Shown here one piece after another: positions 1 to 43,439 of a stretch of 43,439 nucleotides of DNA. The translations under genes and the position numbers were made by a program. The stretch lies in IMG/VR virus record IMGVR_UViG_2711768068_000024; one strand, 5' to 3'. How positions within the stretch are numbered: position 1 is the first letter of the stretch; every line of letters starts with the position of its first letter. The notes under the pieces were generated by a model, which saw nothing but the letters and a program-made list of their open reading frames with translations, was not told the DNA's origin and did no database searches. The stretch is from a virus (lineage: Duplodnaviria; Heunggongvirae; Uroviricota; Caudoviricetes).

Positions 1-483
1 ATGACGAAGAAAAAAGCACATAAACCTGGTTCAGCGACCATCGCGCTTAACAAGCGCGCCCGTCACGAATACTTTATCGAAGAAGAGTTCGAAGCGGGAC
101 TTGCCCTGCAAGGCTGGGAGGTTAAATCCCTGCGCGCAGGAAAAGCCAATATCAGCGACAGCTACGTCCTTCTGCGTGACGGAGAGGCATTTCTGTTTGG
201 CGCTAACATCACGCCAATGGCCGTGGCCTCCACGCATGTGGTGTGCGATCCTACCCGTACCCGCAAGTTACTTCTCAACCAACGCGAACTGGACTCATTG
301 TACGGTCGCGTCAATCGAGAAGGCTATACCGTAGTGGCGCTCTCCCTGTACTGGAAAAATGCCTGGTGCAAAGTGAAAATCGGCGTCGCCAAAGGTAAAA
401 AACAGCACGATAAACGTTCAGATATCAAAGAACGCGAATGGCAGGTGGATAAAGCACGTATCATGAAAAACGCCCACCGTTAA
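1..483 (+). CDS. smpB: SsrA-binding protein SmpB
   Basis: 160-aa ORF recognisable end to end as SmpB ([28 protein letters not shown]...); sits directly upstream of tmRNA as in enterobacteria. Confidence 0.95.
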
Positions 484-697
484 ACCTGCACTCCAATTAT
501 TGACCAGTTCCTCACCGCGCCTCCCTCTCCGGCGGCGCGAATGAACATCTTATTGGCTATCACATCCGACACAAATGTTGCCATCCCATTGCTTAATCGA
601 ATAAAAATCAGGCTACATGGGTGCTAAATCTTTAACGATAACGCCATTGAGGCTGGTCATGGCGCTCATAAATCTGGTATACTTACCTTTACACATT

Positions 698-1060
698 GGG
701 GCTGATTCTGGATTCGACGGGATTTGCGAAACCCAAGGTGCATGCCGAGGGGCGGTTGGCCTCGTAAAAAGCCGCAAAAAATAGTCGCAAACGACGAAAA
801 CTACGCTTTAGCAGCTTAATAACCTGCTTAGAGCCCTCTCTCCCTAGCCTCCGCTCTTAGGACGGGGATCAAGAGAGGTCAAACCCAAAAGAGATCGCGT
901 GGAAGCCCTGCCTGGGGTTGAAGCGTTAAAACTTAATCAGGCTAGTTTGTTAGTGGCGTGTCCGTCCGCAGCTGGCAAGCGAATGTAAAGACTGACTAAG
1001 CATGTAGTACCGAGGATGTAGGAATTTCGGACGCGGGTTCAACTCCCGCCAGCTCCACCA
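698..1060 (+). ncRNA. ssrA: tmRNA (SsrA), ~363 nt
   Basis: Begins GGGGCTGATTCTGGATTCGACGGG, contains the tag reading frame GCAAACGACGAAAACTACGCTTTAGCAGCTTAA (ANDENYALAA*), ends GGTTCAACTCCCGCCAGCTCCACCA. Confidence 0.95.
1016..1060. repeat. attL: 45-bp direct repeat (ssrA 3' end), left prophage junction
   Basis: ATGTAGGAATTTCGGACGCGGGTTCAACTCCCGCCAGCTCCACCA occurs identically at ~38005-38049; flanks diverge immediately outside both copies. Confidence 0.85.
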
Positions 1061-1070
1061 AATAAATCAA

Positions 1071-1103
1071 GGGGTTACGTGAAAGCGTAGCCCCTTTTTC
1101 TTT
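1071..1103 (+). terminator. Hairpin + T-tract just after tmRNA CCA end (phage-supplied ssrA terminator)
   Basis: GGGGTTACG-tgaaag-CGTAGCCCC followed by TTTTTCTTT. Confidence 0.5.
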
Positions 1104-1118
1104 GGTAGTGGCGGCAAA

Positions 1119-1157
1119 ATGGCGACAGACTTTTGCGTCCATCTTGCCTGTCGCCAT
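1119..1157. promoter_or_regulatory. 10-bp perfect inverted repeat (ATGGCGACAG ... CTGTCGCCAT, 19-bp spacer) upstream of the BRCT gene; candidate operator
   Basis: Palindrome arms read directly; lies ~30-65 bp upstream of the 1184 start codon; no T-tract so not a terminator. Confidence 0.3.
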
Positions 1158-1183
1158 CTTGAAATCATGCAAAGAGGTTTCAC

Positions 1184-1666
1184 ATGGAAGAACTTCACTT
1201 TGTTTACATCAATGCAAATGGTCGTATCGGTGTTCACTCTATACAGAGCATCAGTTATAGCGAAAATCATATACAGGGCATTTGTAAGAACACCGATCGA
1301 ATAAAAACCTTCCGAAAAGACCGCATTCTTAAACAATACGATTCACCAGAACAAGCCATTCAGGAATGCGCGTCATTCCTCCCCGAAAACTACTCACATC
1401 TCACTAAGCAGTCTGGTCCGAAAAAAAATACATTCGATGTGTGTTTCACCGGATTTAAGAAAGCAGATAAAAAAAGATTGGTTGATAAGGCGAATGAACA
1501 AGGATTAACGGTAAGAACCTCTGTAACCCAAAGCCTTCAGATGCTCTGTTGCGGTTACAATGCAGGCCCATCAAAAGTATCGGCAGCCAGGATGAAAGGC
1601 ACAATCATCATAGATGAGCCTGGCTTTATACATTTTCTTGAAACGGGTGAGATCCCAGATGAATAA
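1184..1666 (+). CDS. Small protein with C-terminal BRCT-like domain, function unknown
   Basis: 160-aa ORF with AAAGAGG RBS 8 nt upstream; C-terminal ~80 aa (FDVCFTGFKKADKKRLVDKANEQGLTV...GTIIIDEPGFIHFL) matches the BRCT pattern known from NAD-ligase C-termini; AT-rich. Confidence 0.6.
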   Translation: MEELHFVYINANGRIGVHSIQSISYSENHIQGICKNTDRIKTFRKDRILKQYDSPEQAIQECASFLPENYSHLTKQSGPKKNTFDVCFTGFKKADKKRLVDKANEQGLTVRTSVTQSLQMLCCGYNAGPSKVSAARMKGTIIIDEPGFIHFLETGEIPDE

Positions 1667-1692
1667 AAACCTGCCGTAGCAGGTTCTCTTTC

Positions 1693-1908
1693 TCAAAAAT
1701 TCATATGCCCCTGACCACCTGGCAATGGATGTGGAGGAGCAGTAGCAATCAGTGCGGGTGTCACAATAAACCGGACCACTGTTTCATGAGTAACAAAAGT
1801 GCTCCCGCAGTTAATATTTTGGCACTGGCAGTAACGCTCTTTGGTGCTTTCAGTTACTTGAAAACTGCTCCTTGTGTGTGCCGCATGACCACACTTTGGA
1901 CAATTCAT
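1693..1908 (-). CDS. ogr: Ogr/B/delta-family zinc-finger late-gene activator
   Basis: MNCPKCGHAAHTRSS...ERYCQCQNINCGSTF is the Ogr C-x2-C...C-x4-C pattern; start taken at the internal Met of the 87-aa track ORF (1693..1956). Confidence 0.8.
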   Translation of the reverse strand: MNCPKCGHAAHTRSSFQVTESTKERYCQCQNINCGSTFVTHETVVRFIVTPALIATAPPHPLPGGQGHMNF

Positions 1909-1979
1909 CATATCCAGATCCCTACCTTTGCTATCAGAATCATTGTAATGATACACAAAATATCAATATTGAGAACCAT

Positions 1980-3080
1980 TTATTCCATTTCAAGATCATC
2001 AATCTTCACTTCGAGTTCAATACTGGTTGTAAAACCGTTATCCGGGCTGACGGTATGTGTCAGAGTCGTAATGGTCCATTCCGCATCATCTATCGGCTGT
2101 TTAAAACCACTGACCTTCACAGGCATTTCCGTGTAGAGATCTGCCCGCCCTTCTGCCAGTTGTAGCGAAAATGACGCAACGCCGCGTTGCAGGCGTTCCC
2201 ACTGCATTTTCGCCGCTCGTTCGGCGTTGCTCCGGTTGGCATAAGTGCGATTAAGTACCAGCACGTTTTCATCCGTACCCACCAGGTAATCGCCCTGCTT
2301 CGCTTCTGGCTCTTTCTTCTGCTTCTTAGTTCTGCGCTTACGCTTCACCGTGGTGCTTTCTTTCTTCGCAGGTTCGCGGGTATGCAACCAGCTGGCAATT
2401 ACGCCCGTGTAGGCTCCGCGATCTGCCAGGGTAAATCGGTGACTGTCGCCGTCCTTGCGTGTGATAGTGATCACTGGCAGAGGTTTACCAGTGGCGCTTT
2501 TGCCCTGCCCCTGCCGGATGAATAACAGATTGCCATTTTTCACCGACGCGATGGCACCGTACTGTCGCGCCAGCCGCATCAGAAAACTGCCGTCACTCTC
2601 ATTAGTCTGGTCTATATGCTCCACGGGCTTATCCGACAGGTCTTTACCCAGTGCCATCTTCAGCTTGTGCCGCGCGGCTATTTCCTTCACCACTTCCCCG
2701 ACGGTGGTCTTATGCCACGATTTTTCACGGCGGGTATTCAGCGTTTCCCGAAAATCAGCACTTCGCGCCCGGATAGTCAGGCGGTCCGGTACGCCAGTGT
2801 GTTCAATCTCGTCCACTGTGAATGCCCCTTTCGGGAAAAGCGGCTGCCCCTTCCAGCCCAGCGCCAGCGTAATGACCGCACCACGGCGCGGCAGCACGAT
2901 TTTTCCGTCAGCGTCATCCAGCTCCAGATCAAGCTGGTCCGCTTCAAAGCCCCGGTTATCCGTCAGCGTCAGACTCATCAGGCGGTTATCCAGCACAGTG
3001 GTGATATCCCTGCCCTCAATACTGATGCTGAATGCGGGAGTTTTGTTGCCTTTGTTAAGCAGTTCAGAGCTGAAATTCAC
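1980..3080 (-). CDS. Tail protein gpD
   Basis: 366-aa ORF at the P2 gene D position (after U, before ogr). Confidence 0.8.
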   Translation of the reverse strand: MNFSSELLNKGNKTPAFSISIEGRDITTVLDNRLMSLTLTDNRGFEADQLDLELDDADGKIVLPRRGAVITLALGWKGQPLFPKGAFTVDEIEHTGVPDRLTIRARSADFRETLNTRREKSWHKTTVGEVVKEIAARHKLKMALGKDLSDKPVEHIDQTNESDGSFLMRLARQYGAIASVKNGNLLFIRQGQGKSATGKPLPVITITRKDGDSHRFTLADRGAYTGVIASWLHTREPAKKESTTVKRKRRTKKQKKEPEAKQGDYLVGTDENVLVLNRTYANRSNAERAAKMQWERLQRGVASFSLQLAEGRADLYTEMPVKVSGFKQPIDDAEWTITTLTHTVSPDNGFTTSIELEVKIDDLEME

Positions 3081-3562
3081 GACAGCAGCCCTCCCACCGT
3101 TTTACTGATATCGCTTAAGGCAGACGTTGCCGTGTCCTGCAGATTATTCAGTTGCGCACTGAGATCACCGAACATATCGGACAGGGATTCATCCACTCGT
3201 TTGAGCGACAGGGTGAACTCAATCCGGCGCGGCATACCGTCGCGGAAAAACTCCGTTTTAGTCTGATTCAGTCCCTCAATCACATACATGCCGTAAATCG
3301 TGCCGCTGCCTTCAATCAGGGGCCATGCTTTCCCCTGTTCTGCCATCTGCTCCAGTGCCAGCAACGACAGCCTGCCGCCTGTTATCTCCGGCATAAGAAC
3401 ACCAGAAAGCGTCAGCATGTCGTTTTCCGGTCCCAGAAACTGCGTGGACGGACGTCGGTTTACCCGACTGTTTGCCGCATGTCGCCAGCTGCGTTGATAC
3501 TGCAGTTCCTGATACGGAACGGTGCGCAGCATAAACACGTACAATCCCAGCACCATCATCAT
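3077..3562 (-). CDS. Tail protein gpU
   Basis: 161-aa ORF, 4-nt overlap with D and T, P2 synteny. Confidence 0.8.
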   Translation of the reverse strand: MMMVLGLYVFMLRTVPYQELQYQRSWRHAANSRVNRRPSTQFLGPENDMLTLSGVLMPEITGGRLSLLALEQMAEQGKAWPLIEGSGTIYGMYVIEGLNQTKTEFFRDGMPRRIEFTLSLKRVDESLSDMFGDLSAQLNNLQDTATSALSDISKTVGGLLS

Positions 3563-6500
3563 GCGTCGTATCCCCCCTGATCGCTGTAGTTACTCCTGGC
3601 TTTTGCCTTCAGCCTGCGTTCACGTTCATCAAGCTGGCGTGCCACCTCCCGCGCAATATCCTGCGCACTTTGTCCTGGCTGCGTCTGAATGATGATCTGC
3701 GTCGGTGCCTCAATCCGTTGAACGAGTGGCACAGTGGCTGCGCGACTCACCATCGCTTCACCGCCTTTCGCGGGAAGTGCCAAAGGGTGCAGCGGTGGAA
3801 GCTCTGCTGGCGCGGCAGCAACGCCCATCATTCCGGCAACAACGGCAGCCAGTGCAGCTGTATTTCTCCGGCTGGTCACATTTGCCGGGCCGTTAACAAT
3901 TTCCGGCCCGTTTTCACCGACGATGCCAAACTGCCCGCGCGGGATATACCCGCCGCTGTCATACATCCCCGCAAAGCCATATCCCCATGATGGAAAACCA
4001 CCCGATGGCATCATCACTTTACCGTCTGCATTCACCGTCGCAGGTTGCTGACGCGTCACGCTTTCCGGCAGTTTTGCCTTTGCGGCCTCTTTACTGACAA
4101 TACCGAGCTTCTCCAGCAACCAGGAAACGCCGGATTTCAGGGAGTCCAGCGGATGCATGACCATATTCAGCCCTTCCGCCAGTGCCTCCCCGAATCGCCG
4201 CCCCATTGCCGCTGCACTCTGCAGTTCGGCAGAGGTCGACTTAACGGGCGTCAGCAGATCAGTAAACCAGCCCCACAGCGCCTGTACATTGTCGCTAATC
4301 CACTGAAACACAGGCTTAAGTGGTTCGAATGCAGCACTGATGGGACCTGCCGCCGCTTTGAATCCTTCCACCACGCCACCGAGAAATGCGGTGATGGGTT
4401 GCCAGTATTTCCAGACAACCAGCGCCACGCCCGCCAGTGCAGTAACCACAAGACCTATCGGACTGAGCAGAGCACCTAACAGACCAGATATGGCATACAG
4501 GGCAACGCGCAGCATCGCCAGCGGACCAGATGCAAGCACACGAAGCACCGCGCCTGCGGCAGCCAGCCCACCGCGCAGAACCGCCAGAGGATTCATAAAC
4601 ATCACAGCAACAGCACGTAAAGCGGATAATCCAGACCGCAATAGTGCAACCGGCGCACCTGCTACAGTTTTCAGGACATTTCCCGTCAGTGATGCCGTAC
4701 GGCGCAAAGACGACAACGGCGCAGTAAGTAAACCCGCTGCGTTACACGATGAAGCAAGCCCGCGTCGCAGCACTGCCAGTGGAGCGCCAGCCAGCCAGGA
4801 CAACGCGCTGCTGGTTCGTGTTACTGCTGCCGTAACGGAAGGTAACGTTTTGATGCCCAGCACAGAGAATCCCAGACGGATGACTGCCAGCGGCCCCAGC
4901 ACTGCAGCCAGCGCCACAGCCAAGGTGCCGAGGCCTACGGTAACCGCAGCCACCACAGCTGCTACTTTCATCAGTGTGCCTGTCAGTTCCGGGTTAGCTT
5001 CCACCCAGCGGCGCAACGCCCCCGTGATGCTTTTCACCGTGTACAGAATATCCATCAGCGGCTGGCGCAGCGTTTCGCCCAGGCTGCTGAAGGTGTTCTG
5101 CGCTCCGGTTTTGACCAGCAACCACTGCGCAGAAAGTGAGTCCTTGTTAATGTCGGATTCTTTCTGCATGGAGCCGAGCGCATCATTGCCCGCTGTCAGT
5201 TTTAGCTGGCGCTGCAGTTCCGGCAGGTTGTTTGCCAGTTTCGCCGCGTCATCGCCAAACTCTTTACCAAACAACATGGTCATGGCAGACAGACGTTTAT
5301 CCTGCGGCAGTGCGTTCACCTTCTCCAGTACGCGCTGGATAGTTCCCATCGCATCCTTCGTCATCTGCTTTTCAATCACTTCAGGATTGAGTTTCAGCAG
5401 ATTCATCCCTTCAAAGAAACTCTTGCTTTGCATGGTGGCAATGGACAATTCACGCACCATCGCGTTTGCTGCACTGGCTGCAACCTCCGGCGCAGCGCCC
5501 AGTGTCAGAAAGGTGGAACCCAGTGCCGCCGCTTTACGATAATCCAGACGGTCAGCCACACCGCCCAGACGTTGCATCACATCAATGATGTCCGCCCCTT
5601 TCGACATGGCGTTATCATCCAGATAGTTCAGCGCATCGCCGAGCTGTTCAATATTGCGGGTAGGTATTTTGTAGAGCTGGGCGATTTTCCCCAGACTTTC
5701 TGACAGTTCATCCGCTGGCAGCTCAAAGGCTGTTGCCGCCTTTGCTGCCGTACTGGCGAAGGCCAGCAGGTCACGTTTCTGGTCCTCCCAGCTGTCGTCA
5801 GGGTTTGCGACATTCATGCGCGCCCCACCTTCAACCAGTGCAGCGAAATCCACCGCACCGTTTTCCATCGGCAACTGTTCGCTGGCAGCCTTGATGGCAT
5901 CCTGCATTTCATAAAAACGTGCAGTGCGGTTGCCATTATCGTCACGCAGACCATTGACCTGCTTTGCCACACCTTTCATGGCATCTTCCATGCTGGTATA
6001 GCTTTTTACTGCCGCCATCACTGGCGTCCCCATTGCCAGCCCTGCCGCCGTGGTGGTGGCTCCGGTTCCTGCGATGCGATCGCGCACCTCCAGCGAACGG
6101 GCATAACTGGCACGCGCTGCATTCATCCTGCGCTGAGCTTCCCCCAGTCGCTTCAGCCGCGCCTCCTGTTTCGACAGTTCCTGGTTATAACGTGATGTTT
6201 CACGGGCTAAACGGGCAGTTGCTCCCGCATCATCTTTCGCAGAAATTCCCGCCCGGTACAGTTCAGCACGCACAAGCGCCGTTTGCTTCTGCAAATATTT
6301 TTGTTGTTCTTCCAGGCGTTGGACTGCCAGCGTTTGCCGACCTAAAGCCACAAGATGCCTTTGTGATGGTTGCTCCATCGCCTCCAGCTCAGAGCTAAGC
6401 AAATTAGCCTTCTGTCTGGCATAGTTCAGCCTGTCGCCTAACTTCTTGTTACCAGCCTGCAGCTTGCGAAATTTTTCCAGGCTGTTACCCACCTGATTGA

Positions 6501-6636
6501 GTTGCTTTAATGCGTCACGGGAGTTTCTGATTGCGCCAGCCAGCTCTTTCGAACTGGCCTGTGCAGCACGGAATGGGCGGGTGAGTTTGTCAACCGCATT
6601 AAGAATGACCTGCAGGCGCAGGTTGTTATCACTCAT
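3559..6636 (-). CDS. Tail tape measure protein gpT
   Basis: 1025-aa Ala/Leu-rich protein with central hydrophobic repeats, between E and U. Confidence 0.85.
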   Translation of the reverse strand: MSDNNLRLQVILNAVDKLTRPFRAAQASSKELAGAIRNSRDALKQLNQVGNSLEKFRKLQAGNKKLGDRLNYARQKANLLSSELEAMEQPSQRHLVALGRQTLAVQRLEEQQKYLQKQTALVRAELYRAGISAKDDAGATARLARETSRYNQELSKQEARLKRLGEAQRRMNAARASYARSLEVRDRIAGTGATTTAAGLAMGTPVMAAVKSYTSMEDAMKGVAKQVNGLRDDNGNRTARFYEMQDAIKAASEQLPMENGAVDFAALVEGGARMNVANPDDSWEDQKRDLLAFASTAAKAATAFELPADELSESLGKIAQLYKIPTRNIEQLGDALNYLDDNAMSKGADIIDVMQRLGGVADRLDYRKAAALGSTFLTLGAAPEVAASAANAMVRELSIATMQSKSFFEGMNLLKLNPEVIEKQMTKDAMGTIQRVLEKVNALPQDKRLSAMTMLFGKEFGDDAAKLANNLPELQRQLKLTAGNDALGSMQKESDINKDSLSAQWLLVKTGAQNTFSSLGETLRQPLMDILYTVKSITGALRRWVEANPELTGTLMKVAAVVAAVTVGLGTLAVALAAVLGPLAVIRLGFSVLGIKTLPSVTAAVTRTSSALSWLAGAPLAVLRRGLASSCNAAGLLTAPLSSLRRTASLTGNVLKTVAGAPVALLRSGLSALRAVAVMFMNPLAVLRGGLAAAGAVLRVLASGPLAMLRVALYAISGLLGALLSPIGLVVTALAGVALVVWKYWQPITAFLGGVVEGFKAAAGPISAAFEPLKPVFQWISDNVQALWGWFTDLLTPVKSTSAELQSAAAMGRRFGEALAEGLNMVMHPLDSLKSGVSWLLEKLGIVSKEAAKAKLPESVTRQQPATVNADGKVMMPSGGFPSWGYGFAGMYDSGGYIPRGQFGIVGENGPEIVNGPANVTSRRNTAALAAVVAGMMGVAAAPAELPPLHPLALPAKGGEAMVSRAATVPLVQRIEAPTQIIIQTQPGQSAQDIAREVARQLDERERRLKAKARSNYSDQGGYDA

Positions 6637-6762
6637 CGTTGGCCCCGCATCTCTGAATCGCTTTATACCGCCATTCCAGCACTTCGGTCAGCGGCATAAC
6701 GTCAGTAACGGATGGCGGCCAGTGAAAAATGGTGGCGATATCTGCCACCAGATCGTCAACCG

Positions 6763-7065
6763 TCAGGCTGTCGGTAAACCGGCAAGCACCGACTTCTTCA
6801 ACAAAAAAGTGACAACCTCAACCGACATGGCTGTGAGATCTGCCGGGTCCATCTCTGCGATTTCCTGTGCAGTCAGTGCCGGACTGGAGATGCGGGGGAT
6901 CACGGTCATCATCGCGTTCACATCCATATCCATAATGGCCTGCAGGCGTGTGCCGCGCAGCGCACCAGACTGCGGTTTACGCAACACAATTTCGGTAATT
7001 TCTGTTTTACCGCGCATGATGGGGGTATCCAGTTGAATGGTCTTTTCAGTCTGTTTATCGCTCAT
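6763..7065 (-). CDS. Tail assembly chaperone gpE (E+E' by -1 frameshift)
   Basis: 100-aa ORF upstream of T; contains TTTTTTG slippery heptamer near its 3' end; the -1 frame stays open across the E-T gap. Confidence 0.75.
   Translation of the reverse strand: MSDKQTEKTIQLDTPIMRGKTEITEIVLRKPQSGALRGTRLQAIMDMDVNAMMTVIPRISSPALTAQEIAEMDPADLTAMSVEVVTFLLKKSVLAGLPTA
6802..6808 (-). other. Programmed -1 frameshift slippery heptamer T-TTT-TTG (E/E')
   Basis: Codons ACT TTT TTG (..VTFLLKK..) of gpE; position matches the P2 E/E' frameshift site. Confidence 0.5.
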
Positions 7066-7119
7066 TTTGTTGTCCTGTAAATTAGGTTCTGGCGCGGCAT
7101 TCCGCGCCGTTCAGATACA

Positions 7120-7635
7120 TCAGAGGCCGAGGGCGTTGCGGTGCGCTTCCATCAGGTCCACACCGTCCACAATTTCCACCATGTTGATAAGGTCAACTTC
7201 ATAGAGCACCTCACCATTGATGGTCAGCTTCGCGTAGCTGTTGGTACTGGTCACTTTGGTAGTGTTGCTTTCGCCCGTCTTCCACTCGCCGGAATCCACT
7301 TCTTTGTGACGTCCACGCACGACAAGCTCCACGGCCTGCACTTCCCCGGTATCGTCACGCTGGATAGAGCCGGTAAAGCGCAGCTGGATGCCATCCACCG
7401 TGGATTTGCCCATCTGCTTAAACAGCAGCAGTTCAGTACCACCAATGGAAAATTCTGTATCCAGTGCACTGTCATCCAGTCCCAGATCCACATCCACCGC
7501 CCCCGGCATACCGCCGCCGCGATACTTCTCATATTTGCGGGTGAATTTCGGCAGCGTCAGCGACTCAACGATCCCCTGCCAGTTGTTCCCGTCGTTAAAC
7601 AAGTTCAGATGTTTTAATTTGCGTGGTAAAGCCAT
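7120..7635 (-). CDS. Tail tube protein gpFII
   Basis: 171-aa ORF directly downstream of the sheath gene. Confidence 0.85.
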   Translation of the reverse strand: MALPRKLKHLNLFNDGNNWQGIVESLTLPKFTRKYEKYRGGGMPGAVDVDLGLDDSALDTEFSIGGTELLLFKQMGKSTVDGIQLRFTGSIQRDDTGEVQAVELVVRGRHKEVDSGEWKTGESNTTKVTSTNSYAKLTINGEVLYEVDLINMVEIVDGVDLMEAHRNALGL

Positions 7636-7644
7636 GTTGTCCCC

Positions 7645-8817
7645 TTACGCGCTGACCTGGCTGGCGAAATTCACCAGGTACTGATCGGTGATGCGCTGGC
7701 GCAGCATCAGATTTTCAAGTGGCGGCACTGGCGTGTAGTCATAGTCGATGGTGAGTTTTCCGGCTTTCAGAGTGTCTTTGTCGTTCACCGACTCGTCCAG
7801 CCAGCAATCACCACCAATGAGATACCCCTGACTGACCAGGCTGCGCATTTTGGCGCGGATGCCCTCGATAATGTCGCGCGCCAGCGACGGGTTCAGCGGT
7901 TTGTCCACTGCCCACATGTGCGCTTCTGCCATTGTGTCCGTCAGCACCTGCGCCGTGCGGGTGTAGTTTTCGAAGGCAAAGAGCGGGTCATCACTCAGGC
8001 AGCGGGAACCCCAGAAGCGGAAACCGTCTTTACGCACAAGCGTAGTGACGTCGTTCTGGTTCAGCAGACCTGCATCGGTTGCCGGGTCCTGCAGATCCCA
8101 GAACACATCTGCAGAAATTCCGGTGACACCGTTCACGCCCACGTTGGACAGGCTTTTGTGCCACCCAGTCTGCTCATCAATTTTGGCACGCAGACCAAGC
8201 GCACGGGCGGTGGCATATGCCGTTGCTTCGGCATTCAGCACCGTGTCCCAGCCAGTAAAGTCGGGCCAGATCAGCATTCCTTCGCGCTGGCTGAAGTTTT
8301 CACGGTAAGTGATCGCCTCCTGCACCGTATTGCAGCCATACGCTGACAGGTAAGCAAACCCACGCAGGCTTTGCGCCACACTCAGCAACTCAGTAGCAAC
8401 GGCTTTGTTATCGTGACCTGGCACGCCGAGAATGCGCGGTTTAACGCCGAGCTGTGTCTGGGCAGATAACAGGGCTTTCATGCCTGTTTTTTTACCTTCA
8501 GCAGTCACTGCGCCGATGATATTGGTCGTGGTTTCTTCTTCCGTTTCACCCTGCGGCACACGCACAACAACGGTCACGGGTTTTGCCTGGTCAGCGATGG
8601 CATCCAGCGAACGGGCCAGCGTGCCGGACTCACCCGCTTTACCGCTGGCAGTCAGCACATCAGTGATCAGCACGGGTTTATTAAGAGGAAACATTTTTGC
8701 ATCGGCATCATCGCCCGTGCAGACCATACCCACGATGGCGGTGCTCACCGTGGTAATGGATCGGGTGCCTTCGTTGATTTCAACAACGCGCACCCCGTGG
8801 TGGTAATCCTGAGCCAT
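7645..8817 (-). CDS. Tail sheath protein gpFI
   Basis: 390-aa ORF, P2 FI-like size and position. Confidence 0.9.
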
Positions 8818-9608
8818 AGCGGCGAACCTCCTGATTGGATTAGGCTTCGCCCTATGTTGAAGTGATTGTGCCCGACAAACAGCTAAGTGTAGTTGTACAG
8901 TTATTCACACAAAATGACGGTATTTGTCTACTTGCAGGGATAATCAAAATTATGCTGATTCAGGGGATTCACTGCTCTTATTTGCCGGAAATTTTCTATA
9001 AATGGTAGAAATGCCCACATCAAAAATCAGTGCAATACGCTGTCTTGATTCTCCGGCCTCTAGTAAACGTCCAATCTGTGCCCACTGTTCGGTGGTCAAC
9101 TTAGGACGGCGTCCACCTACTCTGCCTTTGTCGCGAGCTGCAGCAATCCCCGCCCTGGTACGTTCAACTATCAGTTCGCGTTCCATTTCAGCCAGGGCAC
9201 CCATGACATGAAAAAAGAAACGGCCCATTGGGGTACTGGTATCAATACTGTCAGTCAGGCTTCGGAAATTCACGCCACGCTGGCGCAACTCTTCTATCAG
9301 CGTAACAAGATGCCGCATACTGCGTCCCAACCTGTCCAGCTTCCAGACAACCAGCGTGTCACCTGCCGATAGTGTCCTGAGTAGTTTTTTCAGCCCCGGT
9401 CTGTCGGACTTAGTGCCACTGATTTTGTCCTCAAAAATCCGCTCACATCCCGCACAGTTCAGTGCATTGCGTTGCAAATCGGTGTTCTGGTCATTTGTTG
9501 ACACGCGTACATAGCCAATAAGCATGATCATCCCCCTGAATAAAAACCGGAGATGATGCCAGTTAGCCGTTATCTCTGCATTTTCATAAACGTTGGTTTG
9601 GGAGAAGC
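8333..9608. repeat. Left copy of a 1276-bp perfect inverted repeat (5' 485 bp of sheath gene + invertase gene + crossover site)
   Basis: Mirror image of 11137..12412 (left + right coordinate = 20745); identical translations of invertase (193 aa) and sheath N-terminus (160 aa) in both copies; intergenic stretches compared by eye. Confidence 0.85.
8950..9531 (-). CDS. Serine DNA invertase (Hin/Gin/Cin/Pin family)
   Basis: 193 aa from MIMLIGYVRVSTNDQNTDLQ... (resolvase N-terminal catalytic Ser motif), C-terminal HTH; track ORF 8950..9624 has an unlikely N-terminal extension. Confidence 0.9.
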   Translation of the reverse strand: MIMLIGYVRVSTNDQNTDLQRNALNCAGCERIFEDKISGTKSDRPGLKKLLRTLSAGDTLVVWKLDRLGRSMRHLVTLIEELRQRGVNFRSLTDSIDTSTPMGRFFFHVMGALAEMERELIVERTRAGIAAARDKGRVGGRRPKLTTEQWAQIGRLLEAGESRQRIALIFDVGISTIYRKFPANKSSESPESA

Positions 9609-10227
9609 AACATTTGGCGCTCAAAATTGCGCTGTATTTGATAATGCAGGCGTCAGCACCTGGAATGTTCCTGACATAGTGAAAAAGGGCCGACGCGTCA
9701 GGGTGAAGGTTATCGGCGGTGGCGGGTCTGGCGGTTACCCGTCGATAAGCTCAACGAACGCTGCCGGTGGCGGCGGCGGTGGCGGCGGTGGTGTGAGCGA
9801 GTCCGTCATTGACTTAACAGGTATTGACACCGTCACAATCACTGTAGGCAGTGGTGGCGAAAGTCAAAATACGTCAGCAAGAAATGGAAATCCTGGCGGC
9901 ACCAGTAGTTTTGGCGCATATCTCTCGGCAACAGGTGGAGACGGTGGGGGGCAGGTATCCGGAGGAGCGGGGGGAAAAGGTGTGGGGGGGCAGATAAATA
10001 CGTCTCTTGGCCCTGGCTCTCCTGGTGCATCAATGATAGCAGGCACTGATTCGGCTGTCGGAGGTAGCGGTGGTGGTCCTGGCGGGAATGGACAGGTTTT
10101 AGATTCGGCGGGGAATGTTGGCAGTAATGCAAAAGGTCCTGGCGGTGGTGGCGCTGGGTTGGCAACGAAAAAGATTGGCGGAGTTACTGGTGCTGGTCAT
10201 AGCGGGATTGTAATTATTTATTGGTGA
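9553..10227 (+). CDS. Alternative tail-fibre C-terminal cassette (Gly-rich), currently not joined to the fibre N-terminus
   Basis: Reads ...GLGEA then diverges at the crossover site; Gly-rich fibre-tip-like sequence; lies inside the invertible segment on the strand opposite gene H. Confidence 0.6.
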   Translation: MMPVSRYLCIFINVGLGEATFGAQNCAVFDNAGVSTWNVPDIVKKGRRVRVKVIGGGGSGGYPSISSTNAAGGGGGGGGGVSESVIDLTGIDTVTITVGSGGESQNTSARNGNPGGTSSFGAYLSATGGDGGGQVSGGAGGKGVGGQINTSLGPGSPGASMIAGTDSAVGGSGGGPGGNGQVLDSAGNVGSNAKGPGGGGAGLATKKIGGVTGAGHSGIVIIYW

Positions 10228-10237
10228 GGTATAAATT

Positions 10238-10396
10238 ATGTGGGCACGAATTGAAAACAACGTGGTAATGGAGTTAACTGATATAGACCCAACGGGTAGA
10301 TATCATGACTCGTTAATCTGGGTTGAATGCCCTGCTGACACACAGCCGGGCTATACATACAGTAGCGGCGAATTTACTCCACCACCGGAGGCGTAG
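10238..10396 (+). CDS. Short tail-fibre-assembly-like ORF (52 aa), partner of the alternative cassette
   Basis: ATG with GAGG RBS right after the cassette; MWARIENNVVMELTDIDPTGRYH...; converges on and overlaps the 3' end of the opposite-strand assembly gene; below the 60-aa track cutoff. Confidence 0.35.
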   Translation: MWARIENNVVMELTDIDPTGRYHDSLIWVECPADTQPGYTYSSGEFTPPPEA

Positions 10397-10787
10397 GCCA
10401 TTCAATATCTGGCGCACCGGAAGTATCGACCAGTTCCAGTGCGTCCAGATAATCCAGCCACAAATTATATTGCGCCAGTTCCTCACTTTTCAGACGACCA
10501 ATAGCCGCTTTACCAGGCCATTGTCTGTTGTTCATGTGCTCGTTGGCTTCATTAATAAGTTTTCTTTTTTTCAAATCCGCCAATTCAATAAGGTTTTCTT
10601 TTGATAAAGGTGGTTGCTCTGTCAAAACCGGATATCCCTCCTGATTGCTGACTATTTTCATGCCATTATCCTGACCATCCAGTAGTAACAGCCATTCATC
10701 CGTGGTTATCTCAACAGCATCTGAAGGTGCTTTATTTAAATCGGTAAAAAAACCATTTTCTTTTTGTGAATAGAAGTATCTGTCCAT
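10374..10787 (-). CDS. Tail fibre assembly protein (gpG-like)
   Basis: 137-aa ORF directly downstream of the fibre C-terminal cassette. Confidence 0.7.
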   Translation of the reverse strand: MDRYFYSQKENGFFTDLNKAPSDAVEITTDEWLLLLDGQDNGMKIVSNQEGYPVLTEQPPLSKENLIELADLKKRKLINEANEHMNNRQWPGKAAIGRLKSEELAQYNLWLDYLDALELVDTSGAPDIEWPTPPVVE

Positions 10788-10790
10788 TTA

Positions 10791-11192
10791 TTAATCTCCA
10801 AAAGCAATCCAGTAAGCAAAAGGATTTATTCCTTGCTCAGTCACAGATGACATTAGGGAAAATTGCGATGGTGAAACAGGTAACGCTGCAAAACTAACCA
10901 TTGTTGACACACCTGACCGTGCATTATCGTACGATGCAACAACACAATAATTGGTATTGCTGAAAGATATCGGCAGGGTGATATTTACAGGTGAGCCTAA
11001 TGGCCCTGATGCTGATATTCCCATTTGAATGATGGTTCCATCAGGCAATTTTCTCCAGCGATTAGAACTCGGATTTCTTTTCCAGGCTGACATATCCGGT
11101 ATCTGATTTTCTCCTGTGCCTACATCCCTTTTCGCCGCTTCTCCCAAACCAACGTTTATGAAAATGCAGAGATAACGGCTAACTGGCATCAT
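10791..11192 (-). CDS. Tail-fibre C-terminal cassette carrying the native continuation of H (..[11 protein letters not shown]...PVNITLPISF...AFGD)
   Basis: Shares 173 bp with the 3' end of gene H (12414..12586), then continues 62 codons past the point where H is cut short. Confidence 0.6.
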   Translation of the reverse strand: MMPVSRYLCIFINVGLGEAAKRDVGTGENQIPDMSAWKRNPSSNRWRKLPDGTIIQMGISASGPLGSPVNITLPISFSNTNYCVVASYDNARSGVSTMVSFAALPVSPSQFSLMSSVTEQGINPFAYWIAFGD

Positions 11193-12412
11193 CTCCGGTT
11201 TTTATTCAGGGGGATGATCATGCTTATTGGCTATGTACGCGTGTCAACAAATGACCAGAACACCGATTTGCAACGCAATGCACTGAACTGTGCGGGATGT
11301 GAGCGGATTTTTGAGGACAAAATCAGTGGCACTAAGTCCGACAGACCGGGGCTGAAAAAACTACTCAGGACACTATCGGCAGGTGACACGCTGGTTGTCT
11401 GGAAGCTGGACAGGTTGGGACGCAGTATGCGGCATCTTGTTACGCTGATAGAAGAGTTGCGCCAGCGTGGCGTGAATTTCCGAAGCCTGACTGACAGTAT
11501 TGATACCAGTACCCCAATGGGCCGTTTCTTTTTTCATGTCATGGGTGCCCTGGCTGAAATGGAACGCGAACTGATAGTTGAACGTACCAGGGCGGGGATT
11601 GCTGCAGCTCGCGACAAAGGCAGAGTAGGTGGACGCCGTCCTAAGTTGACCACCGAACAGTGGGCACAGATTGGACGTTTACTAGAGGCCGGAGAATCAA
11701 GACAGCGTATTGCACTGATTTTTGATGTGGGCATTTCTACCATTTATAGAAAATTTCCGGCAAATAAGAGCAGTGAATCCCCTGAATCAGCATAATTTTG
11801 ATTATCCCTGCAAGTAGACAAATACCGTCATTTTGTGTGAATAACTGTACAACTACACTTAGCTGTTTGTCGGGCACAATCACTTCAACATAGGGCGAAG
11901 CCTAATCCAATCAGGAGGTTCGCCGCTATGGCTCAGGATTACCACCACGGGGTGCGCGTTGTTGAAATCAACGAAGGCACCCGATCCATTACCACGGTGA
12001 GCACCGCCATCGTGGGTATGGTCTGCACGGGCGATGATGCCGATGCAAAAATGTTTCCTCTTAATAAACCCGTGCTGATCACTGATGTGCTGACTGCCAG
12101 CGGTAAAGCGGGTGAGTCCGGCACGCTGGCCCGTTCGCTGGATGCCATCGCTGACCAGGCAAAACCCGTGACCGTTGTTGTGCGTGTGCCGCAGGGTGAA
12201 ACGGAAGAAGAAACCACGACCAATATCATCGGCGCAGTGACTGCTGAAGGTAAAAAAACAGGCATGAAAGCCCTGTTATCTGCCCAGACACAGCTCGGCG
12301 TTAAACCGCGCATTCTCGGCGTGCCAGGTCACGATAACAAAGCCGTTGCTACTGAGTTGCTGAGTGTGGCGCAAAGCCTGCGTGGGTTTGCTTACCTGTC
12401 AGCGTATGGCTG
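11137..12412. repeat. Right copy of the 1276-bp perfect inverted repeat
   Basis: Reverse complement of 8333..9608; ends mid-codon inside the sheath sequence. Confidence 0.85.
11214..11795 (+). CDS. Serine DNA invertase, second identical copy
   Basis: Translation identical to 8950..9531. Confidence 0.85.
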   Translation: MIMLIGYVRVSTNDQNTDLQRNALNCAGCERIFEDKISGTKSDRPGLKKLLRTLSAGDTLVVWKLDRLGRSMRHLVTLIEELRQRGVNFRSLTDSIDTSTPMGRFFFHVMGALAEMERELIVERTRAGIAAARDKGRVGGRRPKLTTEQWAQIGRLLEAGESRQRIALIFDVGISTIYRKFPANKSSESPESA

Positions 12413-12413
12413 A
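11928..12413 (+). pseudogene. Duplicated 5' fragment of the tail sheath gene (first 160 codons), truncated at the duplication junction
   Basis: Identical to the first 160 aa of gpFI, then an immediate stop created at the repeat boundary. Confidence 0.8.
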
Positions 12414-13634
12414 GATATTTACAGGTGAGCCTAATGGCCCTGATGCTGATATTCCCATTTGAATGATGGTTCCATCAGGCAATTTTCTCCAGCGATTAGA
12501 ACTCGGATTTCTTTTCCAGGCTGACATATCCGGTATCTGATTTTCTCCTGTGCCTACATCCCTTTTCGCCGCTTCTCCCAAACCAAGGTATGTGAGAAGA
12601 CCAGCTACATCCTTTCCACTCAAATTAGTCAGCGTATTGTCCAGCGGTTGTTTACCTGCCAGCGCATTAAGCATTGTCGTGGCAAAGTTCGGGTCATTCC
12701 CCAGCGCCGCCGCCAGTTCGTTCAATGTATCCAGTGCCGCAGGTGCAGAACCCACCATTCCTGCAATCGCCGATTTCACAAAAGCCGTAGTGGCAATCTG
12801 TGTATTGTTGACCGACTGTGCCGCAGTAGGTGCTGTTGGCGTTCCGGTAAGTGCCGGACTCGACAGCGGCGCTTTCAGTGCCAGCGCATTATTAATAGTG
12901 GTACTGAATTTCGGGTCATTGTTAATGGCTGCGGCAATTTCTTTCAGTGTGTCCAGCGTGGCTGGCGCACCGTTAATCAGAGCAGTAATAGCGGCCTGAA
13001 CAAACTCTGTGGTCGCAATCCGAGTGGTGTTATTTCCTGCTGCAGGCGTCGGCGCTTTTGGTTCTCCGGTAAATGTCGGATTATGTTTCTGCGCATACTG
13101 GGTATGAGGATCTTGTGCGGCAATGTGGTTTCTCATCTGGTCATCCACATACAGCTTTAATTCCAGGACTTTATCATCCACGTATTTACGGGTTGCCAGC
13201 ACTACAGCAGGGTCGATTTTCAGGATGATATTGTCCGTGCTGCTGGTAATCAGCACCATGCGCACGGTCTGGGTACGCCCGCTGCCTTCAGCCAGTTGCG
13301 GCTTATAGCTTTCCGGGCAGTTTCCCACGGCAATCAATGCCCCGGACTCATCAAACAGGCCCACTTCACGTATCCACCAACCGCCCTCGTTTTCAGGGAT
13401 CACCTGTTCAGCAATAATCTGGCTACTGTTCTGCGGGTCGATATAAAGCATATTCAACGCAGCCCGGCGTTTCTCATTTACCAGTGCCGTCTGCTTTGCG
13501 TCCGGCGTCGGTAATACTCCGCCGCCATCGCCGACCGCCATATGGGTAATTTTTAGCGGCACACCGAGCGCGGCGGCGCTGGCAAGTTTCGCCGCGCCAA
13601 TATCCGTCAGCAGGGTATAAAATTTTGTGCTCAT
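12399..13634 (-). CDS. Tail fibre protein gpH (constant N-terminal part; C-terminus cut by the junction)
   Basis: N-terminus [21 protein letters not shown]...MAVGDGGG is P2 H-like; ends ...PVNISAIR* where the last 4 codons come from the junction sequence. Confidence 0.85.
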
Positions 13635-14236
13635 GGATTCACTCTCATTGTGTCAATAACATGGACCGCCCCGCCTTCATGCGCGGTGCCGCCAGAAATA
13701 ATTGTTTCGTTGATATACGGATAAATCGTGATTTCTTCGCCAAGATAGCTGGCAGCTCCCACCCAATGCGGGCCGCTGGTCTGCAGATTGATGGACATGC
13801 CGATCATGTGGCGGCTACATGGTTTGGCATCGCTTATCAGTCGCTCAAGTTCCAGATAAGTATCTTCAGTGATGCCCTGGTCCTGCACGCCGATATCCAG
13901 GCGAAACGTGCCCGGTGCCTCTCCGGTCTGCCACCACTCAATAATGCGGATCAGAAAGCCGAACGGCTCCACCACCCGCCGCACGGCACTGGTGGTCCCT
14001 TTATGCTGATGAATATAAAAAGCATCCTTCACCACCTGGCGCTTGACGCTTTCTGTCCAGCCCTCGTCCCAGCGATCCACAGAGAACGCCCAGGCGAGAT
14101 AAGGCAGGAAACTGACCGGGCAGGTTGCCGGATTCCACAAGTCACGAAGCGGCACCTGCAGATCAGAAATCCCGCTGCAGGTTTGCGCCAGTCGGCGCTC
14201 CAGTGGTGTTGAACCCGGTGGCAGCAGACTATTCAT
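13631..14236 (-). CDS. Baseplate protein gpI
   Basis: 201 aa, P2 synteny, 4-nt overlap with H. Confidence 0.8.
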
Positions 14237-15137
14237 CCGTTCCTCCGTTGGTTACGCTCCACTGCGTACATGATGCCGCCTGTGTTTTGTTCAGGACCAC
14301 ATCCGCCAGAGGAGAAGCCAGCTCCACACGCTGCACACCCTCAACATGCAGGGCGGCAAAGATGGCGCTACGGCGAATATCCCGACCAAGACGCGTCTGA
14401 CTGGCGATGTACTTCTGCAGGCTGGCTTTTGCCGCTGCCATTACCGGCTCTGCTTCCGGTCCCGGATAGAGAAAAATGGTGGCTTCCACGCGGTACGGGA
14501 TGATTTCCGCGCTGCGAACCGTCAGACGGTCAGCCACCGGGCGGACATTCTCACTGTTCAGTGCTTTCTCCACCACATCCAGCAGGTCTTTTTCTGCTGT
14601 TCCGTCGCCTTCGCGGCTAAGGACTGTCAGCACCACCTCTGCAGGTGCCGGACTGGTTGCACTGGCATCCGCCACCCGACCGTCGGCGCTTCGGGCATGA
14701 AATTCATAAGCGGCAGTTGGTCCCGCAACTGAAAGCCCCTCAAAGGCTGCAGGCACACGCAGGCGTAACGCTTCATCGCTTTCCATCACTGCAGCAACGG
14801 GCGGCACAGCGTCATTATCAGCAGGCGTCACCGTCAGGCGTTTCACGTTGTAGTTGGCAGCGATCTGGTCAAGATCGCTGCCCATAGCGTAAGCCACCAT
14901 CACAGCCTGCGCGGCTTCGTTAATGCGCTGGCGCAGAAGCAACTCACGGTAAGCGTTCTCCTGCAGCAATTTGGTGACGGGTTCAGATTCCAGTTCAAGC
15001 GTGCGGATCACTGCTTCCTGCTCATCTTTCGGATGAAGCGCAACAAATTCGGCCTTGCGTTCGGCAAGCAGCGTCTCAAAGTCCGGCACATCCACAATCT
15101 GCGGCGCAGGCAACTGCGAAAGGTCAATCACTGCCAT
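14229..15137 (-). CDS. Baseplate protein gpJ
   Basis: 302 aa from MAVIDLSQLP (start chosen inside the 315-aa track ORF to match P2 J length and the overlap with W). Confidence 0.8.
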   Translation of the reverse strand: MAVIDLSQLPAPQIVDVPDFETLLAERKAEFVALHPKDEQEAVIRTLELESEPVTKLLQENAYRELLLRQRINEAAQAVMVAYAMGSDLDQIAANYNVKRLTVTPADNDAVPPVAAVMESDEALRLRVPAAFEGLSVAGPTAAYEFHARSADGRVADASATSPAPAEVVLTVLSREGDGTAEKDLLDVVEKALNSENVRPVADRLTVRSAEIIPYRVEATIFLYPGPEAEPVMAAAKASLQKYIASQTRLGRDIRRSAIFAALHVEGVQRVELASPLADVVLNKTQAASCTQWSVTNGGTDE

Positions 15138-15483
15138 TCTCTGCTCCTGTTGATACGGAAAGGGAAACAGGCACACCGTTATTACGCCGCCCGGTCAGCT
15201 CCACCACCATTGAACCGTCAAAATTGCTGTTAATGGTGATGGAATCCAGCGTCAGCCGTGGCTCCCAGCGACTCAGCGCCACATACACTGCCGACATGAC
15301 CTGCAGGCGTAGTGCCGGATTTTGTGGCTGGTCTATCAGTGCCGACAGCAGAGAACCATATTCCCGACGGGCAATGCGGCTACCCTGTGGCGTGATGAGT
15401 ATGTCTTTAACAGACTGATTGAGGTGCTCAATATCGGTAATGGCCTTGCCCGTTGCGCTGTTCATGCCGTAATACATCGTCAT
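15124..15483 (-). CDS. Baseplate protein gpW
   Basis: 119 aa, P2 synteny. Confidence 0.8.
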   Translation of the reverse strand: MTMYYGMNSATGKAITDIEHLNQSVKDILITPQGSRIARREYGSLLSALIDQPQNPALRLQVMSAVYVALSRWEPRLTLDSITINSNFDGSMVVELTGRRNNGVPVSLSVSTGAENGSD

Positions 15484-16058
15484 ACCGGGCCTCCCGATGT
15501 GTCGCCGCCAGACTTCACTTTATTGTGCGCGTGGTCATCCACCACGATCTCGTTGGAACTCATCGGGCCGCCGCCCTGAGTCACACCACCGTTGATCACC
15601 ACCTCACTGTTAATACGGGTGGTGTCGGCTTCCACGATAAACTCCCCGGTTTTGAAGGTGACGTTATCCACCGCCTCGATCACCATGGATTTAATACCCC
15701 GAACGTACCAGCGCCCGGTTTCGGGGTCGTACTCAAACCAACCGCCGTCTGGGTATTCCGTCACGTTGCCGTCCTCAGACTTGGACGGCGGCGGAAACTG
15801 GTTTGAATAGACGGCAGGCAGGGCAAAGGCGGTTTCCAGATTGCCGCCCAGGCTGAACAGCACAACCTGCTCCCCCACAGACGGTTTCCACCAGGTGCGC
15901 GAGTTGCCCGCGCGCAGCGTCAGCCAGTTAATCCAGTTGGTTTCAAGCTCACCCGTTTTCACCCGGCACAGCCAGTTGTCCCGGTCCACTTCCGTTACAG
16001 TTCCGGTGCGGATTAGGTTGGTGATAAGGCGCATGATTTCTGTGAGTTGTGCGTTCAT
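15480..16058 (-). CDS. Baseplate spike/assembly protein gpV
   Basis: 192 aa, P2 synteny. Confidence 0.85.
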   Translation of the reverse strand: MNAQLTEIMRLITNLIRTGTVTEVDRDNWLCRVKTGELETNWINWLTLRAGNSRTWWKPSVGEQVVLFSLGGNLETAFALPAVYSNQFPPPSKSEDGNVTEYPDGGWFEYDPETGRWYVRGIKSMVIEAVDNVTFKTGEFIVEADTTRINSEVVINGGVTQGGGPMSSNEIVVDDHAHNKVKSGGDTSGGPV

Positions 16059-16172
16059 AGCTATAGATTGCCATGAATGATGTATCTAAGAACAAGGTGA
16101 GCTTAGTCTGGTCCATGACACAATTAAGAATTACTATATAAAAATTGTTAACTACTTGGTTGAGAAACAAAC

Positions 16173-17159
16173 ATGAAAAATAAGAACCAGTATCAGGCTT
16201 TACTTAGAGGGAAGGTCGAATCGGCGATTGCTCAAGCCAAAAGTGCTGCAGGATTTTCCCACCAGGGTGTTAAGGGAGCTGTTCTAGAAATATTATTAAG
16301 TCAACTATTTCGACCTCTTTTGCCCGCAGATGTTGGCATTGGCACAGGGCAAATCATTGAACAGTATTCAGGAAAGTTATCACCTCAAATAGATATTATT
16401 ATTTACAATAAATCAATACTCCCTCCGATATTAATCGATGGTGCCACAGGGTTATTCCCAATAGAATCAGTTCTATATACCATTGAGGTAAAAACCACAT
16501 TAAGTTCATCGGAACTCAGCTCTGCACACTCAAGTGCAAAAGAACTTAATGAGAAATTCGGTTACTTACCTGGAATAAAAGATGAATCAGGCAAACTAAT
16601 CCAACACAAAATAGAGAAACTTCGCTCGGTAATATTTGCTCTAAGTAGTGACTTATCACCAAATGGAATTACTGAAGCCGAAAGGTATAAAAAAATATAC
16701 AAAGAAGACTTTCGTTACGTTACAGCAATTTGCGTTGCAGGTCGTGAGTATAGTTATGAAGATCGAGATTGCTGGGTAACAATGCGTAATACTCAAGCGT
16801 ATGATGAAATCCTTGCATTTATTGGAGGCATAACCAATACATACAAAGGTGTTTCAGAAAGTCGTGGGACACCATTGCTAGGATATTACATTGTTCCAGA
16901 GAATGTCGAACTGAGCCTTACAGCTTGTACCACACTCCCGGAATTGCAAGTTAAGTGCACGCAATGCGCTGAAACTAAAAAAATAATCCCCACCTTTGAC
17001 AACGATGATGAACTAATACTAAAAAACTACACTCTTTCTGATAACAAGCCTTGTAAATGTGGTGGGGAATTTAAATCAGAAAAAGGTAATTTCACCATTA
17101 AAAATGGTCGACTGAGAGAAATAGAGTACAACGAGCCAGATCGAATTTACAAAGAGTAA
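16173..17159 (+). CDS. Cargo (moron) protein: possible PD-(D/E)xK-type motif with C-terminal zinc ribbon; function unknown
   Basis: 328-aa AT-rich ORF on the opposite strand between tail genes V and S; N-terminal region has a possible E...D...E-x-K arrangement (LEILL / QIDIIIYNK / TIEVK); C-terminus CTQC...CKCGG. Confidence 0.65.
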   Translation: MKNKNQYQALLRGKVESAIAQAKSAAGFSHQGVKGAVLEILLSQLFRPLLPADVGIGTGQIIEQYSGKLSPQIDIIIYNKSILPPILIDGATGLFPIESVLYTIEVKTTLSSSELSSAHSSAKELNEKFGYLPGIKDESGKLIQHKIEKLRSVIFALSSDLSPNGITEAERYKKIYKEDFRYVTAICVAGREYSYEDRDCWVTMRNTQAYDEILAFIGGITNTYKGVSESRGTPLLGYYIVPENVELSLTACTTLPELQVKCTQCAETKKIIPTFDNDDELILKNYTLSDNKPCKCGGEFKSEKGNFTIKNGRLREIEYNEPDRIYKE

Positions 17160-17173
17160 ATATAACGAAGGAA

Positions 17174-17620
17174 TTAAGGCCTTAGCCATTTATAAACGAC
17201 AGATGCAATTTCATCTTTGTCAGATGAAGTAAAACCTAGTAACAGCCGCTCCGCATAACGTACCTCTGGCCCCCGGCGGCTTACACGATCGCGCAGGCCG
17301 TAATGGTGAACACGGGCAATACGCTGCACCTTACCTTCAAACTGTACGCTGGCAGAGTCGGCGCTGGCGGCAGTTTTCAGGTATTTTGTGGTGCGCAGCT
17401 TTGCAAACATCTGACGTTTGATGCGCCCCTTTTTACTGCGTGCTGTTACCCGTCGAGGTTCATAACTGCTGCCATCTGGATTGCGCTGCATTCTGATATT
17501 CTGCTGCTGTGTCCGGCGCAGTTCCTGCGCCAGCTGGCGCATCATGCGGCTTCTTGCGGCTGGTTCCAGATTCGCCAGCAAAGCACTCAGCCAATCGTCC
17601 ACCTTCTGCAGTTCAGCCAC
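17174..17620 (-). CDS. Tail completion protein gpS
   Basis: 148 aa, P2 synteny. Confidence 0.8.
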   Translation of the reverse strand: MAELQKVDDWLSALLANLEPAARSRMMRQLAQELRRTQQQNIRMQRNPDGSSYEPRRVTARSKKGRIKRQMFAKLRTTKYLKTAASADSASVQFEGKVQRIARVHHYGLRDRVSRRGPEVRYAERLLLGFTSSDKDEIASVVYKWLRP

Positions 17621-18065
17621 GTTTCACCGTCCACATTTCTTCAGGTTCATCGGGTTCCGCTACCGCTTCAACACTCGACACACTGCCGTCAGTGCTGACC
17701 AGCACACGCTCCGTCAGTTGCAGGTTAAGGCTGATATCACAGACATCGTTGCGCAAAATATCCACCTCAAAGGTGAATAGTTTTTCCCGTAACGCCGGGT
17801 TATTGATGGCATCGGGCTGGTTATCACGCAGCCACAGCAAAACCGGGGCCATCAGCAGATTCTGGTCGCCGCTGAAATCCTCAATCACCACGTTGAGGGT
17901 ATAACGGTACTCCCATGACATGGAGCTGGCCCCCGTGGCAACCAGCGAACCGTTATCCACAAACAGATGCAGTTTGTCCGGGTTATTGCGGACATAAGGC
18001 ACTGCTTTATTGAGGGCGTGGCGCAGGGACTGTGGTTTGTTCACTGTTTCGCTCCTGACACGCAA
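17613..18065 (-). CDS. Tail completion protein gpR
   Basis: 150 aa, P2 synteny. Confidence 0.8.
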   Translation of the reverse strand: MRVRSETVNKPQSLRHALNKAVPYVRNNPDKLHLFVDNGSLVATGASSMSWEYRYTLNVVIEDFSGDQNLLMAPVLLWLRDNQPDAINNPALREKLFTFEVDILRNDVCDISLNLQLTERVLVSTDGSVSSVEAVAEPDEPEEMWTVKRG

Positions 18066-18297
18066 TAATCATGTCCACTTTGTCTGCACAGACCGCCCAG
18101 GCGGCCTCCGTTTCATCCAGCAATGCGTTCAGATCACCGTTAGTGCGCGGCGCTGCCTGCTCCAGCCGACACGGCGTCACTCGCGGACAACCACTGACGG
18201 TAAGCTGCACCTCCGGTGAGTGCCGGACGTTCCCGCAGCCGGATAATGTCAGCAGGCAAAGGAGTATCAGCCCAGCGGCGTAAATCCTCGTTCTCAC
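18007..18297 (-). CDS. Outer-membrane lipoprotein spanin (LysC/Rz1-like)
   Basis: 96 aa with signal peptide and lipobox LTLSGC; starts inside lysB in another frame and extends past it. Confidence 0.65.
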   Translation of the reverse strand: MRTRIYAAGLILLCLLTLSGCGNVRHSPEVQLTVSGCPRVTPCRLEQAAPRTNGDLNALLDETEAAWAVCADKVDMIIACQERNSEQTTVPAPRPQ

Positions 18298-18568
18298 GTT
18301 TCAGTTCCTCGATCCGGCGTTGTCGTTGTCTCAGCAGTGCGCTGGTCTGTTCTGCTTCGGCATAGAGCCGCGCCTGCTCCCGGTTATTGGTTTCAGCCAG
18401 AATGGACAGACCGATCAGTTGGCTGTTTTTCTTCGTCAGTTCCTGCGCTTTACTTTTCAGCGCCGTGCGCTGCGTTTCGATGGTGTGGCTGGCGCTGTTA
18501 AGCCGCCACGACTGCCAGCCCAGCGCAACGAGTGCCAGCGCCACCACTACTGCCAGTGCACGCGTCAT
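18140..18568 (-). CDS. Inner-membrane spanin (LysB/Rz-like)
   Basis: 142 aa, N-terminal TM segment then coiled-coil; contains the overlapping lipoprotein gene. Confidence 0.7.
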   Translation of the reverse strand: MTRALAVVVALALVALGWQSWRLNSASHTIETQRTALKSKAQELTKKNSQLIGLSILAETNNREQARLYAEAEQTSALLRQRQRRIEELKRENEDLRRWADTPLPADIIRLRERPALTGGAAYRQWLSASDAVSAGAGSAAH

Positions 18569-19080
18569 AGTCCAGCTCCTTTAAGGCACCAGGCCATCTC
18601 CCGCGCACGGCGGTTATCCAGCCCCTGATTAAAAACACCTTTCACATAAACCCAGCGCGGCAACTGTCGGCATGCATCCGCCCAGCGCCGCTGATTGAGT
18701 AATTTCACCAGCGTGGAACTGCAGGCATTGCCCGTACCCACGTTGAAGGCAAACGACACCGCAGCGTCATACACCTTCTGCGGCGGCTGTTGCTTCACAC
18801 ACCTTTCCAGCGCCCGCTCCACACGCAGCACGTTGGAGATCAGCCCTTCTGCTGCCTGTCGCTCCGTAATGGTTTTGCCGGGAATGACGCCCGATGTATT
18901 ACCAATGCCGTCGGTCCAGACACCCGCGCTGCACTGATACGGCTGCAGACGACAGCCTTCGTAATCGGCAATCAGTTTCAGCCCCTCCACGGAGGTGTGA
19001 AGCTGCTGAAAACCCGGCAGCGTGGCAGCAATAGCCAGCACGGTCCCGACAAGGCAGCGTTTAACGATTGATGGATTCAT
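18565..19080 (-). CDS. Endolysin (lysozyme, GH24-type), probable signal-anchor-release form
   Basis: 171 aa; catalytic pattern EGCRLQPYQCSAGVWTDGIGNT (E-x8-D-x5-T); hydrophobic N-terminal segment. Confidence 0.85.
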   Translation of the reverse strand: MNPSIVKRCLVGTVLAIAATLPGFQQLHTSVEGLKLIADYEGCRLQPYQCSAGVWTDGIGNTSGVIPGKTITERQAAEGLISNVLRVERALERCVKQQPPQKVYDAAVSFAFNVGTGNACSSTLVKLLNQRRWADACRQLPRWVYVKGVFNQGLDNRRAREMAWCLKGAGL

Positions 19081-19276
19081 AGTCCTCCCGCGAGATCTGC
19101 CCGTCGCGCAGAAGCTGGTAGGCTTTGTGTTTGTAGTACCAGTTGATAGCCAGCATCAGCACACCAATCATCAGGCCGCCCAGTGTTGAGGCATCCTTGA
19201 TGGACAAATCGCCCAGCCAGGCCAGCACGACGGCGATGCAATACGTGATAAAGGCGCTGATTCGCTCAAGCGTCAT
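19061..19276 (-). CDS. Holin
   Basis: 71 aa, two TM segments, charged C-terminus, directly upstream of the endolysin. Confidence 0.7.
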   Translation of the reverse strand: MTLERISAFITYCIAVVLAWLGDLSIKDASTLGGLMIGVLMLAINWYYKHKAYQLLRDGQISREDYESINR

Positions 19277-19279
19277 AAT

Positions 19280-19483
19280 TCAGTCCCATAGCTGGACGGT
19301 CTGCACGGTGGTGGTGGTCGGAATGTCCGGCAGCTCCACCTGCAGCCCGTGAGGTAAAAAGGGGCTGTATTCGGCAAGCCCCGGATTTGCCTTCAGTACC
19401 TGCTCCGTGACACCCTGCGTGCGCCCGTAATGACGCCAGCAAAGCGCGTCCACCGTGTCATACTGATGCGCACGCACTTTCAT
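19280..19483 (-). CDS. Tail protein gpX
   Basis: 67 aa, same size and position as P2 X. Confidence 0.7.
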   Translation of the reverse strand: MKVRAHQYDTVDALCWRHYGRTQGVTEQVLKANPGLAEYSPFLPHGLQVELPDIPTTTTVQTVQLWD

Positions 19484-20010
19484 CAGATAAGCTCCACTGT
19501 GCAGTGCGGCGCATCCTGCACCCGGCTGATGGCCCAGCGGGCGTCACGCCATAAATCACCGCTTGCTTCCGCCAGTTCCTCGCCTCGCTTCGCACCGGAT
19601 GCCGTGGCGTCATAGTCCTGGTAACGTTCGTTGAGCATGGCGCGTGCCCAGCAGTAAACCGCGTTGAAATAGTGCTGAATGCGCTCACTTTTGCCGTCCA
19701 GTTGTTCCGCCGGGACTTCTGCCAGCGAGGCATACCCCAGCATCTGCTGGCGTCTGCGAAACTCATACAGCTCTGCGTTGACCTCCGAAATTGCCGACAG
19801 CGCAACCTGCTTTAAACGCGGCTGCGTCACCGTGCCGTCAGTGCGCATGACACTGCGAAACTCCGACAGGTCCACATCAGGCCAGAACGGCGTATTTCTG
19901 ATGATTTCCGCCTGTTCCGGTGCCTGTTCTGGCGCAACAAACTTCATGCTGCTTTCTCCTGAAATAGAGGGCGGTGGACGGGGTTTTGATGTGGCAGTGC
20001 CTTTCGCCAC
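19483..20010 (-). CDS. Head completion protein gpL
   Basis: 175 aa, P2 synteny. Confidence 0.8.
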   Translation of the reverse strand: MAKGTATSKPRPPPSISGESSMKFVAPEQAPEQAEIIRNTPFWPDVDLSEFRSVMRTDGTVTQPRLKQVALSAISEVNAELYEFRRRQQMLGYASLAEVPAEQLDGKSERIQHYFNAVYCWARAMLNERYQDYDATASGAKRGEELAEASGDLWRDARWAISRVQDAPHCTVELI

Positions 20011-20042
20011 CCCGTGCCGCCCGTGCGCGGGGGCACGTTCTG

Positions 20043-20693
20043 TCAGCGGCTGTCATTGCGCAGTCTGCGCTCCAGCTGCTGTTTGTCTTTTTTCACGCCA
20101 CAGCGGGGATCGAGCTGTAACGCATGGTTGAGATGATTAAGGGCGGAAGCCGGGTTGCTTTCACTCAGGACAGCGCCAATCGCTTTATGCAGACGCGCCC
20201 GTGACTGGTCCGGCATATCCATACCGTCTGTCAGCTCCAGGGTCTGCAGCAACAGATCGGCATCAAAGCCGGTGGCGGCAAGCATTGCGCTCTGGGCTGC
20301 ATCTGCCATTTCCTCTGCCAGCACGGTCTGCACGTTGCGGTTACCTAACGGCATCACCCAGCCATGACGCAGGGCGTGACGCCCGATCTCCAGCGCCCCG
20401 GCATAATCTCCGGCATCAATGCGCCACAGCATCACGTACATCAGCACGTCATCCTGCTGTGCGCCTCCGGCAGTCAGGACACCCTCTGCCCAGGCGGCGT
20501 ACTTCGGCAGCAGTTCCACCTTAATCTCCGCTTTTTTGACCGTGGACTGAACGCCCTTGAGACGGCGGCGGTCTTCCGCCAGTTGCAGCAGCATCAGGTC
20601 ATAGCCCGACGCGTGGCGAACGCTGCCGCCCTCACGGGCGGCCTGTTCAGCCTGAACGCGCAGGCGATGCTGCCGTGCGGGACTCAGGCTCAT
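20043..20693 (-). CDS. Terminase small (endonuclease) subunit gpM
   Basis: 216 aa, P2 synteny. Confidence 0.8.
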   Translation of the reverse strand: MSLSPARQHRLRVQAEQAAREGGSVRHASGYDLMLLQLAEDRRRLKGVQSTVKKAEIKVELLPKYAAWAEGVLTAGGAQQDDVLMYVMLWRIDAGDYAGALEIGRHALRHGWVMPLGNRNVQTVLAEEMADAAQSAMLAATGFDADLLLQTLELTDGMDMPDQSRARLHKAIGAVLSESNPASALNHLNHALQLDPRCGVKKDKQQLERRLRNDSR

Positions 20694-20696
20694 GGG

Positions 20697-21755
20697 TTAC
20701 GCTCCGGCTTCTGCTGCAGCGGCGCTGAAATCGCCAATCTGGATGTTTTCCACCAGTGCGGCGCAGCGGTAGTCCTCAACCACATAGGCTTCGTTAACGG
20801 ATTCAAAGTTTTCAATCCGGTCACGTTTCGGGTTGTCGATAACTGAACGGCGGCGGGTGTCTTCCTGCCAGTAGATGGACAGGTTATCCAGACGGGTGAT
20901 CAGCAGCGCATTCGGCGGGAAGAACGGCGCACGCACGGCCTGCAGGCCACCCATGCGTTTCTGGCTGATGATCATATCGGCAGCCAGTTTTTCACTGTTT
21001 TCCTGCTCTTTGTTGACCAGCGGGAAATACTTGTCAGACAGCAGTTCACGACCGCAAATCACCACCAGATCGTCATCGTCCTGGTAGACCACGTCGATAA
21101 GCTCATTGACGGCATCCATCACCACTGCGTCCAGGTTGGCATATTCGCCACCTTTACCGACTTTCACCGCACCCGGTGTGGTTTCACCGCCCGTGGTGGT
21201 GCTGCCCATGACGTGATCCGGTGCATCCTCACGGATTTTCTGCAGCCAGCCTTTGTTCACATCCTGCAGTAGCGGGTTTTCACTACGGTTGGAGGTTTTC
21301 GCACGCTTCACGCCGTTAAAGCCGATCATGATGCGGTCCAGTGCCTGACGTTTCACGATGGCGTCACGGATACGCACCTGGAAATCCTGAAACTTCGCCC
21401 ACAGGTCCAGCTTCGCGTAGGTCAGCACCGTGTCAAAGTTGGTCTGCTCGCATTTATATTCCACATCGACCATCAGCGTCGGATCGACAGGTTCACGCTC
21501 TTTCGCGGTGGTGTCAGTGGTTCCGGCAATGGTGCTGCCAACACCCAGCCCCAGCAGCTGACCGGACTGCTCAGTCACTGGCGTGACGTTAATCAGCGTC
21601 AGGAAAGCGGCGGACTGCTGGATCTGGTCTTCCAGCGTCTGCTGTACAGACGGCTCCACGGTGAACTTGCTGGACAGTTCTTCAACTGCCACACCGTTCA
21701 GACGCGCCAGCTGCTGCAGGTAAGCGTTAAAAGCAAAGCGGGTATTCTTCTTCAT
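20697..21755 (-). CDS. Major capsid protein gpN
   Basis: 352 aa, P2 N-like size and position. Confidence 0.9.
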   Translation of the reverse strand: MKKNTRFAFNAYLQQLARLNGVAVEELSSKFTVEPSVQQTLEDQIQQSAAFLTLINVTPVTEQSGQLLGLGVGSTIAGTTDTTAKEREPVDPTLMVDVEYKCEQTNFDTVLTYAKLDLWAKFQDFQVRIRDAIVKRQALDRIMIGFNGVKRAKTSNRSENPLLQDVNKGWLQKIREDAPDHVMGSTTTGGETTPGAVKVGKGGEYANLDAVVMDAVNELIDVVYQDDDDLVVICGRELLSDKYFPLVNKEQENSEKLAADMIISQKRMGGLQAVRAPFFPPNALLITRLDNLSIYWQEDTRRRSVIDNPKRDRIENFESVNEAYVVEDYRCAALVENIQIGDFSAAAAEAGA

Positions 21756-21771
21756 CAGGTTTTGTGCTCCA

Positions 21772-22605
21772 TCAGCAATTGGTCAGAGTGTCAGCGGGGG
21801 CGTTACCGCCTGTTGCACGCTGGCGGTAGTCCTGGCGGCTGTCTTCATGGCTCAGCTTGTCCACCAGTTCGTTAAAGGCGGTCTGCTGTGCCTGCAGGGC
21901 AGTCTCCAGCTCAGACAGGCGTTCTTCCTGCTCAGACAGGGATTTTTCGGTGCGCGCACTCAGGTTCTGCTGCTCAGTGGCGACCAGTTCCACGGCCTTA
22001 TGCACATCAGAGAACCGGGCGTCATCGGACTGCTCTTTTTTGGTGAACAGCGCCGTGACACGGGCAAACAGGGACGGTTTGTCATCCTGGATTTCTTCCA
22101 GTTCGATCACCGTTTCCTCTGCAGCGGTAAAAAGATTGGCGGGATTCTGCTTGCGGTTTGCCAGCGGGTTATGGGCTGCACTGGCGCTGAATGTCAGCAT
22201 TTCAGTGCCCAGACTGGCAGGGTCATCAGTGGCAGCCAGGCCGACCAGGTAGGCTTTGCCCGTATCAGCAAACTTCGGGCTGACTTCCATAGAGGTGAAT
22301 AATTTCTGGCCTTTTTTCACCAGTTCCACCAGGGACTCCGTTGGCTCAACGTCGGCATACAGCGCCATCTTGCCTGCCAGCGGACCTTCCGTGATTTCTT
22401 CAGCAAACAGCGCAGTCACCTTGCCGTAGCGGTTAAAGGTGCTGTCCGGCAGATAAGACTTGATGTGCTCAAGGTTAATCAGCGCGGTATACACCGCCGG
22501 GTTGTAGCTGGCTGCCATCTGTTCCAGCCATTCACGCTGGATTTCGCGTCCGTCGGTGGTGGCACCTTCCACCCCGATGCGAAAACGCTTTGCTTTCACT
22601 GTCAT
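21772..22605 (-). CDS. Capsid scaffolding protein gpO
   Basis: 277 aa, acidic coiled-coil-rich, P2 synteny. Confidence 0.85.
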   Translation of the reverse strand: MTVKAKRFRIGVEGATTDGREIQREWLEQMAASYNPAVYTALINLEHIKSYLPDSTFNRYGKVTALFAEEITEGPLAGKMALYADVEPTESLVELVKKGQKLFTSMEVSPKFADTGKAYLVGLAATDDPASLGTEMLTFSASAAHNPLANRKQNPANLFTAAEETVIELEEIQDDKPSLFARVTALFTKKEQSDDARFSDVHKAVELVATEQQNLSARTEKSLSEQEERLSELETALQAQQTAFNELVDKLSHEDSRQDYRQRATGGNAPADTLTNC

Positions 22606-22747
22606 GAGCCGTGCTCCGTTAGAAAAAACTTACTGGAGCCTTATGGTTGCGGTGATGGGGGCAGTGAAACAATGCGCGGTATTTGTACCAACAACCACAC
22701 AAACCGCAGGCGGGGAAAGCCTTCATTCAAGGCTGTAGGTTTGTGCC

Positions 22748-24514
22748 ATGAACACCACACTGACACCCGCAGATCTCGATCCCCGTCGGCAGGCCATGCT
22801 GCTGTACTTTCAGGGATACCGCGTCGCCCGCATTGCTGAAATGCTGGGCGAGAAAGTTGCAACCGTTCACAGCTGGAAAAAACGCGACAAGTGGGGTGAC
22901 TATGGGCCGCTGGATCAGATGCAGCTCACCACCGCCGCACGCTACTGCCAGCTCATTATGAAGGAGCACAAAGAAGGGAAAGATTTCAAAGAAATTGACC
23001 TGCTGGCACGCCAGTCTGAGCGCCACGCGCGGATCGGCAAGTTTAACAATGGCGGCAACGAAGCCGACTTAAACCCTAACGTTGCCAACCGCAACAAAGG
23101 CCCACGTCGTCAGCCGGAAAAGAATGTTTTCACCGATGAACAGATTGAGAAACTGGAAGAAATCTTCCATTCCTCTATGTTCAACTACCAGCGCCACTGG
23201 TGGGAAGCCGGAAAAACCAACCGCATCCGCAACCTGCTGAAGTCACGCCAGATCGGCGCGACCTTTTACTTTGCCCGTGAAGCCCTGATTGACGCCCTGC
23301 TGACCGGGCGTAACCAGATTTTCCTTTCTGCCAGCAAGGCTCAGGCCCACGTCTTTAAACAGTACATCATCGACTTTGCCAAAGAAGTGGAGGTGGAGCT
23401 GAAAGGCGATCCGATGGTGCTTCCTAACGGGGCCACGCTTTACTTCCTCGGCACCAATGCCCGCACGGCCCAGAGTTACCACGGCAACCTGTATCTGGAT
23501 GAATATTTCTGGATACCGAAATTCCAGGAGCTGCGCAAAGTGGCTTCCGGTATGGCTATTCACAAAAAATGGCGACAAACCTATTTTTCCACGCCATCCA
23601 GTCTGACACACAGTGCTTATCCGTTCTGGTCCGGTGCGCTGTTCAACCGTGGGCGCAACAAAGCCGATAAGGTGGACATCGACCTGTCCCACAGCAATCT
23701 GGCCCCCGGCCTGCTGTGCGCAGACGGGCAATACCGCCAGATAGTCACCGTGGAAGATGCGGTGCGCGGCGGCTGTAACCTGTTCGACCTCGACCAGCTA
23801 CGCATGGAGTACAGCCCAGACGAATACCAGAACCTGCTGATGTGCGAGTTTGTGGACGATCTCGCGTCCGTGTTTCCGCTCAGCGAGCTGCAGGCGTGCA
23901 TGGTGGACAGTTGGGAAGTCTGGACCGACTTTCATGCACTGGCGCTGCGCCCGTTTGGCTGGCGCGAAGTGTGGATCGGTTATGACCCGGCAAAAGGTAC
24001 GCAAAACGGCGACAGCGCTGGATGCGTGGTGGTGGCACCGCCAGCCGTGCCGGGTGGTAAGTTCCGCATTCTTGAGCGTCACCAGTGGCGCGGGATGGAC
24101 TTCCGCGCCCAGGCTGACGCCATCAAAAAACTTACCGAACAGTACAACGTGACTTATATCGGTATCGACTCAACCGGCGTTGGTCACGGGGTTTACGAGA
24201 ACGTGAAAGCGTTCTTTCCTGCCGTCCGGGAGTTTGTCTACAACCCCAACGTTAAAAACGCCCTGGTACTCAAGGCCTACGACATTATCAGCCACCGCCG
24301 TCTGGAGTTTGACGCCGGGCACACCGACATTGCGCAGTCATTCATGGCAATCCGTCGCGCAACCACCGCCAGTGGCAACCGCCCAACCTATGAAGCCAGC
24401 CGCAGCGAAGAAGCCAGCCACGCCGATCTGGCCTGGGCAACAATGCACGCACTGTTTAACGAACCACTGCAGGGCGAGTCCGCCAATACCAGTAATATTG
24501 TGGAGATTTTTTGA
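22748..24514 (+). CDS. Terminase ATPase (large) subunit gpP
   Basis: 588 aa, divergent from the O-N-M-L operon as in P2. Confidence 0.9.
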   Translation: MNTTLTPADLDPRRQAMLLYFQGYRVARIAEMLGEKVATVHSWKKRDKWGDYGPLDQMQLTTAARYCQLIMKEHKEGKDFKEIDLLARQSERHARIGKFNNGGNEADLNPNVANRNKGPRRQPEKNVFTDEQIEKLEEIFHSSMFNYQRHWWEAGKTNRIRNLLKSRQIGATFYFAREALIDALLTGRNQIFLSASKAQAHVFKQYIIDFAKEVEVELKGDPMVLPNGATLYFLGTNARTAQSYHGNLYLDEYFWIPKFQELRKVASGMAIHKKWRQTYFSTPSSLTHSAYPFWSGALFNRGRNKADKVDIDLSHSNLAPGLLCADGQYRQIVTVEDAVRGGCNLFDLDQLRMEYSPDEYQNLLMCEFVDDLASVFPLSELQACMVDSWEVWTDFHALALRPFGWREVWIGYDPAKGTQNGDSAGCVVVAPPAVPGGKFRILERHQWRGMDFRAQADAIKKLTEQYNVTYIGIDSTGVGHGVYENVKAFFPAVREFVYNPNVKNALVLKAYDIISHRRLEFDAGHTDIAQSFMAIRRATTASGNRPTYEASRSEEASHADLAWATMHALFNEPLQGESANTSNIVEIF

Positions 24515-25551
24515 TGGGAAAGAGTAAGAAGAACCGCGCTGCGTCGACGAACCAGATCCAGCATAAAAGTCAAACTACAGCCGAAGCATTCAGCTTCGGT
24601 GATCCCGTTCCTGTTCTGGACCGCCGCGAACTACTGGACTATGTGGAATGCGTACAGACAGATCGCTGGTATGAGCCGCCAGTAAGCTTTGACGGACTGG
24701 CGCGCACCTTCCGCGCCGCCGTGCATCACAGTTCACCAATTGCGGTGAAATGCAACATTCTGACCAGTACCTACATCCCCCACCCGCTGCTCAGCCAGCA
24801 GGCTTTTTCACGTTTTGTGCAGGACTATCTGGTATTTGGTAACGCCTACCTGGAGAAACGCACGAACCGCTTCGGTGAAGTTATCGCCCTTGAGCCTGCT
24901 CTGGCAAAATACACCCGACGCGGGTTAGACCTGGATACCTACTGGTTTGTGCAATACGGCATGACTACGCAGCCGTATCAGTTCACGAAAGGCAGCATCT
25001 TTCATCTGATGGAACCGGATATCAACCAGGAGATCTACGGCCTGCCCGGTTATCTTTCTGCCATTCCGTCAGCCCTGCTCAACGAGTCCGCCACGTTGTT
25101 CCGCCGTAAGTATTACATTAACGGCAGCCATGCAGGCTTCATCATGTACATGACCGATGCCGCGCAGAATCAGGAGGATGTGAACAACCTCCGCAACGCG
25201 ATGAAAAGCGCCAAAGGTCCAGGCAACTTCCGCAACCTGTTTATGTACTCACCTAACGGCAAAAAAGACGGGCTTCAGATCATCCCATTGTCAGAAGTCG
25301 CGGCGAAGGATGAATTTCTTAACATCAAGAACGTGAGTCGGGATGACATGATGGCAGCGCACCGCGTGCCGCCGCAAATGATGGGGATTATGCCGAATAA
25401 TGTTGGGGGGTTTGGGGATGTGGAAAAGGCAAGCCGTGTATTCGTCCGAAATGAGCTAATGCCACTACAAAAGCGATTACAGGAGATGAATGATTGGCTT
25501 GGCAAGGAGGCGATACAGTTTAATACCTACTCGCTAGATATAGTCCCATAA
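24511..25551 (+). CDS. Portal protein gpQ
   Basis: 346 aa, 4-nt overlap with P, P2 Q-like. Confidence 0.9.
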   Translation: MMGKSKKNRAASTNQIQHKSQTTAEAFSFGDPVPVLDRRELLDYVECVQTDRWYEPPVSFDGLARTFRAAVHHSSPIAVKCNILTSTYIPHPLLSQQAFSRFVQDYLVFGNAYLEKRTNRFGEVIALEPALAKYTRRGLDLDTYWFVQYGMTTQPYQFTKGSIFHLMEPDINQEIYGLPGYLSAIPSALLNESATLFRRKYYINGSHAGFIMYMTDAAQNQEDVNNLRNAMKSAKGPGNFRNLFMYSPNGKKDGLQIIPLSEVAAKDEFLNIKNVSRDDMMAAHRVPPQMMGIMPNNVGGFGDVEKASRVFVRNELMPLQKRLQEMNDWLGKEAIQFNTYSLDIVP

Positions 25552-25553
25552 TA

Positions 25554-25584
25554 AGAAAAGCCACCGTTTGGTGGCTTTTCTTCA
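25554..25584. terminator. Bidirectional hairpin between convergent portal gene and cargo operon
   Basis: AAAGCCACC-gttt-GGTGGCTTT with flanking A/T runs, between the two converging stop codons. Confidence 0.5.
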
Positions 25585-25585
25585 T

Positions 25586-26326
25586 TTACTCAATAGGTTC
25601 AAACTCATCCTGAGGAATCAGCGTCGATTGACAGGCTTGGCTTAGTACTCCTGATAATTTACATAATAACCGATAGTTATGAGGAGCATCATCGCTAATC
25701 TTTTCGACCGTTAAAGTGATTGATTTTGGATCATCCAATAACATCTTCTTGATATCATTACTTAAATACCTAGGGCAGTAACCAACGATTTCAGCTGGTT
25801 TATCTGCACGAACGACAACAGCATCCCCATCGTATTCATTTTGAAGATCCAAGCAAAGACGCAAAATTTGCCCCGGTTTCAATTCAGATACACGAGCATT
25901 AGCTAAGCTATTTAAGTAACCAAGTCCATGTAAGAAGAAAAAATGCTCAAAGTTACCATCAGAATCAACATCAATTTTTTTGAAAATCTGCAGCTGATCA
26001 GTGCTTCGTAAGCCTCCCGAGCGAGCAAGAATATCGATAGGATTTACCTTATCTTCTTCAAATCCAAGCCATTTAATGAAACTCGGATACTCTGGACGTC
26101 TCGGTGATAAAAGGCGATTTTTAAAAAGAGGAAACAATTCTTCCGAAACATAAGTTTCACGAACATCACTCATGCCGCTAAACTTTGTAAATTTAGTAGA
26201 TTTAAGAGCACCTTTGGTATACCTGAAAACATACCCCGATTTGCGCTCTTGCAAGTTACCAACAACATGCCAGTCTCTGGTATCTGGTGCCTGCCATGCG
26301 ACGTAAACGGAGTTTGTATTAGTCAT
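25586..26326 (-). CDS. HipA-N-terminal-like domain fused to HIRAN-like domain
   Basis: 246 aa; N-terminus VYVAWQ..VVGNL..YVFRY..ELFPLFKNRLL resembles the HipA N-terminal subdomain; C-terminus ILRLCLDLQNEYDGDAVVVRADKPAEIVGYCPRYL fits the HIRAN pattern; 4-nt overlap with the upstream kinase gene. Confidence 0.55.
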   Translation of the reverse strand: MTNTNSVYVAWQAPDTRDWHVVGNLQERKSGYVFRYTKGALKSTKFTKFSGMSDVRETYVSEELFPLFKNRLLSPRRPEYPSFIKWLGFEEDKVNPIDILARSGGLRSTDQLQIFKKIDVDSDGNFEHFFFLHGLGYLNSLANARVSELKPGQILRLCLDLQNEYDGDAVVVRADKPAEIVGYCPRYLSNDIKKMLLDDPKSITLTVEKISDDAPHNYRLLCKLSGVLSQACQSTLIPQDEFEPIE

Positions 26327-27237
26327 TCTAGTAACCTTCTGCGATTTTCCATTACCATTAACGTTGCAAATCTACGTGCACTGTCGGATATACACGATGA
26401 AGGCACTTGGTTAAACACATCTGTAATGGAATCTTCTGTTAAAACGCTCAACTTACCTAACCAATGGTCGCGAGCGGCAACTCTCCCTTCAACTGCATGT
26501 TGAAATGCTTCAACGGTCAGCAAGGGCTTTTTATCAGTTTTTGCTTTGAATAGCTCAGAGCGAGCTTTTCTTACAAAACATGGGATTTGTCGATTTTTAT
26601 CTTTAGTATTAAGCCGTTCGTTACGCTCATCATCTAACATCTCCCTTCCTAAACTAGCGGCATGATCGTATGTTGGACACAAAAACTGCTCACCAGTTTC
26701 ATTGTTAAGCATGATCGCCCAATTTTCATGATGGCGATCTTGATTACTCACAAGTGCATCGAGCATCAAATATCCACAAAATACATCTGCTGCATTTAGC
26801 CCGGTTAGATCATATACACTCGGAGGAGGCTTGATAGATTCCCTATCCAAACAACCCAATACCCTTGTGACAGTGTGTTCTCTGACCCTTACCGGCTTTT
26901 CCCCGGCTTGTAAAGGCCCAGGATAATCGAATGTCGAACTGTGAAGCACTTCATTTCCCATTACCATCCGGAAACCAGATGGAATGATATTCTGAGTCAC
27001 CACACCGAATCGACCATTGTATCGCGCCAAATCATAGCTAGCATGTGGAATGTTAAGCAAATGACATAACTCAGCAGCACACTTTTCAGACCAATGCTCG
27101 CCAGTACCTGGCCTAGAGTACTTAAACAACTGCAAATTTACAGTGTCATCGGAGAAATAGAACCAAAACTTCTCTTTGGTTCCTAACTGTTCAAGATCGT
27201 TAGCTACGGGGCTAAGCTCTACCAATTGGTATGGCAT
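26323..27237 (-). CDS. HipA-like Ser/Thr kinase core (HipT-like, no N-terminal domain)
   Basis: 304 aa; GTKEKFW (P-loop-like), LVSNQDRHHENWAIM (catalytic loop, compare HipA GATDGHAKNFS), PTYDHAASL (metal-binding YD). Confidence 0.7.
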   Translation of the reverse strand: MPYQLVELSPVANDLEQLGTKEKFWFYFSDDTVNLQLFKYSRPGTGEHWSEKCAAELCHLLNIPHASYDLARYNGRFGVVTQNIIPSGFRMVMGNEVLHSSTFDYPGPLQAGEKPVRVREHTVTRVLGCLDRESIKPPPSVYDLTGLNAADVFCGYLMLDALVSNQDRHHENWAIMLNNETGEQFLCPTYDHAASLGREMLDDERNERLNTKDKNRQIPCFVRKARSELFKAKTDKKPLLTVEAFQHAVEGRVAARDHWLGKLSVLTEDSITDVFNQVPSSCISDSARRFATLMVMENRRRLLE

Positions 27238-27387
27238 CTGACATCCCTGTTTAGCGGATTATGAATAAGTTAGGTTCCATTTTATCCAAACATTGCCAAA
27301 TACTCTAAGATTTATTAGATGATAGAGCGATACTGTATGCATGTCCAGCAATCAAATCAATATATAACTCTTATATGACTTAGCGCG

Positions 27388-27410
27388 CGCTCGTATCCCC
27401 GCCACGCCTG
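27388..27410. other. Probable cos site (P2/186-type cohesive end)
   Basis: Bottom strand reads GGCGTGGCGGGGATACGAG, sharing its first 13 nt with the 186-type cos sequence as I recall it; lies in the AT-rich gap between cargo genes, as cos sits next to Q in P2. Confidence 0.45.
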
Positions 27411-27845
27411 CCCGCTTTGTGTAGTGGTTTTCATGCAGTTGCATAACATAAGCAAAAGCTCGTCAGAACTGGCAGGCTTCGACTTAAACGATCCACTAGC
27501 GATCATTCATTTTCATGCAGCATAGGTATGCACCAGAGTTACTTTGAGGTGCAATGGATGATACCTACAGATTTGCTACCCAAGGTCATGCTGAAAATCT
27601 ATCGCATCTGTATGATGCCGCGGACATAGCAAAATCTCCCCATGCAGTGACAAACTACTTGAGTAAATACTGTTGTGTTACCACAAGAAGAGATTTCAAA
27701 AGGAAAACAACGCTATGTTATCTAGTACATATAGCTATAAATGTCTTAATTTTAGCCAATACATTGAATTAAATGAAAAAATACTTTAGTTTGTATACTA
27801 TTTTTTAGCGTTCAAGATTATGCAATTTTTTGGAGAGAACTATAA

Positions 27846-28814
27846 GTGGGATCTTTCAGTTTACTTGCATCACGACCAATACCAACTGTGCTAGAAACAA
27901 GACAGTTTAACTCAGTTAACGGCAGTGACGCCGAATCTTATGCAATGAGTCAATTCATTCTTGCTTGTAGAGGAGAGGGGCACTGGGGTTCCAGGGAAGA
28001 CGACAATTCAAAAATAGATTTAATATTATCCTTCGAACATCCATGGGCATCAAAAGAAAGAATGCTTATATTATCGCAAGTTAAATCAGGGGCAACTTAT
28101 GGTCATTTATTAGAGAAAGGTTTTGTATTAAATTCGGCCGCAAAAAAAGCAGCCAAAAGGACAACTCACCATATATGTGTCGTTTGGGTTGACAGAACTA
28201 ATCGTAAAGCATTTTGGGCCTATATACATCCAAACACTACCCTTAAAAACCAAACTTATGGAGAATATCACTTAATCACTCCGGCCACACGGTTTGACCT
28301 GGCTCGCTGTATGTCCATGGTACGTGCAGGTGAAACTGGAGCAAAAGGAATCCATGTAAGAAGAAGAAACTCACTACTTAATAATCGGCGAGCGTTTGTT
28401 AAAAAACGTTATTCTGAACAGAAAGAAATCACATCTCCGGTGCTTGGGAAAATCGAGCTTACACGGCTGGGTTGGAGACATATGTTCAGAAAGAGTCGCA
28501 GAGAAGAAAACAAAGCAACGAGTTTGGACATTATTCCCTACTTGAGAAATTTACTAGTTCGGTTTCCTTCAACTCATGCTATTACTTCTTCTGATGTCCG
28601 TGATTACGGCTGTTTTACTTACCAAAGAAGAGAGCACTTATTGAAATTTAATAATCTAGAGGTTACTTATGCCAAAGGAGAGGGAAAAAATAAAGTATGT
28701 GCTTATATTCGTGTTATAGAAGAAATAAGGTATCCAAAAGATTGGACTAACGCGGTAATGCTATCACAGCAGGTTGAAAGACGAGTGGTTTTGAAGTCAG
28801 CATATTATAAATAA
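27846..28814 (+). CDS. Hypothetical cargo protein at the tin/old-equivalent position (between cos and gene A)
   Basis: 322-aa AT-rich ORF with GTG start preceded by GGAGAG; basic C-terminal half; weak nuclease-like motif (KIDLILSF ... LSQVK), not confidently assigned. Confidence 0.6.
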   Translation: MGSFSLLASRPIPTVLETRQFNSVNGSDAESYAMSQFILACRGEGHWGSREDDNSKIDLILSFEHPWASKERMLILSQVKSGATYGHLLEKGFVLNSAAKKAAKRTTHHICVVWVDRTNRKAFWAYIHPNTTLKNQTYGEYHLITPATRFDLARCMSMVRAGETGAKGIHVRRRNSLLNNRRAFVKKRYSEQKEITSPVLGKIELTRLGWRHMFRKSRREENKATSLDIIPYLRNLLVRFPSTHAITSSDVRDYGCFTYQRREHLLKFNNLEVTYAKGEGKNKVCAYIRVIEEIRYPKDWTNAVMLSQQVERRVVLKSAYYK

Positions 28815-29398
28815 CGAGGCCGTTGGGAAGCCAGCACTTGCGCCCATGCTCTGCCAGATTCCGGTTTCGAATCGGTTCTCTGGCAATAATGCGGATAGCG
28901 TACTGGGCATCAGCCTTAGCTTTTGCACTCAACCCAACGACCAAGTGATGAAGCATACTAGTAAAGAAACTTTAATTCTAGATGTTTTGAAGCAATTCTC
29001 ACATCAAGTATTAATTTTTCTAAAGCAATGACCTAATGGTATGTCAGGTTTCAACGAAAATTGGCAACCAATCTAGATAACTGTACCTTTTCAAAAAACT
29101 GGTGCGTATCGTTAGTCTCCTTTCGCCGTTGTTCCAGTCTGGTCGCTTCAATAAAAAGCAAGGCCGCCGTACAGCGAAACTATATAATCATAGCTTAAGC
29201 CAAATCACTCATCTAAGGTGTGGCTCCATTAGTAGTTTGAGCGCTAACAGCCCCTCTGGCGATAAAACTACTCAATACCTGGCACGAAGCAAAATCTGGA
29301 AGTTACTATTTTTTTCCCATGACTAACGCCTCGCATGGCTCGTTGATCAACCTTGCTAGCGTCAGAATCAAGTCCTAACGCCAGCAACGTTTCTAAGC

Positions 29399-29587
29399 CT
29401 AACCGGGGAGATCCATTGAACGGTTGTACTCATGAGTACGGATTTTCGCCATTAACTCATCGGTCAGCTCCGAAACCCACTGGATAGCAAGCCGCTTCTC
29501 TTCATCATCGCACTCACTAGCCGCTACAAGCTTAAGAAAAAAATCAATGCGCTGGAGCTTCAAAGACTCCAAAAAATAGTCCTGCAT
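29399..29587 (-). CDS. Hypothetical small protein downstream of A
   Basis: 62-aa ORF in the orf91-like position; weak support. Confidence 0.3.
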   Translation of the reverse strand: MQDYFLESLKLQRIDFFLKLVAASECDDEEKRLAIQWVSELTDELMAKIRTHEYNRSMDLPG

Positions 29588-29741
29588 CTTTCCTCCTATG
29601 ACACCACACGCAATACTGTATGTATAACCACTGTTTATATTTACAGTATATAATAATCTTACTGATGTAAAACGTTTTTTTTACGCTTATCAGCCTGATA
29701 TGCCTGATATTATTAAGAGCACGAATTGTTAACCAGCGTAA

Positions 29742-32156
29742 TTAATACAGGTTCCGCCACTTATCATCTTCCTGCAAACGCTGGTTCCGATAGAAGATAC
29801 GCAGGCCTGCTCCTGACGGAATACTGCCGCCGCGAAGGAGTAAATCGACCTCTTTCTCGCTGCCATCAAATCCTCTGGATTTCAGTTCATAGACGAGCTG
29901 CTGTCGTTGATGGTCTGTAATTCGCTGTTTGTAGTCTCTACGCCGTTTCGGTTTCACCAGACGTAACCTTGCAGCCAATTCCCGGCGCTCCTTTTTGTTC
30001 ATACTGTGCAGGTAATCGTGCAACACCTTGTCATCCATGCGGGTAATGTCCGTTCTGGGGTCCCCATCAGCTGATTTATCTTTCTCCTGTTGGTTCAAAT
30101 TTTCAGCAAGGGGACAGTTATTGCCACGAGTCCAAGGGGCGCAAGCGCCCTGGTCGGCTGCCGCCTCCTGAACGTCAACGGCCTTACGAACCATTTTCCA
30201 CTTCACCGCATGAGTGCAGATCTTGCCCTCTGCAATGGGTGACCAGATGCCATAAATACGAATACCGTGATCGCCATAGGCGGTCGGCTCTTCGTTGATT
30301 TCATAAGCAGTTCTGATGAGGTGATATTTGCGGGGAACCAGTACGCCGCCCTGCTTCATGATGTAGGTGGCAAAACAACCAGCATCAGCAGCAGCCAGGA
30401 TTGCATCAAGGCGCGGGTTATCCAGTACCGGCGCACCTGCTTTTTTGTCCCCCTGTTGCCTTGCCGCCTGACCAGCCAGCAATCGCAGTTCACGGTAAGC
30501 CTGACGCCCCGGAATGCCAAAGAAGCGGAATTGCTGAACACGATGCAGAGACGCCCAGGCATTAACGTATTCAGCGTTATCACGCAGGGATTTACCCGTT
30601 TCCTTGCTGATCTCGCCAGCCAGACCACGCCCGTCAATGTTCTTACTGATGTATTTCGCGATGTAGCTTGTTGGCGTACCTTTGCGCGGGTTTATCAGCT
30701 CAGACTTAAAGCGTGGCCCCGTGTTATTGCCCAGCTCCTCGCGGTCTTCACGGATGGCAAACTTACGCAACAATGCAGTAATGGCGCGGCGGTCTTTTTT
30801 GCGCATGAAACACAACAGGTGCCAGTGAACTGTGCCGTCATGATGCGGTTCAGCCACCCGCACGCCATACCAGCGCAACCCGGCTTTGTGCATAGCCTTA
30901 CGAAATGCAGCAAACATGCCGACCAGATAATCGCTGCTTTGTCTTACCGTCGCGTTTGTCCAGGTCGGGTTTGGTCTGCCGTTATTGAGCGTGGAATGGA
31001 AACGCGACGGACAGGTGATAGTGTAGAAAACGGCACAGTCACTGCGCATTTCTGCGATAAGCTCCAGACCTTTAACACAGGCCATCATCTCATTGCGGCG
31101 ATGCGCCGGGTTGCTGCTGCTGGCGTTTACCACATCCTCCATGTCCAGCGTGTCGCCGTCTTCGTTCACCAGTTCATGAGAACGGAAAAACTCCAGCGAC
31201 TTACGGCGCTGCTCACGTTTATGCATCACGGCTTCATAGCTGACATAGGGAGATGCTTTTTTGCTGACCAGGCAAACAGCACGCAACTGCTCTTCCCGCC
31301 ATTCGCAACGCATCTTCCATAATTTCCGGTACCACCAATCGGCGCACAACATACGCGCCAGCGAACCCGGAATGAGTTCATAGGGCACGGGTTTACGGCG
31401 GTTTCTTTTCCGACGAAGTTGCTCAAACGCAGGCGGGATAACATCCAGTCGCAGGGTTTCTGCTGCCACCTTTTCCCATGTCTTGCGGATTTCTTCTGGC
31501 TTAACATCATCGGTGGCGTACAAATCACCACAAGCGGCATCAAGACACATGCTCATATGCGCAGCGACAAGAGTAGACAGGCGTTTCACCTGATCCTGAC
31601 TCATTTCAGGCAGAATCAGCAGGTCGTCCAGCCCTACATGGCTTGCCATAAAACGAAAAGATGCAGATAGCTGGCTGTCGCGTACATGCTCCAGTCGCTC
31701 CAAACATGGCTTAATCGTCTCACGCAAATAGCGGGAATAAGCCTTTGGCCTGCCCAAGCTGCTGAAGTATTCAATACGTTGCATCAGCGGCTTGCTGATA
31801 TGGGAAGGCTGGGCATTGACGTCCGCCAGAATGACCATATCTGGATTAAAACGCTGCTGCTCATGCGCCAGCTTTGCCCGACTAATGAGCTTATCCTGCT
31901 CCATTTCGCGCTGGACAGGATCACGGGATTCATTAAAGAAATAACGCTCCCAGACCTGATCACTCAGTGCCTCGCGGCGCAGGTGTTCCTGCTCGTTATC
32001 GGCAGCGTACAGAGCGATCAGGTTTGAAAGCGCAGAAACCGGCGCAACTTCCGCCGGGTCCAGATAAGGGTTAATGGCCTTTTTCGGGCTGTTCCATGAG
32101 AACGCTGCGGCAGCCTCGTTAAAGCCGCAGCAGTTGTTCATATCGGCATGGCTCAT
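29742..32156 (-). CDS. Replication initiation protein gpA (rolling-circle nickase)
   Basis: 804 aa, P2/186 A-like size and position. Confidence 0.9.
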
Positions 32157-33010
32157 GCACGTACTCCGTACACGGCAGAACTATCCAGGCCACGCGAATA
32201 ATCAAATCCCACCCAGCAGCGCGGCCCGGAAACAGCAATGATTTCTGTTGCTGATTTACCCTCGCCAGCTGCCACACCGATGCTGCGTTTTACCTTGATA
32301 TAGTGGTGAGTAAAATTGCGATACAGCGAACGGATCAGGGATGTGTCACTGTTAGAAACAATGACCGGATGTCCTTCTGATGACCGATGTTCAAGAACGG
32401 ATGCCAGGTGATACTGGTCATCTTCAGTGAAACCATCAGTGTGATAGCCGGAAAACGTACCGTCATACGGCGGATCGCAATACACCACATCCCCTGCCTT
32501 CAACATCGCCAGCGTTTCATCAAAGCTGGCGCAGATAAACGTTGCTCGCTGGGCTTTTTCTGCAAATGCGCGAATTTCTTTTTCAGGGAAATACGGATTT
32601 TTATAATTACCGTAGGGAATGTTGAAATGCCCGCTCTTGTTATAGCGACATAAACCACGGTAACCGTGACGATTGAGATACAGGAAATATACCGCTTTCA
32701 TGAAATCAGTAATTTCAGTTGAGTAATTAAACTCCTGCCTTATGTTGTAATAAGCCACCTCCCTGTTTGCGATCTCAAATAAAACTCTGGCGCGAGATAT
32801 AAACGATTCACAATCAGCAGCAACCTTTTTATAGAGGTTGATTAAATCAGGATTAATATCCGCAACCAGATAGCTGGGGTAATCCGTCTCCATCATCACT
32901 GCACAGGAACCCGCGAAAGGTTCAACCAGTCGCGGGCCAGCAGGAAGGTATTTTTTCAGTTCGGACATAATGGCAGTTTTATTACCCGCCCATTTCAGGA
33001 TGGTGCTCAT
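32153..33010 (-). CDS. DNA adenine methyltransferase (Dam family)
   Basis: N-terminus [11 protein letters not shown], catalytic DPPY motif ([11 protein letters not shown]); start trimmed from the track ORF (33070) to the Dam-like Met that overlaps the upstream stop. Confidence 0.85.
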
Positions 33011-33234
33011 ACAGCACCTCCGTTGTAATGTTTGCCTTTCAGTTCTGCGATTTCCTGGCAGGTAATGCAAAGCTGCACACCCGGAATGGCGCGGCGTCGT
33101 ACTGGCGGAATTGGCGCTTCACACTCAATGCAAAGCACGCGGGACACGCCCGGTGTTTTGGCACGGGCAGCACGGATATGGCGCTGGCGTTCTTCTTCAA
33201 CGCGCTGCTGTACGAGATCCATTGCATCAGCCAT
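33007..33234 (-). CDS. TraR/DksA-type C4 zinc-finger protein
   Basis: 75 aa with CIECEAPIP...LCITCQ. Confidence 0.7.
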   Translation of the reverse strand: MADAMDLVQQRVEEERQRHIRAARAKTPGVSRVLCIECEAPIPPVRRRAIPGVQLCITCQEIAELKGKHYNGGAV

Positions 33235-33473
33235 TAGTGGATCTCCTGCGCTTCGTTCTGGATTGCTTCAGCAGTCACACGCAGCAGTTCTGCCGCTTCG
33301 ACGTGGTTTAGCTGGCGGGATGTGATATGACACGCAAGACTATCAAGGCGGGCAGCCATTGCTTCAGCCCTTGCCCGGCGTTCTTCCAGACGAGCCTCTG
33401 TCAGTAAAAGATTAAGCCCTGCATCATCCGGTCCGGTTTTAGTGGCGCGGGTTTCAATATTACGCATTGTCAA
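33234..33473 (-). CDS. Hypothetical early-operon protein
   Basis: 79-aa ORF start-stop coupled to the downstream gene. Confidence 0.5.
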   Translation of the reverse strand: MTMRNIETRATKTGPDDAGLNLLLTEARLEERRARAEAMAARLDSLACHITSRQLNHVEAAELLRVTAEAIQNEAQEIH

Positions 33474-33534
33474 TTCTCCTGAATTTAGATAAAGGGATGC
33501 CCGGCGGGTTTACGCCATGAATTTCATTAGTTGG

Positions 33535-33876
33535 TTAATTCGGCATGGTTAGCCGTCTGGGAAATAAGCTCACCACTGCACGAAAATGATTCATTGCTTT
33601 AATCAACTCCCGCTTTTCGTCAGTGGTCAGCTCATTAATGCTGATGCTATGACGTTCAGCTGGAATTTTTGCCATAAAGAATATGGCAGCCAGTGCCCGT
33701 TTATTTTGTTCGCTATTAATATCCCGTGGATCACGCATATCTTTAATAAACCGCTCAAGCTCTGACTCAATATTCATGCCAAAAACTTTCGCCCTTAACT
33801 CCGCAATGTGATTAAGTCCATTCAGGCGTTCACCGGGGCTTAATGGAACAGTTGCTGCAGCGCCATTAATTGCCAT
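33535..33876 (-). CDS. Hypothetical early-operon protein
   Basis: 113-aa ORF in the 186 early region between cII and A. Confidence 0.5.
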   Translation of the reverse strand: MAINGAAATVPLSPGERLNGLNHIAELRAKVFGMNIESELERFIKDMRDPRDINSEQNKRALAAIFFMAKIPAERHSISINELTTDEKRELIKAMNHFRAVVSLFPRRLTMPN

Positions 33877-33898
33877 ACTTCATATCCCCCAAACGCAG

Positions 33899-34123
33899 CT
33901 ATCGTTCTTTGTTCTTACGGTAACGCTCAAGAGGAGATACATTTTTTCGTATCGTCTCTTTAACCTGCTCTCCCCGTAAAAACGTCCCATCCTTTAACGT
34001 GAAAAAGTAACTGCCATCGCCCGACAATGACGGATAGCAACAGAGCAAATCATCTTCAGGTACTGAATAACTCTCCCCTCTGTAACGAAACTGATAAACC
34101 ACTTCACTTTCTGCCGCATACAT
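33899..34123 (-). CDS. Hypothetical small protein
   Basis: 74-aa ORF; overlaps an alternative 108-aa frame (33994..34320), cannot say which is real. Confidence 0.35.
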   Translation of the reverse strand: MYAAESEVVYQFRYRGESYSVPEDDLLCCYPSLSGDGSYFFTLKDGTFLRGEQVKETIRKNVSPLERYRKNKER

Positions 34124-34297
34124 TTGGACTTTCTCCGTTTCCTCGTGGTCAATTCAGACAGCAATTCATCTTGTGAATGACATGGATGCCAGCGTTTTCC
34201 ATCCTCACCCGTGATCCAGCCGTGACCGTAGTGCATTGCCGGACTTTGTTTTACCAGCAGCGACGCAAATGATGGTTCTTTCGTCAGCATAAGCACC

Positions 34298-34807
34298 TCA
34301 CAGCAAACCGAATGAAGCACCGAGGCCAGTCACAGTATCAACTGCACTCGCCATCGCAGGGTTAGCCTGTAAACGGGCCTGCAATGAAACAGCCGCCAGC
34401 GCCATCAGTCGTGTTACAGAATTAATGCTGCTGATGGCATCACGACGACCGGCACTGGTTTTTACATCGCCAGATACCGCACCTGCAGCAACACGCCCGA
34501 TCTCTGCGGTTGCACTCATGACGTAATGCGGCAGTTTCTCTTTTGCTACCTCATTAATCGGTACACATGGCAGGCAGTGAATCTGTGCCAGAAAACCATC
34601 TATCAGCGTTGAATCTTCAGTCAGATCGGTAAGCAGCCAGATTTCTGGCGCATTGAGCTGATGCGGTTGATCTGGGTTGAGTTTGTTTCGCAGAGTCTGG
34701 ACATTCATTCCTGCACGTTCTGCCAGCTTCGCCATATTGTGACGAAGTGCAAAAGCTCTACAGGCTTCATCAAAATGCGGGTGTTTGGAAATCTTATAAT
34801 CAAACAT
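34298..34807 (-). CDS. cII: Lysogeny establishment regulator CII (186-type)
   Basis: 169 aa (same length as 186 CII), directly downstream of apl. Confidence 0.75.
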   Translation of the reverse strand: MFDYKISKHPHFDEACRAFALRHNMAKLAERAGMNVQTLRNKLNPDQPHQLNAPEIWLLTDLTEDSTLIDGFLAQIHCLPCVPINEVAKEKLPHYVMSATAEIGRVAAGAVSGDVKTSAGRRDAISSINSVTRLMALAAVSLQARLQANPAMASAVDTVTGLGASFGLL

Positions 34808-34839
34808 GCTACCCCCTTAGAAAGTTCTCATAATTGAAC

Positions 34840-35082
34840 TTACTTACCAACAATGACGCGGAAGTTGGAATGACCGAGGGATTCACGGACCTGATCGGTT
34901 TTGTACATTAAATAACGCAGGCTTACGCGGCCTTTGTTTTTTTCTTTCTTGACCATGTATTTAGCAAGCTGACCATGGTGAATTTTTTGATACACGGAGC
35001 CGCGGGAGATACCTTCCCATTCCGCGAACTCTGCAGGCGTAGCCATCTCTTTTGGTACACGAATTGAAATATCAGTGCTCAT
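34840..35082 (-). CDS. apl: Excisionase/transcriptional regulator Apl (Cox-like)
   Basis: 80-aa HTH protein, first gene of the lytic operon, divergent from cI. Confidence 0.7.
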   Translation of the reverse strand: MSTDISIRVPKEMATPAEFAEWEGISRGSVYQKIHHGQLAKYMVKKEKNKGRVSLRYLMYKTDQVRESLGHSNFRVIVGK

Positions 35083-35201
35083 AGTGCAGTATCTCCCGAT
35101 TAAGGTTTGGTTTACGTCGTTTTATCTCGTTTTACTTGATTCAATATTTGATACATCGAGATACTACGATCCAATATTTGATACGTCAACAGGATTAAAA
35201 A
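35083..35201. promoter_or_regulatory. Immunity switch region (face-to-face pR/pL) with direct repeats
   Basis: Two copies of CAATATTTGATAC(A/G)TC 30 bp apart (~35142-35157 and ~35172-35187) plus CGTTTTA repeats (~35116-35134), between divergent apl and cI. Confidence 0.55.
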
Positions 35202-35834
35202 ATGATACATGTAAAGGTTGGAGAGAATACAGGGGGAAGAGAGGCTATCCATAGACTAATGGCAGCCTATGATTTCAAGTCCAGACAGCAACTTTGCGAT
35301 CACTTAGGCGCATCAAAAAGCACCATGGCAAACAGATACTTAAGAGATAGTTTTCCTGCAGAGTGGGTGATTCAGTGCGCCTTGGAAACAGGAGTTTCTT
35401 TACTGTGGCTAACCACCGGACAGGGGGAGCCAGGTTCAAACATTGAACCCCAAAAAAATATCAATTCCGTGAACTCCAGCAAGGTTATACCTCTTTCTGA
35501 ACTAGTATCTCCTGAAATTGACAAGGCGACTCTCAACGGTGGTTTATTGATCGATGCTGGAAAAGCAATCATTGATAGCAGCATACTCCCCTCAGACTCA
35601 AGCAACCTACTGCTGGTGACTACTTCTGGTGATTCTTATTTAATAGATCGCAACCAAACACCACCAGTAAATGGTATGTGGTTAGTCGATATCGACGGGA
35701 TAAAAAGCATTGTTAAATTGACTCGACTCCCGGGAAACAAATTAGTAGTACATCAGGATGATTCATCGTTTGAGTGTGGCCTAGATGACATTGAGGTAGT
35801 AGGCCGCGCACTGAAAATCATTAAGAGCCTTTGA
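35202..35834 (+). CDS. cI: Immunity repressor CI (186-type, N-terminal HTH)
   Basis: 210 aa; HTH segment QQLCDHLGASKSTMANRYLR; immediately followed by int on the same strand as in 186. Confidence 0.75.
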   Translation: MIHVKVGENTGGREAIHRLMAAYDFKSRQQLCDHLGASKSTMANRYLRDSFPAEWVIQCALETGVSLLWLTTGQGEPGSNIEPQKNINSVNSSKVIPLSELVSPEIDKATLNGGLLIDAGKAIIDSSILPSDSSNLLLVTTSGDSYLIDRNQTPPVNGMWLVDIDGIKSIVKLTRLPGNKLVVHQDDSSFECGLDDIEVVGRALKIIKSL

Positions 35835-35835
35835 T

Positions 35836-36852
35836 ATGACCATCAGAAAACAGCCGAACGGAAAATGGTTGTGTGAGTGCTATCCCAATGGACGCAATGG
35901 TAAGCGCGTGCGTAAGCAATTTGCTACGAAAGGCGAAGCCATTGCTTTTGAAAGCTTCACAATGGAAGAAGTGAATAAAAAACCGTGGTTGGGTGAAAAG
36001 GATGATCGGCGACGCCTATCAGAATTAATTGAGCTTTGGTATTCCCTGTATGGTCAGACACTCGCAGACCCCAAGCGCCTCATGGCGAAACTTAGAATTA
36101 TCTGTAATGGTCTAGGCGACCCCATCGCCTCAGAACTGACAGCCGGTGACTTTACGAAATACCGCGAAGCACGGTTAAAAGGTGACGTTCGTAACGAAGA
36201 CGGCACACTAATGTCGCCAGTAAAACCACGCACGGTGAATCTTGAGCAACGTAACCTATCATCGGTTTTTGGCACATTGAAAAAACTAGGCCACTGGTCA
36301 GCACCAAATCCTCTCGCCGGGCTGCCAACATTTAAAATCGCTGAGGGGGAACTGGCGTTCCTGACCTCGGAAGAAATTAAACGTCTGCTAGATGCCTGCG
36401 CTGATTCTCAAAACCCCAGTCTGCTTTTGATTGCAAAAATATGCCTGGCCACCGGCGCACGCTGGAGTGAAGCCGAAAACCTGCAGGGCCATCAGTTATC
36501 TAAATACCGCATCACTTATACCAAGACGAAGGGTAAGAAAAACCGCACCGTGCCGATATCTCAAGATCTGTATGACGAACTCCCCAAGAACAGAGGGAAG
36601 CTATTCACCCCGTGCAGAAAAGCCTTTGAACGAGCAGTAAAGCGAGCTGGCATCGAGCTGCCAGAGGGCCAATGCACTCACGTGCTACGTCATACATTCG
36701 CCAGCCATTTTATGATGAATGGCGGAAACATACTGGTGCTGCGCGATATTCTGGGCCATGCCGATATAAAAATGACGATGATCTATTCTCATTTTTCACC
36801 AGAACACTTAGAAGATGCAGTAACTAAGAATCCTTTAAATTATATTGAGTGA
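35836..36852 (+). CDS. int: Tyrosine integrase (P2/186 family)
   Basis: 338 aa; C-terminal catalytic region (..HVLRHTFASHFMMNGG..LRDILGHADIKMTMIYSH) with the R...H-x-x-R...Y pattern; adjacent to attR. Confidence 0.9.
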   Translation: MTIRKQPNGKWLCECYPNGRNGKRVRKQFATKGEAIAFESFTMEEVNKKPWLGEKDDRRRLSELIELWYSLYGQTLADPKRLMAKLRIICNGLGDPIASELTAGDFTKYREARLKGDVRNEDGTLMSPVKPRTVNLEQRNLSSVFGTLKKLGHWSAPNPLAGLPTFKIAEGELAFLTSEEIKRLLDACADSQNPSLLLIAKICLATGARWSEAENLQGHQLSKYRITYTKTKGKKNRTVPISQDLYDELPKNRGKLFTPCRKAFERAVKRAGIELPEGQCTHVLRHTFASHFMMNGGNILVLRDILGHADIKMTMIYSHFSPEHLEDAVTKNPLNYIE

Positions 36853-37919
36853 AAATCATGTTAAGTGATACTTGTTATACAGTGATTTATATTGCAGCAA
36901 TCGTTTTATTAGTATTTATTACAATAGTAAAAAAATGGTACATGCTTGATAAAAGAAATTTATTTCGTCAGAAATTATTTTGGATTTCAGTTTTAACACC
37001 TTTATTTTCCTTTATCTATTTTGGTTTTTTCACATGGTGGGGAAAAGAACCAGTACTCTCCGCACATGGCTATTCAAGATTTTACGAAATAAGCAAATTC
37101 CCTCTACTATTGCTAGCTAGTGCAGTTCCTTTGGCTTCGATCGTCAACAATATACATCGCACTATACAAACCGAAGCTCAGATCAACACCGCTGAAACGA
37201 AAAATGCAGTCGATAGATATTTAGCACATGAGAAAAACTTTATTGAGAAAACAAAGGAAATATTCGCCTACAATCTTCAAAGCGCGAGAGACTCAGATGG
37301 AAACCTCATTAAATTCAATGGCGAACCAAATATCACTTTGTTTACAGCAGATGAAATTAAAATTTCCAACCCATATCTTTTATATACAAAAATATACAAC
37401 AAATCAAATATAGAGACCACATCTAACTTCACCGCAAACCCTGATTTTTTAGTGCAATTAAAGGAGTACTTAAACACAATTAATAATACTCTGTCGGTTC
37501 AACACTCTATAGATGAATATAATCCATTAAGTTACATGATTCGACTTAACACTTTGTCATATAATACAGCCTCGTTATTAGACCTGATATGTACATCCCC
37601 CATATCTCATGTATACTGTTTGATAAAATATGATGGGTATCAATTAAAAACATTTACACTTGAAGAACAAGTATTCGCCGATATTTTAGAAATATCATAT
37701 CTTCTATCAAGAAAACTAATTCGTTTGATATATAATGAAGATATACCACATTACGACAACATTTATAATTACTTATATGTTGGTAAGTTGAGGTTTAAAT
37801 TCAGAAAACACGCCAATTCTTTACAAGCATTTTCTTCGCAGGAATGGGCTGATTACGTTTCTGAAGCACTAACTCTAGTTCCTAACGAAGTTGGCGGCAC
37901 TTTGGCGGCAGCGCATTAA
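36849..37919 (+). CDS. Membrane-anchored cargo protein of unknown function between int and attR
   Basis: 356-aa very AT-rich ORF (GTG at 36849 or ATG at 36858); three predicted N-terminal TM helices then an Asn/Tyr/Ile-rich soluble domain. Confidence 0.65.
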   Translation: MKIMLSDTCYTVIYIAAIVLLVFITIVKKWYMLDKRNLFRQKLFWISVLTPLFSFIYFGFFTWWGKEPVLSAHGYSRFYEISKFPLLLLASAVPLASIVNNIHRTIQTEAQINTAETKNAVDRYLAHEKNFIEKTKEIFAYNLQSARDSDGNLIKFNGEPNITLFTADEIKISNPYLLYTKIYNKSNIETTSNFTANPDFLVQLKEYLNTINNTLSVQHSIDEYNPLSYMIRLNTLSYNTASLLDLICTSPISHVYCLIKYDGYQLKTFTLEEQVFADILEISYLLSRKLIRLIYNEDIPHYDNIYNYLYVGKLRFKFRKHANSLQAFSSQEWADYVSEALTLVPNEVGGTLAAAH

Positions 37920-38004
37920 AAATTAGTAAAATGGACAAACACTACATAACAATAACGCACTGTTTTTAAATGCAAACTACTGTTTTTGCTATAGTAAAAA
38001 TGGT

Positions 38005-38049
38005 ATGTAGGAATTTCGGACGCGGGTTCAACTCCCGCCAGCTCCACCA
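38005..38049. repeat. attR: second copy of the 45-bp ssrA 3'-end repeat
   Basis: Identical to 1016..1060; followed by a hairpin/T-tract and then the P4-type integrase gene, i.e. the original ssrA 3' flank. Confidence 0.85.
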
Positions 38050-38085
38050 CTTTTTAGTTGTTTGAAGTTCAATGAAGTCTACTAA

Positions 38086-38117
38086 GCCCACACAGCACAA
38101 GCTCTGCGGGCTTTTTT
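38086..38117 (+). terminator. Probable displaced native ssrA terminator
   Basis: Imperfect hairpin GCCCACACAGC..GCTCTGCGGGC followed by TTTTTT. Confidence 0.4.
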
Positions 38118-38172
38118 ACGTCTATTGTCGTCCAGTGAGAATTGCTGAGAACTACGAGTTATGGCACCCTGA

Positions 38173-39444
38173 ATGGGACCCATTAAGAAGGGTCCAAAAA
38201 CCGAGGGTCCCAAAATGGCAAAAATCGCTAAGAAGCTCACTGACACTGAAATCAAAAGCACCAAGCCAGCCGATAAAGAAATCAACTTGTTTGACGGTGA
38301 TGGTCTGATTCTACGAATCGCTCCTTTGGCGAAAGGAGGCAAGAAAAATTGGTATTTCAGGTATGCAGTACCAGTGAGCAAGAAAAGAACCAAAATGAGC
38401 CTTGGGACATATCCTCACCTTACCCTTGCAAGAGCCAGAGCCTTACGTGATGAATATCTCTCCTTTCTGGCAAATGGTGTTGATCCCCAAATCCATAACA
38501 ACGATAAGGCGAAGGCATTAAAGAGTGCTACTGAGCACACTCTCCAAGCCGTAGCGCGGAAATGGTTAGATGAGAAGGTAAAGACATCAGGTATCTCACA
38601 AGACCATGCAGCAGACATCTGGCGCAGCTTAGAGAGAAATGTCTTTCCCGGTCTGGGTAATGTCCCTATCAATGAGATCCGACCTAAGCTCTTAAAACAA
38701 CACCTTGATCCTATTGAGCAACGAGGCGTATTGGAAACTCTACGCCGTATCATTTCACGTCTGAATGAAATCTTCCGGTGGGCAGCTACTGAAGAACTTA
38801 TTGAGTTCAACCCGGCTGACAACCTTGGTCAAAGATTCAGTAAACCAAAAAAGCAAAATATGCCTGCCCTTCCCCCAAGCGAATTGCCAAGGTTTATGGA
38901 ATCTTTGACGAATGCGTCAATCCGGTTGGAAACACGTATGCTAATTGAATGGCAATTGTTGACATGGGTTCGTCCGGGTGAAGCCGTTCGCGCAAGGTGG
39001 TCTGATATTGATACAACCAACAGCATTTGGAACATTCCTGCTGATTTCATGAAAATGAAAAAGCTTCACAAAGTTCCTTTGAGTAAAGAAGCTTTGCGCA
39101 TCCTTGAATTAATGAAATCAATAAGTGGGCATAGAGAATGGGTTTTCCCCAGCATAAAAGCGCCTCTTAATCATATGCATGAACAAACAGCCAACGCAGC
39201 TATCATCCGAATGGGGTTCGGAGGCGAGCTTGTAGCTCACGGTATGCGTTCTATTGCACGAACAGCGGCAGAGGAGTCTGGTAAATTCAGAGCTGAAGTT
39301 CTTGAGGCAGCGCTTGCCCACTCGAAAAAAGATGAAATTATCGCAGCATACAATCGTGCAGAATATCTGATAGAGCGACAGAGTTTGATGCAATGGTGGA
39401 GTGATTACGTTCAAGCTCAAAGATCAAATGCTCTGGTAGCCTAA
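38173..39444 (+). CDS. intA: P4-type tyrosine integrase (IntA/CP4-57 family)
   Basis: 423-aa track ORF; N-terminal KLTDTEIKSTKPADKEINLFDGDGLILRI is the P4-integrase arm-binding pattern; true start may be the Met at 38215. Confidence 0.85.
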   Translation: MGPIKKGPKTEGPKMAKIAKKLTDTEIKSTKPADKEINLFDGDGLILRIAPLAKGGKKNWYFRYAVPVSKKRTKMSLGTYPHLTLARARALRDEYLSFLANGVDPQIHNNDKAKALKSATEHTLQAVARKWLDEKVKTSGISQDHAADIWRSLERNVFPGLGNVPINEIRPKLLKQHLDPIEQRGVLETLRRIISRLNEIFRWAATEELIEFNPADNLGQRFSKPKKQNMPALPPSELPRFMESLTNASIRLETRMLIEWQLLTWVRPGEAVRARWSDIDTTNSIWNIPADFMKMKKLHKVPLSKEALRILELMKSISGHREWVFPSIKAPLNHMHEQTANAAIIRMGFGGELVAHGMRSIARTAAEESGKFRAEVLEAALAHSKKDEIIAAYNRAEYLIERQSLMQWWSDYVQAQRSNALVA

Positions 39445-39482
39445 GTATCAGAATAGCTAATATAATCCTGAAGGTAAAGAAA

Positions 39483-39899
39483 ATGGAAACCCTATTCAAA
39501 GTTTTTGAAAAATTTAGTTCCAGACCACTTTTTTTTATTTTTTTCGGACTCTCACTTTGTGAATTTTTTCAGAAACAATCTGTTCTGATGAATCCATCAG
39601 CAGATAACATCGCGAAATTATTCGCAGCCATGATATTAGTTGTTTTTTTTACTTGGGGATTTGAATGGCTAATCTTCAAGTTCAATGTAAACCTTGAACC
39701 TCATGATCAAGGCGATATTGGACCAACAATTGGAACGGCTACTTTAGCTGTATACTTAGTTTATGCCTTTCACTTTCTCAGTGAAAATCCTGAAGCATTA
39801 AATTTAAAGTTATTAACTAACTCTGGCTTTATATACAGCACAACTCTATTATTATTCTCATTAGAATGCATGAAGCTTAGAAGACTTAAACAAAAATAA
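39483..39899 (+). CDS. Small multi-pass membrane protein, unknown function
   Basis: 138-aa ORF with about four hydrophobic segments; AT-rich; convergent with the kinase/receiver operon. Confidence 0.5.
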   Translation: METLFKVFEKFSSRPLFFIFFGLSLCEFFQKQSVLMNPSADNIAKLFAAMILVVFFTWGFEWLIFKFNVNLEPHDQGDIGPTIGTATLAVYLVYAFHFLSENPEALNLKLLTNSGFIYSTTLLLFSLECMKLRRLKQK

Positions 39900-39970
39900 A
39901 CAACATCATTGTGATGATAAATATAAAATAGGCATGGCGAAAAAAAATCACCACGCCTAAAATATAATAA

Positions 39971-41737
39971 TTATGGTAGCATCATTGATACATAATCCAC
40001 ACCAATCCTTGAGCTATACTGAGACGCTATAGCCTGATATCTTTCTGCATAACCAGTTCTCAGTTGAGATTTAAGTTTGAGTCGGACAGGAACATTTTGC
40101 ACGTTGCCATCCATATTACTTAAAAACACGGCAGAAATAATATTTTTTTCTTCGCCATCAACTGTTGTTCCATGATTCAACACCACCATATAATCAACAA
40201 CAGGAAGCGTTTTATCCCCTTCGAAAATAGAGAGATATTTTCTTTGATTTTTATGCATTACATATATATATTTCGAATGTTCAGCAAATGGCAATGCTTT
40301 ACTCTGACTGGCGTTAAAAAGCTCCAGAACTTTAATGAGCCTGTGCGGACTTAATCTTACATGGTGAGGGTCGTTACCCTGAGTAGGAACCAAATCACAT
40401 GCCGCAGATACACATAAATACCATTTGTTCGACTCTGTATCAAAGAAAATAGTGCCAGTAGAAATATGACCATCTTCAAAATTCTTTGAAGACAAATTCA
40501 TATTTAAAGCATGATACATTTCGTGATAAGTATCATTATTTGATGGCAGATCCATTTTTGAAGAGCAATATTGGAGCAATGCAGCAACTCCGCTGTTAGC
40601 GTATTCATTTGAATAGCTATCAAAAACACTTTTGATAAATTCATCCAGCGTATTATTATTTTTAAGTCTTTGATAAAGCTCTTCTGATAAATTACCAAAT
40701 ACAAAGTCAATATTTCTACATCTAATATCAGGCGAGTCTGATTTTAATATCTCATTTAACCACGCAGCTTGACCGTAATGATCGTTAGCCAAATGATTTA
40801 CAAAAGATAAAGCCTCAGCTTCGATTGCATTCTGAATTTCAGATTTTATTAACTGATAATAAGATGGTTTCCATTCAATGAGAGAATCATTGAGAGTTTG
40901 CCAAATCCTATCTCCATCGTTTTCATGATCATCTTGAACCTTATGAAATAGGGAGACAAAGATATTACCACATTGAATCCATTTTACTCCGCTTTCATCA
41001 CCCCGAATGACATTGCCAGATGTGTTGCTAGAAATAATTGCATTTCTAGACACAGCATATTCTGCAATCATTTTTGCAATGAAGTTTTTATCCTTTTGAT
41101 CCTCCAACACAGCATCATCATGTATTAATCTTTTAATTCTTCTACAAGGCTTACTGTCTTTAATATAGGCTATTGTTTCATCTCTTGTGAGAGCTTTATT
41201 ACCATTATCATTTAAGTTCGGTAATACAACGTCTTCCCAATAACTTTGGACATCTTCATTATCGTAGTCAATGATCAAGCTGTTGATATCCAGAGCACCT
41301 TTGAGAGTCGATGATATCTGCATCCAAACCGTTTCTAAATTCTCTCTAGTATATATTACAATCATATTTAAATGATCGGAGTCTTTCAAATCTTGTAATA
41401 GTTTAAGTGTTTTATCAGGTGCATTATTATCAAGATGATAATCTACAATAATAAGATCTGATTTTCTAATCCGATCCACATCGAAATTAACAGAACCATT
41501 GTCAACATCACAAATCATATTTTTAGATTGAAAAAAGCTCTCAAGAGTAGCGGCTCGTTTAGATGAGTCAATTTTGTTGTAGTCTAAATCAACTTCGTTA
41601 TTCAACGCCCTGATTGATTCAGAATACGTCAGAAAATCGTCATCAATCATGACAACGGAACGAATTGCATTTTCGCAGAAAGTTTTCTGGACAAGAGAAT
41701 TATAATTTGCCACTGTCATATTAGAACTCCACTCCAT
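39971..41737 (-). CDS. Receiver (REC)-like domain fused to a large uncharacterised C-terminal domain
   Basis: N-terminal ~140 aa show receiver hallmarks (VVMIDDD, DLIIVDYHLD, MIVIYT); ~430 further aa unassigned; more likely start is the RBS-preceded ATG at 41719, 1 nt after the kinase stop. Confidence 0.65.
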   Translation of the reverse strand: MEWSSNMTVANYNSLVQKTFCENAIRSVVMIDDDFLTYSESIRALNNEVDLDYNKIDSSKRAATLESFFQSKNMICDVDNGSVNFDVDRIRKSDLIIVDYHLDNNAPDKTLKLLQDLKDSDHLNMIVIYTRENLETVWMQISSTLKGALDINSLIIDYDNEDVQSYWEDVVLPNLNDNGNKALTRDETIAYIKDSKPCRRIKRLIHDDAVLEDQKDKNFIAKMIAEYAVSRNAIISSNTSGNVIRGDESGVKWIQCGNIFVSLFHKVQDDHENDGDRIWQTLNDSLIEWKPSYYQLIKSEIQNAIEAEALSFVNHLANDHYGQAAWLNEILKSDSPDIRCRNIDFVFGNLSEELYQRLKNNNTLDEFIKSVFDSYSNEYANSGVAALLQYCSSKMDLPSNNDTYHEMYHALNMNLSSKNFEDGHISTGTIFFDTESNKWYLCVSAACDLVPTQGNDPHHVRLSPHRLIKVLELFNASQSKALPFAEHSKYIYVMHKNQRKYLSIFEGDKTLPVVDYMVVLNHGTTVDGEEKNIISAVFLSNMDGNVQNVPVRLKLKSQLRTGYAERYQAIASQYSSRIGVDYVSMMLP

Positions 41738-43439
41738 TGAACTGGATCACAAAATTAGCGCCATCTTTTATTAAATAGTTATCGCCTTCATCAGGTTCTG
41801 AATACCATATTTTATGATGTGCAACAGCAAGGTTTTCTCGACATAGATACAGACCTACCCCATGTCCATTTGCTCTTTTGCTATAAAATAGTTCAAATAG
41901 TCGCGGGATATCATCGGTATCAATTGCCGGACCAGAATTTGCTATGATAACCAAAGAATTCACAAAACCAATCTTTATGAGCCTATTATTTGACAGACTG
42001 ACCCAATACATTGCATTGTTGATAATATTAGTAAAAACAGGATAGATCCTTGATGGTATATCTGTTATTGCGATTTGCTTAAACTCTTCACTAAATTCAA
42101 TAGTTATTCGTTGCCGTTCGAAACGCTCCCCAAAGAACTTCAGGACATAATCCATGATATTTTTTCCAGTTATTCTCTGCCTGGATTGATAACCTGATAT
42201 TTTCAAAGGTGATAAGAAACGTATTTGTTGAGTAAGCGATCTGTGAGCATTTAACGCCAATGAAAAACCAGGGTGTTCTTTTACAGAAGTAGGAAGAGAG
42301 TTTAGTCCTCTGGTTACCATAGAATCCATTTCTTCAAGTTCATGAGATATTATCTCAACACTAATACCTAACTGTGCAAGCGCGTTTAAACTTTTAGCTT
42401 TTTCTTCAAAATATGAGCGTTCTTCTTCAGATAATGAGAATGCTGAATCTAAGTTTATACCTTCAAATAATCCATCGAGACCTTTTATTATTGATTGATA
42501 TTTGAAAGTTAGGGTATCAACTGACTCAACATATAAACTATCGAGCAAATTAAACACATTTTCAATTTGTGAATCATTATCTATTGAATCAACAACTGAT
42601 ATAGTTTTAGCATAATAATCACTTCGATCAACCTTTATTTCATCGGCCCATTTTTTTAAAAGAGAATGTATCTTCTCCTCTATCGTGTTATTAAACTTAG
42701 TTAGTTTAGAATTAATAATACCTTGATTTTTTTCAAGGTGATTTTTCGCTGACAATGAAGGCTCAAGTTTATTTAATTCAGAATCAAGTTTATTAATTGC
42801 TAACTTCATTTGTAGAATATACGCAGAGAACTCATTAAATTTATCTCTGTAGTCTCTATATTTCTCTTCATACATTCCAAGTTTTGGAGGTTTGATAGGC
42901 GTTTTAATTTCACTGCGCAACGCATCTAAGTTTGTAAGATCACTGTCTATAATTTTAAGATAGTTTAAATCTAACGAACCATCAGTTTTATCAAGCTTAG
43001 TTTTCAGCCTTTTAACAGCCTCCAAGGAAGCATCAAGAACTGGTGTCTGATTCTTCAAAGCTTCTGAAAAACTTTTTTGTGTTGATTTTCGAGCTTGTTG
43101 TTGAGCAGATTTTCTTAACTCTTTTTCACGCTTAACTTGTTCTAAAAGCTCTTTACGGTCATCAGAACGTGAACCAAAAAATCTATCAGCAAGTTCAGTT
43201 AACAAATTAGATATAATAGTTTTCAGTTCTCTTGCAGCCTGGTTTCTTATGAATCCCTCTCTCCCCGACTTATCTTTCAGCTCTTTATTACTGGATTGAG
43301 TAATTCCAATATAACCAAAAATCCTTCTATTAGACCAATAATATCGCCCTGCATTCCATGAACGTCTTTCTTCTATCTGGAAGAAATCATTATCTACTCG
43401 ACCATAAGGTAATACTCTCAAGCTATCCCTAAAAATCAT
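41721..43439 (-). CDS. Histidine-kinase-like protein (H-box + HATPase_c), 5' end probably outside the window
   Basis: ISHELEEMD (H-box), FTNIINNAMYW (N-box), NSGPAIDTDD and GHGVGLYL (G-boxes) in canonical order at the C-terminus; long K/E-rich N-terminal region without TM segments; ORF open to the window edge. Confidence 0.75.
   Translation of the reverse strand: MIFRDSLRVLPYGRVDNDFFQIEERRSWNAGRYYWSNRRIFGYIGITQSSNKELKDKSGREGFIRNQAARELKTIISNLLTELADRFFGSRSDDRKELLEQVKREKELRKSAQQQARKSTQKSFSEALKNQTPVLDASLEAVKRLKTKLDKTDGSLDLNYLKIIDSDLTNLDALRSEIKTPIKPPKLGMYEEKYRDYRDKFNEFSAYILQMKLAINKLDSELNKLEPSLSAKNHLEKNQGIINSKLTKFNNTIEEKIHSLLKKWADEIKVDRSDYYAKTISVVDSIDNDSQIENVFNLLDSLYVESVDTLTFKYQSIIKGLDGLFEGINLDSAFSLSEEERSYFEEKAKSLNALAQLGISVEIISHELEEMDSMVTRGLNSLPTSVKEHPGFSLALNAHRSLTQQIRFLSPLKISGYQSRQRITGKNIMDYVLKFFGERFERQRITIEFSEEFKQIAITDIPSRIYPVFTNIINNAMYWVSLSNNRLIKIGFVNSLVIIANSGPAIDTDDIPRLFELFYSKRANGHGVGLYLCRENLAVAHHKIWYSEPDEGDNYLIKDGANFVIQFNGVEF

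Follow-up and report, generated by a model that had tools for sequence, protein, structure and literature searches.

A highly diverse integration hotspot lies beside the tmRNA gene, ssrA (PMC3603311). The phages Fels-2 (Felsduovirus) and SopEPhi integrate in ssrA (PMC3448106) and, like the phage described here, combine virion genes of the P2 family with a CI/Apl/CII switch of the 186 type. Cartapus (Elveevirus), prophage 4 of the AIEC strain LF82, is an inducible Fels-2-like prophage (PMC9928086). Coliphage 186 (Eganvirus) targets the ileY/ileX tRNA, not ssrA. The element CP4-57 of E. coli K-12 has a P4-type integrase directly 3′ of ssrA and supplies the terminator of the gene; its excision damages ssrA (PMC10107115). 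P4-like satellites similarly have a P4-type integrase followed by low-GC, defence-like cargo (Response_reg_2/HEF_HK pair; PMC8011034; PMC13586616), and the principal site at which they gather defence genes is situated between int and psu-delta-sid (PMC13586616; PMC9122126).

Here, we describe the ssrA locus in a window of 43,439 nucleotides, which is the whole stretch of DNA analysed. The locus very probably (probability of about 0.9) contains two independent integrative elements arranged in series at the ssrA 3′ end. The proximal element is a temperate myovirus (P2 family, Fels-2/Cartapus group), and the distal one, beginning at the attR copy, would be an older stump with a P4-type integrase and a three-gene cargo. 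The two have separate integrases, a copy of the target 3′ end lies between them, and each is known without the other.

Precise phage insertion at the ssrA 3′ end

The ssrA gene occupies positions 698..1060 (+), downstream of the chromosomal gene smpB (1..483, +; RefSeq annotation of a 100%-identical region). ARAGORN makes a single tmRNA call in the window, with the tag ANDENYALAA. The gene matches Rfam model RF00023 with 295.8 bits over positions 1–374 of 374, and all of its 363 nucleotides are identical to those of full-length K-12 ssrA. An earlier note on this DNA had described the gene as intact and its last 45 bp as repeated, and both descriptions hold: the 3′-terminal 45 bp form an exact direct repeat at 1016–1060 and 38005–38049. 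The 26-nt 3′ part of the repeat occurs exactly twice in the window, as against no occurrence in 100 shuffles. The attL identity block (1016..1060, +) comprises the T-arm, the acceptor 3′ strand, and CCA, and the same 45 bp are found inside the attP of Cartapus. The attR identity block (38005..38049, +) repeats this ssrA 3′ end and doubles as the left boundary of the downstream island.

The insertion of a P2-like phage at this site, as proposed in the earlier note, is borne out by comparison with prophage-less strains and by phage attP sequences. The phage-free strain SA31-1 contains window positions 1–1060 (100% identity) and 38005–43439 (99.95%) joined through a single 45-bp copy. A query reconstructed for this empty junction was matched with 100% identity over 762 nt in many genomes. 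Among 5,426 complete genomes of E. coli, with a junction counted if at least 80% of the query was covered, 959 had the phage-free junction with the island. The prophage attL junction was present in 230, and 64 had attR followed by a window-type island. The top-scoring match to the right end of the window, WGI31CT, was set aside for its scrambled, plasmid-containing context. The reconstructed attP, with these 45 bp between its two arms, is contiguous in Cartapus. In Fels-2, it is split over the record ends and annotated as attP; it maps to the same position at the ssrA 3′ end, with 47 bp annotated as compared to 45 bp identical here. The comparisons thus show the anatomy of the locus, its precise empty site, an unbroken attP in one free phage genome, and that the two units are independent.

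The contiguity of the genes and the targeting of one gene by both integrases might suggest a single composite element, extending from 1061 to 43439 and beyond, that moves as a unit with two integrases. This is almost certainly not the case: the attP of free Cartapus (33.4 kb, with cos ends) joins the phage arms without island sequence, the island stands alone at ssrA in many genomes, and its relatives contain no att copy distal to it. The composite element was rejected on the empty-site and attP data.

Integration would proceed by recombination, catalyzed by the phage integrase, between attP, in which 45 bp of the ssrA 3′ end are copied, and chromosomal ssrA, duplicating the 45 bp and keeping ssrA intact. 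Transcription of ssrA would then end at a phage-carried terminator. Directly after ssrA, at 1069..1103 (+), the phage sequence contains a strong predicted intrinsic terminator, whose 12-bp stem precedes a T run; the hairpin at 1069–1096 has a predicted ΔG of −23.6 kcal/mol and z = −6.2. The element is identical in the attP flank of Cartapus and near-identical in that of Fels-2, which agrees with the suggestion of the earlier note that the phage junction supplies the tmRNA 3′ end and terminator, and we infer that it functions as such. A second terminator-like hairpin, also anticipated beyond the other repeat, is located at ~38084–38113 and followed by a T run. This island-borne element (38084..38119, +) is homologous to the K-12 ssrA terminator inside CP4-57.

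Since the two 45-bp copies are identical, excision mediated by Int and Apl would restore wild-type ssrA, directly abutting the island. The int, apl, cos, and late genes are all present, and the prophage copy in the window may be able to excise. Unlike the excision of CP4-57, which deletes T357 in K-12, loss of the phage would leave ssrA undamaged, so that the gene is wild type before and after.

The prophage between the two cores

The DNA between the 45-bp copies is a 36.9 kb prophage of the P2 family whose lysogeny module is of the 186 type; with one core included, it extends over 1061–38049 (36,989 bp). P2 gene order with cos, the 186-type switch, the integrase group, and the ssrA-matching attP core place it in the Fels-2/Cartapus group of Peduoviridae. 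Pattern searches identified three predicted arm-type integrase sites (TGGCGRCA) at 1109..1156, in the phage arm beside attL, which are conserved in Fels-2, and two at 37892..37910 (+), beside attR, conserved in Cartapus and Fels-2. This 3+2 layout around the cores corresponds to the arm-type consensus and arrangement annotated in phage 186.

The left phage end carries a moron encoding a 160-aa BRCT-like protein (1184..1666, +; phrog_2561), a homolog of Cartapus gp32, whose expression in the LF82 lysogen is reported (PMC9928086). It is followed by an ogr/B-type late-gene activator (1693..1911, −; as annotated by RefSeq in the collinear prophage of F719) and by a late block in P2 order (1980..25551), running from D via the tail, baseplate, lysis, and head genes up to terminase P and portal Q, as assigned from ~96% nucleotide identity to Cartapus and the F719 annotation. 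The cos site (27382..27440) is 98% identical to the annotated cos of Cartapus, whose genome ends abut there. The replication endonuclease gpA (29742..32156, −) has annotated homologs in F719 and Cartapus. The lysogeny module comprises cII (34298..34807, −) and an apl/cox-type excisionase-repressor gene (34840..35082, −), both assigned by annotation and by phrog_575 and phrog_6912, together with a 186-type CI repressor (35202..35834, +; PF07022, Phage_CI_repr, and PF16452, Phage_CI_C) and a tyrosine integrase of the P2/186 family and Fels-2 specificity group (35836..36852, +; PF24624 and PF00589).

The integrase had been placed by the earlier note next to the second repeat. It is present, but its stop codon lies 1,152 bp from attR, and an ORF of 353–356 aa (start 36858 or 36849, end 37919; +; GC ~33%) separates the two. 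The ORF encodes a predicted membrane-anchored protein; its sole match is phrog_17460, of unknown function, and searches of Pfam, NCBIfam, and PADLOC returned none. It occupies a variable cargo locus, which in relatives contains a dCTP deaminase, a RES protein, or other genes instead.

The late block includes an anomalous tail-fibre/invertase segment (8328–12598). A 1.43-kb inverted duplication, unique to the window sequence, truncates the tail-fibre gene H at 411 aa. This copy of the prophage may therefore produce no infectious particles, or the sequence may be wrongly assembled locally. The F719 prophage is 99.9% identical to that of the window, with differences in the tail region and the adjoining island.

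The designation of the phage as 186-like applies to its lysogeny module. The module layout of coliphage 186 is the same, with int, a small ORF, attP containing the 3′ end of an RNA gene, 3+2 arm sites, and Apl; however, its integrase and CI are only 54% and 33% identical to those of the window phage, the actual relatives of which are Fels-2 and Cartapus. The integrase of Fels-2 is 92% identical at the protein level, with only ~85% nucleotide identity in int, and the post-att hairpin and arm-type sites are the same. Fels-2 has a gap of only ~118 bp between int and attP, where the window phage accommodates the 1.07-kb cargo ORF. The window phage further differs from Fels-2 in its E. coli host and in the BRCT-like moron on the other att side.

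Cartapus is collinear with the window phage, and the two backbones are ~96% identical in nucleotide sequence over most of their length. The 45-bp core, att arms, and terminator are identical, the BRCT-like moron is shared, and the integrase is 94% identical. In cargo, the two phages differ at all variable loci: a RES protein in Cartapus takes the place of the 356-aa ORF between int and att, DUF4145 that of PDC-M03A/B between Q and cos, and gp14 that of DUF6602 between V and S. The CI region is only ~84% identical, and the inverted duplication in the tail-fibre segment is additional to the Cartapus arrangement.

The downstream island

In the window, the island consists of a P4-type integrase and three genes. 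The integrase (38215..39444, +) contains Arm-DNA-bind_3, Phage_int_M, and Phage_integrase domains and matches NF007246 at 440 bits, in accord with the earlier reading of a P4-type integrase with its own cargo past the hairpin. It is followed by a 138-aa ORF of unknown function (39483..39899, +; phrog_6556), a gene for a Response_reg_2 protein (39971..41737, −; PF19192), and one for a HEF_HK/HATPase_c protein (41721..43439, −; PF19191 and PF02518; alignment to SA31-1), the start codon of which is the final base triplet of the window. PADLOC gave no meaningful match for the Response_reg_2/HEF_HK pair.

In two relatives, one phage-bearing and one phage-free, an IS3 element lies 152 bp beyond the HK-like gene, that is, beyond the position of the window end, and 64 bp before a truncated ygaQ. 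The third att repeat that the earlier note had suggested looking for at the distal end of the island is absent from close relatives, in which the island is cut by IS3: the core was sought 3′ of the island as 26-, 18-, and 14/15-nt versions, with mismatches or a 1-nt gap permitted, and was found in none of EC5502, SA31-1, and ACN001; the only distal copy detected was that of CP4-57 in K-12. Since the island ends in relatives at IS3 without a distal att repeat, it appears from these comparisons to be the stranded remnant of an older element whose integrase is of the P4 type, not CP4-57 itself. Its far end would have been lost, in close relatives, to an IS3-associated deletion; because the distal end lies beyond the window, truncation of the window copy is inferred from those relatives.

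The label CP4-57-like is appropriate for the integrase family and its position directly 3′ of ssrA, and inappropriate for the remainder. The island integrase is 48% identical to IntA of CP4-57, nucleotide similarity to K-12 ends at 38118, ~70 bp past the core, and the two have no cargo in common: alpA, yfjI, rnlAB, and abpAB of CP4-57 are missing from the island in the window, which has another set of genes. CP4-57 retains a distal 14-bp pseudo-ssrA repeat (psaA, without T357), whereas the relatives of the island have none.

The P4-type integrase followed directly by low-GC, defence-like cargo resembles the int-proximal end of a P4-like satellite, and the P2-like neighbor could be taken for a helper that mobilizes it. 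We consider such a functional pairing very unlikely and rejected a live satellite and helper pair. The four genes in the 5.4 kb of island seen include no psu, delta, sid, alpha primase, alpA/epsilon, or cos-like component; relatives are truncated by IS3, unlike P4-like satellites; every recovered context of the exact cargo protein ends at IS3 or at a contig end; and the island mostly occurs without a P2-like neighbor. It could at most be the stump of a dead satellite.

Order of arrival and comparison with known elements

In other genomes, different phages, including a lambdoid one, are inserted between ssrA and the same island remnant, and in ACN001 the same phage family resides beside a different island. 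The presence of the island without phage in 959 genomes and beside other phages confirms that its cargo is an evolutionary unit separate from the prophage cargo, as had been suggested. Because different phages occupy the position between ssrA and the same remnant, the phage was most likely the later of the two to arrive.

The order of arrival is not readable from the single window sequence, and insertion of the island into the attR copy of a resident phage is possible in principle. The attR copy contains the full terminal ~15-bp segment that is duplicated by CP4-57-type elements and is formally a usable target, and this route leads to the same final layout. We nevertheless regard it as very unlikely. 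The island is far more common without the phage than with it (959 versus 64 genomes), and three different proximal elements are known in front of it. That relatives with and without phage have one and the same derived IS3 truncation argues for an old, immobile resident, and a truncated element without a distal att could not integrate as it is.

The island retains an intact P4-type integrase in ~18% of complete E. coli genomes although the relatives have no distal att, and each phage that enters ssrA adds a second copy of the core site of this integrase in direct orientation. Therefore, one might speculate that the orphan island integrase acts in trans on the two ssrA cores and promotes or blocks prophage loss as a gatekeeper of the hotspot. 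This idea is highly improbable; integrases of the P4 type as a rule require arm sites in both partners, and this counts against it.

The practical value of the analysis lies in annotation. The prophage boundaries are base-exact at 1061–38049, with cores at 1016–1060 and 38005–38049, and phage-borne cargo can be told apart from that of the island, which matters for the assignment of defence genes to mobile or immobile contexts. The precise stacking of elements at ssrA is a well-documented pattern at a known hotspot, and the reading given here is correct but ordinary: it provides one further case of element layering at ssrA and raises no new question. The findings agree with the published knowledge of Fels-2, SopEPhi, and CP4-57 at ssrA.

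Phage integration in the ssrA 3′ end

The setting is the E. coli chromosomal smpB-ssrA region. The ssrA gene (698-1060), the sole tmRNA gene found by ARAGORN, encodes the tag ANDENYALAA, matches Rfam RF00023 end to end (295.8 bits), and is identical to K-12 ssrA at 363/363 positions. Its last 45 bp (1016-1060) are repeated exactly at 38005-38049. The 26-nt 3′ part of the repeat has two copies in the window and none in 100 shuffles. The gene and repeat coordinates of the earlier note, which described a 186-like prophage and a CP4-57-like island stacked in the ssrA 3′ end, are therefore borne out. The phage-free strain SA31-1 corresponds to positions 1-1060 (100% identity) and 38005-43439 (99.95%) of the window, in alignments overlapping by exactly 45 bp, and has one copy of the core. 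A synthetic query joining ssrA to the flank beyond attR is matched at 100% identity across all 762 nt in many genomes, and 959 of 5,426 E. coli genomes match it over at least 80% of its length. The earlier note held that absence of the repeat from related empty sites would speak against its reading; the single core in SA31-1 and the 959 genomes therefore leave that reading standing.

A P2-family prophage of 36,989 bp fills positions 1061-38049. Apart from a few variable loci, it aligns collinearly with Escherichia phage Cartapus (Peduoviridae, Elveevirus), the nucleotide identity being ~96%. A RefSeq-annotated prophage of strain F719, 99.9% identical over 26 kb, displays the complete P2 gene order, with ogr and D at one end and portal Q at the other, together with gpA, Dam, CII, Apl/Cox, CI, and Int. 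The cos site (27382-27440) is 98% identical to that of Cartapus. The repressor carries both 186-CI domains, and an 80-aa protein is a Cox/Apl-type excisionase according to its phrog match. For the integrase (35836-36852), identity is 92% with Fels-2 Int, 94% with Cartapus Int, and only 54% with 186 Int; the repressor shares 33% identity with 186 CI. The term 186-like therefore describes the architecture of the switch. The phage as a whole, as judged from these identities, is a member of the Fels-2/Cartapus group.

In the Cartapus genome, the two prophage arms are joined through an identical 45 bp, where both the arm left of attR (...ctgtttttgytatagtaaaaatggt) and the arm right of attL (aataaatcaaggggttacgtgaaagcgtagccccttttt...) are contiguous with the core. 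The Fels-2 record has an annotated 47-bp attP in the equivalent place, split across the record ends, with the same flanks as the prophage. Five of the 15 TGGCGRCA motifs in the window adjoin the cores, with three in the arm beside attL (1109-1156) and two in the arm beside attR (37892-37910); the annotated arm-type consensus of 186 (YAYCGCCAYTY, on the other strand) and its 3+2 layout agree with these motifs. The integrase does not lie next to the second repeat, as had been thought, since an ORF of 353-356 aa with a GC content of ~33% fills the 1.15 kb between int and attR.

Both copies of the 45 bp in the window are perfect, so excision of the prophage would leave no scar in ssrA. Excision of CP4-57 deletes T357 of ssrA (PMC10107115), because the distal repeat of CP4-57 is imperfect. 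On a metagenome contig bearing the same phage family and the same island (L013, 5640-5690), the repeat copy at attR has the sequence CCGCCAGCCCACCA, in which the T equivalent to tmRNA T357 is missing. K-12 psaA bears this lesion too, whereas the window's own copy is intact. An excision crossover upstream of the missing T on that contig would give a defective ssrA.

A hairpin in the phage arm (1069-1103) begins nine bases past the CCA and consists of a 12-bp stem followed by a T run (-23.6 kcal/mol, z = -6.2). It is kept in Cartapus and Fels-2. The hairpin past attR (38084-38119) is weaker; its K-12 homologue is the ssrA terminator there, itself located inside CP4-57. Thus, at the sequence level, the phage now supplies the ssrA terminator, as the earlier note proposed, and the phage-arm hairpin presumably functions in termination.

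Variable loci and cargo of the prophage

The variable loci of the prophage, int-att, Q-cos-A, and V-S, coincide with already published P2 hotspots (PMC13586616; PMC9122126). The ORF between int and attR (36858-37919) has a sole family match, to phrog_17460, a family with no assigned function. Its named homologues are all from Enterobacterales, and many homologues carry no source name. The AF2 model is confident (pLDDT 83) and contains three long N-terminal helices, which are probably membrane-spanning given the hydrophobic sequence there; comparison of the model with PDB and BFVD gave no informative fold match. In related phages this locus is occupied by a dCTP deaminase, a RES protein, or gapS1, so the ORF is a candidate defence or exclusion gene.

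The Q-cos-A hotspot (25586-28814) contains, on one side of cos, a PADLOC candidate system composed of PDC-M03B (25586..26326), with a HIRAN domain according to RefSeq, and PDC-M03A (26323..27237), assigned by PADLOC. On the other side of cos, a 322-aa ORF (27846..28814) has no match in PADLOC or PHROGs. A low-GC gene for a 328-aa DUF6602 protein (16173-17159), the N-terminus of which is a PD-(D/E)xK, NucC-like nuclease, is inserted on the opposite strand between baseplate gene V and tail gene S; Cartapus and strain EC5502 have other genes in this position. A 160-aa BRCT-like protein (1184-1666; phrog_2561, annotated as 'DNA ligase' or 'exonuclease') adjoins attL and is kept in Cartapus, where its homologue is a reported moron with lysogen expression 15-fold above background (PMC9928086).

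The Gin-type invertase gene and the first ~490 nt of sheath gene FI are present twice, in a perfect 1,281-nt inverted repeat (8328-9608 and 11137-12417). Alongside it lies a 185-nt direct repeat (10980-11164 and 12414-12598), and deletion of the 1,434 bp between its copies would leave a normal invertible tail-fibre segment. The duplication truncates tail-fibre gene H (12399..13634, minus strand), which stops at 411 aa. None of the 5,426 E. coli genomes has the junction at 12417/12418. Either the duplication (8328-12598) arose by a very recent rearrangement, or the assembly has fused the two orientations of the invertible segment into a chimera.

The downstream island and the order of arrival

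[quoted passage not shown] The published description of the pair is bioinformatic only, and links it, as a two-component-like system, to restriction-modification and paraMORC genes (PMC8011034). Its place directly after a P4-type integrase is that of the P4 defence hotspot (PMC13586616). The integrase is 48% identical to K-12 IntA, and apart from it nucleotide comparison with the K-12 region revealed no resemblance to CP4-57. The name CP4-57-like thus fits the integrase family and the position of the island, and nothing else in it.

In phage-bearing EC5502 and phage-free SA31-1, the island ends at an IS3 located 152 bp past the HK-like gene and 64 bp ahead of a 5′-truncated ygaQ. The earlier note suggested looking for a third att repeat past the island, but in searches of EC5502, SA31-1, and ACN001 no further copy of the terminal part of ssrA turned up distally. 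K-12 CP4-57 differs in having such a copy, psaA. Therefore, the island is what remains, stranded, of an element that had a P4-type integrase. Were a distal CCGCCAGC(T)CCACCA repeat to lie beyond 43439, its mobility would again come into question. In strain F719 (L001, 6994-9484), behind the 99.9%-identical prophage, the island integrase is broken by IS3 after ~480 bp; past the IS3 come the 3′ portion of another P4-type integrase (78% identical) and ACN001-type island genes. This layout suggests that IS3 fused two islands that had formerly lain in tandem.

Among 5,426 complete E. coli genomes, at a cut-off of at least 80% query coverage, the phage attL junction is present in 230, attR joined to this island in 64, and the island immediately past ssrA in 959. 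ACN001 has the same phage family ahead of a different island, one with a type I R-M system. The exact island cargo protein occurs where no phage is present and also with a phage ahead of it, either P2-like or lambdoid; the lambdoid phage has another type of integrase and a shorter ssrA repeat of ~26-32 bp. Phage and island are separate units, as the earlier note held. Together, the junction counts, the differing neighbours, and the IS3 truncation common to phage-bearing and phage-free strains indicate that the island was already resident when the phage arrived, an order that we infer from population data and not from the window sequence alone.

In three related loci (L016, L018, and L019; ~5400-13600), a lambdoid prophage lies between ssrA and the same island. 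Its integrase contains Arm-DNA-bind_2, its ssrA 3′ repeat has one mismatch, and an AAA_15 ATPase and a Dam-type methylase form the cargo beside att.

Known occupants of the ssrA site

Tandem occupancy at the tmRNA gene was reportedly catalogued by Williams in 2003. The stacked arrangement of phage and island at ssrA is already known; the present analysis confirms the observation in the earlier note and supports its interpretation with refinements. In E. coli and Salmonella, the tmRNA gene is described as one of two sites where prophages and islands are extremely diverse (PMC3603311). Integration into ssrA is documented for the Salmonella phages Fels-2 and SopEPhi in the passage of PMC3448106 that cites Pelludat et al. 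2003, and Cartapus, a Fels-2-like prophage of LF82, can be induced (PMC9928086).

What the first reader, a model, noticed from the sequence alone, without database searches (positions are those of the whole stretch)
1119..1666. Small BRCT-domain protein with an upstream palindrome at the attL-proximal end
The first prophage gene after attL encodes a 160-aa protein whose C-terminal half resembles a BRCT domain; the N-terminal ~80 aa are unassigned. It is preceded by a perfect 10-bp inverted repeat with a 19-bp spacer that could be an operator. The gene sits where 186 carries the SOS-controlled antirepressor tum, but the protein shows no DinI/Tum-like sequence and I found no canonical LexA box, so it seems to be a different cargo gene. 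BRCT modules bind phosphorylated proteins or DNA ends.
Basis: partly seen in the sequence, partly recalled or inferred. Interest (0 to 1): 0.45.

Follow-up and report, generated by a model that had tools for sequence, protein, structure and literature searches.

The report
Prophage WYL–BRCT protein beside integrase sites
The first gene of this prophage encodes a small uncharacterised protein made of two nucleic-acid-reading modules (WYL and BRCT), which many temperate phages place right after their repressor gene; the palindrome upstream of it is made of integrase binding sites, not an operator.

Summary
The ORF (1184-1666, +, 160 aa) and the perfect 10-bp inverted repeat (1119-1128 / 1148-1157, 19-bp spacer) are both real.

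**The palindrome.** It is two opposed copies of TGGCGRCA, the published 186-type integrase arm-site motif. Tandem direct pairs of this motif, 11 bp apart, flank both att cores. The right arm is not conserved in 70%-identical relatives. It is therefore attP P'-arm architecture, not an operator.

**Context.** In 20 of 52 related loci the gene lies directly downstream of a CI-type repressor on the same strand. In the E. coli lineage the phage-form order is cI-int-cargo-attP-gene. The tum-equivalent position is elsewhere, at a LexA box (29629-29648).

**Function (inferred, about 35%).** A lysogeny-module accessory protein that binds ss/ds DNA junctions or 5'-phosphate ends of invading DNA and so excludes other phages.

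The parts
1016..1060 (.). attL core: 45 bp identical to the attR core, and also the 3' end of ssrA
   Evidence: Direct repeat family D2; tmRNA gene at 698-1060.
1069..1096 (+). Intrinsic terminator (12-bp stem followed by a T-run). It is supplied by the phage and lies between the att core and the gene in both prophage and phage forms.
   Evidence: Terminator scan. The same sequence is present in the attP of phage Cartapus.
1109..1127 (+). Two tandem direct copies of the 186-type Int arm-site motif: TGGCGGCA at 1109-1116 and TGGCGACA at 1120-1127, 11 bp start to start (P'1, P'2).
   Evidence: Conserved in all relatives aligned. The reverse complement TGCCGCCA matches the published consensus tgccGCCActt (PMC3448106).
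1149..1156 (-). Third copy of the arm-site motif, in inverted orientation. This is the right arm of the palindrome and is specific to the E. coli lineage.
   Evidence: Absent in L005-L009 and L012. One lineage has a third copy in direct orientation instead.
1171..1177 (+). Shine-Dalgarno sequence AAAGAGG, 6 nt before the ATG
   Evidence: Read from the sequence.
1184..1666 (+). CDS of the 160-aa WYL-BRCT protein (stop codon included)
1184..1408 (+). WYL (Sm-like five-stranded beta-barrel) domain plus two helices, residues 1-75. Invariant or near-invariant residues: Y8, T42, F43, R44, D46.
1427..1648 (+). BRCT domain, residues 82-155, of the RFC1/LigA subclass. T89, G90, F91, G124 and K131 are invariant.
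1668..1685 (+). Terminator-like hairpin between the gene and the convergent ogr gene (1693-1911/1956, minus strand)
37892..37910 (+). P-arm pair of the same motif on the attR side: TGGCGGCA twice, 11 bp start to start, 95-113 bp before the attR core
   Evidence: The same layout is seen in Cartapus attP.
38005..38049 (.). attR core
35202..37919 (+). Lysogeny operon that precedes the gene in the circular phage form: 186-type cI (35202-35834), int (35836-36852) and the cargo gene orf356 (36849-37919)
   Evidence: The phage-form order cI-int-(cargo)-attP-gene is seen in Cartapus and in Yersinia phage MLG42.

Best explanation
**What it is (shown).** The gene encodes a real, conserved 160-aa protein with two domains and no catalytic or helix-turn-helix module.
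- The N-terminal domain is a WYL beta-barrel, the fold that PafBC, DriD and CapW use to sense single-stranded DNA.
- The C-terminal domain is a BRCT of the RFC1/LigA subclass with an intact Thr-Gly...Lys phosphate pocket. The isolated RFC1 domain of this subclass binds recessed 5'-phosphate DNA ends.
- It is an accessory gene of the lysogeny module of temperate phages. In P2/186-like and lambdoid prophages of many Proteobacteria it sits immediately downstream of the repressor gene on the same strand, often just upstream of int.
- In the E. coli lineage the phage-form order is cI-int-cargo-attP-terminator-gene. After integration into ssrA it therefore becomes the first gene after attL.
- The upstream 'palindrome' is part of the P' arm of attP: two tandem plus one inverted 186-type integrase arm-binding site. 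It is not an operator.

**How it works (inferred).** In lysogens the protein reads a DNA structure that combines single-stranded DNA with a 5'-phosphate duplex end. Candidates are cohesive ends of an injected phage genome, gaps, or resected or rolling-circle intermediates. By capping or sequestering that structure it excludes or hampers superinfecting phages. This would be a non-enzymatic counterpart, by position, of the rex and sie genes of other prophage immunity operons. The membrane-anchored relatives would do the same at the site of DNA entry.
For: **Real gene and family.**
- PHROG 2561 matches over the full length at 3.9e-77.
- 121 homologues were found, with purifying conservation.
- A profile search gave 206 clusters (at 50% identity) at E<=1e-30.

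**Folds.**
- The full-length model has pLDDT 91.9.
- Pfam WYL and BRCT hits are above threshold in relatives.

**BRCT subclass and pocket.**
- The family profile hits RFC1 at 2.5e-5 and LigA at 3e-5, with FTG and AGPxK aligned.
- T89, G90 and K131 are invariant in 48 sequences.
- The isolated RFC1 BRCT binds recessed 5'-phosphate DNA with a Kd of about 10 nM (PMC9293004).
- WYL domains of CapW and DriD bind ssDNA (PMC11662680).

**Context.**
- A CI-type repressor, either 186-type or S24-peptidase type, lies directly upstream on the same strand in 20 of 52 loci.
- The same arrangement is seen in L055, with a 2-bp gap, in Mannheimia PHL101 and Vibrio PV94, and in a lambdoid Pseudomonas phage.
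- The phage-form order is confirmed in Cartapus and MLG42.

**Accessory status.** Present in 28 of 50,697 phage records and 170 of 5426 E. coli genomes.

**Membrane link.** About 30% of the family representatives examined carry 1-3 predicted N-terminal transmembrane helices.

**Palindrome.**
Against: - No experiment or paper addresses this family.
- No effector domain or conserved partner gene was found, and the fused extensions have no Pfam assignment.
- The family is not in PADLOC as a whole. Only the BRCT part matches the candidate PDC-S48.
- The two arginines that flank the WYL motif and contact ssDNA in CapW (RWHVR) are not conserved here; the window protein reads N-HIQ-G. The ligand of the WYL domain is therefore unverified.
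- The protein is only mildly basic (pI 8.25) and each domain is close to neutral, which is weak for a DNA binder.
- In this window no promoter of consensus quality lies between the terminator (1069-1096) and the start codon, so expression in the lysogen is not established.
Confidence: 0.4

Rival explanations
1. DNA-damage or induction modulator. The protein is co-expressed with the repressor and binds ssDNA gaps or 5' junctions, the substrates on which RecFOR loads RecA. This would damp or tune RecA* and SOS signalling, and with it spontaneous prophage induction. Alternatively it could couple damage sensing to the switch.
For: The tight operonic linkage is to cI of two unrelated types, S24-cleavable and 186-type. 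The closest WYL structures are all DNA-damage or ssDNA sensors (PMC11662680). The BRCT subclass reads 5' junctions at gaps (PMC9293004).
Against: There is no HTH or other output domain. About 30% of relatives are membrane-anchored, which is hard to reconcile with acting at chromosomal gaps. In this prophage SOS control appears to run through a separate LexA-box gene. No interaction with CI or RecA has been tested.
Confidence: 0.2
2. Helper of the phage's own DNA transactions. The protein would bind the phage's 5'-protruding cohesive ends or nicked or gapped intermediates, protecting them or promoting circularisation. Alternatively it could act as an accessory factor of Int at att sites.
For: The gene is adjacent to int and attP in many lineages. 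The domain pair fits a 5'-phosphate single-stranded overhang.
Against: It is absent from most P2-like phages; Fels-2, for example, is not among the 28 matching records, so it is not needed for the core life cycle. It is transcribed with the repressor rather than with early lytic or late genes. It also occurs outside P2-like phages, including islands with Mrr and methylase genes.
Confidence: 0.15
3. Anti-defence decoy. The phage protein would mimic host sensing modules, either soaking up the ssDNA signal that de-represses WYL-controlled systems (CapW/CBASS, BrxR/BREX) or competing with the LigA BRCT domain.
For: It has the same fold as the CapW and BrxR sensor domains and the same BRCT subclass as LigA. 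It is phage-encoded and small.
Against: The CapW ssDNA-contact arginines are not conserved. Sequestering abundant ssDNA stoichiometrically is implausible. The gene sits in a lysogeny operon rather than among early lytic genes.
Confidence: 0.08
4. One reading: a cargo gene controlled by an operator palindrome, occupying the tum position of phage 186.
For: The perfect 10-bp inverted repeat lies 26 nt upstream of the start codon. The gene is indeed accessory.
Against: The palindrome arms are 186-type Int arm sites that also occur in the attR arm. The right arm is missing in relatives. A palindrome of this kind is expected by chance in 61% of random windows. tum maps elsewhere, and its equivalent here has the window's only LexA box.
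Confidence: 0.04

Closest known systems
wHTH-WYL-WCX regulators (PafBC, DriD, CapW, BrxR)
   Different: It has no wHTH and no WCX domain, so it cannot be a transcription factor of this kind. The WYL tripeptide reads HIQ, and the flanking ssDNA-contact arginines of CapW are absent. The output module is a BRCT domain instead.
BRCT domains of RFC1 (p140) and NAD-dependent DNA ligase LigA
   Same: These are the best sequence-profile matches (2.5e-5 and 3e-5). The fold is the same. The Thr-Gly and Lys phosphate-pocket positions are conserved.
   Different: Here the domain stands with a WYL domain in a 160-aa protein. There is no clamp-loader AAA+ module and no ligase adenylation or OB domain. The N-terminal helix that RFC1 needs for tight DNA binding was not examined. 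DNA binding is untested.
Lambda rexAB, sieB and other repressor-operon exclusion genes
   Same: The position matches: an accessory gene transcribed with, or right behind, the immunity repressor, and variable among related phages. Some relatives are membrane proteins.
   Different: There is no sequence or fold relationship. It is a single small protein without a known effector. An exclusion phenotype has not been shown.
attP arm-type sites of phage 186 and P2 integrases
   Same: [quoted passage not shown]
   Different: The E. coli lineage has an extra inverted third copy in the P' arm, which creates the palindrome. Binding by this Int has not been tested.
PADLOC candidate PDC-S48
   Same: It shares the same BRCT subclass at its C-terminus (E 3e-7 to 2e-13).
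   Different: The match covers only positions of about 325-406 of the 411-position model. The rest of PDC-S48 is unrelated, so this is not the same family.

Membership tests
BRCT domain (Pfam PF00533) | Sequence match to the family HMM above the gathering score | tested here: inconclusive
   The window protein scores 19.0 bits against a cutoff of 21.3. 42 of 48 family members match at E<=0.1. Relatives score above the cutoff, e.g. 34.9 and 54.3 bits.
BRCT domain (Pfam PF00533) | Beta-alpha-beta-beta-alpha-beta-alpha fold | tested here: met
RFC1/LigA-type phosphate-binding BRCT | Conserved Thr/Ser-Gly after beta1 and Lys at the start of alpha2, forming the phosphate pocket | tested here: met
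   T89, G90 and K131 are invariant in 48 sequences. They align with the FTG and AGPKK motifs of yeast Rfc1. That these positions form the pocket is established knowledge recalled from BRCA1 and RFC1 studies.
RFC1/LigA-type phosphate-binding BRCT | Binding to 5'-phosphorylated DNA ends or junctions | not testable with these tools
   This needs EMSA or anisotropy with purified protein. The property is documented for the isolated RFC1 domain (PMC9293004).
WYL domain (Pfam PF13280) | Sequence match to the family HMM | tested here: inconclusive
   The window protein has no hit. 10 of 48 members hit, best 1.5e-5. Relatives score above the cutoff, 27.5-28.6 bits against 21.8.
WYL domain (Pfam PF13280) | Sm-like five-stranded barrel most similar to solved WYL domains | tested here: met
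WYL domain (Pfam PF13280) | Canonical ssDNA-contact residues (arginines flanking the W-Y/H-L/V motif, as in CapW RWHVR) | tested here: not met
   The corresponding segment reads SxxHxQGIC without arginines (residues defined in PMC11662680). The R-x-F-R-x-x-R-I motif is kept, as K41-T-F-R-K-D-R-I48.
wHTH-WYL-WCX transcription factors | N-terminal winged helix-turn-helix DNA-binding domain | tested here: not met
   The WYL domain starts at residue 3. No HTH appears in Pfam or in the model.
NAD-dependent DNA ligase (label of PHROG 2561 and RefSeq phage records) | Adenylation domain, OB fold and zinc finger; full-length match to LigA models | tested here: not met
   The protein has only 160 aa. 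NCBIfam LigA models match only their C-terminal 50-105 positions, at 11-20 bits against cutoffs of 369-1051.
DEDDh exonuclease (label in phage Cartapus) | DnaQ-like exonuclease domain | tested here: not met
   Only positions 229-307 of the 331-position model (its BRCT tail) match, at 24.6 bits against a cutoff of 389.
Tum/DinI-type SOS antirepressor | LexA-box promoter, and a position at the right end of the 186-type genome | tested here: not met
   There is no LexA box near 1100-1183. The only one is at 29629-29648, upstream of a 62-aa ORF. The 186 p95-tum fragment lies at 28984-29538 of U32222.1.
Operator (regulatory palindrome) | Both half-sites conserved in relatives that keep the gene | tested here: not met
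   The right arm is replaced in L005-L009 and L012 and has a point mutation in phage 500465-1. One lineage has the third copy in direct orientation.
186-type Int arm-binding sites of attP | At least two direct repeats matching tgccGCCActt on each side of the core | tested here: met
   Sites at 1109-1116 and 1120-1127, and at 37892-37899 and 37903-37910, with 11-bp spacing. The layout is identical in Cartapus attP. The consensus comes from PMC3448106.
186-type Int arm-binding sites of attP | Binding by the N-terminal domain of the cognate integrase | not testable with these tools
   Needs footprinting or EMSA with the Int protein encoded at 35836-36852.
PADLOC PDC-S48 defence candidate | Full-length match to the model | tested here: not met
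   Only model positions 335-406 of 411 match. The same holds for longer relatives.

The most novel reading that the evidence does not exclude
A new kind of single-protein, non-enzymatic prophage exclusion factor encoded in repressor operons. A WYL domain reads single-stranded DNA and an RFC1-type BRCT domain reads the adjacent 5'-phosphate. Together they would cap the cohesive ends, or the gapped or rolling-circle intermediates, of superinfecting phages. In about a third of the family this module is tethered to the inner membrane by N-terminal helices. It would work in the same position as Rex or Sie but in one polypeptide. In the E. coli lineage, integration at ssrA additionally separates it from the cI-int operon.
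Probability: 0.15. Interest if true: 0.7.

Novelty: new variant of a known kind. Interest (0 to 1): 0.45.

Why it matters
- The family is widespread: 206 clusters at 50% identity, in P2/186-like and lambdoid prophages of Gamma- and Betaproteobacteria, and in about 3% of complete E. coli genomes.
- It is consistently mis-annotated as 'DNA ligase' or 'exonuclease', and nothing has been published on its function.
- Its fixed place right behind the immunity repressor, together with its pairing of an ssDNA-sensor fold with a 5'-phosphate-end reader, makes it a concrete candidate that can be tested cheaply. It could be a new prophage-encoded exclusion or damage-sensing function.
- The correction about the palindrome matters in practice. 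It defines the attP arms (P and P' sites) of ssrA-integrating 186-type phages and removes a false regulatory lead.

Tried and rejected
1. **Operator reading of the palindrome.** Rejected after aligning relatives, after finding the same 8-mer in tandem in both att arms, and after matching it to the published consensus.
2. **RNA structure reading.** The region 1097-1200 folds at -29.1 kcal/mol with a z-score of only -1.8, and the second arm is not conserved. Not pursued.
3. **LexA control.** There is no box near the gene.
4. **Sigma-70 promoter between terminator and ATG.** The tool scan found nothing. A permissive scan gave at best 8 of 12 matches with poor -10 elements.
5. **CI operator.** No copy of the palindrome half-site lies in the cI-apl intergenic region.
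6. **Ligase or exonuclease identity.** Rejected.
7. **Fusion partners as functional clues.** The N- and C-terminal extensions of 20 longer relatives, and a recurrent neighbour or fused domain (W.LP.AF.DAL..EGD), have no Pfam or PADLOC assignment.
8. **Literature searches.** Searches for WYL+BRCT+prophage, BRCT+P2-like, BRCT+anti-phage and PDC-S48 found nothing relevant, apart from one list mention of a WYL-BRCT fusion in Makarova et al. 2014.
9. **Sequence-only search of the N-domain profile against PDB.** It gave only insignificant PafBC/PafC hits (E 0.5-1.1). The fold search was needed.

Full report
**Setting**

The window opens with smpB (1-483) and the tmRNA gene ssrA (698-1060). A 45-bp sequence at 1016-1060 is repeated exactly at 38005-38049. 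These two copies are the attL and attR cores of a ~37-kb P2/186-like prophage integrated into ssrA.

The attL end carries ogr (1693-1911/1956, minus strand), D, U and T. The attR end carries, on the plus strand:
- a 186-type cI (35202-35834);
- int (35836-36852);
- a 356-aa membrane-protein gene (36849-37919).

A second, P4-type integrase follows attR.

**Checking the observation**

The ORF is 1184-1666 (+), 160 aa, with AAAGAGG six bases before the ATG. The inverted repeat ATGGCGACAG (1119-1128) / CTGTCGCCAT (1148-1157) is perfect, with a 19-bp spacer.

A palindrome of this size is not in itself unusual. The window has three such repeats, and 61% of Markov-1 random sequences of this length contain at least one.

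**The protein**

Sequence evidence:
- Pfam gives a sub-threshold BRCT hit for the window protein (19.0 against 21.3 bits).
- PHROG 2561 matches end to end (3.9e-77), under the misleading label 'DNA ligase'.
- NCBIfam ligase and DEDDh-exonuclease models match only through their C-terminal BRCT tails, at 11-25 bits against cutoffs of 369-1051. The ligase and exonuclease labels found in phage records are therefore wrong.
- A database search returned 121 homologues.
- An alignment of 48 of them shows Y8, T42, T89, G90, F91, L99, L121, G124 and K131 invariant.

Structural evidence:
- The AlphaFold model is confident (pLDDT 91.9).
- The family profile finds yeast and human RFC1 (2.5e-5) and LigA (3e-5) as the closest solved sequences. 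FTG aligns to T89-G90 and AGPKK aligns to K131. The phosphate pocket of this subclass is therefore retained.
- The isolated RFC1 BRCT binds recessed 5'-phosphate DNA tightly (PMC9293004).

- 10 of 48 members hit Pfam WYL.
- Longer relatives hit above threshold.

Caveats on the protein:
- The arginines that flank the WYL motif and contact ssDNA in CapW are not present here.
- The protein is only mildly basic.

Nucleic-acid binding is therefore inferred, not shown. A WYL-BRCT combination was listed, without comment, by Makarova et al. 2014 (PMC4012209). I found nothing else published.

**The palindrome**

Aligning the upstream region with relatives whose protein is about 70% identical (Erwinia, Klebsiella, Plesiomonas, Tatumella, Citrobacter) gives a split result:
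- the stretch GTGGCGGCAAAATGGCG(A/G)CAG is conserved;
- the right arm of the palindrome is not.

The conserved stretch holds two direct copies of TGGCGRCA, 11 bp apart (1109-1116 and 1120-1127). The same tandem pair occurs on the attR side (37892-37899 and 37903-37910). The right arm of the palindrome is a third, inverted copy (1149-1156). The 8-mer occurs 15 times in the window against 3.8 expected.

In the contiguous attP of Escherichia phage Cartapus the same layout flanks the core. One lineage carries the third copy in direct orientation.

The reverse complement, TGCCGCCA, matches the published arm-site consensus of 186-type integrases, tgccGCCActt. [quoted passage not shown]

The palindrome is therefore part of the P' arm of attP. 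The operator reading is not supported. No LexA box lies here, and the RNA fold of the region is unremarkable (z = -1.8).

**Context and expression**

In genuine phage genomes the order is cI - int - (cargo) - attP - gene, convergent with ogr and D (Cartapus; Yersinia phage MLG42).

More widely, 20 of 52 related loci have a CI-type repressor immediately upstream on the same strand. The repressor is either 186-type or S24-peptidase type. An int gene often lies downstream. Examples are:
- Mannheimia PHL101;
- Vibrio PV94;
- a metagenomic P2-like contig with a 2-bp gap;
- a lambdoid Pseudomonas phage.

The gene is absent from most P2-like phages: only 28 of 50,697 phage records carry it, and Fels-2, which that collection holds, is not one of them. 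It is present in 170 of 5426 complete E. coli genomes. It is thus an accessory gene of the lysogeny module.

In this lineage a strong intrinsic terminator (1069-1096) lies between the att core and the gene in both phage and prophage forms. I found no convincing sigma-70 promoter in the 87 bp that remain. How the gene is transcribed here is open.

**Family variation**

A profile search of 1.84 billion representatives gives 206 clusters at E<=1e-30. About 30% of the best 150 have one to three predicted N-terminal transmembrane helices in front of the WYL-BRCT module.

Others are fused or adjacent to an unassigned domain, or carry extra BRCT copies. None of the extensions has a Pfam or PADLOC assignment. 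PADLOC's PDC-S48 shares only the BRCT part.

**Mechanism**

Shown:
- the two folds;
- the conserved phosphate pocket;
- the lack of any catalytic or HTH domain;
- the repressor-operon position;
- the accessory distribution;
- the membrane-anchored relatives.

Inferred: the protein reads a DNA structure that combines a single strand with a 5'-phosphate duplex end, such as cohesive ends, gaps, or resected or rolling-circle intermediates. In lysogens it would cap or sequester such structures on invading DNA, and so act as an exclusion factor. I put this at roughly 35%. The structural and contextual description is near 90%.

Rival readings:

| Reading | Confidence |
|---|---|
| Modulator of RecA/SOS signalling and induction | ~20% |
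| Helper of the phage's own DNA-end or Int transactions | ~15% |
| Anti-defence decoy | ~8% |

**The tum comparison**

The 186 p95-tum fragment maps to 28984-29538 of the 186 sequence U32222.1 (PMC7708051). By my recollection of the 186 map, that is the far right end, near cos.

In this window the single near-consensus LexA box (29629-29648) overlaps a promoter-like sequence upstream of a 62-aa ORF (29399-29587, minus strand), just past replication gene A. That ORF is 93% identical to a Fels-2 ORF. Fels-2 is reported to carry a split tum (PMC3121763). This ORF, not the WYL-BRCT gene, occupies the tum-equivalent place.

**Verdict**

The feature is an uncharacterised and systematically mis-annotated WYL-BRCT protein family tied to prophage repressor operons. 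It is a new variant within known domain families. Interest is moderate (0.45), and would be higher if an exclusion or damage-sensing phenotype were shown.

Noticed in passing
window 29399-29648 (minus strand): The only near-consensus LexA box in the window is CACTGTTTATATTTACAGTA at 29629-29648. It overlaps a promoter-like TTTACA...TATACT about 40 nt upstream of a 62-aa ORF (29399-29587; phrog_698, function unknown). That ORF is 93% identical to a Fels-2 ORF. It is probably the short, split-tum-type SOS antirepressor of this prophage.
   Followed up: partly
window 25586-27237 (minus strand): Cargo lies between the portal gene Q and the replication gene A. A HIRAN-domain protein (245 aa, Pfam 1e-13) overlaps by 4 bp a 304-aa ORF (phrog_8728) with a HipA-like-looking NQDRHHENW motif (judged by eye, not tested). 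This may be a two-gene defence or toxin module in the classical P2 cargo hotspot.
   Followed up: partly
window 27846-28814 (+): A 322-aa ORF in the same hotspot has no Pfam or PHROG match at all.
   Followed up: partly
window 36849-37919 (+); L053 3508-4713: The slot between int and attP holds different cargo in near-identical phages. Here it is a 356-aa protein with N-terminal hydrophobic segments (phrog_17460). In phage Cartapus it is a RES-domain (NAD+-binding toxin-like) protein.
   Followed up: partly
window 38173-43439: A P4-type integrase gene starts 124 bp after attR, so a second island is inserted in tandem at ssrA. It is followed by two large ORFs on the minus strand (588 aa, and at least 572 aa running off the window) whose function I did not examine.
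   Followed up: no
L039, L044, L047; P0107, P0113-P0115 and about 45 of the 150 best representatives: Many WYL-BRCT homologues carry 1-3 predicted N-terminal transmembrane helices. In the Pasteurellaceae and Betaproteobacteria prophages the extended ORF exactly fills the gap after cI.
   Followed up: partly
L014 (-558..488 relative to the match), L015, L018 (+501..1097), L035 (+408..1397), L050: In marine metagenome-assembled genomes, an unassigned domain of about 150-250 aa with the motif W.LP.AF.DAL...(W)TQG...F.EGD is either fused to the N-terminus of WYL-BRCT or encoded next to it. It has no Pfam or PADLOC match.
   Followed up: partly
window 10980-11164 and 12414-12598: A 185-nt direct repeat at 98% identity, 1434 bp apart, in the late-gene region.
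   Followed up: no

Follow-up and report, generated by a model that had tools for sequence, protein, structure and literature searches.

We found that the 1.3-kb inverted duplication beside the tail-fibre genes of a prophage in IMG/VR record IMGVR_UViG_2711768068_000024 is likely an assembly artefact, in which two contigs would have been joined through a one-base placeholder on an ordinary fibre switch. The whole stretch of DNA analysed, 43,439 nucleotides, is referred to here as the window. Judging from its sequence, the second invertase gene and the truncated fibre gene are probably absent in reality, and the third crossover site is probably not real.

The prophage and its fibre switch

The host element is an ordinary P2-like (Peduoviridae) prophage at ssrA, and the locus is a two-site invertible tail-fibre segment of the Gin/Cin/Hin type. 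The intact, FI-like tail sheath gene (7645..8817, minus strand; 390 aa) was recognized by the Pfam domains Phage_sheath_1, Phage_sheath_1C and Gp18_domIII_N and by the sheath annotation in relatives. Next to it is the native serine DNA invertase of the Gin/Cin/Hin/Pin type (8950..9525, minus strand; 191 aa). It has an N-terminal resolvase catalytic domain (Pfam Resolvase, PF00239, E=8e-53) and a C-terminal HTH (Pfam HTH_7, PF02796, E=2e-14), and residues 1-184 match the Mu Gin structures 3uj3 and 4m6f (E=4e-93 to about 1e-92).

The invertible segment, B (9607..11138), was defined by its Pfam domains and by the presence of both orientations in other assemblies. It carries an open reading frame for an alternative fibre C-terminus with a Gly_rich_2 domain (9553-10227, plus strand), an open reading frame of 52 aa (10238-10396, plus strand), a tail-fibre assembly gene with a Caudo_TAP domain (10374-10787, minus strand) and a fibre C-terminus cassette with a Gp53-like_C domain (10791-11192, minus strand). 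The Gly_rich_2 cassette points in the opposite direction from the Gp53-like_C and Caudo_TAP cassette. In relatives, gene H is fused to one or the other, giving a 560-aa H-Gly_rich protein (locus L004) or a 469-aa H-Gp53-like protein (locus L001).

In the window, gene H (12399..13634, minus strand) is written as the constant N-terminal part and 52 aa of the Gp53-like cassette, followed by ...SPVNISAIR and a stop. It encodes 411 aa rather than 469, and becomes full-length again when the 1434 extra bases are removed. The ...SAIR end given for this gene in the original prediction is confirmed.

A pattern search found three crossover sites in the window, compared to none expected by chance, and all three are intact at 26 bp. 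The left site, xL (9581..9606), reads TTCTCCCAAACC AA CGTTTATGAAAA on the minus strand and has its central dinucleotide at 9593-9594. The middle site, xM (11139..11164, plus strand), is the exact reverse complement of xL. The right site, xR (12573..12598, plus strand), reads TTCTCCCAAACC AA GGTATGTGAGAA and has its central dinucleotide at 12585-12586. Sequence identity between sites stops at the central AA. The outer pair, xL and xR, are inverted relative to each other and lie at the segment borders. The sites resemble the crossover sites and the consensus in Table 3 of PMC4134206.

Duplicated blocks in the window

A repeat search of the window gave inverted arms at 8328-9608 and 11137-12417, the five outer positions of which include mismatches. 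Within these arms, 8333-9608 is the exact reverse complement of 11137-12412 over 1276 nt, and a chance origin would be far too unlikely for a perfect inverted repeat of this length. The left arm includes the first 485 nt of the sheath gene (8333-8817). The right arm (11137..12412, plus strand) contains a second copy of the invertase gene (11220-11795, plus strand), with a translation identical to that of the first, and a 5' fragment of the sheath gene (11928-12413, plus strand; 161 aa). The sheath copy ends after 161 codons and 2 nt, and the A at 12413 completes a TGA stop.

The right arm is followed by a direct repeat. Positions 10980-11164 and 12414-12598 (185 nt) are 98% identical, with an exact core of 173 nt (10980..11152 and 12414..12586, both plus strand). 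The first copy of this core consists of the end of the Gp53-like cassette and the shared half of the crossover site; the second was identified by the repeat search and by comparison with relatives. The spacer between 12412 and 12414 is exactly one base, A, in a window without any N. This base matches neither flank: the continuation of the sheath gene has C and the base preceding 10980 is T. The sequences on both sides of 12413 (11137-12412 and 12414-12586) are redundant, each having a 100%-identical counterpart in another part of the record. The original prediction had described the perfect 1276-bp inverted duplication, the 173-bp repeat after a single junction base and the mid-codon end of the right sheath copy, and all three are exact as it gave them.

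The window contains junctions from both orientations of the segment, as had also been predicted. The left junction (A to B_l) and the right junction (B_r to C) belong to one orientation. The middle one (B_r-x-A') arises naturally in the opposite, flipped orientation; 19 complete E. coli genomes have it, as do 100%-identical copies of the window's prophage. Among related loci, orientation 1 is present in L001 and L006, and orientation 2 in E. coli F719, L004, L005 and L009, in addition to the 19 complete genomes. The inserted block is the reverse complement of no contiguous stretch of a single orientation. A planted simple inverted copy was rejected, as the block carries the other orientation's natural junction.

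Comparison with normal copies of the prophage

Compared with a 100%-identical prophage in another assembly, the window has 1434 additional bases and no other difference. We flipped the window in silico at the central dinucleotides of the outer crossover sites. The flipped window contained a head-to-tail repeat with a period of 1434, with copies at 8333-9765 and 9767-11199 and one novel junction. After the flip and removal of 1434 bases, there were 0 mismatches over 16,636 nt to GCA_976943095.1, which contains the same prophage with normal structure. The head-to-tail result is predicted equally by a real duplication followed by inversion and by an end-to-end join of redundant contigs.

Other assemblies of the same prophage, a comparison suggested with the original prediction, had the normal structure and no duplication. 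At least 24 contigs encode an identical tape measure protein; the duplication was absent from all 6 places among the matches listed, and 2 of these 6 contigs span the region with normal structure. The closest complete genome, that of E. coli F719, carries the segment in the flipped orientation, with normal junctions at the crossover sites. F719 is missing the sequence corresponding to 5615-8466 of the window, and one endpoint of this deletion is in the sheath gene, 134 nt from the window's breakpoint. We considered a relationship between the two events, but the junctions differ and each structure can be derived independently from a normal ancestor, making the deletion uninformative.

Exact queries of 30, 24 and 36 nt across the novel junction (the 36-mer with a wildcard at the filler base) found no match in GTDB genomes, IMG/VR or JGI metagenomes, searched with a positive control. 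The junction was also missing from 5,426 complete E. coli genomes. The truncated H protein had no match among gene products on record in an exact-protein look-up. The 161-aa sheath fragment had one match, on a 653-nt metagenome contig that ends at that codon and does not include the junction. We do not count this contig as support for the junction; it merely ends there, a coincidence. A junction found once cannot distinguish an artefact from a recent event.

Evidence for a probable contig join

We compared each of 166 related loci with itself. In four of them, perfect duplications, both inverted and direct, lie beside the invertase: L114 (IMG/VR UViG_2698536335_000014), L109 (2693429728_000004), L141 (2747843111_000001) and L165 (2695420821_000010). 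Each has a literal single N at every block boundary, including the position equivalent to 12413, and this single N is a one-base scaffold gap. None of the 166 loci had such a duplication without an N. The error is recurrent: these four are among 80 related loci in IMG/VR. The layout of L114 is exactly that of the window (C'-x-B part, one base, A fragment-x-B-x-A'), with blocks of 802 and 912 nt compared to 173 and 1276 nt. The spacer is one base in the window and in these scaffolds, but it is A in the window and N in the others.

Assemblies often break at this locus. The crossover site is where draft contigs of this prophage (L005, L007 and L008) stop, and by our reading of the table of species-representative genomes, 22 of 79 invertase loci have a contig end no more than about 200 nt upstream of the invertase gene. 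Three further scaffolds have runs of N in this place. Some scaffolders write a non-positive gap as one N. In ALLPATHS-LG, overlapping contigs are recorded as negative gaps (PMC5368935).

These observations suggest how the structure could have formed. In the underlying switch, gene H receives its C-terminus from one of two alternative cassettes on a segment of ~1.5 kb, and the Gin/Cin/Hin-type invertase flips this segment between two inverted 26-bp crossover sites. Both orientations were presumably present in the sequenced culture. Contig 1 would run from the sheath gene through the invertase gene and the crossover site into segment B, and at the far crossover site would follow reads from the flipped orientation. 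It would then re-enter the invertase and sheath genes for 1276 nt and stop at 12412, the right arm being its redundant tail. Contig 2 would begin 173 nt inside B and continue into H from 12414, with 12414-12586 as its redundant head. The ends would be redundant but not overlapping, and may therefore have been joined with a one-base gap at 12413. The second invertase, the sheath fragment and the truncated H would all be by-products of this join. The filler is A rather than N, so a conversion of N to A or a gap-filling step must be assumed, and this counts against the model. The model gives no reason for contig ends at 8333 and 10980.

We favor this artefact for several reasons: all four analogues have the single N, the one-base filler matches neither flank, the novel junction turned up in none of the collections searched, these crossover sites are regular break points in draft contigs, artefactual duplications at such regions have been warned of in print (PMC4134206), and removal of 1434 bases yields a normal prophage identical to that in GCA_976943095.1. 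The original prediction also favored a chimeric assembly, made from a population with an actively inverting segment. The evidence points the same way, but mixing of orientations alone cannot make the junction between sheath and fibre sequences at 12412/12414. From our comparisons, that junction appears best explained by the joining of redundant contig ends via a one-base placeholder. A spurious de Bruijn join at a k-mer present on both sides was rejected, as at most 3 nt are common to them at the breakpoint.

Alternative explanations

It is possible, but unlikely, that the artefact arose by another route, in which an extra piece was merged into the chromosome in a long-read assembly and then polished, with no scaffolder placeholder. 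The piece might have been an alternative-allele contig, a chimeric read or the untrimmed overhang at the end of a circular contig. PacBio alternative-allele contigs have been described at such segments, with a warning against merging them (PMC4134206), and polishing would yield an insertion that is base-perfect but structurally wrong. The filler A could then be a poor terminal base or a remnant of A-tailing. However, a filler of exactly one base is predicted less well by this route than by the single-N analogues, and long-read assemblers normally drop chimeric reads and pop such bubbles.

A real rearrangement seems quite improbable. It would have involved tandem duplication of 1434 nt in the flipped orientation and then inversion by the invertase between the outer crossover sites. 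The duplicated unit would comprise the 5' part of the sheath gene, the invertase gene, the crossover site, the last 157 nt of the fibre cassette and one filler base. Inversion would have converted an unstable tandem repeat to a more stable inverted repeat with three sites and two invertases, and with H truncated in the present state. The original prediction had offered an inversion-associated duplication as its alternative. That idea reduces to one tandem duplication and one ordinary inversion, but none of the collections searched contains another sequence with the novel junction that would support it independently.

The perfect period-1434 repeat obtained by inversion in silico, and the identity of the remainder to a normal relative, agree with a real event, but the artefact model predicts the same geometry. 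The components needed are in place: the three 26-bp sites are intact, and so is the invertase, which is close to Gin. Yet it would be a coincidence for a duplication to extend across the crossover site, whereas trouble at that site is expected under the artefact. The neighbouring sequence is of high quality, and the window, otherwise base-perfect relative to an independent assembly, fits a correctly assembled real rearrangement equally well. In addition, a de Bruijn assembler cannot invent a novel junction. Against this, the junction was found in no other sequence searched, all four structural analogues have N there, and the filler is exactly one base, as it is in them.

Implications and comparison with known systems

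If the contig-join explanation is right, its main use is as a quality flag. Without such a flag, annotation of this record would list a second invertase, a sheath pseudogene and a defective fibre, although the prophage is probably intact. The signature to screen for is a pair of long perfect repeats, one inverted and one direct, beside a phage invertase and separated by one odd base. Such a signature also marks a segment that was probably inverting in the culture from which the DNA was sequenced. If the duplication is real, a 1.4-kb duplication across the invertase gene and one crossover site, flipped by its own invertase, would have made a three-site, two-invertase, four-state switch, with one state truncating the fibre. 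It would be an intermediate caught on the path from a two-site switch to a multi-site system such as Min of plasmid p15B, and a modest example of site-specific inversion stabilizing a duplication.

Min of p15B and the R64 shufflon have several inversion states, and the R64 type combines the tyrosine recombinase Rci with many sfx sites, which set several segments apart. With three crossover sites and several states, the window would be comparable to these multi-site systems only if the duplication were real. In contrast to both, the native locus is a single segment with two sites, as in normal copies of the prophage, and its recombinase belongs to the serine family, unlike the tyrosine recombinase Rci of R64. 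We therefore replace the original label of shufflon with that of a two-site serine-invertase segment.

The closer relatives are the serine-invertase switches Gin and the G segment of Mu, Cin and the C segment of P1, Pin and the P segment of e14, and Hin of Salmonella. The Gin-type systems and the window have in common inverted 26-bp sites with a central dinucleotide, an invertase gene adjoining the segment, and alternative fibre C-termini with assembly genes in a mirror arrangement. In contrast to Mu and P1, the window's phage is P2-like (Peduoviridae) and its cassettes are Gp53-like_C and Gly_rich_2.

The nearest parallel is in E. coli EC958, in which prophages Phi1, Phi2 and Phi4 have invertible tail-fibre regions that gave redundant contigs, reported with an explicit warning about artefactual duplication (PMC4134206). 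Both orientations of such prophage segments co-exist within a single culture (Forde et al. 2014, PMC4134206). The 26-bp site of EC958 Phi2, GAGAGATAAACGTT GGTTTGGGGGAA, is very similar to that of the window, TTTTCATAAACGTT GGTTTGGGAGAA. In EC958 the alternative contigs were kept outside the chromosome, whereas in the window the redundant piece was apparently joined in.

Structure of the duplication

We found that the region around the invertase gene is duplicated as the original prediction had described. A repeat search and direct reading of 8280-12660 both showed that 8333-9608 is the exact reverse complement of 11137-12412 (1276 nt), the arms reaching 8328/12417 in the repeat search only with mismatches tolerated, and that 12414-12586 is an exact copy of 10980-11152, a direct repeat prolonged to 11164/12598 if four mismatches are allowed. 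The predicted single junction base, the filler at 12413, is A; continuation of the sheath sequence would give C, and the base preceding 10980 is T. The sheath copy does end abruptly, running for 161 codons to a TGA whose last base is the filler, and the tail fibre gene H (12399-13634, minus strand) does have the described C-terminus, ...SPVNISAIR*.

Comparison with normal copies of the prophage

An identical tape measure protein is encoded on contigs from at least 24 assemblies. A 5.06-Mb contig (L004, GCA_976943095.1) is 100% identical to window positions 1-9608 and 12571-18070; its invertible segment is flipped relative to the window and its junctions are normal. The same prophage in Escherichia coli F719 also has the segment flipped, with normal crossover junctions. 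In E. coli 23-AB02114, the region is 97.8% identical and 1434 nt shorter than the window, and H is intact (469 aa). At its middle junction, the window passes from the end of a fibre cassette through a crossover site to the invertase. Read backwards, this is what the flipped orientation naturally has as its left junction, and it is present in 19 complete E. coli genomes. That is, the window contains junctions of both orientations, as had been claimed. The junction joining 12412 to 12414 through the filler belongs to neither.

F719 (NZ_OY754392.1), the closest complete genome, lacks 2852 nt corresponding to window 5615-8466, from the interior of the tape measure gene to the interior of the sheath gene, with 2 nt of microhomology at the deletion junction. 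Both genes are annotated as pseudogenes, and with both hit by the deletion this prophage is therefore tail-defective. The deletion endpoint in the sheath gene (8467) is just 134 nt from the window breakpoint at 8333. The tape measure gene (window 3559-6636, minus strand) also differs at 4531/4532, where F719 carries one additional copy of an in-frame 30-nt direct repeat, GCAAGCACACGAAGCACCGCGCCTGCGGCA; the two prophages, otherwise near-identical, differ here in copy number.

We flipped window positions 9595-12584 in silico, cutting at the central dinucleotide of each outer crossover site. The flipped window contains a perfect head-to-tail repeat with a period of 1434, and with one repeat copy removed it has 0 mismatches to L004 over 16,636 nt. 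The structure therefore amounts to a single tandem duplication combined with a single ordinary inversion, and equally to two redundant-ended contigs set end to end. The first contig would comprise the sheath/invertase side, a crossover site, the invertible segment, a crossover site and the sheath/invertase side reversed, ending at 12412; the second would begin 173 nt inside the invertible segment and continue through the crossover site into H. Geometry by itself does not discriminate between a real duplication and a contig join.

Similar duplications in related loci

We compared each of 166 loci to itself: 159 surrounding homologues of the invertase in GTDB genomes and IMG/VR, six matched by tape measure, and L010. 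Long perfect duplications near the invertase were found in only four, all IMG/VR scaffolds (of 80 IMG/VR loci examined): 2693429728_000004 (L109), UViG_2698536335_000014 (L114), 2747843111_000001 (L141) and 2695420821_000010 (L165). Like the window, each carries inverted as well as direct blocks, although the inverted blocks of L141 are just 76 nt. Wherever two blocks meet in these scaffolds, the base is a literal single N, a one-base scaffold gap (L109, 2494 and 4146; L114, 4166; L141, 2523 and 5198; L165, 3875). L114, 95-96% identical to the window prophage, has the exact block order of the window: the reversed constant H side, a crossover site, part of the invertible segment (802 nt), one base, a sheath/invertase-side fragment (912 nt), a crossover site, the invertible segment, a crossover site and the reversed sheath/invertase side. 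None of the 158 N-free loci had such a duplication by self-comparison. In three other scaffolds, stretches of N occur upstream of the invertase, no more than ~550 nt away. The four duplications suggest that scaffolding repeatedly goes wrong where a tail-fibre segment is invertible. The window filler occupies exactly the place of the single N, and the simplest reading is that it would be a placeholder of this kind that now reads A.

Contig join or real duplication

The window junction, with any filler base, was not found in GTDB genomes, IMG/VR or JGI metagenomes; as a positive control, a wildcard at the filler position also matches a literal N. The duplicated structure was not found in any complete E. 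coli genome, nor the truncated H protein among gene products on record. The 161-aa sheath fragment had a single match, a metagenome contig of 653 nt whose end happens to fall at that point.

Draft contigs of the same prophage break off at the crossover site: L005 ends at 9610, L007 at 9608 and L008 at 9591. Read off the locus table, in 22 of 79 loci of species-representative genomes the contig stops upstream of the invertase gene, no more than ~200 nt away. Many other contigs end 64-205 nt upstream, and several drafts (L011, L023, L044) have tiny contigs carrying the invertase gene alone; in Escherichia sp. MOD1-EC7003 a 716-nt invertase contig has coverage of 132, versus 41 for one of that genome's large contigs. 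Both of these last patterns suggest that multi-copy invertase genes were collapsed and that sequenced cultures were heterogeneous for inversion. With PacBio sequencing, both orientations of such segments were found together in one culture, yielding extra contigs, and the authors caution that artefactual duplications can arise at these regions (Forde et al. 2014, PMC4134206).

Judging from sequence comparisons, the duplication is most likely a contig-join artefact due to an actively inverting tail-fibre segment. This supports the chimeric assembly originally preferred. Since a de Bruijn assembler cannot create a junction, this one must come from contigs being scaffolded or merged, from a chimeric read, or from DNA that really exists. 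The filler reads A, not N, and its flanks are base-perfect. A real duplication of the invertase/crossover-site region seems improbable: it requires a rare non-homologous event that by chance spans a crossover site, and must also leave exactly one filler base, the same as the N-marked artefacts. If real, the locus would have three crossover sites and four states, and would revert to the normal prophage if the two direct sites, or the 173-nt repeats, recombined with each other. The value of the finding is a recognizable error signature.

The prophage and its tail-fibre switch

The window is E. coli chromosome, in the order smpB, ssrA, a ~37-kb P2-like prophage and an adjoining island. The prophage is flanked by 45-nt direct repeats (1016-1060 and 38005-38049) matching the 3' end of ssrA. 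Directly past the right repeat, a second intact integrase gene (38173-39444, 423 aa) is part of the island; its F719 counterpart is only ~80% identical and broken by IS3.

A pair of cargo genes at 25586-27237 (minus strand), between the portal and replication genes, matched a candidate defence pair in PADLOC, the first gene hitting PDC-M03A (E=2e-122) and the second PDC-M03B (E=3e-93); in the F719 annotation the second gene encodes a HIRAN-domain protein, and the site resembles a P2 cargo hotspot. A DUF6602 gene (16173-17159, plus strand), opposite in strand to its neighbours between the baseplate V and tail completion genes, matched PADLOC PD-(D/E)xK and NucC-like nuclease models (E=7e-32 and 7e-14) and is a possible defence or moron gene.

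Pfam identified the tail sheath (7645-8817, minus), a serine recombinase (8950-9525, minus), a Gly_rich_2 fibre C-terminus (9553-10227, plus), a tail-fibre assembly protein (10374-10787, minus), a Gp53-like_C fibre C-terminus (10791-11192, minus) and the constant fibre N-terminus (12399-13634, minus). After the Gly_rich_2 cassette, where a cognate assembly gene is expected, the only ORF encodes 52 aa (10238-10396, plus), has no Pfam match and runs into the end of the assembly gene that converges on it; the ORF is likewise called in L004, L006 and L009.

The recombinase matches solved Mu Gin structures (E ~1e-92). A pattern with no matches expected by chance located 26-bp crossover sites at 9581-9606 (minus), 11139-11164 (plus) and 12573-12598 (plus). 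The locus is not the shufflon it was first labelled; it is instead a classical two-site host-range switch of the Gin/Cin/Hin type, carried by a P2-like phage. The underlying switch is already well known, and the crossover sites resemble those tabulated for E. coli EC958 prophages and the Mu/P1/e14/p15B consensus (PMC4134206).

What the first reader, a model, noticed from the sequence alone, without database searches (positions are those of the whole stretch)
9595..11152. Invertase-controlled tail-fibre C-terminus switch with crossover inside the GLGEA codons
Within the 1528-bp unique segment between the repeat copies there are two oppositely oriented fibre C-terminal cassettes, each followed by its own assembly gene. 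One is Gly-rich (+ strand, 9595..10227) and the other carries the native-looking continuation of H (- strand, ..10791). Both begin with the same GGTTTGGGAGAAGC (GLGEA) sequence, which forms the inner ends of the inverted repeats. This is the classic Mu G / P1 C style host-range switch, driven by the adjacent Hin-family invertase. The two receptor specificities encoded here are unknown.
Basis: partly seen in the sequence, partly recalled or inferred. Interest (0 to 1): 0.4.

Follow-up and report, generated by a model that had tools for sequence, protein, structure and literature searches.

The report
Prophage tail-fibre inversion switch, rearranged copy
This is an ordinary, well-known kind of phage host-range switch, in which an invertase flips a DNA segment to change the tip of the tail fibre. 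Here it sits in an E. coli P2-like prophage in an unusual rearranged state where neither tip is attached to the fibre gene.

Summary
The 1528-bp unique segment (9609-11136) carries two opposed fibre C-terminal cassettes: Gly_rich_2 at 9595-10227 (+) and Gp53-like_C at 10791-11150 (-). Both start at the same TTGGTTTGGGAGAAGC block.

The recombinase is a Pin/Gin-type serine invertase, 85% identical to e14 PinE and 75% to Mu Gin. Its crossover site is 26/26 identical to the e14 pix site next to pinE.

Near-identical prophages in other E. coli genomes carry the same segment in both orientations, so inversion happens in nature. This is a new member of a known kind.

- The segment is bracketed by two identical invertase-side arms (exact 1276-nt inverted repeat), not by fibre gene H and the invertase.
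- The H-side site lies 1.4 kb away at 12573-12598.
- H is truncated at 411 aa.

In silico inversion between sites 9581-9606 and 12573-12598 gives a perfect 1434-bp tandem duplication and an intact H::Gly-rich gene. That gene region is identical to the one in E. coli F719. The window is therefore best read as tandem duplication followed by one invertase-mediated inversion, giving a fibre-null isomer of a three-site, four-state system. An assembly artefact is not excluded.

The "assembly gene" of the Gly-rich cassette is an unannotated, conserved 52-aa ORF.

The parts
7645..8817 (-). Full-length tail sheath gene (P2 FI-like, 390 aa). Its 5' 485 nt (8333-8817) lie inside repeat arm 1.
   Evidence: Pfam Phage_sheath_1 / _1C / Gp18_domIII_N; ORF list.
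8333..9608 (.). Arm 1 of the exact 1276-nt inverted repeat: sheath 5' part, intergenic region, whole invertase gene, invertase-side half of the crossover site plus the shared 16-nt block.
   Evidence: 0 mismatches to 12412-11137.
8950..9525 (-). Invertase copy 1 (191 aa), a Pin/Gin-type serine DNA invertase.
   Evidence: Resolvase E 8e-53 plus HTH_7. 75% identical to Mu Gin with no gaps. 85% identical to e14 PinE. Best solved structures are Gin 3UJ3/4M6F, E 4e-93, against gamma-delta resolvase at 3e-33. Ser9, R7, D64, R65, R68 present.
9441..9504 (-). Candidate recombinational enhancer, copy 1. Two 15-bp G...C Fis-core-like motifs (GTGTCAACAAATGAC, GTGCGGGATGTGAGC) at nt 22-36 and 71-85 of the invertase gene.
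   Evidence: Same positions as in Mu gin in a gap-free alignment. The near motif is 96.5 bp from the crossover-site centre and the pair spans 64 bp. Hin has a 65-bp enhancer about 100 bp from hix (PMC3798978). Function is inferred, not tested.
9581..9606 (+). Crossover site C (26 bp): TTTTCATAAACG TT GGTTTGGGAGAA, core 9593-9594. Invertase-side half joined to the Gly-rich cassette half.
   Evidence: 26/26 identical to the e14 pix site next to pinE.
9595..10227 (+). Gly-rich fibre C-terminal cassette (210 aa), with no start codon of its own. In frame with H codon 350 after inversion, giving a 560-aa fibre.
   Evidence: Gly_rich_2 E 1.8e-11. In-frame fusion. The fused gene exists at 100% identity in E. 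coli F719 and 97.6% in L73.
10238..10396 (+). Conserved 52-aa ORF directly after the Gly-rich cassette; candidate small fibre chaperone. It overlaps the 3' end of the opposite Tfa gene by 23 nt.
   Evidence: No Pfam or PHROG match. 14 homologous clusters of 50-84 aa with 17 invariant residues. Always 5-10 nt downstream of a Gly_rich_2 fibre gene in two different baseplate backgrounds. AF2 pLDDT 93. Fold resembles the Pam3 fibre chain 7ypx_a and viral 'tail assembly chaperone' / DUF4376 proteins, TMq 0.75-0.78.
10374..10787 (-). Tail-fibre assembly gene (137 aa) serving the gp53-like cassette.
   Evidence: Caudo_TAP E 5e-25; phrog_188 E 5e-49; 49.6% identical to e14 TfaP.
10791..11150 (-). gp53-like fibre C-terminal cassette (119 aa). 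Fused to H it gives a 469-aa fibre.
   Evidence: Gp53-like_C E 1.2e-13. In-frame fusion. The fused form is annotated in E. coli 23-AB02114.
11139..11164 (-). Crossover site A (26 bp): TTCTCCCAAACC AA CGTTTATGAAAA, core 11151-11152. gp53-cassette half joined to an invertase-side half.
11137..12412 (.). Arm 2 of the exact 1276-nt inverted repeat; the extra, inverted copy.
11220..11795 (+). Invertase copy 2, identical to copy 1. Its candidate enhancer is at 11241-11304.
11928..12413 (+). Truncated sheath fragment (161 aa). It is cut at the junction, where a TGA stop is created.
12412..12414 (.). Novel non-homologous junction: sheath nt 485 (12412), one orphan A (12413), then gp53 cassette nt 173 (12414). 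This is the only join in the region that is neither colinear with relatives nor at a crossover site.
   Evidence: Not hix-like: 11-14 of 24 half-site matches, which is background. Absent from 5,426 complete E. coli genomes, GTDB species representatives, IMG/VR and JGI metagenomes.
12414..12586 (-). Second copy of the first 173 nt of the gp53-like cassette, exact, at offset 1434. This copy is the one attached to H.
12573..12598 (-). Crossover site B (26 bp), the H-side site: TTCTCCCAAACC AA GGTATGTGAGAA, core 12585-12586.
   Evidence: Its outer half differs at 4 positions from the invertase-side half.
12399..13634 (-). Tail-fibre gene H: constant part (codons 1-350) plus 57 codons of the gp53 cassette, then SAIR and stop. 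Truncated at 411 aa.
   Evidence: Phage_tail_fib N-terminal domain E 7e-64. Translation. Intact relatives are 469 or 560 aa.

Best explanation
The region is a Pin/Gin-type site-specific inversion switch for the C-terminus of the P2-like tail fibre protein H. It lies in an E. coli prophage integrated next to ssrA.

How it works. A 191-aa serine invertase acts on 26-bp sites whose cassette-side half encodes G-L-G-E. By analogy with Hin, Gin and Pin, it is helped by Fis bound to an enhancer inside the 5' end of its own gene. It exchanges DNA at the central TT/AA dinucleotide, so H codons 1-350 are joined in frame to one of two tips:
- a Gp53-like tip (469-aa fibre, expressed with a Caudo_TAP chaperone), or
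- a Gly_rich_2 tip (560-aa fibre, expressed with a 52-aa ORF).

What is unusual here. In this sequence the switch is caught in a rearranged isomer. A 1434-bp unit arose as a tandem duplication while the prophage was in the Gly-rich-ON orientation. The unit holds the sheath 5' 485 nt, the invertase, the crossover site and the first 173 nt of the gp53 cassette. The invertase then inverted everything between the H-side site (12573-12598) and the distal copy of the invertase-side site (9581-9606).

Consequences. There are three sites, two invertase genes and four interconvertible isomers. Two isomers make a complete fibre. The other two, including the one in the window, leave H truncated at 411 aa with neither cassette attached.

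Shown: anatomy, homology, in-frame fusions, natural orientation variants, and exact reconstruction of the tandem duplication. Inferred: the order of events, Fis/enhancer dependence, the exact cut position, receptor specificities, and that the duplication is real rather than an assembly error.
For: Invertase family.
- Resolvase+HTH_7.
- 85% identical to PinE and 75% to Gin.
- Best solved structures are Gin.
- Catalytic Ser9 is present, as are the equivalents of Hin K47/R48/K51 and Q151/R154/L155. PMC3798978 reports these as uniquely conserved among Fis-dependent invertases.

Sites.
- Exactly three in 43 kb, far above chance.
- Sites A and C are 26/26 identical to the e14 pix site next to pinE.
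- The e14 P-segment repeats TTGGTTTGGGAGAAGG are experimentally invertible (PMC12529663).

Inversion in nature.
- The predicted H::Gly-rich joint, absent from the window, exists at 100% identity in F719 and 97.6% in L73.
- L73 and 23-AB02114 carry the same prophage, 99.9% identical on the invertase side. Their 1.56-kb segment is inverted, with boundaries in the 16-nt block.
- Of 10 E. coli genomes with the Gly-rich cassette, 2 have it fused to H and 8 do not.
- Inversion in P2-like prophages was shown experimentally in EPEC, including a 3-repeat, 4-variant locus (PMC4272514).

Duplication-plus-inversion model.
- In silico inversion between the cores of sites C and B yields a perfect tandem repeat of period 1434 (1433 consecutive matching positions).
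- Collapsing it gives a map colinear with normal relatives.
- The F719 prophage is 99.9% identical over 26 kb, sits at the same ssrA site, and has the unduplicated Gly-ON arrangement.
- All four isomers were computed: H products of 560, 469, 411 and 411 aa.
Against: - No reads are available, so neither orientation heterogeneity in this strain nor the reality of the 12412/12414 junction can be checked.
- The junction was found in no other public sequence. It is a private event or an error.
- The Fis sites are consensus-level matches at homologous positions only. Their centre-to-centre spacing measures 49 bp by my motif choice, and binding was not tested.
- The 52-aa ORF has no demonstrated role.
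- In the arrangement present, the prophage would make fibre-defective particles. That fits a recent accident rather than a designed state.
Confidence: 0.8

Rival explanations
1. The extra inverted arm (11165-12598) is an assembly artefact. The real genome has the ordinary two-site switch (H, site, cassettes, site, invertase, sheath). A mixed-orientation culture or a chimeric read misled the assembler.
For: - The two arms are 100% identical over 1276 nt, as expected for a computational copy.
- The junction is unique among all collections searched.
- The arrangement inactivates H.
- Invertible segments are heterogeneous in cultures (PMC4272514), and this is known to confuse assemblers (own knowledge).
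Against: - Mixed orientations alone create only adjacencies at crossover sites. The sheath-nt-485 | A | cassette-nt-173 join has no sequence overlap that an assembler could follow, so reads with that join must exist.
- The structure is exactly one legitimate site-by-site inversion away from a clean 1434-bp tandem duplication. That is a biologically coherent path an artefact has no reason to mimic.
Confidence: 0.2
2. The inverted duplication arose in one step by a replication template switch or fold-back, or by RecA-mediated events. The invertase played no part in shaping the present arrangement.
For: Inverted duplications with micro- or no homology at the junction are known products of template switching (own knowledge). 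The junction has an orphan base.
Against: - A one-step inverted insertion needs two novel joints, and only one exists.
- The other end of the extra copy is a perfect crossover site (site A). Its gp53-cassette | invertase adjacency is the native one seen in F719 and L73.
- The H-side half-site is joined to the duplicated cassette fragment precisely within the 16-nt block.
Confidence: 0.05
3. The switch is a fossil. The cassettes and sites are relics and the invertase no longer acts, so the orientation is frozen.
For: Some relatives have lost the invertase. Yersinia phage MLG42 keeps a Gly-rich remnant and the 52-aa ORF between sheath and Tfa with no invertase gene. The F719 prophage is itself defective through a sheath-to-tape-measure deletion.
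Against: - Both invertase copies are full length, with the catalytic and Fis-contact residues intact.
- The sites are perfect matches to an active pix site.
- Prophages 99.7-100% identical in the segment occur in both orientations.
- The window's own structure requires a site-specific inversion after a very recent duplication (0 mismatches).
Confidence: 0.05

Closest known systems
e14 P segment / Pin invertase of E. coli K-12 (stfP-tfaP-tfaE-stfE-pinE)
   Same: - Invertase 85% identical.
- The invertase-side crossover site is identical at 26/26.
- The shared cassette-side block differs by 1 nt (TTGGTTTGGGAGAAGG against ...AGC) and also encodes LGLGE.
- The off-state ORF starts with the same read-in peptide (..IFINVGLGE..).
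- Tfa is 49.6% identical to TfaP.
All. Inversion was shown experimentally (PMC12529663; PMC4272514).
   Different: - The host element is a P2-like myovirus prophage, not the lambdoid remnant e14.
- The cassettes differ: Gly_rich_2 and Gp53-like_C. The gp53 cassette is only 30% identical to StfP, and the Gly-rich cassette matches neither StfP nor StfE.
- One cassette is paired with a 52-aa ORF rather than a Caudo_TAP gene.
- This copy has three sites and a duplicated invertase.
Phage Mu G segment / Gin (and P1 C segment / Cin)
   Same: - Constant fibre N-terminus outside the segment, with two opposed variable C-termini inside.
- Chaperone genes inside the segment.
- Adjacent invertase, 75% identical to Gin.
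- Candidate Fis-enhancer motifs at the same gene positions as in gin.
From.
   Different: - The gix sequence differs (TTCCTGTAAACC GA GGTTTTGGATAA).
- The G segment is 3 kb with about 34-bp repeats, whereas the segment here is 1.56 kb.
- The fibre proteins are unrelated.
Invertible tail-fibre loci of P2-like prophages in EPEC E2348/69 (Goldberg et al. 2014, PMC4272514)
   Same: - Hin-homologue invertase in P2-like prophages, flipping fibre C-termini in culture.
- One locus has three inverted repeats giving four coexisting genomic variants.
   Different: - There, the three repeats give three alternative C-termini, all functional.
- Here, the third site comes from a 1434-bp duplication, and two of the four variants are null.
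Salmonella Hin / hix flagellar switch
   Same: 26-bp sites, a 2-bp core, a Fis enhancer inside the 5' end of the invertase gene about 100 bp from a site, and conserved Fis/enhancer-contact residues.
   Different: Hin flips a promoter, not a coding cassette.

Membership tests
Fis/enhancer-dependent serine DNA invertases (Hin/Gin/Cin/Pin) | Small serine recombinase: N-terminal catalytic domain with nucleophilic Ser9/10, and a C-terminal HTH DNA-binding domain. | tested here: met
   Resolvase E 8e-53 plus HTH_7 E 1.7e-14. Ser9, R7, D64, R65, R68 present. Gap-free 184-aa alignment to Gin.
Fis/enhancer-dependent serine DNA invertases (Hin/Gin/Cin/Pin) | Closer to characterised invertases than to resolvases. 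| tested here: met
   Gin structures at E 4e-93 against gamma-delta resolvase at 3e-33. 85% identical to PinE and 75% to Gin.
Fis/enhancer-dependent serine DNA invertases (Hin/Gin/Cin/Pin) | 26-bp imperfectly palindromic crossover sites in inverted orientation, with a shared 2-bp core. | tested here: met
   Three sites with an AA/TT core. C is inverted relative to A and B. A and C are identical to the e14 pix site. No other site in the window scores above 17 of 24.
Fis/enhancer-dependent serine DNA invertases (Hin/Gin/Cin/Pin) | Residues that contact Fis and the enhancer (Hin K47/R48/K51; Q151/R154/L155). | tested here: met
   K46, K47, R50, Q150, R153 and L154 in the window protein, whose numbering is one less than Hin. 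Criterion taken from PMC3798978.
Fis/enhancer-dependent serine DNA invertases (Hin/Gin/Cin/Pin) | Recombinational enhancer with two Fis sites in cis, inside the 5' end of the invertase gene. | tested here: inconclusive
   Two G-N13-C motifs at gene nt 22-36 and 71-85, at the same positions as in Mu gin. They span 64 bp and the near one is 96.5 bp from the site centre. This fits the published geometry. Fis binding and enhancer activity cannot be tested here.
Fis/enhancer-dependent serine DNA invertases (Hin/Gin/Cin/Pin) | The segment is actually found in both orientations. | tested here: met
   Shown for near-identical prophages in other strains. Also implied by the window's own structure. Not testable within the source culture.
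Mu G / P1 C / e14 P type fibre host-range cassette switch | Constant fibre N-terminus outside the segment, and two opposed promoter-less C-terminal cassettes that fuse in frame at the crossover site. | tested here: met
   Fusions of 560 and 469 aa are in frame. Both fused genes are annotated in relatives.
Mu G / P1 C / e14 P type fibre host-range cassette switch | Each cassette is followed by its own tail-fibre assembly (Tfa/U) gene. | tested here: inconclusive
   The gp53 cassette has a Caudo_TAP gene. The Gly-rich cassette has only a 52-aa ORF with no family match. That ORF is conserved, syntenic with Gly_rich_2 fibres, and has a chaperone-N-domain-like fold.
Mu G / P1 C / e14 P type fibre host-range cassette switch | The invertible segment lies directly between the fibre constant part and the invertase, so one inversion swaps the expressed tip. 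| tested here: not met
   In this window both ends of the 1528-bp segment abut invertase-side arms. H is 1434 bp away and truncated. The feature is met in relatives L001, L003 and L004. In the window it would be met again after one inversion between sites C and B.
Mu G / P1 C / e14 P type fibre host-range cassette switch | The two orientations confer different host ranges. | not testable with these tools
   Different tip domains (Gly_rich_2 against Gp53-like_C) make this likely. The receptors are unknown.
R64-type shufflon (Rci tyrosine recombinase) | Tyrosine recombinase acting on 19-bp sfx repeats. | tested here: not met
   The recombinase is a serine resolvase/invertase and the sites are 26-bp pix-type.

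The most novel reading that the evidence does not exclude
The duplicated arrangement is real and heritable. The prophage then cycles among four isomers through three crossover sites: tip A on, tip B on, and two fibre-null states. The inversion also converts an unstable tandem duplication, which homologous recombination could delete, into an inverted duplication that cannot be deleted that way. This would be a caught-in-the-act intermediate showing how invertible fibre loci gain extra sites, cassettes and invertase copies on the way to multi-cassette shufflon-like loci.
Probability: 0.3. Interest if true: 0.4.

Novelty: new member of a known kind. Interest (0 to 1): 0.25.

Why it matters
The switch adds nothing conceptually new. 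Pin/Gin/Cin-type fibre switches have been textbook material since the 1980s, and they have been shown to flip in P2-like prophages of E. coli.

Three smaller points have some value.
1. The Gly_rich_2 / Gp53-like cassette pair is rare (10 of 5,426 complete E. coli genomes), and its receptors are unknown. This is relevant to host-range engineering of P2-like phages and tailocins.
2. If real, the window's structure is a natural record of invertase activity acting on a fresh duplication. It also shows that annotated "truncated tail fibre" genes next to invertases may be reversible states rather than decay.
3. The unannotated 52-aa ORF that travels with Gly_rich_2 fibre tips is a candidate minimal fibre chaperone, which annotation pipelines currently miss.

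Tried and rejected
Searches for the junction.
- I searched for the 12412/12414 junction to see whether the rearrangement recurs or to find the source. Collections searched: E. coli complete genomes, GTDB species representatives, IMG/VR and JGI metagenomes. None held it.
- An exact-product look-up of the truncated H found nothing.
- The 161-aa sheath fragment hit one 653-bp metagenome contig. That contig simply ends 2 nt before the junction and does not cross it, so it is a contig-end coincidence.

Pseudo-site hypothesis.
- I tested whether the duplication breakpoints (8333, 10980) or the F719 deletion breakpoints (8467, 5617) look like pseudo-crossover sites, which would implicate the invertase in the illegitimate events. 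They score 11-14 of 24, which is background. Rejected.

The 52-aa ORF.
- Pfam and PHROGs gave nothing, even at E 10 across all 14 family members.

Literature.
- Johnson's 2015 review of serine invertases (PMC4384473) is not held. The exact published coordinates of the Fis sites could therefore not be checked, and the enhancer call rests on homology with gin plus geometry.

Other readings considered.
- An R64-type shufflon was rejected because the recombinase class is wrong.
- Independent expression of the off-state ORFs beginning MMPVSRYLCIFINV was considered. These are read-ins from the invertase upstream region, and e14 StfE shows the same pattern. The GGAG lies directly against the ATG, so I treat them as non-genes. 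This is inference.


Full report
**Context**

The window is E. coli chromosome. Its flanks are 99.6% identical to many E. coli genomes. It carries a P2-like (Peduoviridae, Elveevirus-like) prophage integrated beside ssrA. The tmRNA is at 698-1060, and the closest phage records are Cartapus and relatives.

The tail genes run on the minus strand:
- I: 13631-14236
- H: 12399-13634
- sheath: 7645-8817
- tube: 7120-7635
- tape measure: 3559-6636

**Checking the observation**

The repeat finder reports a 1281-nt inverted repeat with 1528 nt between its arms. A base-by-base comparison trims this to an exact, mismatch-free 1276 nt: 8333-9608 against 12412-11137.

The unique segment 9609-11136 contains the following:

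| Coordinates | Strand | Content | Evidence |
|---|---|---|---|
| 9595-10227 | + | Gly_rich_2 domain cassette | E 1.8e-11 |
| 10238-10396 | + | 52-aa ORF | no family match |
| 10374-10787 | - | Caudo_TAP assembly gene | E 5e-25 |
| 10791-11150 | - | Gp53-like_C cassette | E 1.2e-13 |

Both cassettes begin at the same block, TTGGTTTGGGAGAAGC. This block occurs three times in the window against 0.03 expected by chance. The description at the stated coordinates is therefore correct.

**The recombinase and its sites**

The gene next to the segment encodes a 191-aa Resolvase+HTH_7 protein.
- It is 75% identical to Mu Gin without gaps.
- It is 85% identical to e14 PinE.
- It matches Gin crystal structures at E 4e-93, against 3e-33 for gamma-delta resolvase.
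- Ser9 and the other catalytic residues are present.
- So are the equivalents of Hin K47/R48/K51 and Q151/R154/L155. McLean et al. report these as conserved only in Fis-dependent invertases (PMC3798978).

Written as 26-mers, the sites are:
- C, 9581-9606: TTTTCATAAACG TT GGTTTGGGAGAA
- A, 11139-11164: its exact reverse complement
- B, 12573-12598: TTCTCCCAAACC AA GGTATGTGAGAA

No other position in the window scores above 17 of 24 half-site matches. Sites A and C are 26/26 identical to the pix site beside pinE in E. coli K-12. The e14 repeats TTGGTTTGGGAGAAGG are experimentally invertible (PMC12529663).

Two Fis-core-like motifs lie at nt 22-36 and 71-85 of the invertase gene.
- They sit at the same positions as in Mu gin in a gap-free alignment.
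- They span 64 bp, and the nearer one is 96.5 bp from the site centre.
- This fits the 65-bp enhancer about 100 bp from hix described for Hin.
- Their function is inferred only.

**Evidence that the segment flips**

I built the H::Gly-rich joint that inversion would create; it is absent from the window. It occurs at 100% identity over 500 nt in E. coli F719 and at 97.6% in strain L73, annotated there as a 560-aa phage tail protein.

Strain 23-AB02114 has H fused to the gp53-like cassette instead (469 aa). L73 and 23-AB02114 carry the same prophage, 99.9% identical on the sheath/invertase side. Their 1.56-kb segment is inverted at 99.7% identity, and the breakpoints fall inside the 16-nt shared block.

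The Gly-rich cassette is rare. It occurs in 10 of 5,426 complete genomes, fused to H in 2 and unfused in 8.

More than a thousand E. coli genomes match the H constant part, and among the listed best hits the match mostly stops at about the shared block. The site therefore also marks the mosaic boundary for fibre tips.

Goldberg et al. showed such loci flipping in P2-like prophages in culture (PMC4272514).

The segment is not bracketed by H and the invertase. Both of its ends abut identical invertase-side arms.

The H-side site B lies 1434 bp further on. It is attached to a second exact copy of the first 173 nt of the gp53 cassette (10980-11152 = 12414-12586). That copy then runs into an inverted sheath fragment at a non-homologous junction...GGCTG | A | GATATTT..., at 12412/12413/12414.

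As a result H stops after 411 aa. Flipping the 1528-bp segment between the two repeat copies cannot change the fibre.

**Origin of the arrangement**

Inverting the window in silico between the cores of sites C and B produces a perfect tandem repeat of period 1434. Its unit is sheath 5' 485 nt + invertase + site + 173 nt of the gp53 cassette. The inversion also joins H to the Gly-rich cassette.

Collapsing the repeat gives a map colinear with normal relatives. The F719 prophage is 99.9% identical over 26 kb, sits at the same ssrA site, and has exactly that unduplicated Gly-ON map.

The simplest history is one illegitimate tandem duplication followed by one legitimate site-specific inversion.
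- A one-step inverted insertion would need two novel joints, and only one exists.
- The breakpoints do not resemble crossover sites, so the duplication itself is not an invertase product.

With three sites there are four isomers:

| Isomer | State | H product |
|---|---|---|
| T1 | Gly-rich ON | 560 aa |
| T2 | gp53 ON | 469 aa |
| T3 | null (the window) | 411 aa |
| T4 | null | 411 aa |

By inference, the tandem copies in T1 and T2 could be lost by homologous recombination. The inverted copies in T3 and T4 cannot be deleted that way, which may be why this state was captured.

**Caveat on the duplication**

The junction occurs in no other public sequence searched. No reads are available. An assembly artefact therefore remains possible, at roughly 0.2.

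Against it, mixed orientations alone generate only joins at crossover sites. The sheath|cassette join has no overlap that an assembler could follow.

**The crossover position**

Comparing sites, and comparing natural inversion variants, resolves the exchange only to the 16-nt block TT-GGTTTGGGAGAAGC. By the family rule of 2-bp staggered cuts at the centre of the 26-bp site, exchange is at the TT of the Leu codon immediately 5' of G-L-G-E-A. That is at the edge of those codons rather than inside them.

**The second "assembly gene"**

The 52-aa ORF after the Gly-rich cassette has no Pfam or PHROG match. RefSeq leaves it unannotated in the three relatives examined.

Evidence that it is nevertheless a real gene:
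- It has 14 homologous clusters of 50-84 aa with 17 invariant residues.
- It is 61.7% identical to an annotated CDS in a Pseudomonas phage.
- It lies 5-10 nt downstream of a Gly_rich_2 fibre gene in two unrelated baseplate backgrounds, one of them without any invertase.

Its AlphaFold model is confident (pLDDT 93, five beta-strands).
- The model resembles a chain of the cyanophage Pam3 fibre structure (7ypx_a, TMq 0.77, E 0.03).
- It also resembles viral proteins named tail assembly chaperone, tail fiber assembly protein or DUF4376 (TMq 0.75-0.78, E 4e-3 to 0.1).

A chaperone role is plausible but untested.

**Verdict**

This is a known kind of system, a Pin/Gin-type fibre-tip inversion switch, with a rare cassette pair. 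It is present here in a rearranged fibre-null isomer that most likely records a recent duplication followed by an invertase-mediated inversion. Interest is low to modest.

Noticed in passing
L003/L005 (E. coli F719, NZ_OY754392.1), L005 34826-34834; window equivalents 8467 and 5617: The F719 copy of the same prophage is 99.9% identical. It has its own 2849-bp deletion joining sheath nt ~351 to the middle of the tape-measure gene. Its sheath breakpoint lies only 134 nt from the window's duplication breakpoint (8333). So two independent illegitimate rearrangements hit the sheath 5' region in sister prophages. There is a short microhomology, and the breakpoints are not crossover-site-like.
   Followed up: partly
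window 10238-10396 (+); L010 4001-4165; L013 4001-4165; L007 3501-3656; L008 3001-3180: An unannotated, conserved 52-55-aa ORF family (MWARIENNVVMELTDIDP.GRFHPSLIWVECP...) always sits just downstream of Gly_rich_2 fibre genes, in both P2-like and unrelated myovirus baseplate modules. Its predicted fold resembles the N-terminal domain of tail-fibre chaperones. No Pfam or PHROG family exists for it.
   Followed up: yes
window 25586-27237 (-): A two-gene cargo pair in the prophage: a 304-aa protein with a weak HipA_C-like match (below Pfam's cutoff) and a 246-aa HIRAN protein. They match the PADLOC candidate defence system PDC-M03 A and B very strongly (E 2e-122 and 3e-93).
   Followed up: partly
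window 16173-17159 (+): A DUF6602 / PD-(D/E)xK, NucC-like nuclease gene is inserted in the opposite orientation within the virion morphogenesis/baseplate gene cluster (PADLOC PD_DExK E 7e-32; NucC E 8e-14). It is probably a defence or accessory moron. It is absent from relatives L001 and L004, where the window alignment is interrupted between 16074 and 17247.
   Followed up: partly
L007 (Yersinia phage MLG42, PP599993.1) 2713-3656: This related Elveevirus has a 171-aa Gly_rich_2 remnant and the small ORF between the sheath and Tfa genes, but no invertase gene. It looks like a frozen or decayed version of the same switch.
   Followed up: no
window 698-1060 (+) and 35836-39444: The prophage sits beside ssrA (tmRNA, tag ANDENYALAA). 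Two integrase genes follow one another at the far end (35836-36852 and 38173-39444), which suggests tandem islands at the ssrA site. Beyond 38530 the window diverges from F719, which has an IS3 insertion there.
   Followed up: no
window 9553-9594 and 11153-11192: ORF callers extend both off-state cassettes upstream to an ATG in the invertase leader (MMPVSRYLCIFINV-GLGEA...). RefSeq annotates these read-in ORFs as 'phage tail protein' or 'gp53-like domain-containing protein' in relatives. e14 stfE (MPFACYFFIFINVGLGEG...) shows the same pattern. They are probably annotation artefacts of the silent cassette.
   Followed up: partly

Follow-up and report, generated by a model that had tools for sequence, protein, structure and literature searches.

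A standalone NucC-fold DUF6602 nuclease with a zinc ribbon as probable anti-phage cargo of a P2-like prophage

In this study, we identified a foreign, horizontally acquired gene in a P2-like prophage that encodes a DUF6602 protein, in which a nuclease domain with the NucC fold is followed by a C-terminal zinc ribbon. The gene stands alone between the baseplate gene V and the tail-completion gene S in the window, by which we mean the whole analysed stretch of 43,439 nucleotides (Table 1). NucC is the textbook second-messenger-activated immune nuclease. Here, its fold and active site recur in a large clade that lacks the cA3 contacts and is carried as one-gene cargo of P2 phages, a P4-like satellite, integrons and islands. 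We consider it probable that the protein is a self-contained anti-phage nuclease that is not gated by cA3 and was acquired as cargo of the slot between the two tail operons.

Table 1 Features of the window (positions count from its first nucleotide)
Feature	Position	Strand	Basis or remark
Cargo gene, 328-aa DUF6602 NucC-fold nuclease with C-terminal zinc ribbon	16173..17159	+	ORF, ATG start, PF20247
Nuclease domain, aa 1-240, NucC-sized restriction-endonuclease fold	16173..16892	+	Motif match, Foldseek
Catalytic codons (predicted)	E39 16287-9; D74 16392-4; E105 16485-7; K107 16491-3	+	
Codons at the NucC cA3-contact positions, replaced	D53 16329-31; I82 16416-8	+	HMMER and MAFFT alignments
C-terminal zinc-ribbon domain, aa 247-320	16911..17132	+	
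Zinc-ribbon Cys codons	16956-8, 16965-7, 17052-4, 17058-60	+	
Baseplate gene V (gpV-like), first of the V operon	15480..16058	-	PF04717 Phage_base_V in near-identical loci
Tail-completion gene S (gpS-like), last of the O operon	17174..17620	-	PF05069 Phage_tail_S in near-identical loci
P_V-type late-activator dyad AGT-N12-ACA, backbone rather than cargo	16105..16122	-	Fels-2/RE2010 comparison, P2 record
Cargo-specific upstream region	16125..16172	+	
Candidate sigma-70-like promoter	-35 ATGACA 16115-16120, 16-nt spacer, -10 TATAAA 16137-16142	+	Read from the sequence
PDC-M03B, PADLOC candidate defence pair	25586-26326	-	E 3e-93, HIRAN domain
PDC-M03A, PADLOC candidate defence pair	26323-27237	-	E 2e-122, weak HipA_C kinase similarity
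Prophage CI repressor and integrase	35202-36852		
Second tyrosine integrase	38173-39444		
Response_reg_2 (PF19192) gene	39971-41737		Convergent with the HEF_HK gene
HEF_HK + HATPase_c gene	41721-43439		Convergent with the Response_reg_2 gene

A foreign gene in the gap between two tail operons

An earlier note on this DNA had described a 328-aa ORF on the opposite strand between V and S, and the gene (987 bp) is present exactly as claimed. Its AT-richness, also pointed out there, is pronounced: the GC content is 0.381, against 0.577 in V, 0.537 in S and 0.547 in the remaining structural region, and GC3 is 0.29 compared with 0.72 in V. In near-identical loci, the full P2 late-gene order surrounds the V and S flanks. 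A search with the cargo protein found 298 homologues, the best of which is from Salmonella enterica (99% identity, E = 2.7e-213), and the ORF is therefore not a chance ORF. An identical protein, named "DUF6602 domain-containing protein" by PGAP, occurs in 3 of 5426 complete E. coli genomes.

The earlier note located the gene correctly at the S/V junction but took it to interrupt a contiguous operon, which it does not. The P2 record gives the order S, putative O-operon terminator, Orf30 on the opposite strand, P_V activator-binding site and V, with the P_V transcription start annotated at the V start codon. In P2, the S/V slot thus lies between the terminator of the O operon and the activator site of P_V, and a gene placed there breaks no operon. 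The layout of the window matches the P2 record. The cargo fills the inter-operon gap from roughly 16125 to 17173, in agreement with the ~1,047 bp length difference from phages with an empty S/V slot.

The contents of the slot vary among P2-like phages. Fels-2 has a gap of 68 bp, Salmonella phage RE-2010 carries an unrelated 283-aa gene, P2 carries Orf30, and the window has the DUF6602 gene. The opposite-strand gene orf30, which the earlier note placed at S/V in P2, is confirmed by the P2 record and is nonessential. Orf30 and the cargo share the slot and the orientation, after the O operon and before the P_V activator site, whereas the two proteins are unrelated (BLASTP E 0.72) and Orf30 has no PADLOC match. 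The opposite-strand gene of RE-2010 (locus L100 975-1826) has no Pfam or PADLOC match either and is a further candidate for uncharacterised cargo. The gap between the operons at S/V (orf30) is a recurrent cargo slot used by at least three unrelated genes, and it complements the well-studied gpA-gpQ hotspot, the only one analysed by Rousset et al. 2022. Accessory and defence hotspots among the P2 tail genes, which hold 16% of P2 defence systems and lie downstream of gpL, have been described in the recent literature. The DUF6602 family is mentioned neither in Rousset et al. 2022 nor in the paper on the P2 tail-gene hotspots.

On the V side of the cargo, a P_V-type dyad is centred 55 nt upstream of the V ATG. 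Fels-2 and RE-2010 have perfect TGT-N12-ACA dyads at the homologous position, and the window has a single mismatch (AGT for TGT). This dyad is kept upstream of V regardless of which cargo fills the slot. Judged by its letters, ATGACA-N16-TATAAA is a plausible promoter of the cargo gene, and its -35 hexamer overlaps the backbone dyad. A consensus promoter scan missed the TATAAA because it demands a T at position 6 of the -10 hexamer. The cargo and S are convergent, with their stop codons 14 bp apart. No intrinsic terminator was detected in this gap (17160-17173), where P2 has the annotated O-operon terminator.

Fold and active site of the nuclease domain

The Pfam profile DUF6602 (PF20247) matches aa 25-126 of the cargo protein at 77.1 bits against a cut-off of 27, and the match covers profile positions 4-102 of 104. 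The best PADLOC match is the CRISPR-associated PD_DExK model (6.6e-32), and the NucC effector model matches at 7e-14 over aa 6-216. NucC (PDB 6p7o, 6p7p, 6q1h, 6uxf and 7zgv) is a cA3-activated endonuclease effector of type III CBASS and of some type III CRISPR systems.

The earlier note had suspected a PD-(D/E)xK nuclease core in the N-terminal third, and the predicted structure agrees with this. An AlphaFold (AF2) monomer model of the cargo protein (pLDDT 85, pTM 0.84) has a restriction-endonuclease-like fold with the embellishments specific to NucC, and the top 14 Foldseek matches in the PDB are all NucC (E 2e-11 to 1.5e-9), followed by a next best match at E 0.02. The alignments to NucC extend over 200-259 columns on chains of 221-246 residues, with TM (target) of 0.62-0.73. 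The segments singled out by the earlier note all carry predicted catalytic residues: LEILL contains E39, QIDIIIYNK contains D74, and TIEVK contains E105 and K107. The string I73-D74-x30-E105-V-K107 corresponds to the NucC active-site motif IDx30EAK (Lau et al.) and is invariant in 30/30 aligned sequences, an alignment of homologues with identities as low as 49%. H30, K34 and E39 are also invariant in this alignment.

The next Foldseek matches are weak (E 0.02-0.4, TM about 0.24) and are type IIF restriction endonucleases, namely NgoMIV, Bse634I/Cfr10I and SgrAI, which belong to the PD-(D/E)xK superfamily branch that also contains NucC. The activity of type IIF enzymes depends on oligomerisation. 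The cargo protein differs from them in having no methyltransferase partner, and sequence specificity is not in evidence for it. No methyltransferase gene is present in any of the gene contexts examined, which sets the cargo apart from type II restriction-modification.

The positions that contact cA3 in NucC

NucC holds cA3 through Arg53, Tyr81, Thr226 and the main chain of Val227, and mutation of any of Arg53, Tyr81 and Thr226 abolishes activation (Lau et al.). The ligand is covered by a gate loop, for which His136 and Tyr141 serve as the latch (Lau et al.). In the cargo protein, Arg53 is replaced by D53 and Tyr81 by I82, according to HMMER alignments against four solved NucCs and a MAFFT alignment. 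D53 and I82 are invariant in the alignment of 30 homologues, whereas the four solved NucCs have R and Y/F at the two positions. About 40 relatives of NucC size in a wider alignment retain P-x-R-Y and Y/F there, which the cargo family and an intermediate group do not. Among the 148 nearest cluster representatives, three have Arg at position 53 and none has Tyr at position 82, while the catalytic residues are kept.

The regions of NucC containing Thr226/Val227 and the gate loop have no sequence similarity to the cargo protein and hence no residue alignment. The model predicts a beta-hairpin at aa 129-150 (pLDDT 74-77) with near-invariant Y131 and H145, which may correspond in position to the gate loop. 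The motif N222-T223-Y224...R231 is invariant in the family alignment. The hairpin and this motif could form a pocket for a different small molecule.

These features bear on the possibility that the protein is an orphan second-messenger effector, whose remodelled pocket would sense cyclic oligonucleotides made by CBASS or type III CRISPR systems of the host, or another nucleotide derived from infection. The NucC-sized core, the hairpin predicted where NucC has its gate loop, the near-invariant or invariant Y131, H145, T223, Y224 and R231, and the best PADLOC match to a CRISPR-associated PD_DExK model are all in line with such a role. However, the change of Arg53 to Asp reverses the charge at a phosphate contact, and Tyr81 has become Ile. 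No CD-NTase or Cas10 cyclase is located nearby in about 25 contexts (P2, P4-like, integron and island), and ten ORFs from AT-rich regions of the window have no cyclase-family match in Pfam and PADLOC scans. Furthermore, a prophage that moves between hosts could not depend on a cyclase of the host. We regard an orphan effector as quite improbable.

The assignment of the cargo protein to NucC itself was rejected. The fold and the active site are retained, but two defining features of NucC are missing, the pocket residues Arg53 and Tyr81 and a neighbouring cyclase gene, which places the protein outside the NucC family.

The zinc ribbon and the structure of the family

The C-terminal Cys cluster noticed earlier has the arrangement of a zinc ribbon, with two Cys pairs (C262/C265 in CTQC and C294/C296 in CKCGG) on beta-hairpin knuckles, and these residues are invariant in the 30 homologues. 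The mean pairwise identity is 34% in the zinc ribbon, compared with 62% in aa 1-240 and 70% in aa 28-128. Structural comparison of the domain gave no informative match, and the domain does not resemble known modified-base readers. In three Enterobacter sequences that have diverged from one another, and in one Iodobacter sequence, the chain stops right at the domain boundary, and a 252-aa Enterobacter form lacking the zinc ribbon occupies the S/V slot of P2-like prophages (loci L105/L106 5001-5759). The existence of such natural variants indicates that the zinc ribbon is a modular add-on and that it cannot be the sole sensor of a trigger.

An exhaustive profile search returned 4395 cluster representatives at E <= 1e-3, of which 237 reach E <= 1e-30. 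Among the best 150 of the 4395, only about a dozen have alignments that extend through the zinc ribbon. The remainder of the best 150 are proteins of 230-260 aa that match over the core only, with 150-290 bits compared with <= 47 bits for the solved NucCs. Within a large clade of standalone, NucC-like nucleases that lack the cA3 pocket, the form with the zinc ribbon thus makes up one sub-branch. These results support the interpretation of the earlier note, a nuclease-type cargo gene with a zinc ribbon, and sharpen the identity of the protein to a standalone NucC-fold DUF6602 nuclease without the cA3 contacts.

The zinc ribbon is also central to a restriction-like alternative, in which a constitutive nuclease, either type IV-like or sparing its own DNA, would cut incoming (e.g., modified) phage DNA that the zinc ribbon recognises, with no switch and no abortive infection. 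The fold is related to that of the type IIF enzymes NgoMIV, Bse634I and SgrAI, which come after NucC in Foldseek; a single gene that lacks a methyltransferase in every context is what would be expected of a modification-dependent enzyme; and the C-terminal domain varies as a specificity domain might. We nevertheless consider this alternative unlikely, because the zinc ribbon is unlike known modified-base readers, variants without it persist in the same slot, and the defence of the Damona type (see below) has been published as abortive infection. NucC, moreover, is largely sequence-nonspecific and is regulated by assembly (Lau et al.).

Genomic contexts and distribution

DUF6602 genes are located in the S/V slot of P2-like prophages in six genera: Salmonella, E. 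coli, Kluyvera, Cronobacter, Enterobacter and Janthinobacterium. The S/V-slot homologues from Kluyvera, Cronobacter, a metagenomic enterobacterium and Janthinobacterium are 51-62% identical to the cargo protein. In the P2-like prophage of Janthinobacterium, which belongs to the Betaproteobacteria, a 51%-identical homologue lies between S and V on the same strand as the tail genes (L010 7297-9723). Only tail genes are neighbours of the DUF6602 gene in the P2 contexts.

Outside the P2-like phages, the family occupies other kinds of mobile elements. The abundant homologue of Enterobacter hormaechei is in a P4-like satellite island adjoining smpB. The homologue of Vibrio diabolicus is an integron cassette bracketed by attC-like repeats. 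The Ralstonia homologue is in an integrative element with HNH and DUF2971 genes, the Microbulbifer homologue is in an island with TIR and NYN genes, and the Marinomonas homologue is beside a YoeB/Phd pair. A comparison of 20 non-P2 contexts found not one neighbouring gene family common to them. In the E. hormaechei island (L080-L085 4823-9280), the neighbours of the DUF6602 gene are a 214-aa ORF that matches no family and a gene for a 436-aa ORC/CDC6-like ATPase. Both may likewise belong to the uncharacterised cargo of this satellite hotspot.

Two alternatives can be weighed against this distribution. The first is a housekeeping function in the phage or the host, for example as a recombination or repair nuclease (RmuC-like) or in the degradation of host DNA during lytic growth. 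DUF6602 has been described as a distant relative of RmuC, and the gene does sit within a phage. However, it is missing from most related phages, and the family is essentially absent from the sequenced phages of INPHARED. It is transcribed against the late genes from an upstream region that is not of the late type, it is found in cargo slots of non-phage mobile elements, and it is rare in E. coli, as the genome counts given above show. A housekeeping function thus appears very improbable.

The second alternative is a free-standing homing endonuclease, a selfish element that would have inserted between conserved phage genes and would spread by cleaving S/V junctions that are still empty. Such an element would fit the solo, AT-rich nuclease gene, its intergenic position and its presence/absence polymorphism among related phages, and also the reuse of the exact junction in distant P2-like phages. 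Against it, the family also resides in a P4-like satellite, an integron cassette and chromosomal islands, the S/V slot also holds unrelated genes, the orientation is reversed in Janthinobacterium, and the nuclease core is strongly conserved, unlike that of decaying homing genes. Among the alternatives considered, we find this one the hardest to credit.

Other features of the window

The P2 tin/old hotspot (25586-28814, between the portal gene Q and the replication gene A) is AT-rich and includes the candidate defence pair PDC-M03A and PDC-M03B (Table 1). It also contains a 322-aa ORF (27846-28814, plus strand) that has no Pfam or PADLOC match.

Beyond the CI repressor and integrase of the prophage, the window is very AT-rich (36849-43439, GC 0.32-0.37). 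In addition to the second tyrosine integrase and the convergent Response_reg_2 and HEF_HK genes listed in Table 1, this region includes ORFs of 356 aa and 138 aa without an assigned function. It looks like a second integrated island adjoining the prophage, and it is possibly a conflict system.

At 8894-8911 and 11834-11851, TGTACAGTTATTCACACA and its reverse complement form an inverted repeat of 18 nt without a mismatch. The two copies bracket a tail-fibre/assembly region of about 2.9 kb, and the homologous Salmonella locus has resolvase/invertase genes at its tail-fibre region. The repeats and these genes suggest that the tail-fibre region between them is an invertible segment.

Proposed mechanism

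We propose that the cargo gene provides a signal-independent, one-protein defence. The lysogen would express the nuclease from the candidate promoter of the cargo itself. The residues 1-240 would form a NucC-type (type IIF-like) PD-(D/E)xK DNA endonuclease with an intact predicted catalytic site. With an invariant Asp and Ile in place of two of the three cA3-binding side chains of NucC, and with no accompanying cyclase, the nuclease is presumably not switched on by cA3. NucC is a homotrimer that forms a hexamer upon activation. If the cargo protein behaves like NucC and the type IIF enzymes, it would cleave DNA only in a higher-order assembly that juxtaposes active sites, and this assembly may be set off directly by a cue from infection. 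The strongest candidate for a sensing, DNA-binding or regulatory module is the fast-evolving zinc ribbon. The outcome would be the destruction of either the incoming phage DNA or all DNA, the latter amounting to abortive infection or growth arrest, and the lysogen population would thereby be protected from competing phages.

A defensive role is supported by the slots in which the family is found, in P2-like prophages, a P4-like satellite, an integron cassette and integrative islands. It is also supported by the precedent of Damona, in which a cassette of one DUF6602 gene gives protection from phages.

A more far-reaching proposal, which we put forward tentatively as a possibility, is that a NucC-type effector has been turned into its own sensor. 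The DUF6602 clade (the 237 representatives at E <= 1e-30) would have dropped control by cyclic nucleotides, and a phage component would trigger the assembly directly. If this is true, the zinc-ribbon subfamily has gained, in addition, a recognition domain that diversifies rapidly, an evolutionary route connects the signalling-dependent effectors of CBASS and type III CRISPR with one-protein immune sensors, and the defence of the Damona type gains a mechanism. The clade bears on the control of an assembly-gated nuclease in the absence of a signal and on what is sensed by systems of the Damona type.

Comparison with known systems

Damona, which V. cholerae N16961 carries as an integron cassette of one anti-phage gene (Darracq et al., bioRxiv 10.1101/2024.07.02.601686, Science 2025), was the only characterised DUF6602 protein in the literature searched. 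Darracq et al. reported that it carries DUF6602, which they described as distantly related to RmuC, that it cross-matches Cas PD_DExK and a small CBASS endonuclease, and that its homologues are found in prophages and integron cassettes. A later preprint calls Damona poorly understood and states that it acts by abortive infection. By description only, the cargo gene resembles Damona in being a single gene with DUF6602 and with cross-matches to PD_DExK and to a small CBASS endonuclease, and homologues of both are present in prophages and integron cassettes. A fusion to a zinc ribbon, in contrast, has not been described for Damona. No V. cholerae protein is among the 120 best relatives of the cargo protein, and Damona is therefore probably a more distant, NucC-sized member of DUF6602 without the zinc ribbon. 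At the domain level, the cargo protein appears to be of the Damona type, the link being the shared Pfam domain and a comparison by description. Most likely, the cargo serves as an anti-phage defence of one gene that is related to this type.

With NucC, the cargo protein has in common an upstream H-x-G-x-K-G-x3-E motif and a core of equal size (about 240 aa), and NucC is the sole significant structural match of the cargo model (Foldseek E about 1e-11). It differs from NucC in its additional zinc-ribbon domain of about 85 aa and in sequence, the similarity detected by HMMER being confined to aa 20-130. The kind of protein is thus a known one, that of Damona-type and NucC-like defence nucleases. 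What is new is the architecture, in which a standalone NucC-fold DUF6602 nuclease without the cA3 pocket is combined with a zinc ribbon.

Follow-up and report, generated by a model that had tools for sequence, protein, structure and literature searches.

A hipIN module beside cos in the gpA-gpQ defence hotspot of an Escherichia coli P2-like prophage

Results

Organization of the Locus

The window, that is, the whole stretch of 43,439 nucleotides that was analysed, carries a hipIN module in an E. coli P2-like prophage, where it occupies the known gpA-gpQ defence hotspot next to cos. The module consists of two minus-strand genes, the first encoding a short kinase (HipI) and the second a two-domain partner (HipN), and the features of the locus are collected in table 1. 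At the junction the letters read CTA GAA TGA / ATG ACT, and from this arrangement the kinase and hipN genes are predicted to be translationally coupled. On one flank lie the terminase and portal genes of the P2-type prophage, and on the other a cos-equivalent site forms the boundary of the cargo slot; only 153 nt, all non-coding, separate the kinase start from cos. A sequence search for the P2 cos 19-mer, exact or with up to three mismatches, gave no match. The cos-equivalent, which departs from the P2 19-mer at ~5 positions, was found by alignment to the hotspot sequences cloned by Rousset et al. (2022); in this alignment with the P2 hotspot clones CTCGTATCCCCGCCACGCC and GTGCTTTCCCCGCCTCGCC correspond position for position, including the conserved flanks. 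Among the matches listed, positions 27375-27494 were the only stretch of the query in common with P2-like phages.

The GC content of the kinase and hipN pair was 0.41, and the same value was obtained for the entire 25552-29741 block; it was higher in gpA (0.53) and in the terminase and portal genes (0.55). Because the GC content of the pair differs in this way, the pair is foreign cargo. Its expression signals appear to be its own. A candidate sigma-70-like promoter lies between cos and the kinase start, a putative ribosome-binding site (AGGGA) lies ~9 nt before the kinase ATG, and the 34-nt gap between the portal and hipN genes contains a hairpin that is likely a bidirectional terminator. An Rfam scan of positions 25400-29800 returned nothing besides a sub-threshold match to the BSnc120 sRNA at 25555-25580 (32 bits; gathering score 114), which was rejected, being just the terminator hairpin.

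Table 1.— Positions in the window of the hipIN genes, their domains and motifs, and the flanking features
Feature	Position	Strand	Basis or remark
P2-type terminase gene	22748-24514		One flank of the pair
Portal gene gpQ	24511-25551		Same flank as terminase; Pfam Phage_portal 3.7e-19
Hairpin GAAAAGCCACC-GTTT-GGTGGCTTTTC	25555-25580		Between the convergent portal and hipN stops
hipN-type partner gene	25586-26326	-	246 aa, two domains; ORF call; RefSeq WP_000185757.1
HIRAN domain, residues 127-228	25643-25948	-	Pfam HIRAN 1.1e-13
Putative HipS-like domain (akin to HipA N-subdomain 1), residues ~5-118	25973-26314	-	Couple_hipA and Foldseek
Overlap of kinase stop and hipN start, ATGA	26323-26326	-	4 nt; read from the sequence
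hipI-type kinase gene	26323-27237	-	304 aa; ORF call; RefSeq WP_001146828.1
Mg-binding motif Y190-D191-H-A-A-S-L-G-R-E	26641-26670	-	Alignment
Catalytic motif S164-N-Q-D167-R-H169-H-E-N172-W	26719-26748	-	Within the HipA_C match
Gly-rich (P-)loop G19-T-K-E-K-F-W25	27163-27183	-	Near the N-terminus; translation checked
Candidate sigma-70-like promoter TGGACA-17-TATCAT	27319-27347	-	Between cos and kinase start; consensus scan, 10/12
cos-equivalent 19-mer CTCGTATCCCCGCCACGCC	27390-27408		Other flank; boundary of the hipIN cargo slot

The Kinase

By its motifs and its structural model, the first protein is a short Ser/Thr kinase of the HipA superfamily that has intact catalytic motifs and lacks HipA N-subdomain 1. 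The Gly-rich, catalytic and Mg-binding motifs were invariant in 18 kinase homologues with 57-90% identity, and in alignment the catalytic and Mg-binding motifs paired with the segments NFDRHNGNW and FDCGSCL of CtkA, respectively. Within the Gly-rich loop, T20 may serve as an autophosphorylation site; HipI kinases were described as having a Ser or Thr close to this loop (Gerdes et al. 2021, PMC8262856). The HipA_C profile matched 17 of the 18 family members, and its match to the window kinase alone, at residues 154-225, scored 20.7 bits, under the gathering threshold of 30.5 bits. The PADLOC model PDC-M03A covered residues 2-304 at 2.1e-122.

When single sequences were searched against the PDB, neither protein gave a significant match. 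A profile search with the kinase yielded CtkA as the sole significant match (6e-4), and the profile search with HipN found neither HipS nor HLTF by sequence; given the results with single sequences and with the HipN profile, a fold search was needed. The AF2 model of the kinase (pLDDT 81.5, with low confidence at residues 96-107) matched CtkA (1.4e-9), HipA (9e-7) and HipT (3e-4) in Foldseek, the HipT structures being Legionella 8ezr_B and 7vkb. The best structural match was CtkA (TM 0.70/0.75), and sequence identity to HipA and CtkA was just 10-16%.

The Partner Protein

By profile searches and an AF2 model of pLDDT 89.1 and pTM 0.84, HipN joins a HipS-like domain to a HIRAN domain; the PADLOC model PDC-M03B matched its residues 1-244 at 3.4e-93. 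The N-terminal domain contains the invariant columns LFPLFxNR...RPEY and RSGGxRxTD. Couple_hipA was matched in 13 of the 19 HipN family members at E<=0.1 (best 7.3e-4), and in the window HipN alone at 0.018, under threshold, and Foldseek placed the domain on the HipS chain 7ab3_E (E 1.8e-3, probability 1.0, TM 0.72, 21% identity). These sub-threshold Pfam scores and this one Foldseek match are the basis for calling the domain HipS-like. HipS neutralises HipT through Trp65, which is inserted next to the Gly-rich loop, and no HipN residue equivalent to Trp65 was identified.

The C-terminal domain scored 51 bits with Pfam HIRAN, whose threshold is 24.7 bits, and the profile matched all 19 family members. 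In its fold it resembles Lactobacillus lp_0118 and the HIRAN domain of HLTF (E 1e-5 to 3e-4), with Foldseek values of 1.7e-5 for the former and 5e-5 to 3e-4 for the latter. Columns N163 and D166 were invariant, and Y137 and Y165 were aromatic or His. In a tentative residue alignment with HLTF Y72/N91/Y93/D94, which stops short of the HLTF Phe142 region, the N-x-Y-D pocket motif of HipN fell on HLTF N91, Y93 and D94. Most bacterial HIRAN domains lack a counterpart of Phe142, which was taken to suggest binding of single-stranded DNA over duplex (Gerdes et al. 2021, PMC8262856). The HIRAN domain of HLTF is linked to a helicase, whereas that of HipN is linked to the HipS-like domain.

An earlier note, made from the letters of this DNA, had described two minus-strand genes with a 4-nt overlap in an AT-rich block between gpQ and a probable cos site, a cargo position, and the ORF calls with their ATGA junction, the GC values (0.41 against 0.53-0.55) and the cos-like 19-mer aligned to P2 cos bear this description out. 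The motifs it quoted are all present (GTKEKFW, SNQDRHHENW, YDHAASLGRE and the HipN strings). Its reading of the first protein as a HipA-like kinase without the N-subdomain agrees with the HipA_C matches and the CtkA, HipA and HipT folds, and its reading of a HipA-N-like segment followed by HIRAN in the second agrees with the Couple_hipA and Pfam HIRAN matches and with the HipS and HLTF folds. The fold matches to 7ab3_E and HipT likewise uphold the relationship to HipS and HipT that it drew. The HMM search that it had suggested supported HipA_C, Couple_hipA and HIRAN at the level of the families, with HipA_C and Couple_hipA sub-threshold in the window proteins.

Distribution and Genomic Contexts

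The 90%-clustered database contained 955 homologues of the kinase and 535 of HipN, a profile search with the kinase reached 3144 clusters at 50% identity, and HipN relatives were present in 308 species-representative genomes. In a survey of co-occurrence, also suggested by the earlier note, a kinase gene stood immediately upstream of hipN in 72 of the 79 assessable loci, from many phyla (Proteobacteria, Cyanobacteria, Verrucomicrobia, Planctomycetes, Campylobacterota, Nitrospirae and others); the junction was tight (~-10 to +60 nt) in 72 loci of other genomes. Because homologues are many and adjacency is conserved across phyla, we judge the ORF pair to be far from chance. No fused kinase-HipN form occurred among 80 HipN-seeded loci. 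NCBIfam held no model matching either protein, and in PHROGs both fell into families of unknown function.

Both exact proteins were found on at least 1000 public contigs. Some part of the query region, mostly the portal end and the cos region, was shared by 1246 complete E. coli genomes, and only 21 of these contained all of it; the pair was not found in deposited phage records at megablast sensitivity. The pair travels as a unit between unrelated genomic contexts. Another E. coli carries it with different adjoining cargo (SIR2 and an ATPase), a Klebsiella P2/186-like prophage has it in the same slot, and it also occurs in an E. coli AlpA/DUF3987 island and, in Ectopseudomonas, in a region with integrase, PIN and Fic. 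The pair of V. cholerae has housekeeping neighbours, and within 8 kb of it no marker of mobility or of defence was present. Kinase-less HipN homologues were observed inside type I R-M operons, and HipN-like proteins occur with HsdR, an SNF2 helicase or an HD protein instead of the kinase. A DEDD exonuclease (diDNase-type) gene has been reported beside HipA and HIRAN genes in Actinobacteria; no homologue of this third gene was found in the window or in any retrieved locus, and the gap from the kinase to cos is too small for one.

Discussion

The pair very probably belongs to hipIN/PDC-M03. The hipIN module was named by Gerdes, Baerentsen and Brodersen (2021, mBio, PMC8262856) for a short kinase, HipI, followed by a downstream protein with HipS-like and HIRAN domains, HipN. 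HipI kinases were described as 279-321 aa long, without N-subdomain 1 and with the Gly-rich loop close to the N-terminus (Gerdes et al. 2021, PMC8262856); the window kinase has 304 aa, a Gly-rich loop at residues 19-25, and the motifs GTKEKFW, D167-x-H-x-x-N172 and D191. The HipS-like domain lies in the downstream protein, as indicated by the Couple_hipA family matches and by Foldseek to HipS, and the HIRAN domain is at the C-terminus of that same protein. Both component HMMs of PDC-M03 match adjacent genes with a 4-nt overlap; this system (A, HipA-like; B, HIRAN) is a phage defence candidate of PADLOC-DB chosen from genomic context and not validated, and a 2026 paper describes it as HipA and HIRAN domain proteins. 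The earlier note had not recognised the combination as a named system and had considered HipBST the nearest described analogue; neither view stands, since the combination carries the names hipIN and PDC-M03 and is in the hotspot list of Rousset et al. (2022), and hipIN, with its kinase upstream and its HipS-like/HIRAN protein downstream, is closer than HipBST. We found no architectural difference between hipIN and the window pair, and the functional hypothesis is identical. The tree of Gerdes et al. (2021, PMC8262856) held only 14 hipIN modules, and their Table 1 has no experimental entry for clade XI; the accession of the kinase does not occur in the part of their supplementary text that was available.

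HipBST (E. coli O127, Legionella) likewise divides the HipA fold, between HipS, which resembles the N-subdomain, and HipT, the core kinase. However, it is tricistronic, in the order HipB, HipS, HipT, with a HipB helix-turn-helix gene, whereas the window module has no third gene, begins with the kinase, and fuses its HipS-like domain to HIRAN; its kinase would belong to clade XI, HipT being of clade III (clades of Gerdes et al. 2021). As an operon it has no HipB, runs from kinase to HipS-like protein, and has its likely terminator after hipN. HipL has the three domains of the window pair, arranged in the same order but in one polypeptide; in the window they are split at the boundary of kinase and HipS-like domain. 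HipA of HipBA has the kinase fold and catalytic motifs in common with the window kinase, but its N-subdomains lie in cis, and it is HipB that neutralises it; in place of a HipA of ~440 aa with an upstream HipB, the window has a kinase of 304 aa and no HipB. CtkA of Helicobacter pylori, described as a proinflammatory kinase, is also alike in kinase fold and motifs.

The location of the pair had been catalogued as well. The P2 gpA-gpQ locus is a defence hotspot with experimental support, whose tested cargo is largely anti-phage, and Table S5A of Rousset et al. (2022, PMC9122126) lists WP_001146828 and WP_000185757 in it; RefSeq annotates these two proteins at the present locus in matching E. coli genomes. 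The hipIN pair was catalogued there and neither discussed nor validated. In the same work a hotspot pair of a Vibrio crassostreae ZF-91 prophage was named 'HIRAN-kinase', and we found the partner protein of this pair to be 35% identical to HipN over 223 aa (5e-43). The authors listed pFR108, a HipL-like kinase fused to a DEDD exonuclease from the same P2 hotspot, under 'additional tested systems', not validated (PMC9122126); because its similarity to the window kinase is limited to ~37% identity over only 51 catalytic-core residues, it is a weak negative for hipIN defence. The literature searched yielded no experimental study of hipIN, HipL or HIRAN defence. The name of the module, its architecture, its place in the hotspot and the idea of its mechanism could all be found already in print or in PADLOC, and our analysis adds nothing new to them.

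Gerdes et al. (2021, PMC8262856) proposed that HIRAN senses phage DNA ends, which activates the kinase and leads to abortive infection, and the idea of the earlier note, that a partner which senses DNA controls a kinase toxin, is plausible. In the reading that we favour, the pair is cargo that is probably transcribed independently of its neighbours. On the model of HipBST and following Gerdes et al. (2021), the HIRAN domain would bind free 3' DNA ends arising in infection by another phage, this binding would relieve the inhibition of HipI, and the freed kinase would, like HipA and HipT, phosphorylate an essential translation factor, probably an aminoacyl-tRNA synthetase, such that growth stops and the infection aborts. 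HipN would be a putative antitoxin and sensor. We put forward this mechanism of toxin, antitoxin and DNA-end-sensing defence tentatively, at a little under even chances, and regard hipIN/PDC-M03 membership and mechanism together, in one compromise estimate, as reasonably probable. It is possible, if somewhat doubtful, that HipN itself directly senses free 3' ends of DNA, with phage replication or packaging intermediates binding the HIRAN pocket, so that the HipS-like domain leaves the HipI active site or the holoenzyme is switched on. The pair would then be a minimal bacterial immune module with a DNA-end-activated protein kinase, and type I restriction enzymes and SNF2 helicases would make use of the same HipS-HIRAN adaptor.

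Alternatively, the pair might be an addiction-type toxin-antitoxin system with no immune role, in which HipI is the toxin and HipN a labile antitoxin, post-segregational killing stabilises the prophage or island, and HIRAN replaces HipB for DNA-binding autoregulation. The classical type II systems include HipBA and HipBST. The module has a toxin-antitoxin-like layout with apparent translational coupling and is always a self-contained pair; because it includes no HipB-like or other helix-turn-helix gene, another DNA-binding element would be required for autoregulation. However, characterised HIRAN domains bind DNA ends and not operator sequences, and the largely anti-phage tested cargo of the hotspot, the candidate status in PADLOC, and the type I R-M link of the kinase-less HipN homologues all suit defence better, and we consider a pure addiction role unlikely. 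Addiction and defence roles are not mutually exclusive. Proximity to cos raises the further idea of an accessory of the P2-like phage life cycle, in which HIRAN, a binder of 3' ends, would act on the recessed 3' ends of the cohesive termini in packaging or injection and the kinase would regulate the step. This idea was rejected as largely refuted by distribution and is highly improbable: the pair lies just 153 nt from the cos-like 19-mer, but it has the GC content of foreign cargo, the complete region is present in few of the E. coli genomes sharing some part of it, no deposited phage record carried the pair at megablast sensitivity, and it occurs in non-phage contexts (Vibrio, Ectopseudomonas, the E. 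coli island) and in phyla without P2-like phages.

HipN could also be a cofactor and not an inhibitor, because the homologous HipA N-subdomain belongs to the active enzyme. As a targeting or activating subunit, its HipS-like domain would complete the kinase fold and its HIRAN domain would anchor the holoenzyme at DNA 3' ends. There it would phosphorylate replication or packaging proteins of phage or host that are bound to DNA, without cell killing, as a small analogue of DNA-end-activated kinases. HipS docks in the orientation that the N-subdomain has in HipA, where it is integral to the active enzyme; the two domains of HipN form a compact unit in the model (pTM 0.84), and the pairing of HipN-like proteins with HsdR, SNF2 helicase or HD protein suggests a general adaptor that brings partners to DNA ends. 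Nevertheless, HipBST, the only split system studied experimentally, uses HipS as an inhibitor, and the known substrates of the HipA family are tRNA synthetases and not DNA-bound proteins; an activating role of this kind appears quite improbable.

The hipIN module is common and resides in a proven defence hotspot. If the published hypothesis of kinase inhibition relieved at phage DNA ends is right, hipIN would represent a compact protein-kinase immunity triggered directly by DNA ends, in which a HipS-type antitoxin is wired to a nucleic-acid sensor.

The hipIN Pair Occupies the gpQ-cos Slot of a P2-Like Prophage

The earlier note had placed two minus-strand ORFs with a 4-nt overlap at 25586-27237, in an AT-rich block between the portal gene gpQ and the probable cos site. 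These positions were exact, the quoted peptide motifs all translated from them, and reading of the junction (...CTA GAA TGA over ATG ACT...) confirmed that the hipI stop and the hipN start overlap as ATGA. The surroundings are those of a P2-like prophage, with capsid and terminase genes, portal, and gpA. The GC content was 0.41 for the hipIN pair and likewise for the entire 25552-29741 block, compared with 0.55 in the terminase and portal genes and 0.53 in gpA. Among the matches listed, 27375-27494 was the sole portion of the query common to P2-like phages. The pair therefore occupies the gpQ-cos slot.

Features of the hipIN locus and its P2-like surroundings
Feature	Position	Strand	Remarks
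gpP, terminase gene	22748-24514		
gpQ, portal gene	24511-25551		Pfam Phage_portal, 3.7e-19
GC-rich hairpin	25555-25580		bordered by A and T runs; lies between the stop codons of the convergent portal and hipN genes, 34 nt apart
hipN, 246-aa partner	25586..26326	-	ORF call
hipI, 304-aa kinase	26323..27237	-	ORF call
AGGGA ribosome-binding site			5' of the hipI ATG
Promoter-like TGGACA-17-TATCAT	27347-27319		ahead of hipI
cos-like 19-mer CTCGTATCCCCGCCACGCC	27390-27408		aligned with its flanks to cos GTGCTTTCCCCGCCTCGCC of the P2 hotspot clones of Rousset et al.
Second cargo gene, 322-aa ORF	27846-28814	+	GTG start; gpA side of cos
62-aa ORF beside gpA	29399-29587	-	WP_021534477.1; PHROG 698 (unknown function), 1.2e-36
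gpA, replication gene	29742-32156		

The promoter-like site, the ribosome-binding site, and the hairpin are three putative marks of a separate transcription unit. A match to the Brucella sRNA BSnc120 (Rfam) at 25522-25600 (+) was below threshold (32 bits; gathering score, 114) and coincided with the terminator hairpin; it most likely reflects the hairpin alone, and an sRNA between the portal gene and hipN was rejected.

HipI Retains a HipA-Type Catalytic Core

Pfam HipA_C scored only 20.7 bits on the window HipI, below its gathering score of 30.5 bits, so the by-eye kinase call required further support. This came from its 955 homologues, as HipA_C was found in 17 of 18 aligned sequences (best E 4.4e-8), and the segments G19-T-K-E-K-F-W25, S164-N-Q-D-R-H-H-E-N-W173, and Y190-D-H-A-A-S-L-G-R-E199 were invariant in this alignment (57-90% identity). 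In the PDB, the family profile matched CtkA, a HipA-like kinase, at 6e-4, and the AlphaFold2 model (pLDDT 81.5, pTM 0.85) matched CtkA (E 1.4e-9, TM 0.70/0.75), HipA of E. coli (9e-7), and HipT of Legionella, either on its own or bound to HipS (3e-4 to 7e-4). Thus, the HipA-type catalytic core is intact in HipI, which, at 304 aa with its Gly-rich loop at residue 19, lacks the HipA N-subdomains, as had been claimed.

HIRAN and HipS-Like Folds Are Joined in HipN

On the window HipN, Pfam HIRAN was above threshold (1.1e-13) and Couple_hipA, the HipA N-terminal domain, was below it (0.018). Among 19 homologues, HIRAN was found in all and Couple_hipA in 13 at E<=0.1 (best 7.3e-4). The fold matched HipS (101 residues) in the crystal structure of HipBST from E. 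coli (7ab3, chain E; E 1.8e-3, probability 1.0, TM 0.72, 21% identity). These results demonstrated that HipN combines the two folds; with profile and fold evidence on both proteins, both domain calls of the earlier note were therefore correct. The residues R77-P-E-Y80 and W86 are invariant, and are candidates for the equivalent of HipS Trp65. N163 and D166 are also invariant across the family; in a profile alignment with a probability of only 20%, Y137, N163, Y165, and D166 fall opposite what we take to be Y72, N91, Y93, and D94 of the HLTF HIRAN domain, in a self-consistent numbering.

Distribution and Linkage of hipI and hipN

The full-length locus was present in 21 of 5426 complete E. coli genomes, and both exact protein sequences were found on at least 1000 public contigs. 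A search of 1.84 billion cluster representatives with the HipI profile gave 3144 clusters at E<=1e-3, of which 657 reached E<=1e-30, and nearly all of the best 150 of the 3144 were ~300 aa long. When each species was represented by a single genome, HipN relatives occurred in 308 genomes, from Gamma- and Betaproteobacteria, Desulfobulbaceae, Cyanobacteria, Verrucomicrobia, Planctomycetes, Campylobacterota, Nitrospirae, Flavobacteriales, and Acidobacteria. Among the best 80 HipN loci, no kinase-HipN fusion was found, and in 72 of the 79 with sufficient upstream DNA a same-strand HipI-type kinase ORF lay immediately upstream, at a spacing of about -10 to +60 nt. The pair was observed in the same gpQ-cos slot of a Klebsiella P2/186-like prophage, inside an AlpA/DUF3987 island in Escherichia, in an Ectopseudomonas region that also carries integrase, PIN, and Fic genes, and as a bare two-gene insertion amid housekeeping genes in V. 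cholerae. The two genes are translationally coupled, their linkage is conserved, and their contexts are of mobile and defence type.

The remaining 7 HipN homologues (L049, L078, L079, L054, L062, L040, and L026; match at ~6001-6750, in some at other positions) had no HipI kinase beside them. Three lay in type I restriction-modification operons, with HsdR directly downstream (L049 and L079) or HsdS upstream (L078); others followed a 1138-aa SNF2/SWIM helicase (L054) or an HD-domain protein (L062). Hip kinases may therefore not be the only partners of the HipS-HIRAN module.

Other Genes of the Hotspot

In E. coli GmM062 (L001, 8434-11333), a pair 99% identical to that of the window faces SIR2 and ATP-binding protein genes across cos, where the window (27409-29741) carries a DUF4365 gene; therefore, the two sides of cos swap cargo independently. 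The RefSeq version of this 322-aa ORF has only 289 aa (WP_024187696.1, start at 27945). The longer start is probably correct, because most of the listed homologues (179 in total) were 319-327 aa and aligned over 99% of the long ORF. Pfam DUF4365 (PF14280) was found in many of them, and in the window copy only at E 0.12; PADLOC, PHROG, and NCBIfam gave no matches. The gene is a single-gene candidate in a defence hotspot. The 62-aa ORF recurs with hipIN proteins in the P2 hotspot gene lists of Rousset et al. and resembles a conserved gene of the P2-like backbone more than it does cargo.

The hipIN Module as a Known Defence Candidate

The earlier note had not recognised the combination as a named system, but it is already known, as an architecture and as a defence candidate. 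The hipIN module was defined by Gerdes, Baerentsen and Brodersen (mBio 2021, PMC8262856), with HipI as a short kinase of clade XI. In PADLOC-DB, the window proteins matched PDC-M03A (HipI, 2.1e-122) and PDC-M03B (HipN, 3.4e-93), a candidate described in a 2026 paper as HipA plus HIRAN proteins. The cos-proximal gpA-gpQ region of P2-like phages is an anti-phage system hotspot (Rousset et al. 2022, PMC9122126); Table S5A of that study contains WP_001146828 and WP_000185757, the RefSeq proteins annotated at this position in E. coli genomes that match the window at 99-100% identity, and in Table S6 a homologous pair from a Vibrio prophage is called "HIRAN-kinase" (partner 35% identical to HipN, 5e-43). 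HipA and HIRAN gene pairs beside diDNase genes, in clusters from Actinobacteria, were reported in a 2025 NAR paper, which cites a predicted defence role (PMC11706625). Thus, the window pair is a typical, very common hipIN/PDC-M03 member in a known P2 defence hotspot.

HipS of HipBST sits where HipA has its N-subdomain 1, and wedges Trp65 beside the Gly-rich loop to neutralise HipT. By analogy, HipN would keep HipI inactive until HIRAN bound free 3' ends; the kinase, released or activated, would then phosphorylate a translation factor and so arrest the cell. The published proposal is that HIRAN recognises the DNA ends of invading phages, whereupon the kinase is activated and infection aborted (PMC8262856). 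HipN might instead be a recruiting or activating subunit, since the corresponding domain belongs to the active enzyme in HipA. The pair could also be a pure addiction toxin-antitoxin system, with HIRAN serving autoregulation. Caution about defence comes from pFR108, a DEDD exonuclease with a fused HipL-like kinase, which Rousset et al. (Table S2B, P2 hotspot) placed among "additional tested systems" and not validated ones. However, pFR108 is a distant fused relative that shares only the catalytic core with HipI (37% identity over 51 aa); its pairing resembles the diDNase/HipA/HIRAN clusters, and a DEDD exonuclease third gene was absent from the window module and from 92 fetched loci. A cos-related phage function was rejected on the distribution of hipIN. 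Our literature search found no experimental study of hipIN; its function stands as a published hypothesis, which leaves the module some interest as an experimental target.

Follow-up and report, generated by a model that had tools for sequence, protein, structure and literature searches.

A conserved cargo gene in the int–attR slot of a Fels-2-type prophage and its candidate role as a membrane-anchored phage-resistance protein

The window (the whole 43,439-nucleotide stretch of viral DNA that was analyzed) carries an open reading frame between the integrase gene and attR, and this frame is a real, conserved gene. Its predicted product is evidently a member of a large uncharacterized family. 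Judged from genomic context, the most likely role of the protein is that of a lysogen-expressed membrane anti-phage protein, acting by abortive infection or by superinfection exclusion. If protective, it would represent a new and widespread single-gene membrane defense or exclusion family, one that Pfam, NCBIfam and PADLOC at present miss.

The frame is open without interruption from 36849 to 37919 (plus strand, as are all features below unless stated otherwise). It had earlier been described as a 356-aa ORF that starts at the int stop codon; the open frame was recovered, and both the start and the length had to be revised. The GTG at 36849 was rejected as a start codon due to its absence from the closest allele; it is not conserved, and the int stop codon of the 81%-identical allele is TAA. 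Alleles instead share the ATG at 36858 (MLSDTCYT...), 5 nt past the int stop, as start codon. PGAP picks the identical start, and the best-supported product of 36858–37919 is therefore 353 aa long (WP_053921333.1, labelled “hypothetical protein” by PGAP). The gene is as AT-rich as first noted, with a GC content of 32.8% and a GC3 of 29%, whereas the prophage has 50.5% GC and int 47.6%. A repeat scan returned nothing structural of note within it. The earlier note had named disruption of the ORF in close relatives as a refuting observation; instead, in all five complete E. coli genomes that carry the gene, the ORF was found unbroken, with an identity of 99.5% or more. Comparison with the 81%-identical allele gave an overall dN/dS of 0.26, and the gene is under purifying selection. 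Homologues are abundant: one search gave 505 matches at E<=1e-10, each representing a cluster at 50% identity, and another gave 103 homologous clusters. The gene is considered real because of the intact frames in five E. coli genomes, the dN/dS value and these hundreds of homologues. The AF2 model of the protein is confident (mean pLDDT 86, pTM 0.72).

The element that carries the gene is a P2-like prophage of the Fels-2/SopEPhi type, integrated at ssrA. The attL core (1016–1060) lies within an intact tmRNA gene (698–1060), and the attR core (38005–38049) repeats the ssrA 3′ end exactly over 45 bp and gives a partial tmRNA match in Rfam. An Rfam scan of 34500–39600 on both strands returned this partial match at attR and otherwise an IsrM match far below threshold. 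The integrase is 92% identical at the amino acid level to Fels-2 Int and about 91–94% identical to SopEPhi and RE-2010 Int. Both cI (35202–35834) and int (35836–36852) were assigned with Pfam and form the lysogenic operon directly upstream of the cargo gene, which occupies the gap before attR just as the earlier note had placed it. Other hotspots of the same prophage also hold defense-type cargo, namely PDC-M03 A/B and a NucC-like PD-(D/E)xK protein.

Expression of the cargo gene in the lysogen is plausible because cI, int and the cargo gene are co-oriented, the gap after int is 5 nt, terminator-like sites do not intervene, and distant family members also stand after int or between cI and int. 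A consensus scan alone placed a promoter-like site before cI at 35178–35206 and a facing promoter-like site on the minus strand at 35189–35161, a layout that matches the face-to-face pL and pR promoters of phage 186 (PMC7498355). Past int, the first terminator-like site found is the hairpin at 38099–38113, which lies beyond attR and is the ssrA terminator; the stretch between int and the cargo gene showed none. The spacing between int and the cargo gene varies among relatives, from overlaps of 4–8 nt (loci L009, L021 and L034) to a gap of up to ∼106 nt (L031). The 5-nt gap here and the overlaps in those three loci show an operon-like linkage to int that the alleles retain.

The boundaries of the exchanged segment were resolved when the window was compared by blastn with 13 related loci. 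Homology between prophages ends at 36837, 15 nt 5′ of the int stop codon, and picks up again at 37892, which delimits a variable cassette at 36838–37891 with a GC content of 31.8%. The left junction thus falls within the final five codons of int. On the right, the junction is marked by a direct pair of TGGCGGCA repeats set 11 bp apart (37892–37910), which we infer to be putative Int arm-type sites; a comparable pair is present on the attL side at 1109. Several cargo ORFs extend through the junction repeats. In the ORF studied here the repeats encode the tail GGTLAA; its last nine codons (GGTLAAAH) run through this conserved pair in the attP arm and are not part of the cargo. The locus shows cassette exchange at base-pair level in the int–att slot of Fels-2/SopEPhi-type phages.

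That P2/186-type phages normally have little or nothing at this place, as had been stated, is correct for Fels-2 and for some E. coli relatives; other relatives carry varied cargo. When related prophages were compared, a check that the earlier note had proposed, the slot proved hypervariable, with at least seven cargo states beside integrases that are 91–99% identical. Relatives were found to carry nothing, a dCTP deaminase, a RES-like gene (orfY), a 222-aa membrane protein, a 506-aa protein of unknown type, or alleles of the cargo family. These alleles share just 28–81% identity beside integrases that are 91–99% identical. The many natural variants next to a near-invariant integrase offer a ready set for locating the part of the protein that would govern phage specificity. 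The dCTP deaminase is an anti-phage gene recognized by PADLOC and PGAP (PADLOC dCTPase, 1.9e-145), and the int–att slot has been described as a minor defense hotspot of P2-like prophages that accounts for 3% of P2 systems (PMC13586616, 2026).

Family members reside mainly in the cI–int lysogenic operon of P2-like phages. Five distant members, arbitrarily chosen, were inspected. One follows int (L034), and another (L032) lies between cI and int, with a TIR-like gene next in line. At the main P2 hotspot a third adjoins the portal gene (L035), a fourth adjoins an int fragment (L025) and the fifth lies elsewhere (L027).

The earlier note had predicted three N-terminal transmembrane helices. Two of these are convincing; the third segment is marginal. 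Helix 1 (aa 6–24, 36873–36929) is a strong transmembrane segment with a summed insertion dG of −3.2. It is poorly conserved and is missing from some family members, for example the 309-aa member in L031. Helix 2 (aa 40–60, 36975–37037) has a summed dG of +1.1 over aa 40–58 and is flanked by or contains the conserved residues Q38, F41, P48 and W60. The third hydrophobic segment, ISKFPLLLLASAVPLASIV (aa 78–96, 37089–37145), has a summed dG of +5.1 (family median +4.2) and is proline-kinked, with P82, L86 and P91 invariant in the A1 alignment.

The most conserved element of the family follows immediately. This stalk motif, NNIHRTIQTxxQIxxxxxKNxxDxxYxHxK (aa 97–126, 37146–37235), sits on a long predicted helix (aa 89–135). 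Across 127 diverse members, H100 and Q104 are invariant, and conservation is 90% or higher at R101, T102, T105, Q108, K115, N116, D119, H124 and K126. The conserved core over the same members is aa 30–130, comprising two hydrophobic helices and the stalk HRTIQT..Q..KN..D..H.K, and dN/dS in the stalk region (aa 97–135) is 0.034. Beyond it lies an alpha/beta soluble domain (aa 136–343, 37263–37886) that is homologous family-wide, diverges fast and has almost no conserved residues. As had been noted, this part is rich in Asn, Tyr and Ile (L 12.2%, N 9.3%, I 8.5%, Y 7.7%). dN/dS for the C-terminal aa 213–343 is 0.36; because the value for the whole domain is below 1, positive selection on it is not demonstrated.

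The protein matches phrog_17460 of PHROGs v4 with E=2.5e-44 and 153 bits (aa 10–294 versus profile positions 6–291 of 343), and so falls in a family already clustered from phage genomes. This membership brings no functional information because the PHROG entry carries no annotation. Scans of the protein against Pfam and NCBIfam gave no significant family match, and a scan against PADLOC-DB v2 gave nothing at E<=0.1. Extending the Pfam scan to 91 and then to 127 family members yielded sporadic membrane-protein noise, and PADLOC over the 127 members gave no consistent model, with isolated matches to assorted membrane-effector models. No match was found in PDB or BFVD, and when PDB sequences were searched with a profile, the only matches were designed helical bundles (E>=0.0014). 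Taken together, the searches gave no consistent likeness to defense, exclusion, abortive-infection or pore proteins already known. A scan of genome contigs confirmed only five related loci. Literature searches with the accession WP_053921333.1 and with the motif HRTIQT found no papers.

Several marginal matches were considered and rejected. A match to DUF3810 (PF12725) scored 18 bits against a cut-off of 28 and was restricted to the hydrophobic N-terminus. A HEPN domain (RiboL-PSP-HEPN, PF18735) matched one of 91 members with 25.1 bits against a cut-off of 28.4 and did not match the cargo protein itself; the Rx4-6H motif is not conserved and there was no HEPN fold match. Foldseek matches to stators of the MotA/ExbB/TolQ type (E 4.6–9.5, probability <=0.16, 72–107 aligned columns) were treated as chance. 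A CBASS “2TM” effector was set aside as well, since one member matched it at 8.8e-5 and the 127-member scan gave single scattered matches to differing models.

Because relatives carry anti-phage genes in the same slot, the protein is a reasonable candidate for a phage-resistance protein. Guilt by association with a hotspot is suggestive and is not proof, and we regard protection against phages at the membrane, in this general form, as fairly probable. The cargo gene would be a horizontally acquired “moron” in a swap-in slot between int and attR of a Fels-2-like (P2/186-type) prophage. Read from the lysogenic cI–int transcript, it would yield an inner-membrane protein that shields the lysogen from other phages. 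Helix 2 would make up the working module together with the third segment, kinked by its prolines, and the polar stalk at the membrane face; this module would probably be oligomeric and membrane-perturbing or gating. The fast-diverging soluble domain may set which phage cue is recognized. We prefer, tentatively and at somewhat less than even confidence, the abortive-infection version, in which a cytoplasmic soluble domain would sense a phage product and in response bring about the loss of membrane integrity. A pore-former of this kind, if made constitutively, would have to be tightly self-inhibited, which counts against the proposal. A bolder proposal, which we think possible and on balance doubtful, is that the protein is the founding example of a large single-polypeptide anti-phage family with an undescribed fold, present on the cI–int operon and at other P2-like hotspots, in which a two-helix module with the HRTIQT stalk would form a gated pore and the hypervariable domain would recognize triggers directly.

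Abortive infection and superinfection exclusion would be told apart by the orientation of the soluble domain, cytoplasmic or periplasmic. If segment 3 is re-entrant, the domain would be periplasmic, and exclusion would be favored over abortive infection: a variable periplasmic domain might block entry of the incoming genome, for example by binding ejection or tape-measure proteins or an inner-membrane entry factor, and the cell would survive. The segment may be re-entrant because the AF2 model breaks the helix at residue 88, within it; it is also too weakly hydrophobic for insertion on its own. A conserved anchor with a variable exposed domain would fit an arms race against phage entry proteins, and a prophage-encoded, membrane-anchored protein in the lysogenic operon is what exclusion would call for. 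Against this, a positive-inside count gives a net charge of +2.1 after segment 3 versus −0.2 in the loop preceding it, a balance that mildly favors a cytoplasmic location of the C-terminal part. Conservation also peaks in the polar motif next to the membrane and not in a simple anchor, which suggests an active module. Other identifiable cargo of the slot is intracellular in action (dCTP deaminase, RES-like, TIR-like), and similarity to exclusion proteins was not detected in PDB or BFVD. We rate exclusion as rather unlikely.

A role outside phage resistance seems less likely again. The protein could serve lysogenic conversion (envelope physiology, stress tolerance or colonization) or act as an addiction-type toxin that stabilizes the prophage; lacking an anti-phage role, the gene would be just another uncharacterized prophage moron. 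It has no recognizable defense domain, virulence morons are known from SopEPhi-type phages, and int–att slots of other temperate phages hold conversion genes, as in P22, Sf6 and SfV, where O-antigen modification genes adjoin int–att. To our knowledge, however, the known envelope-modifying conversion proteins are polytopic enzymes, and this protein has just two or three hydrophobic segments and no enzyme family match. The strong allele divergence beside near-identical integrases is more typical of conflict genes, the dCTP deaminase in the same slot is a defense gene, and no antitoxin-like partner was found within the cassette.

It is quite improbable that the protein is one half of a two-part system, as a membrane effector whose activator would be a RES-like or TIR-like enzyme consuming or converting NAD+, with the copy in the window an orphan or its partner encoded elsewhere. 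Such an arrangement is hinted at in five loci (L005 and L021–24), where a RES-like gene of 397 aa begins 55 nt after a 375-aa family member in the same slot, and in L032 and L033, where a family member precedes a 315-aa protein that matches the PADLOC TIR effector model (7.5e-9). A few members also give weak matches to CBASS, Pycsar and retron membrane effectors, but these are spread over models, with one or two members to a model. In many genomes the slot has just one of the two, a family gene or a RES-like gene, and the relic of an arm-site junction between the tandem genes fits stacked, independent cassettes. The RES assignment is itself weak (Pfam E 0.05–0.23, below threshold). The last alternative, a chance ORF in AT-rich filler or a decaying remnant, draws on the low GC content and the lack of a known domain, and is effectively refuted by the overall and stalk dN/dS values, the intact ORF in all carriers, the many homologous clusters and the confident AF2 model.

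Among known occupants of the slot, the dCTP deaminase of E. coli E47, TUM1887 and 600468 shares with the cargo gene its position between this integrase lineage and attP arm, the sharp cassette boundaries and the low GC. It is an unrelated, cytosolic protein of known mechanism encoded on the opposite strand, whereas the cargo protein is predicted to be membrane-anchored and its gene is co-oriented with int. The RES-like type, represented by SopEPhi orfY, RE-2010 gp01 and Cartapus gp33 (∼400 aa), also fills this slot with a single gene, in phages of the same lineage, and has been known as a slot gene since the SopEPhi genome record. Genes of this type can stand in tandem with a cargo-family member; they have no sequence relationship to the cargo and no hydrophobic segments.

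Among defense effectors, CBASS 2TM, Pycsar PycTM, retron type IV 2TM and Kiwa KwaA likewise combine two or three N-terminal helices with a soluble part. The best of the weak matches to effector models were 4.4e-5 to 2TM_IV and 8.8e-5 to CBASS 2TM (L031 member); each model matched one or two of the 127 members and none matched the cargo protein, and the cassette encodes no cyclase, retron or KwaB partner. P22 SieA, HK97 gp15 and T4 Imm are small phage-encoded inner-membrane proteins of superinfection exclusion, made by the lysogen in P22 and HK97. They are smaller than the cargo protein and showed no similarity to it in the BFVD or PDB searches, and we know of no counterpart of the conserved polar stalk motif among exclusion proteins.

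The preferred abortive-infection reading finds its closest parallel in RexA/RexB of lambda, which provide abortive infection from the immunity operon. They are two proteins, RexB with four transmembrane helices, versus one protein here, and similarity to the cargo was not detected in the sequence and fold searches made here. The likeness is one of placement and proposed logic: both stand in a prophage repressor operon, a position that would give expression in the lysogen, and the cargo protein would join in a single polypeptide the membrane component and the soluble sensing part.

An intact tmRNA gene occupies 698-1060. Its last 45 bp (1016-1060) form the attL core, and an exact copy at 38005-38049 forms the attR core. 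Between them lies a 37-kb P2/186-type prophage with a GC content of 50.5%. At its right end, cII and apl are on the minus strand, cI (35202-35834) and int (35836-36852) are on the plus strand, and promoter-like sites face each other near 35161-35206. Phage 186 has the same right-end gene and promoter layout (PMC7498355). Because the integrase shares 92-94% protein identity with the Fels-2, SopEPhi, RE-2010 and Cartapus enzymes, the element was assigned on sequence grounds to the Fels-2 lineage, integrated in ssrA.

The cargo ORF lies directly 3′ of int and ends at 37919, 85 bp short of the attR core. The AT-rich ORF described here in an earlier note was borne out (GC 32.8%, GC3 29%, versus 47.6% GC for int), as was its reality as a gene; its proposed start at the int stop codon, giving 356 amino acids, was not. 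In the window, GTG 36849 shares bases with the int stop codon. In the 81%-identical allele of a related locus (L018), int ends in TAA and no equivalent GTG is available, with both the ATG and the N-terminal sequence MLSDTCYT retained. For these reasons translation most likely starts at 36858 and yields 353 amino acids, and PGAP annotates the same start (WP_053921333.1). Of 5426 complete E. coli genomes, 5 carry the gene, in each case uninterrupted and with an identity of at least 99.5%. Values for dN/dS, calculated against the 81% allele, were 0.26 for the whole gene, 0.034 for residues 97-135 and 0.36 for residues 213-343. The gene is under selection; a non-functional ORF is excluded.

Comparison of the window with 13 related loci placed the left boundary of the slot at 36837, where homology ends 15 nt before the int stop codon. 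Homology restarts exactly at 37892 in nearly all cases. Two TGGCGGCA repeats set 11 bp apart, at 37892 and 37903, mark this right junction (spanning 37892-37910), and a similar pair adjoins attL at 1109. The attP of phage 186 contains Int arm sites, IHF sites and Apl operators (PMC7498355), and by analogy the TGGCGGCA repeats are putative Int arm-type sites. They also encode the last nine codons of the cargo gene (GGTLAAAH). An unrelated 222-aa cargo protein has a like ending (SGGTLAAES), as do many family members; the TGGCGGCA pair is thus translated as a C-terminal tail, GG-x-LAA, in several unrelated cargo ORFs.

The integrase lineage is present in 219 of the 5426 E. coli genomes, from which slot contents were sampled. 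The slot is empty in three loci (H10, L029 and L030) and in Fels-2 itself. Elsewhere it holds an anti-phage dCTP deaminase on the opposite strand (PADLOC, 1.9e-145; 25 genomes), a RES-like protein of ~400 aa (11 genomes), the 222-aa membrane protein with hydrophobic segments (29 E. coli genomes; 4028-4696 in L010), a 506-aa unknown protein (GC 31%; 3627-5147 in L028), or family alleles of 353 aa (5 genomes), 327 aa (7 genomes) and 309 aa. The RES-like protein matches RE-2010 gp01 and Cartapus gp33 exactly, and SopEPhi orfY at 47% identity. Neither the 222-aa nor the 506-aa occupant gave a Pfam match at E≤0.01 or a PADLOC match. Integrases share 91-99% protein identity, and the adjoining family alleles only 28-81%. 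The expectation of little or nothing at this position is thus correct for some relatives only, and the variability comparison proposed in the earlier note gave a positive result. The cassette was horizontally acquired and sits in a documented defence hotspot.

Other low-GC genes were noted in the window. Two minus-strand genes in the main P2 hotspot (25586-27237), between a gpA-type replication gene (29742-32156) and a putative portal gene (24511-25551), match PADLOC models for the candidate system PDC-M03, one its A component, a HipA-like kinase (2.1e-122), and the other its B component, a HIRAN-domain protein (3.4e-93). A 328-aa plus-strand gene (16173-17159) encodes a DUF6602 domain, with matches to PADLOC PD-(D/E)xK and NucC-like nuclease models (6.6e-32); it stands among apparent tail genes, probably in a tail-region accessory hotspot. 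Two small plus-strand ORFs of 160 and 143 aa just inside attL (1184-2136) could represent cargo or remnant sequence at the opposite end of the prophage, the 160-aa ORF weakly matching the C-terminal end of PDC-S48 (3.3e-7). Directly after attR, in tandem, is a second mobile island (38173-43439, GC about 32%) with a P4-type integrase (38173-39444). Its Response_reg_2 gene (39971-41737) converges with a HEF_HK/HATPase gene (41721-43439, running past the window end); the two are a two-component-like pair of unknown role. The island also encodes a 138-aa hydrophobic protein, and the same island follows attR in strain C21 (L010). A partial Rfam match to the IsrM sRNA (37968-38117, plus strand) in the attR/ssrA terminator region scored 53 bits, far below the gathering threshold of 376, and probably reflects ssrA-adjacent sequence in the Salmonella seed.

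Near relatives of the cargo gene (loci L002, L003, L005, L006, L009, L017, L018-24 and L031) all lie directly after int. Five distant members, picked arbitrarily, were examined for context. One follows int with an 8-nt overlap (L034), one lies between cI and int and is followed by a TIR-like gene (L032/33), and one is beside the portal gene in the main P2 hotspot (L035/36). Another (L025) adjoins an N-terminal P2-type int fragment of 54 aa in what looks like a decayed islet (4985-7249); its other neighbours are a coiled-coil protein of 331 aa, with two hydrophobic helices at its C-terminal end, and a stretch that, on visual inspection of ORF translations, resembles tRNA genes. The fifth (L027) is elsewhere on a chromosome, in an unrelated region close to a ParE toxin gene.

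A word-seeded search found 103 homologous clusters, every source name given being an Enterobacterales species, and a separate scan of genome contigs found a Pseudomonas chlororaphis homologue (L004). An exhaustive profile search of cluster representatives returned 1022 matches at E≤0.001, 505 at E≤1e-10 and 210 at E≤1e-30. Since full-length members among the 150 best matches listed are about 290-440 aa and most align across most of the profile, the family has a single architecture and is not a shuffled domain. PHROGs places the protein in phrog_17460 (function unknown). Pfam, NCBIfam and PADLOC scans of the cargo protein gave no significant match, scans of 91 and then 127 family members gave only noise, and a literature search for WP_053921333.1 and the motif HRTIQT found no paper. 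The family is uncharacterised, and no relative of its fold was detected in PDB or BFVD.

The three N-terminal transmembrane helices proposed earlier correspond to three hydrophobic segments of unequal strength. Insertion free energies, summed over 19 residues on a position-independent Hessa-type scale, were -3.2 (residues 6-24), +1.1 (40-58) and +5.1 (78-96); the third is thus weak, with a family median of +4.2. The first helix is missing in 24 of 127 aligned members (<19 residues before the conserved core). An AF2 model from a 91-sequence alignment was confident (pLDDT 86, pTM 0.72), with predicted helices at 2-24, 39-60 and 69-87, a 47-residue helix at 89-135 and an alpha/beta domain reaching approximately residue 333. 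Residue 88, at which the helix is broken, lies midway along the third hydrophobic segment. By BLAST coverage, about 210 N-terminal residues are conserved and the remainder is divergent. Residues invariant or nearly so in 127 diverse members are L35, Q38, F41, P48, W60, G71, F75, P82 and L86, then H100, R101, T102, Q104, T105, Q108, I109, K115, N116, D119, H124 and K126 in the stalk, and Y176, with none past residue 180. The membrane-plus-stalk core is conserved and the soluble domain diverges fast.

The cargo gene is closely coupled to the lysogenic cI-int genes on the same strand, and no terminator-like site was found between int and the cargo gene. We infer that the lysogen expresses it and is thereby protected against other phages. 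An abortive-infection-type protein is favoured, with a soluble domain that would detect some phage product in the cytoplasm and a conserved core that would perturb the membrane. Two features favour this reading: the net charge (+2.1 following segment 3, -0.2 preceding it) and the conservation of the polar motif where the protein meets the membrane. The chief alternative is superinfection exclusion, in which the soluble domain would be periplasmic; the weakly hydrophobic third segment and its helix break keep this reading in play.

Less probable is an effector dependent on a RES-like or TIR-like partner. In L005 and L021-24 a RES-like gene comes after a family member of 375 aa, and a degenerate arm-site pair persists between them (repeats in L021 at 6095 and 7378-7396), which suggests independent cassettes stacked at one junction. 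The 315-aa neighbour in L032, a metagenomic P2-like phage, matches a PADLOC TIR effector model (7.5e-9), and the two genes (7001-8988) might form one unit or be separate cassettes that became stacked. Likewise a lesser alternative is a role in conversion or addiction that has nothing to do with phages.

A HEPN protein was rejected: the lone HEPN_RiboL-PSP match was below threshold, Rx4-6H is not conserved and no HEPN fold match was found. A CBASS-2TM-type effector was also rejected; one member matched the CBASS 2TM model (8.8e-5), and PADLOC matches across 127 members were single ones spread over PycTM, 2TM_IV, CBASS 2TM and KwaA, read as generic membrane-helix resemblance.

These proteins may be a widespread membrane defence family not described before, acting as single proteins and having a novel fold; we consider this rather doubtful. 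The cargo protein is a good, cheaply testable defence candidate that would not surprise a specialist: the slot itself, and the general idea of prophage hotspot cargo as candidate defence, are already known.
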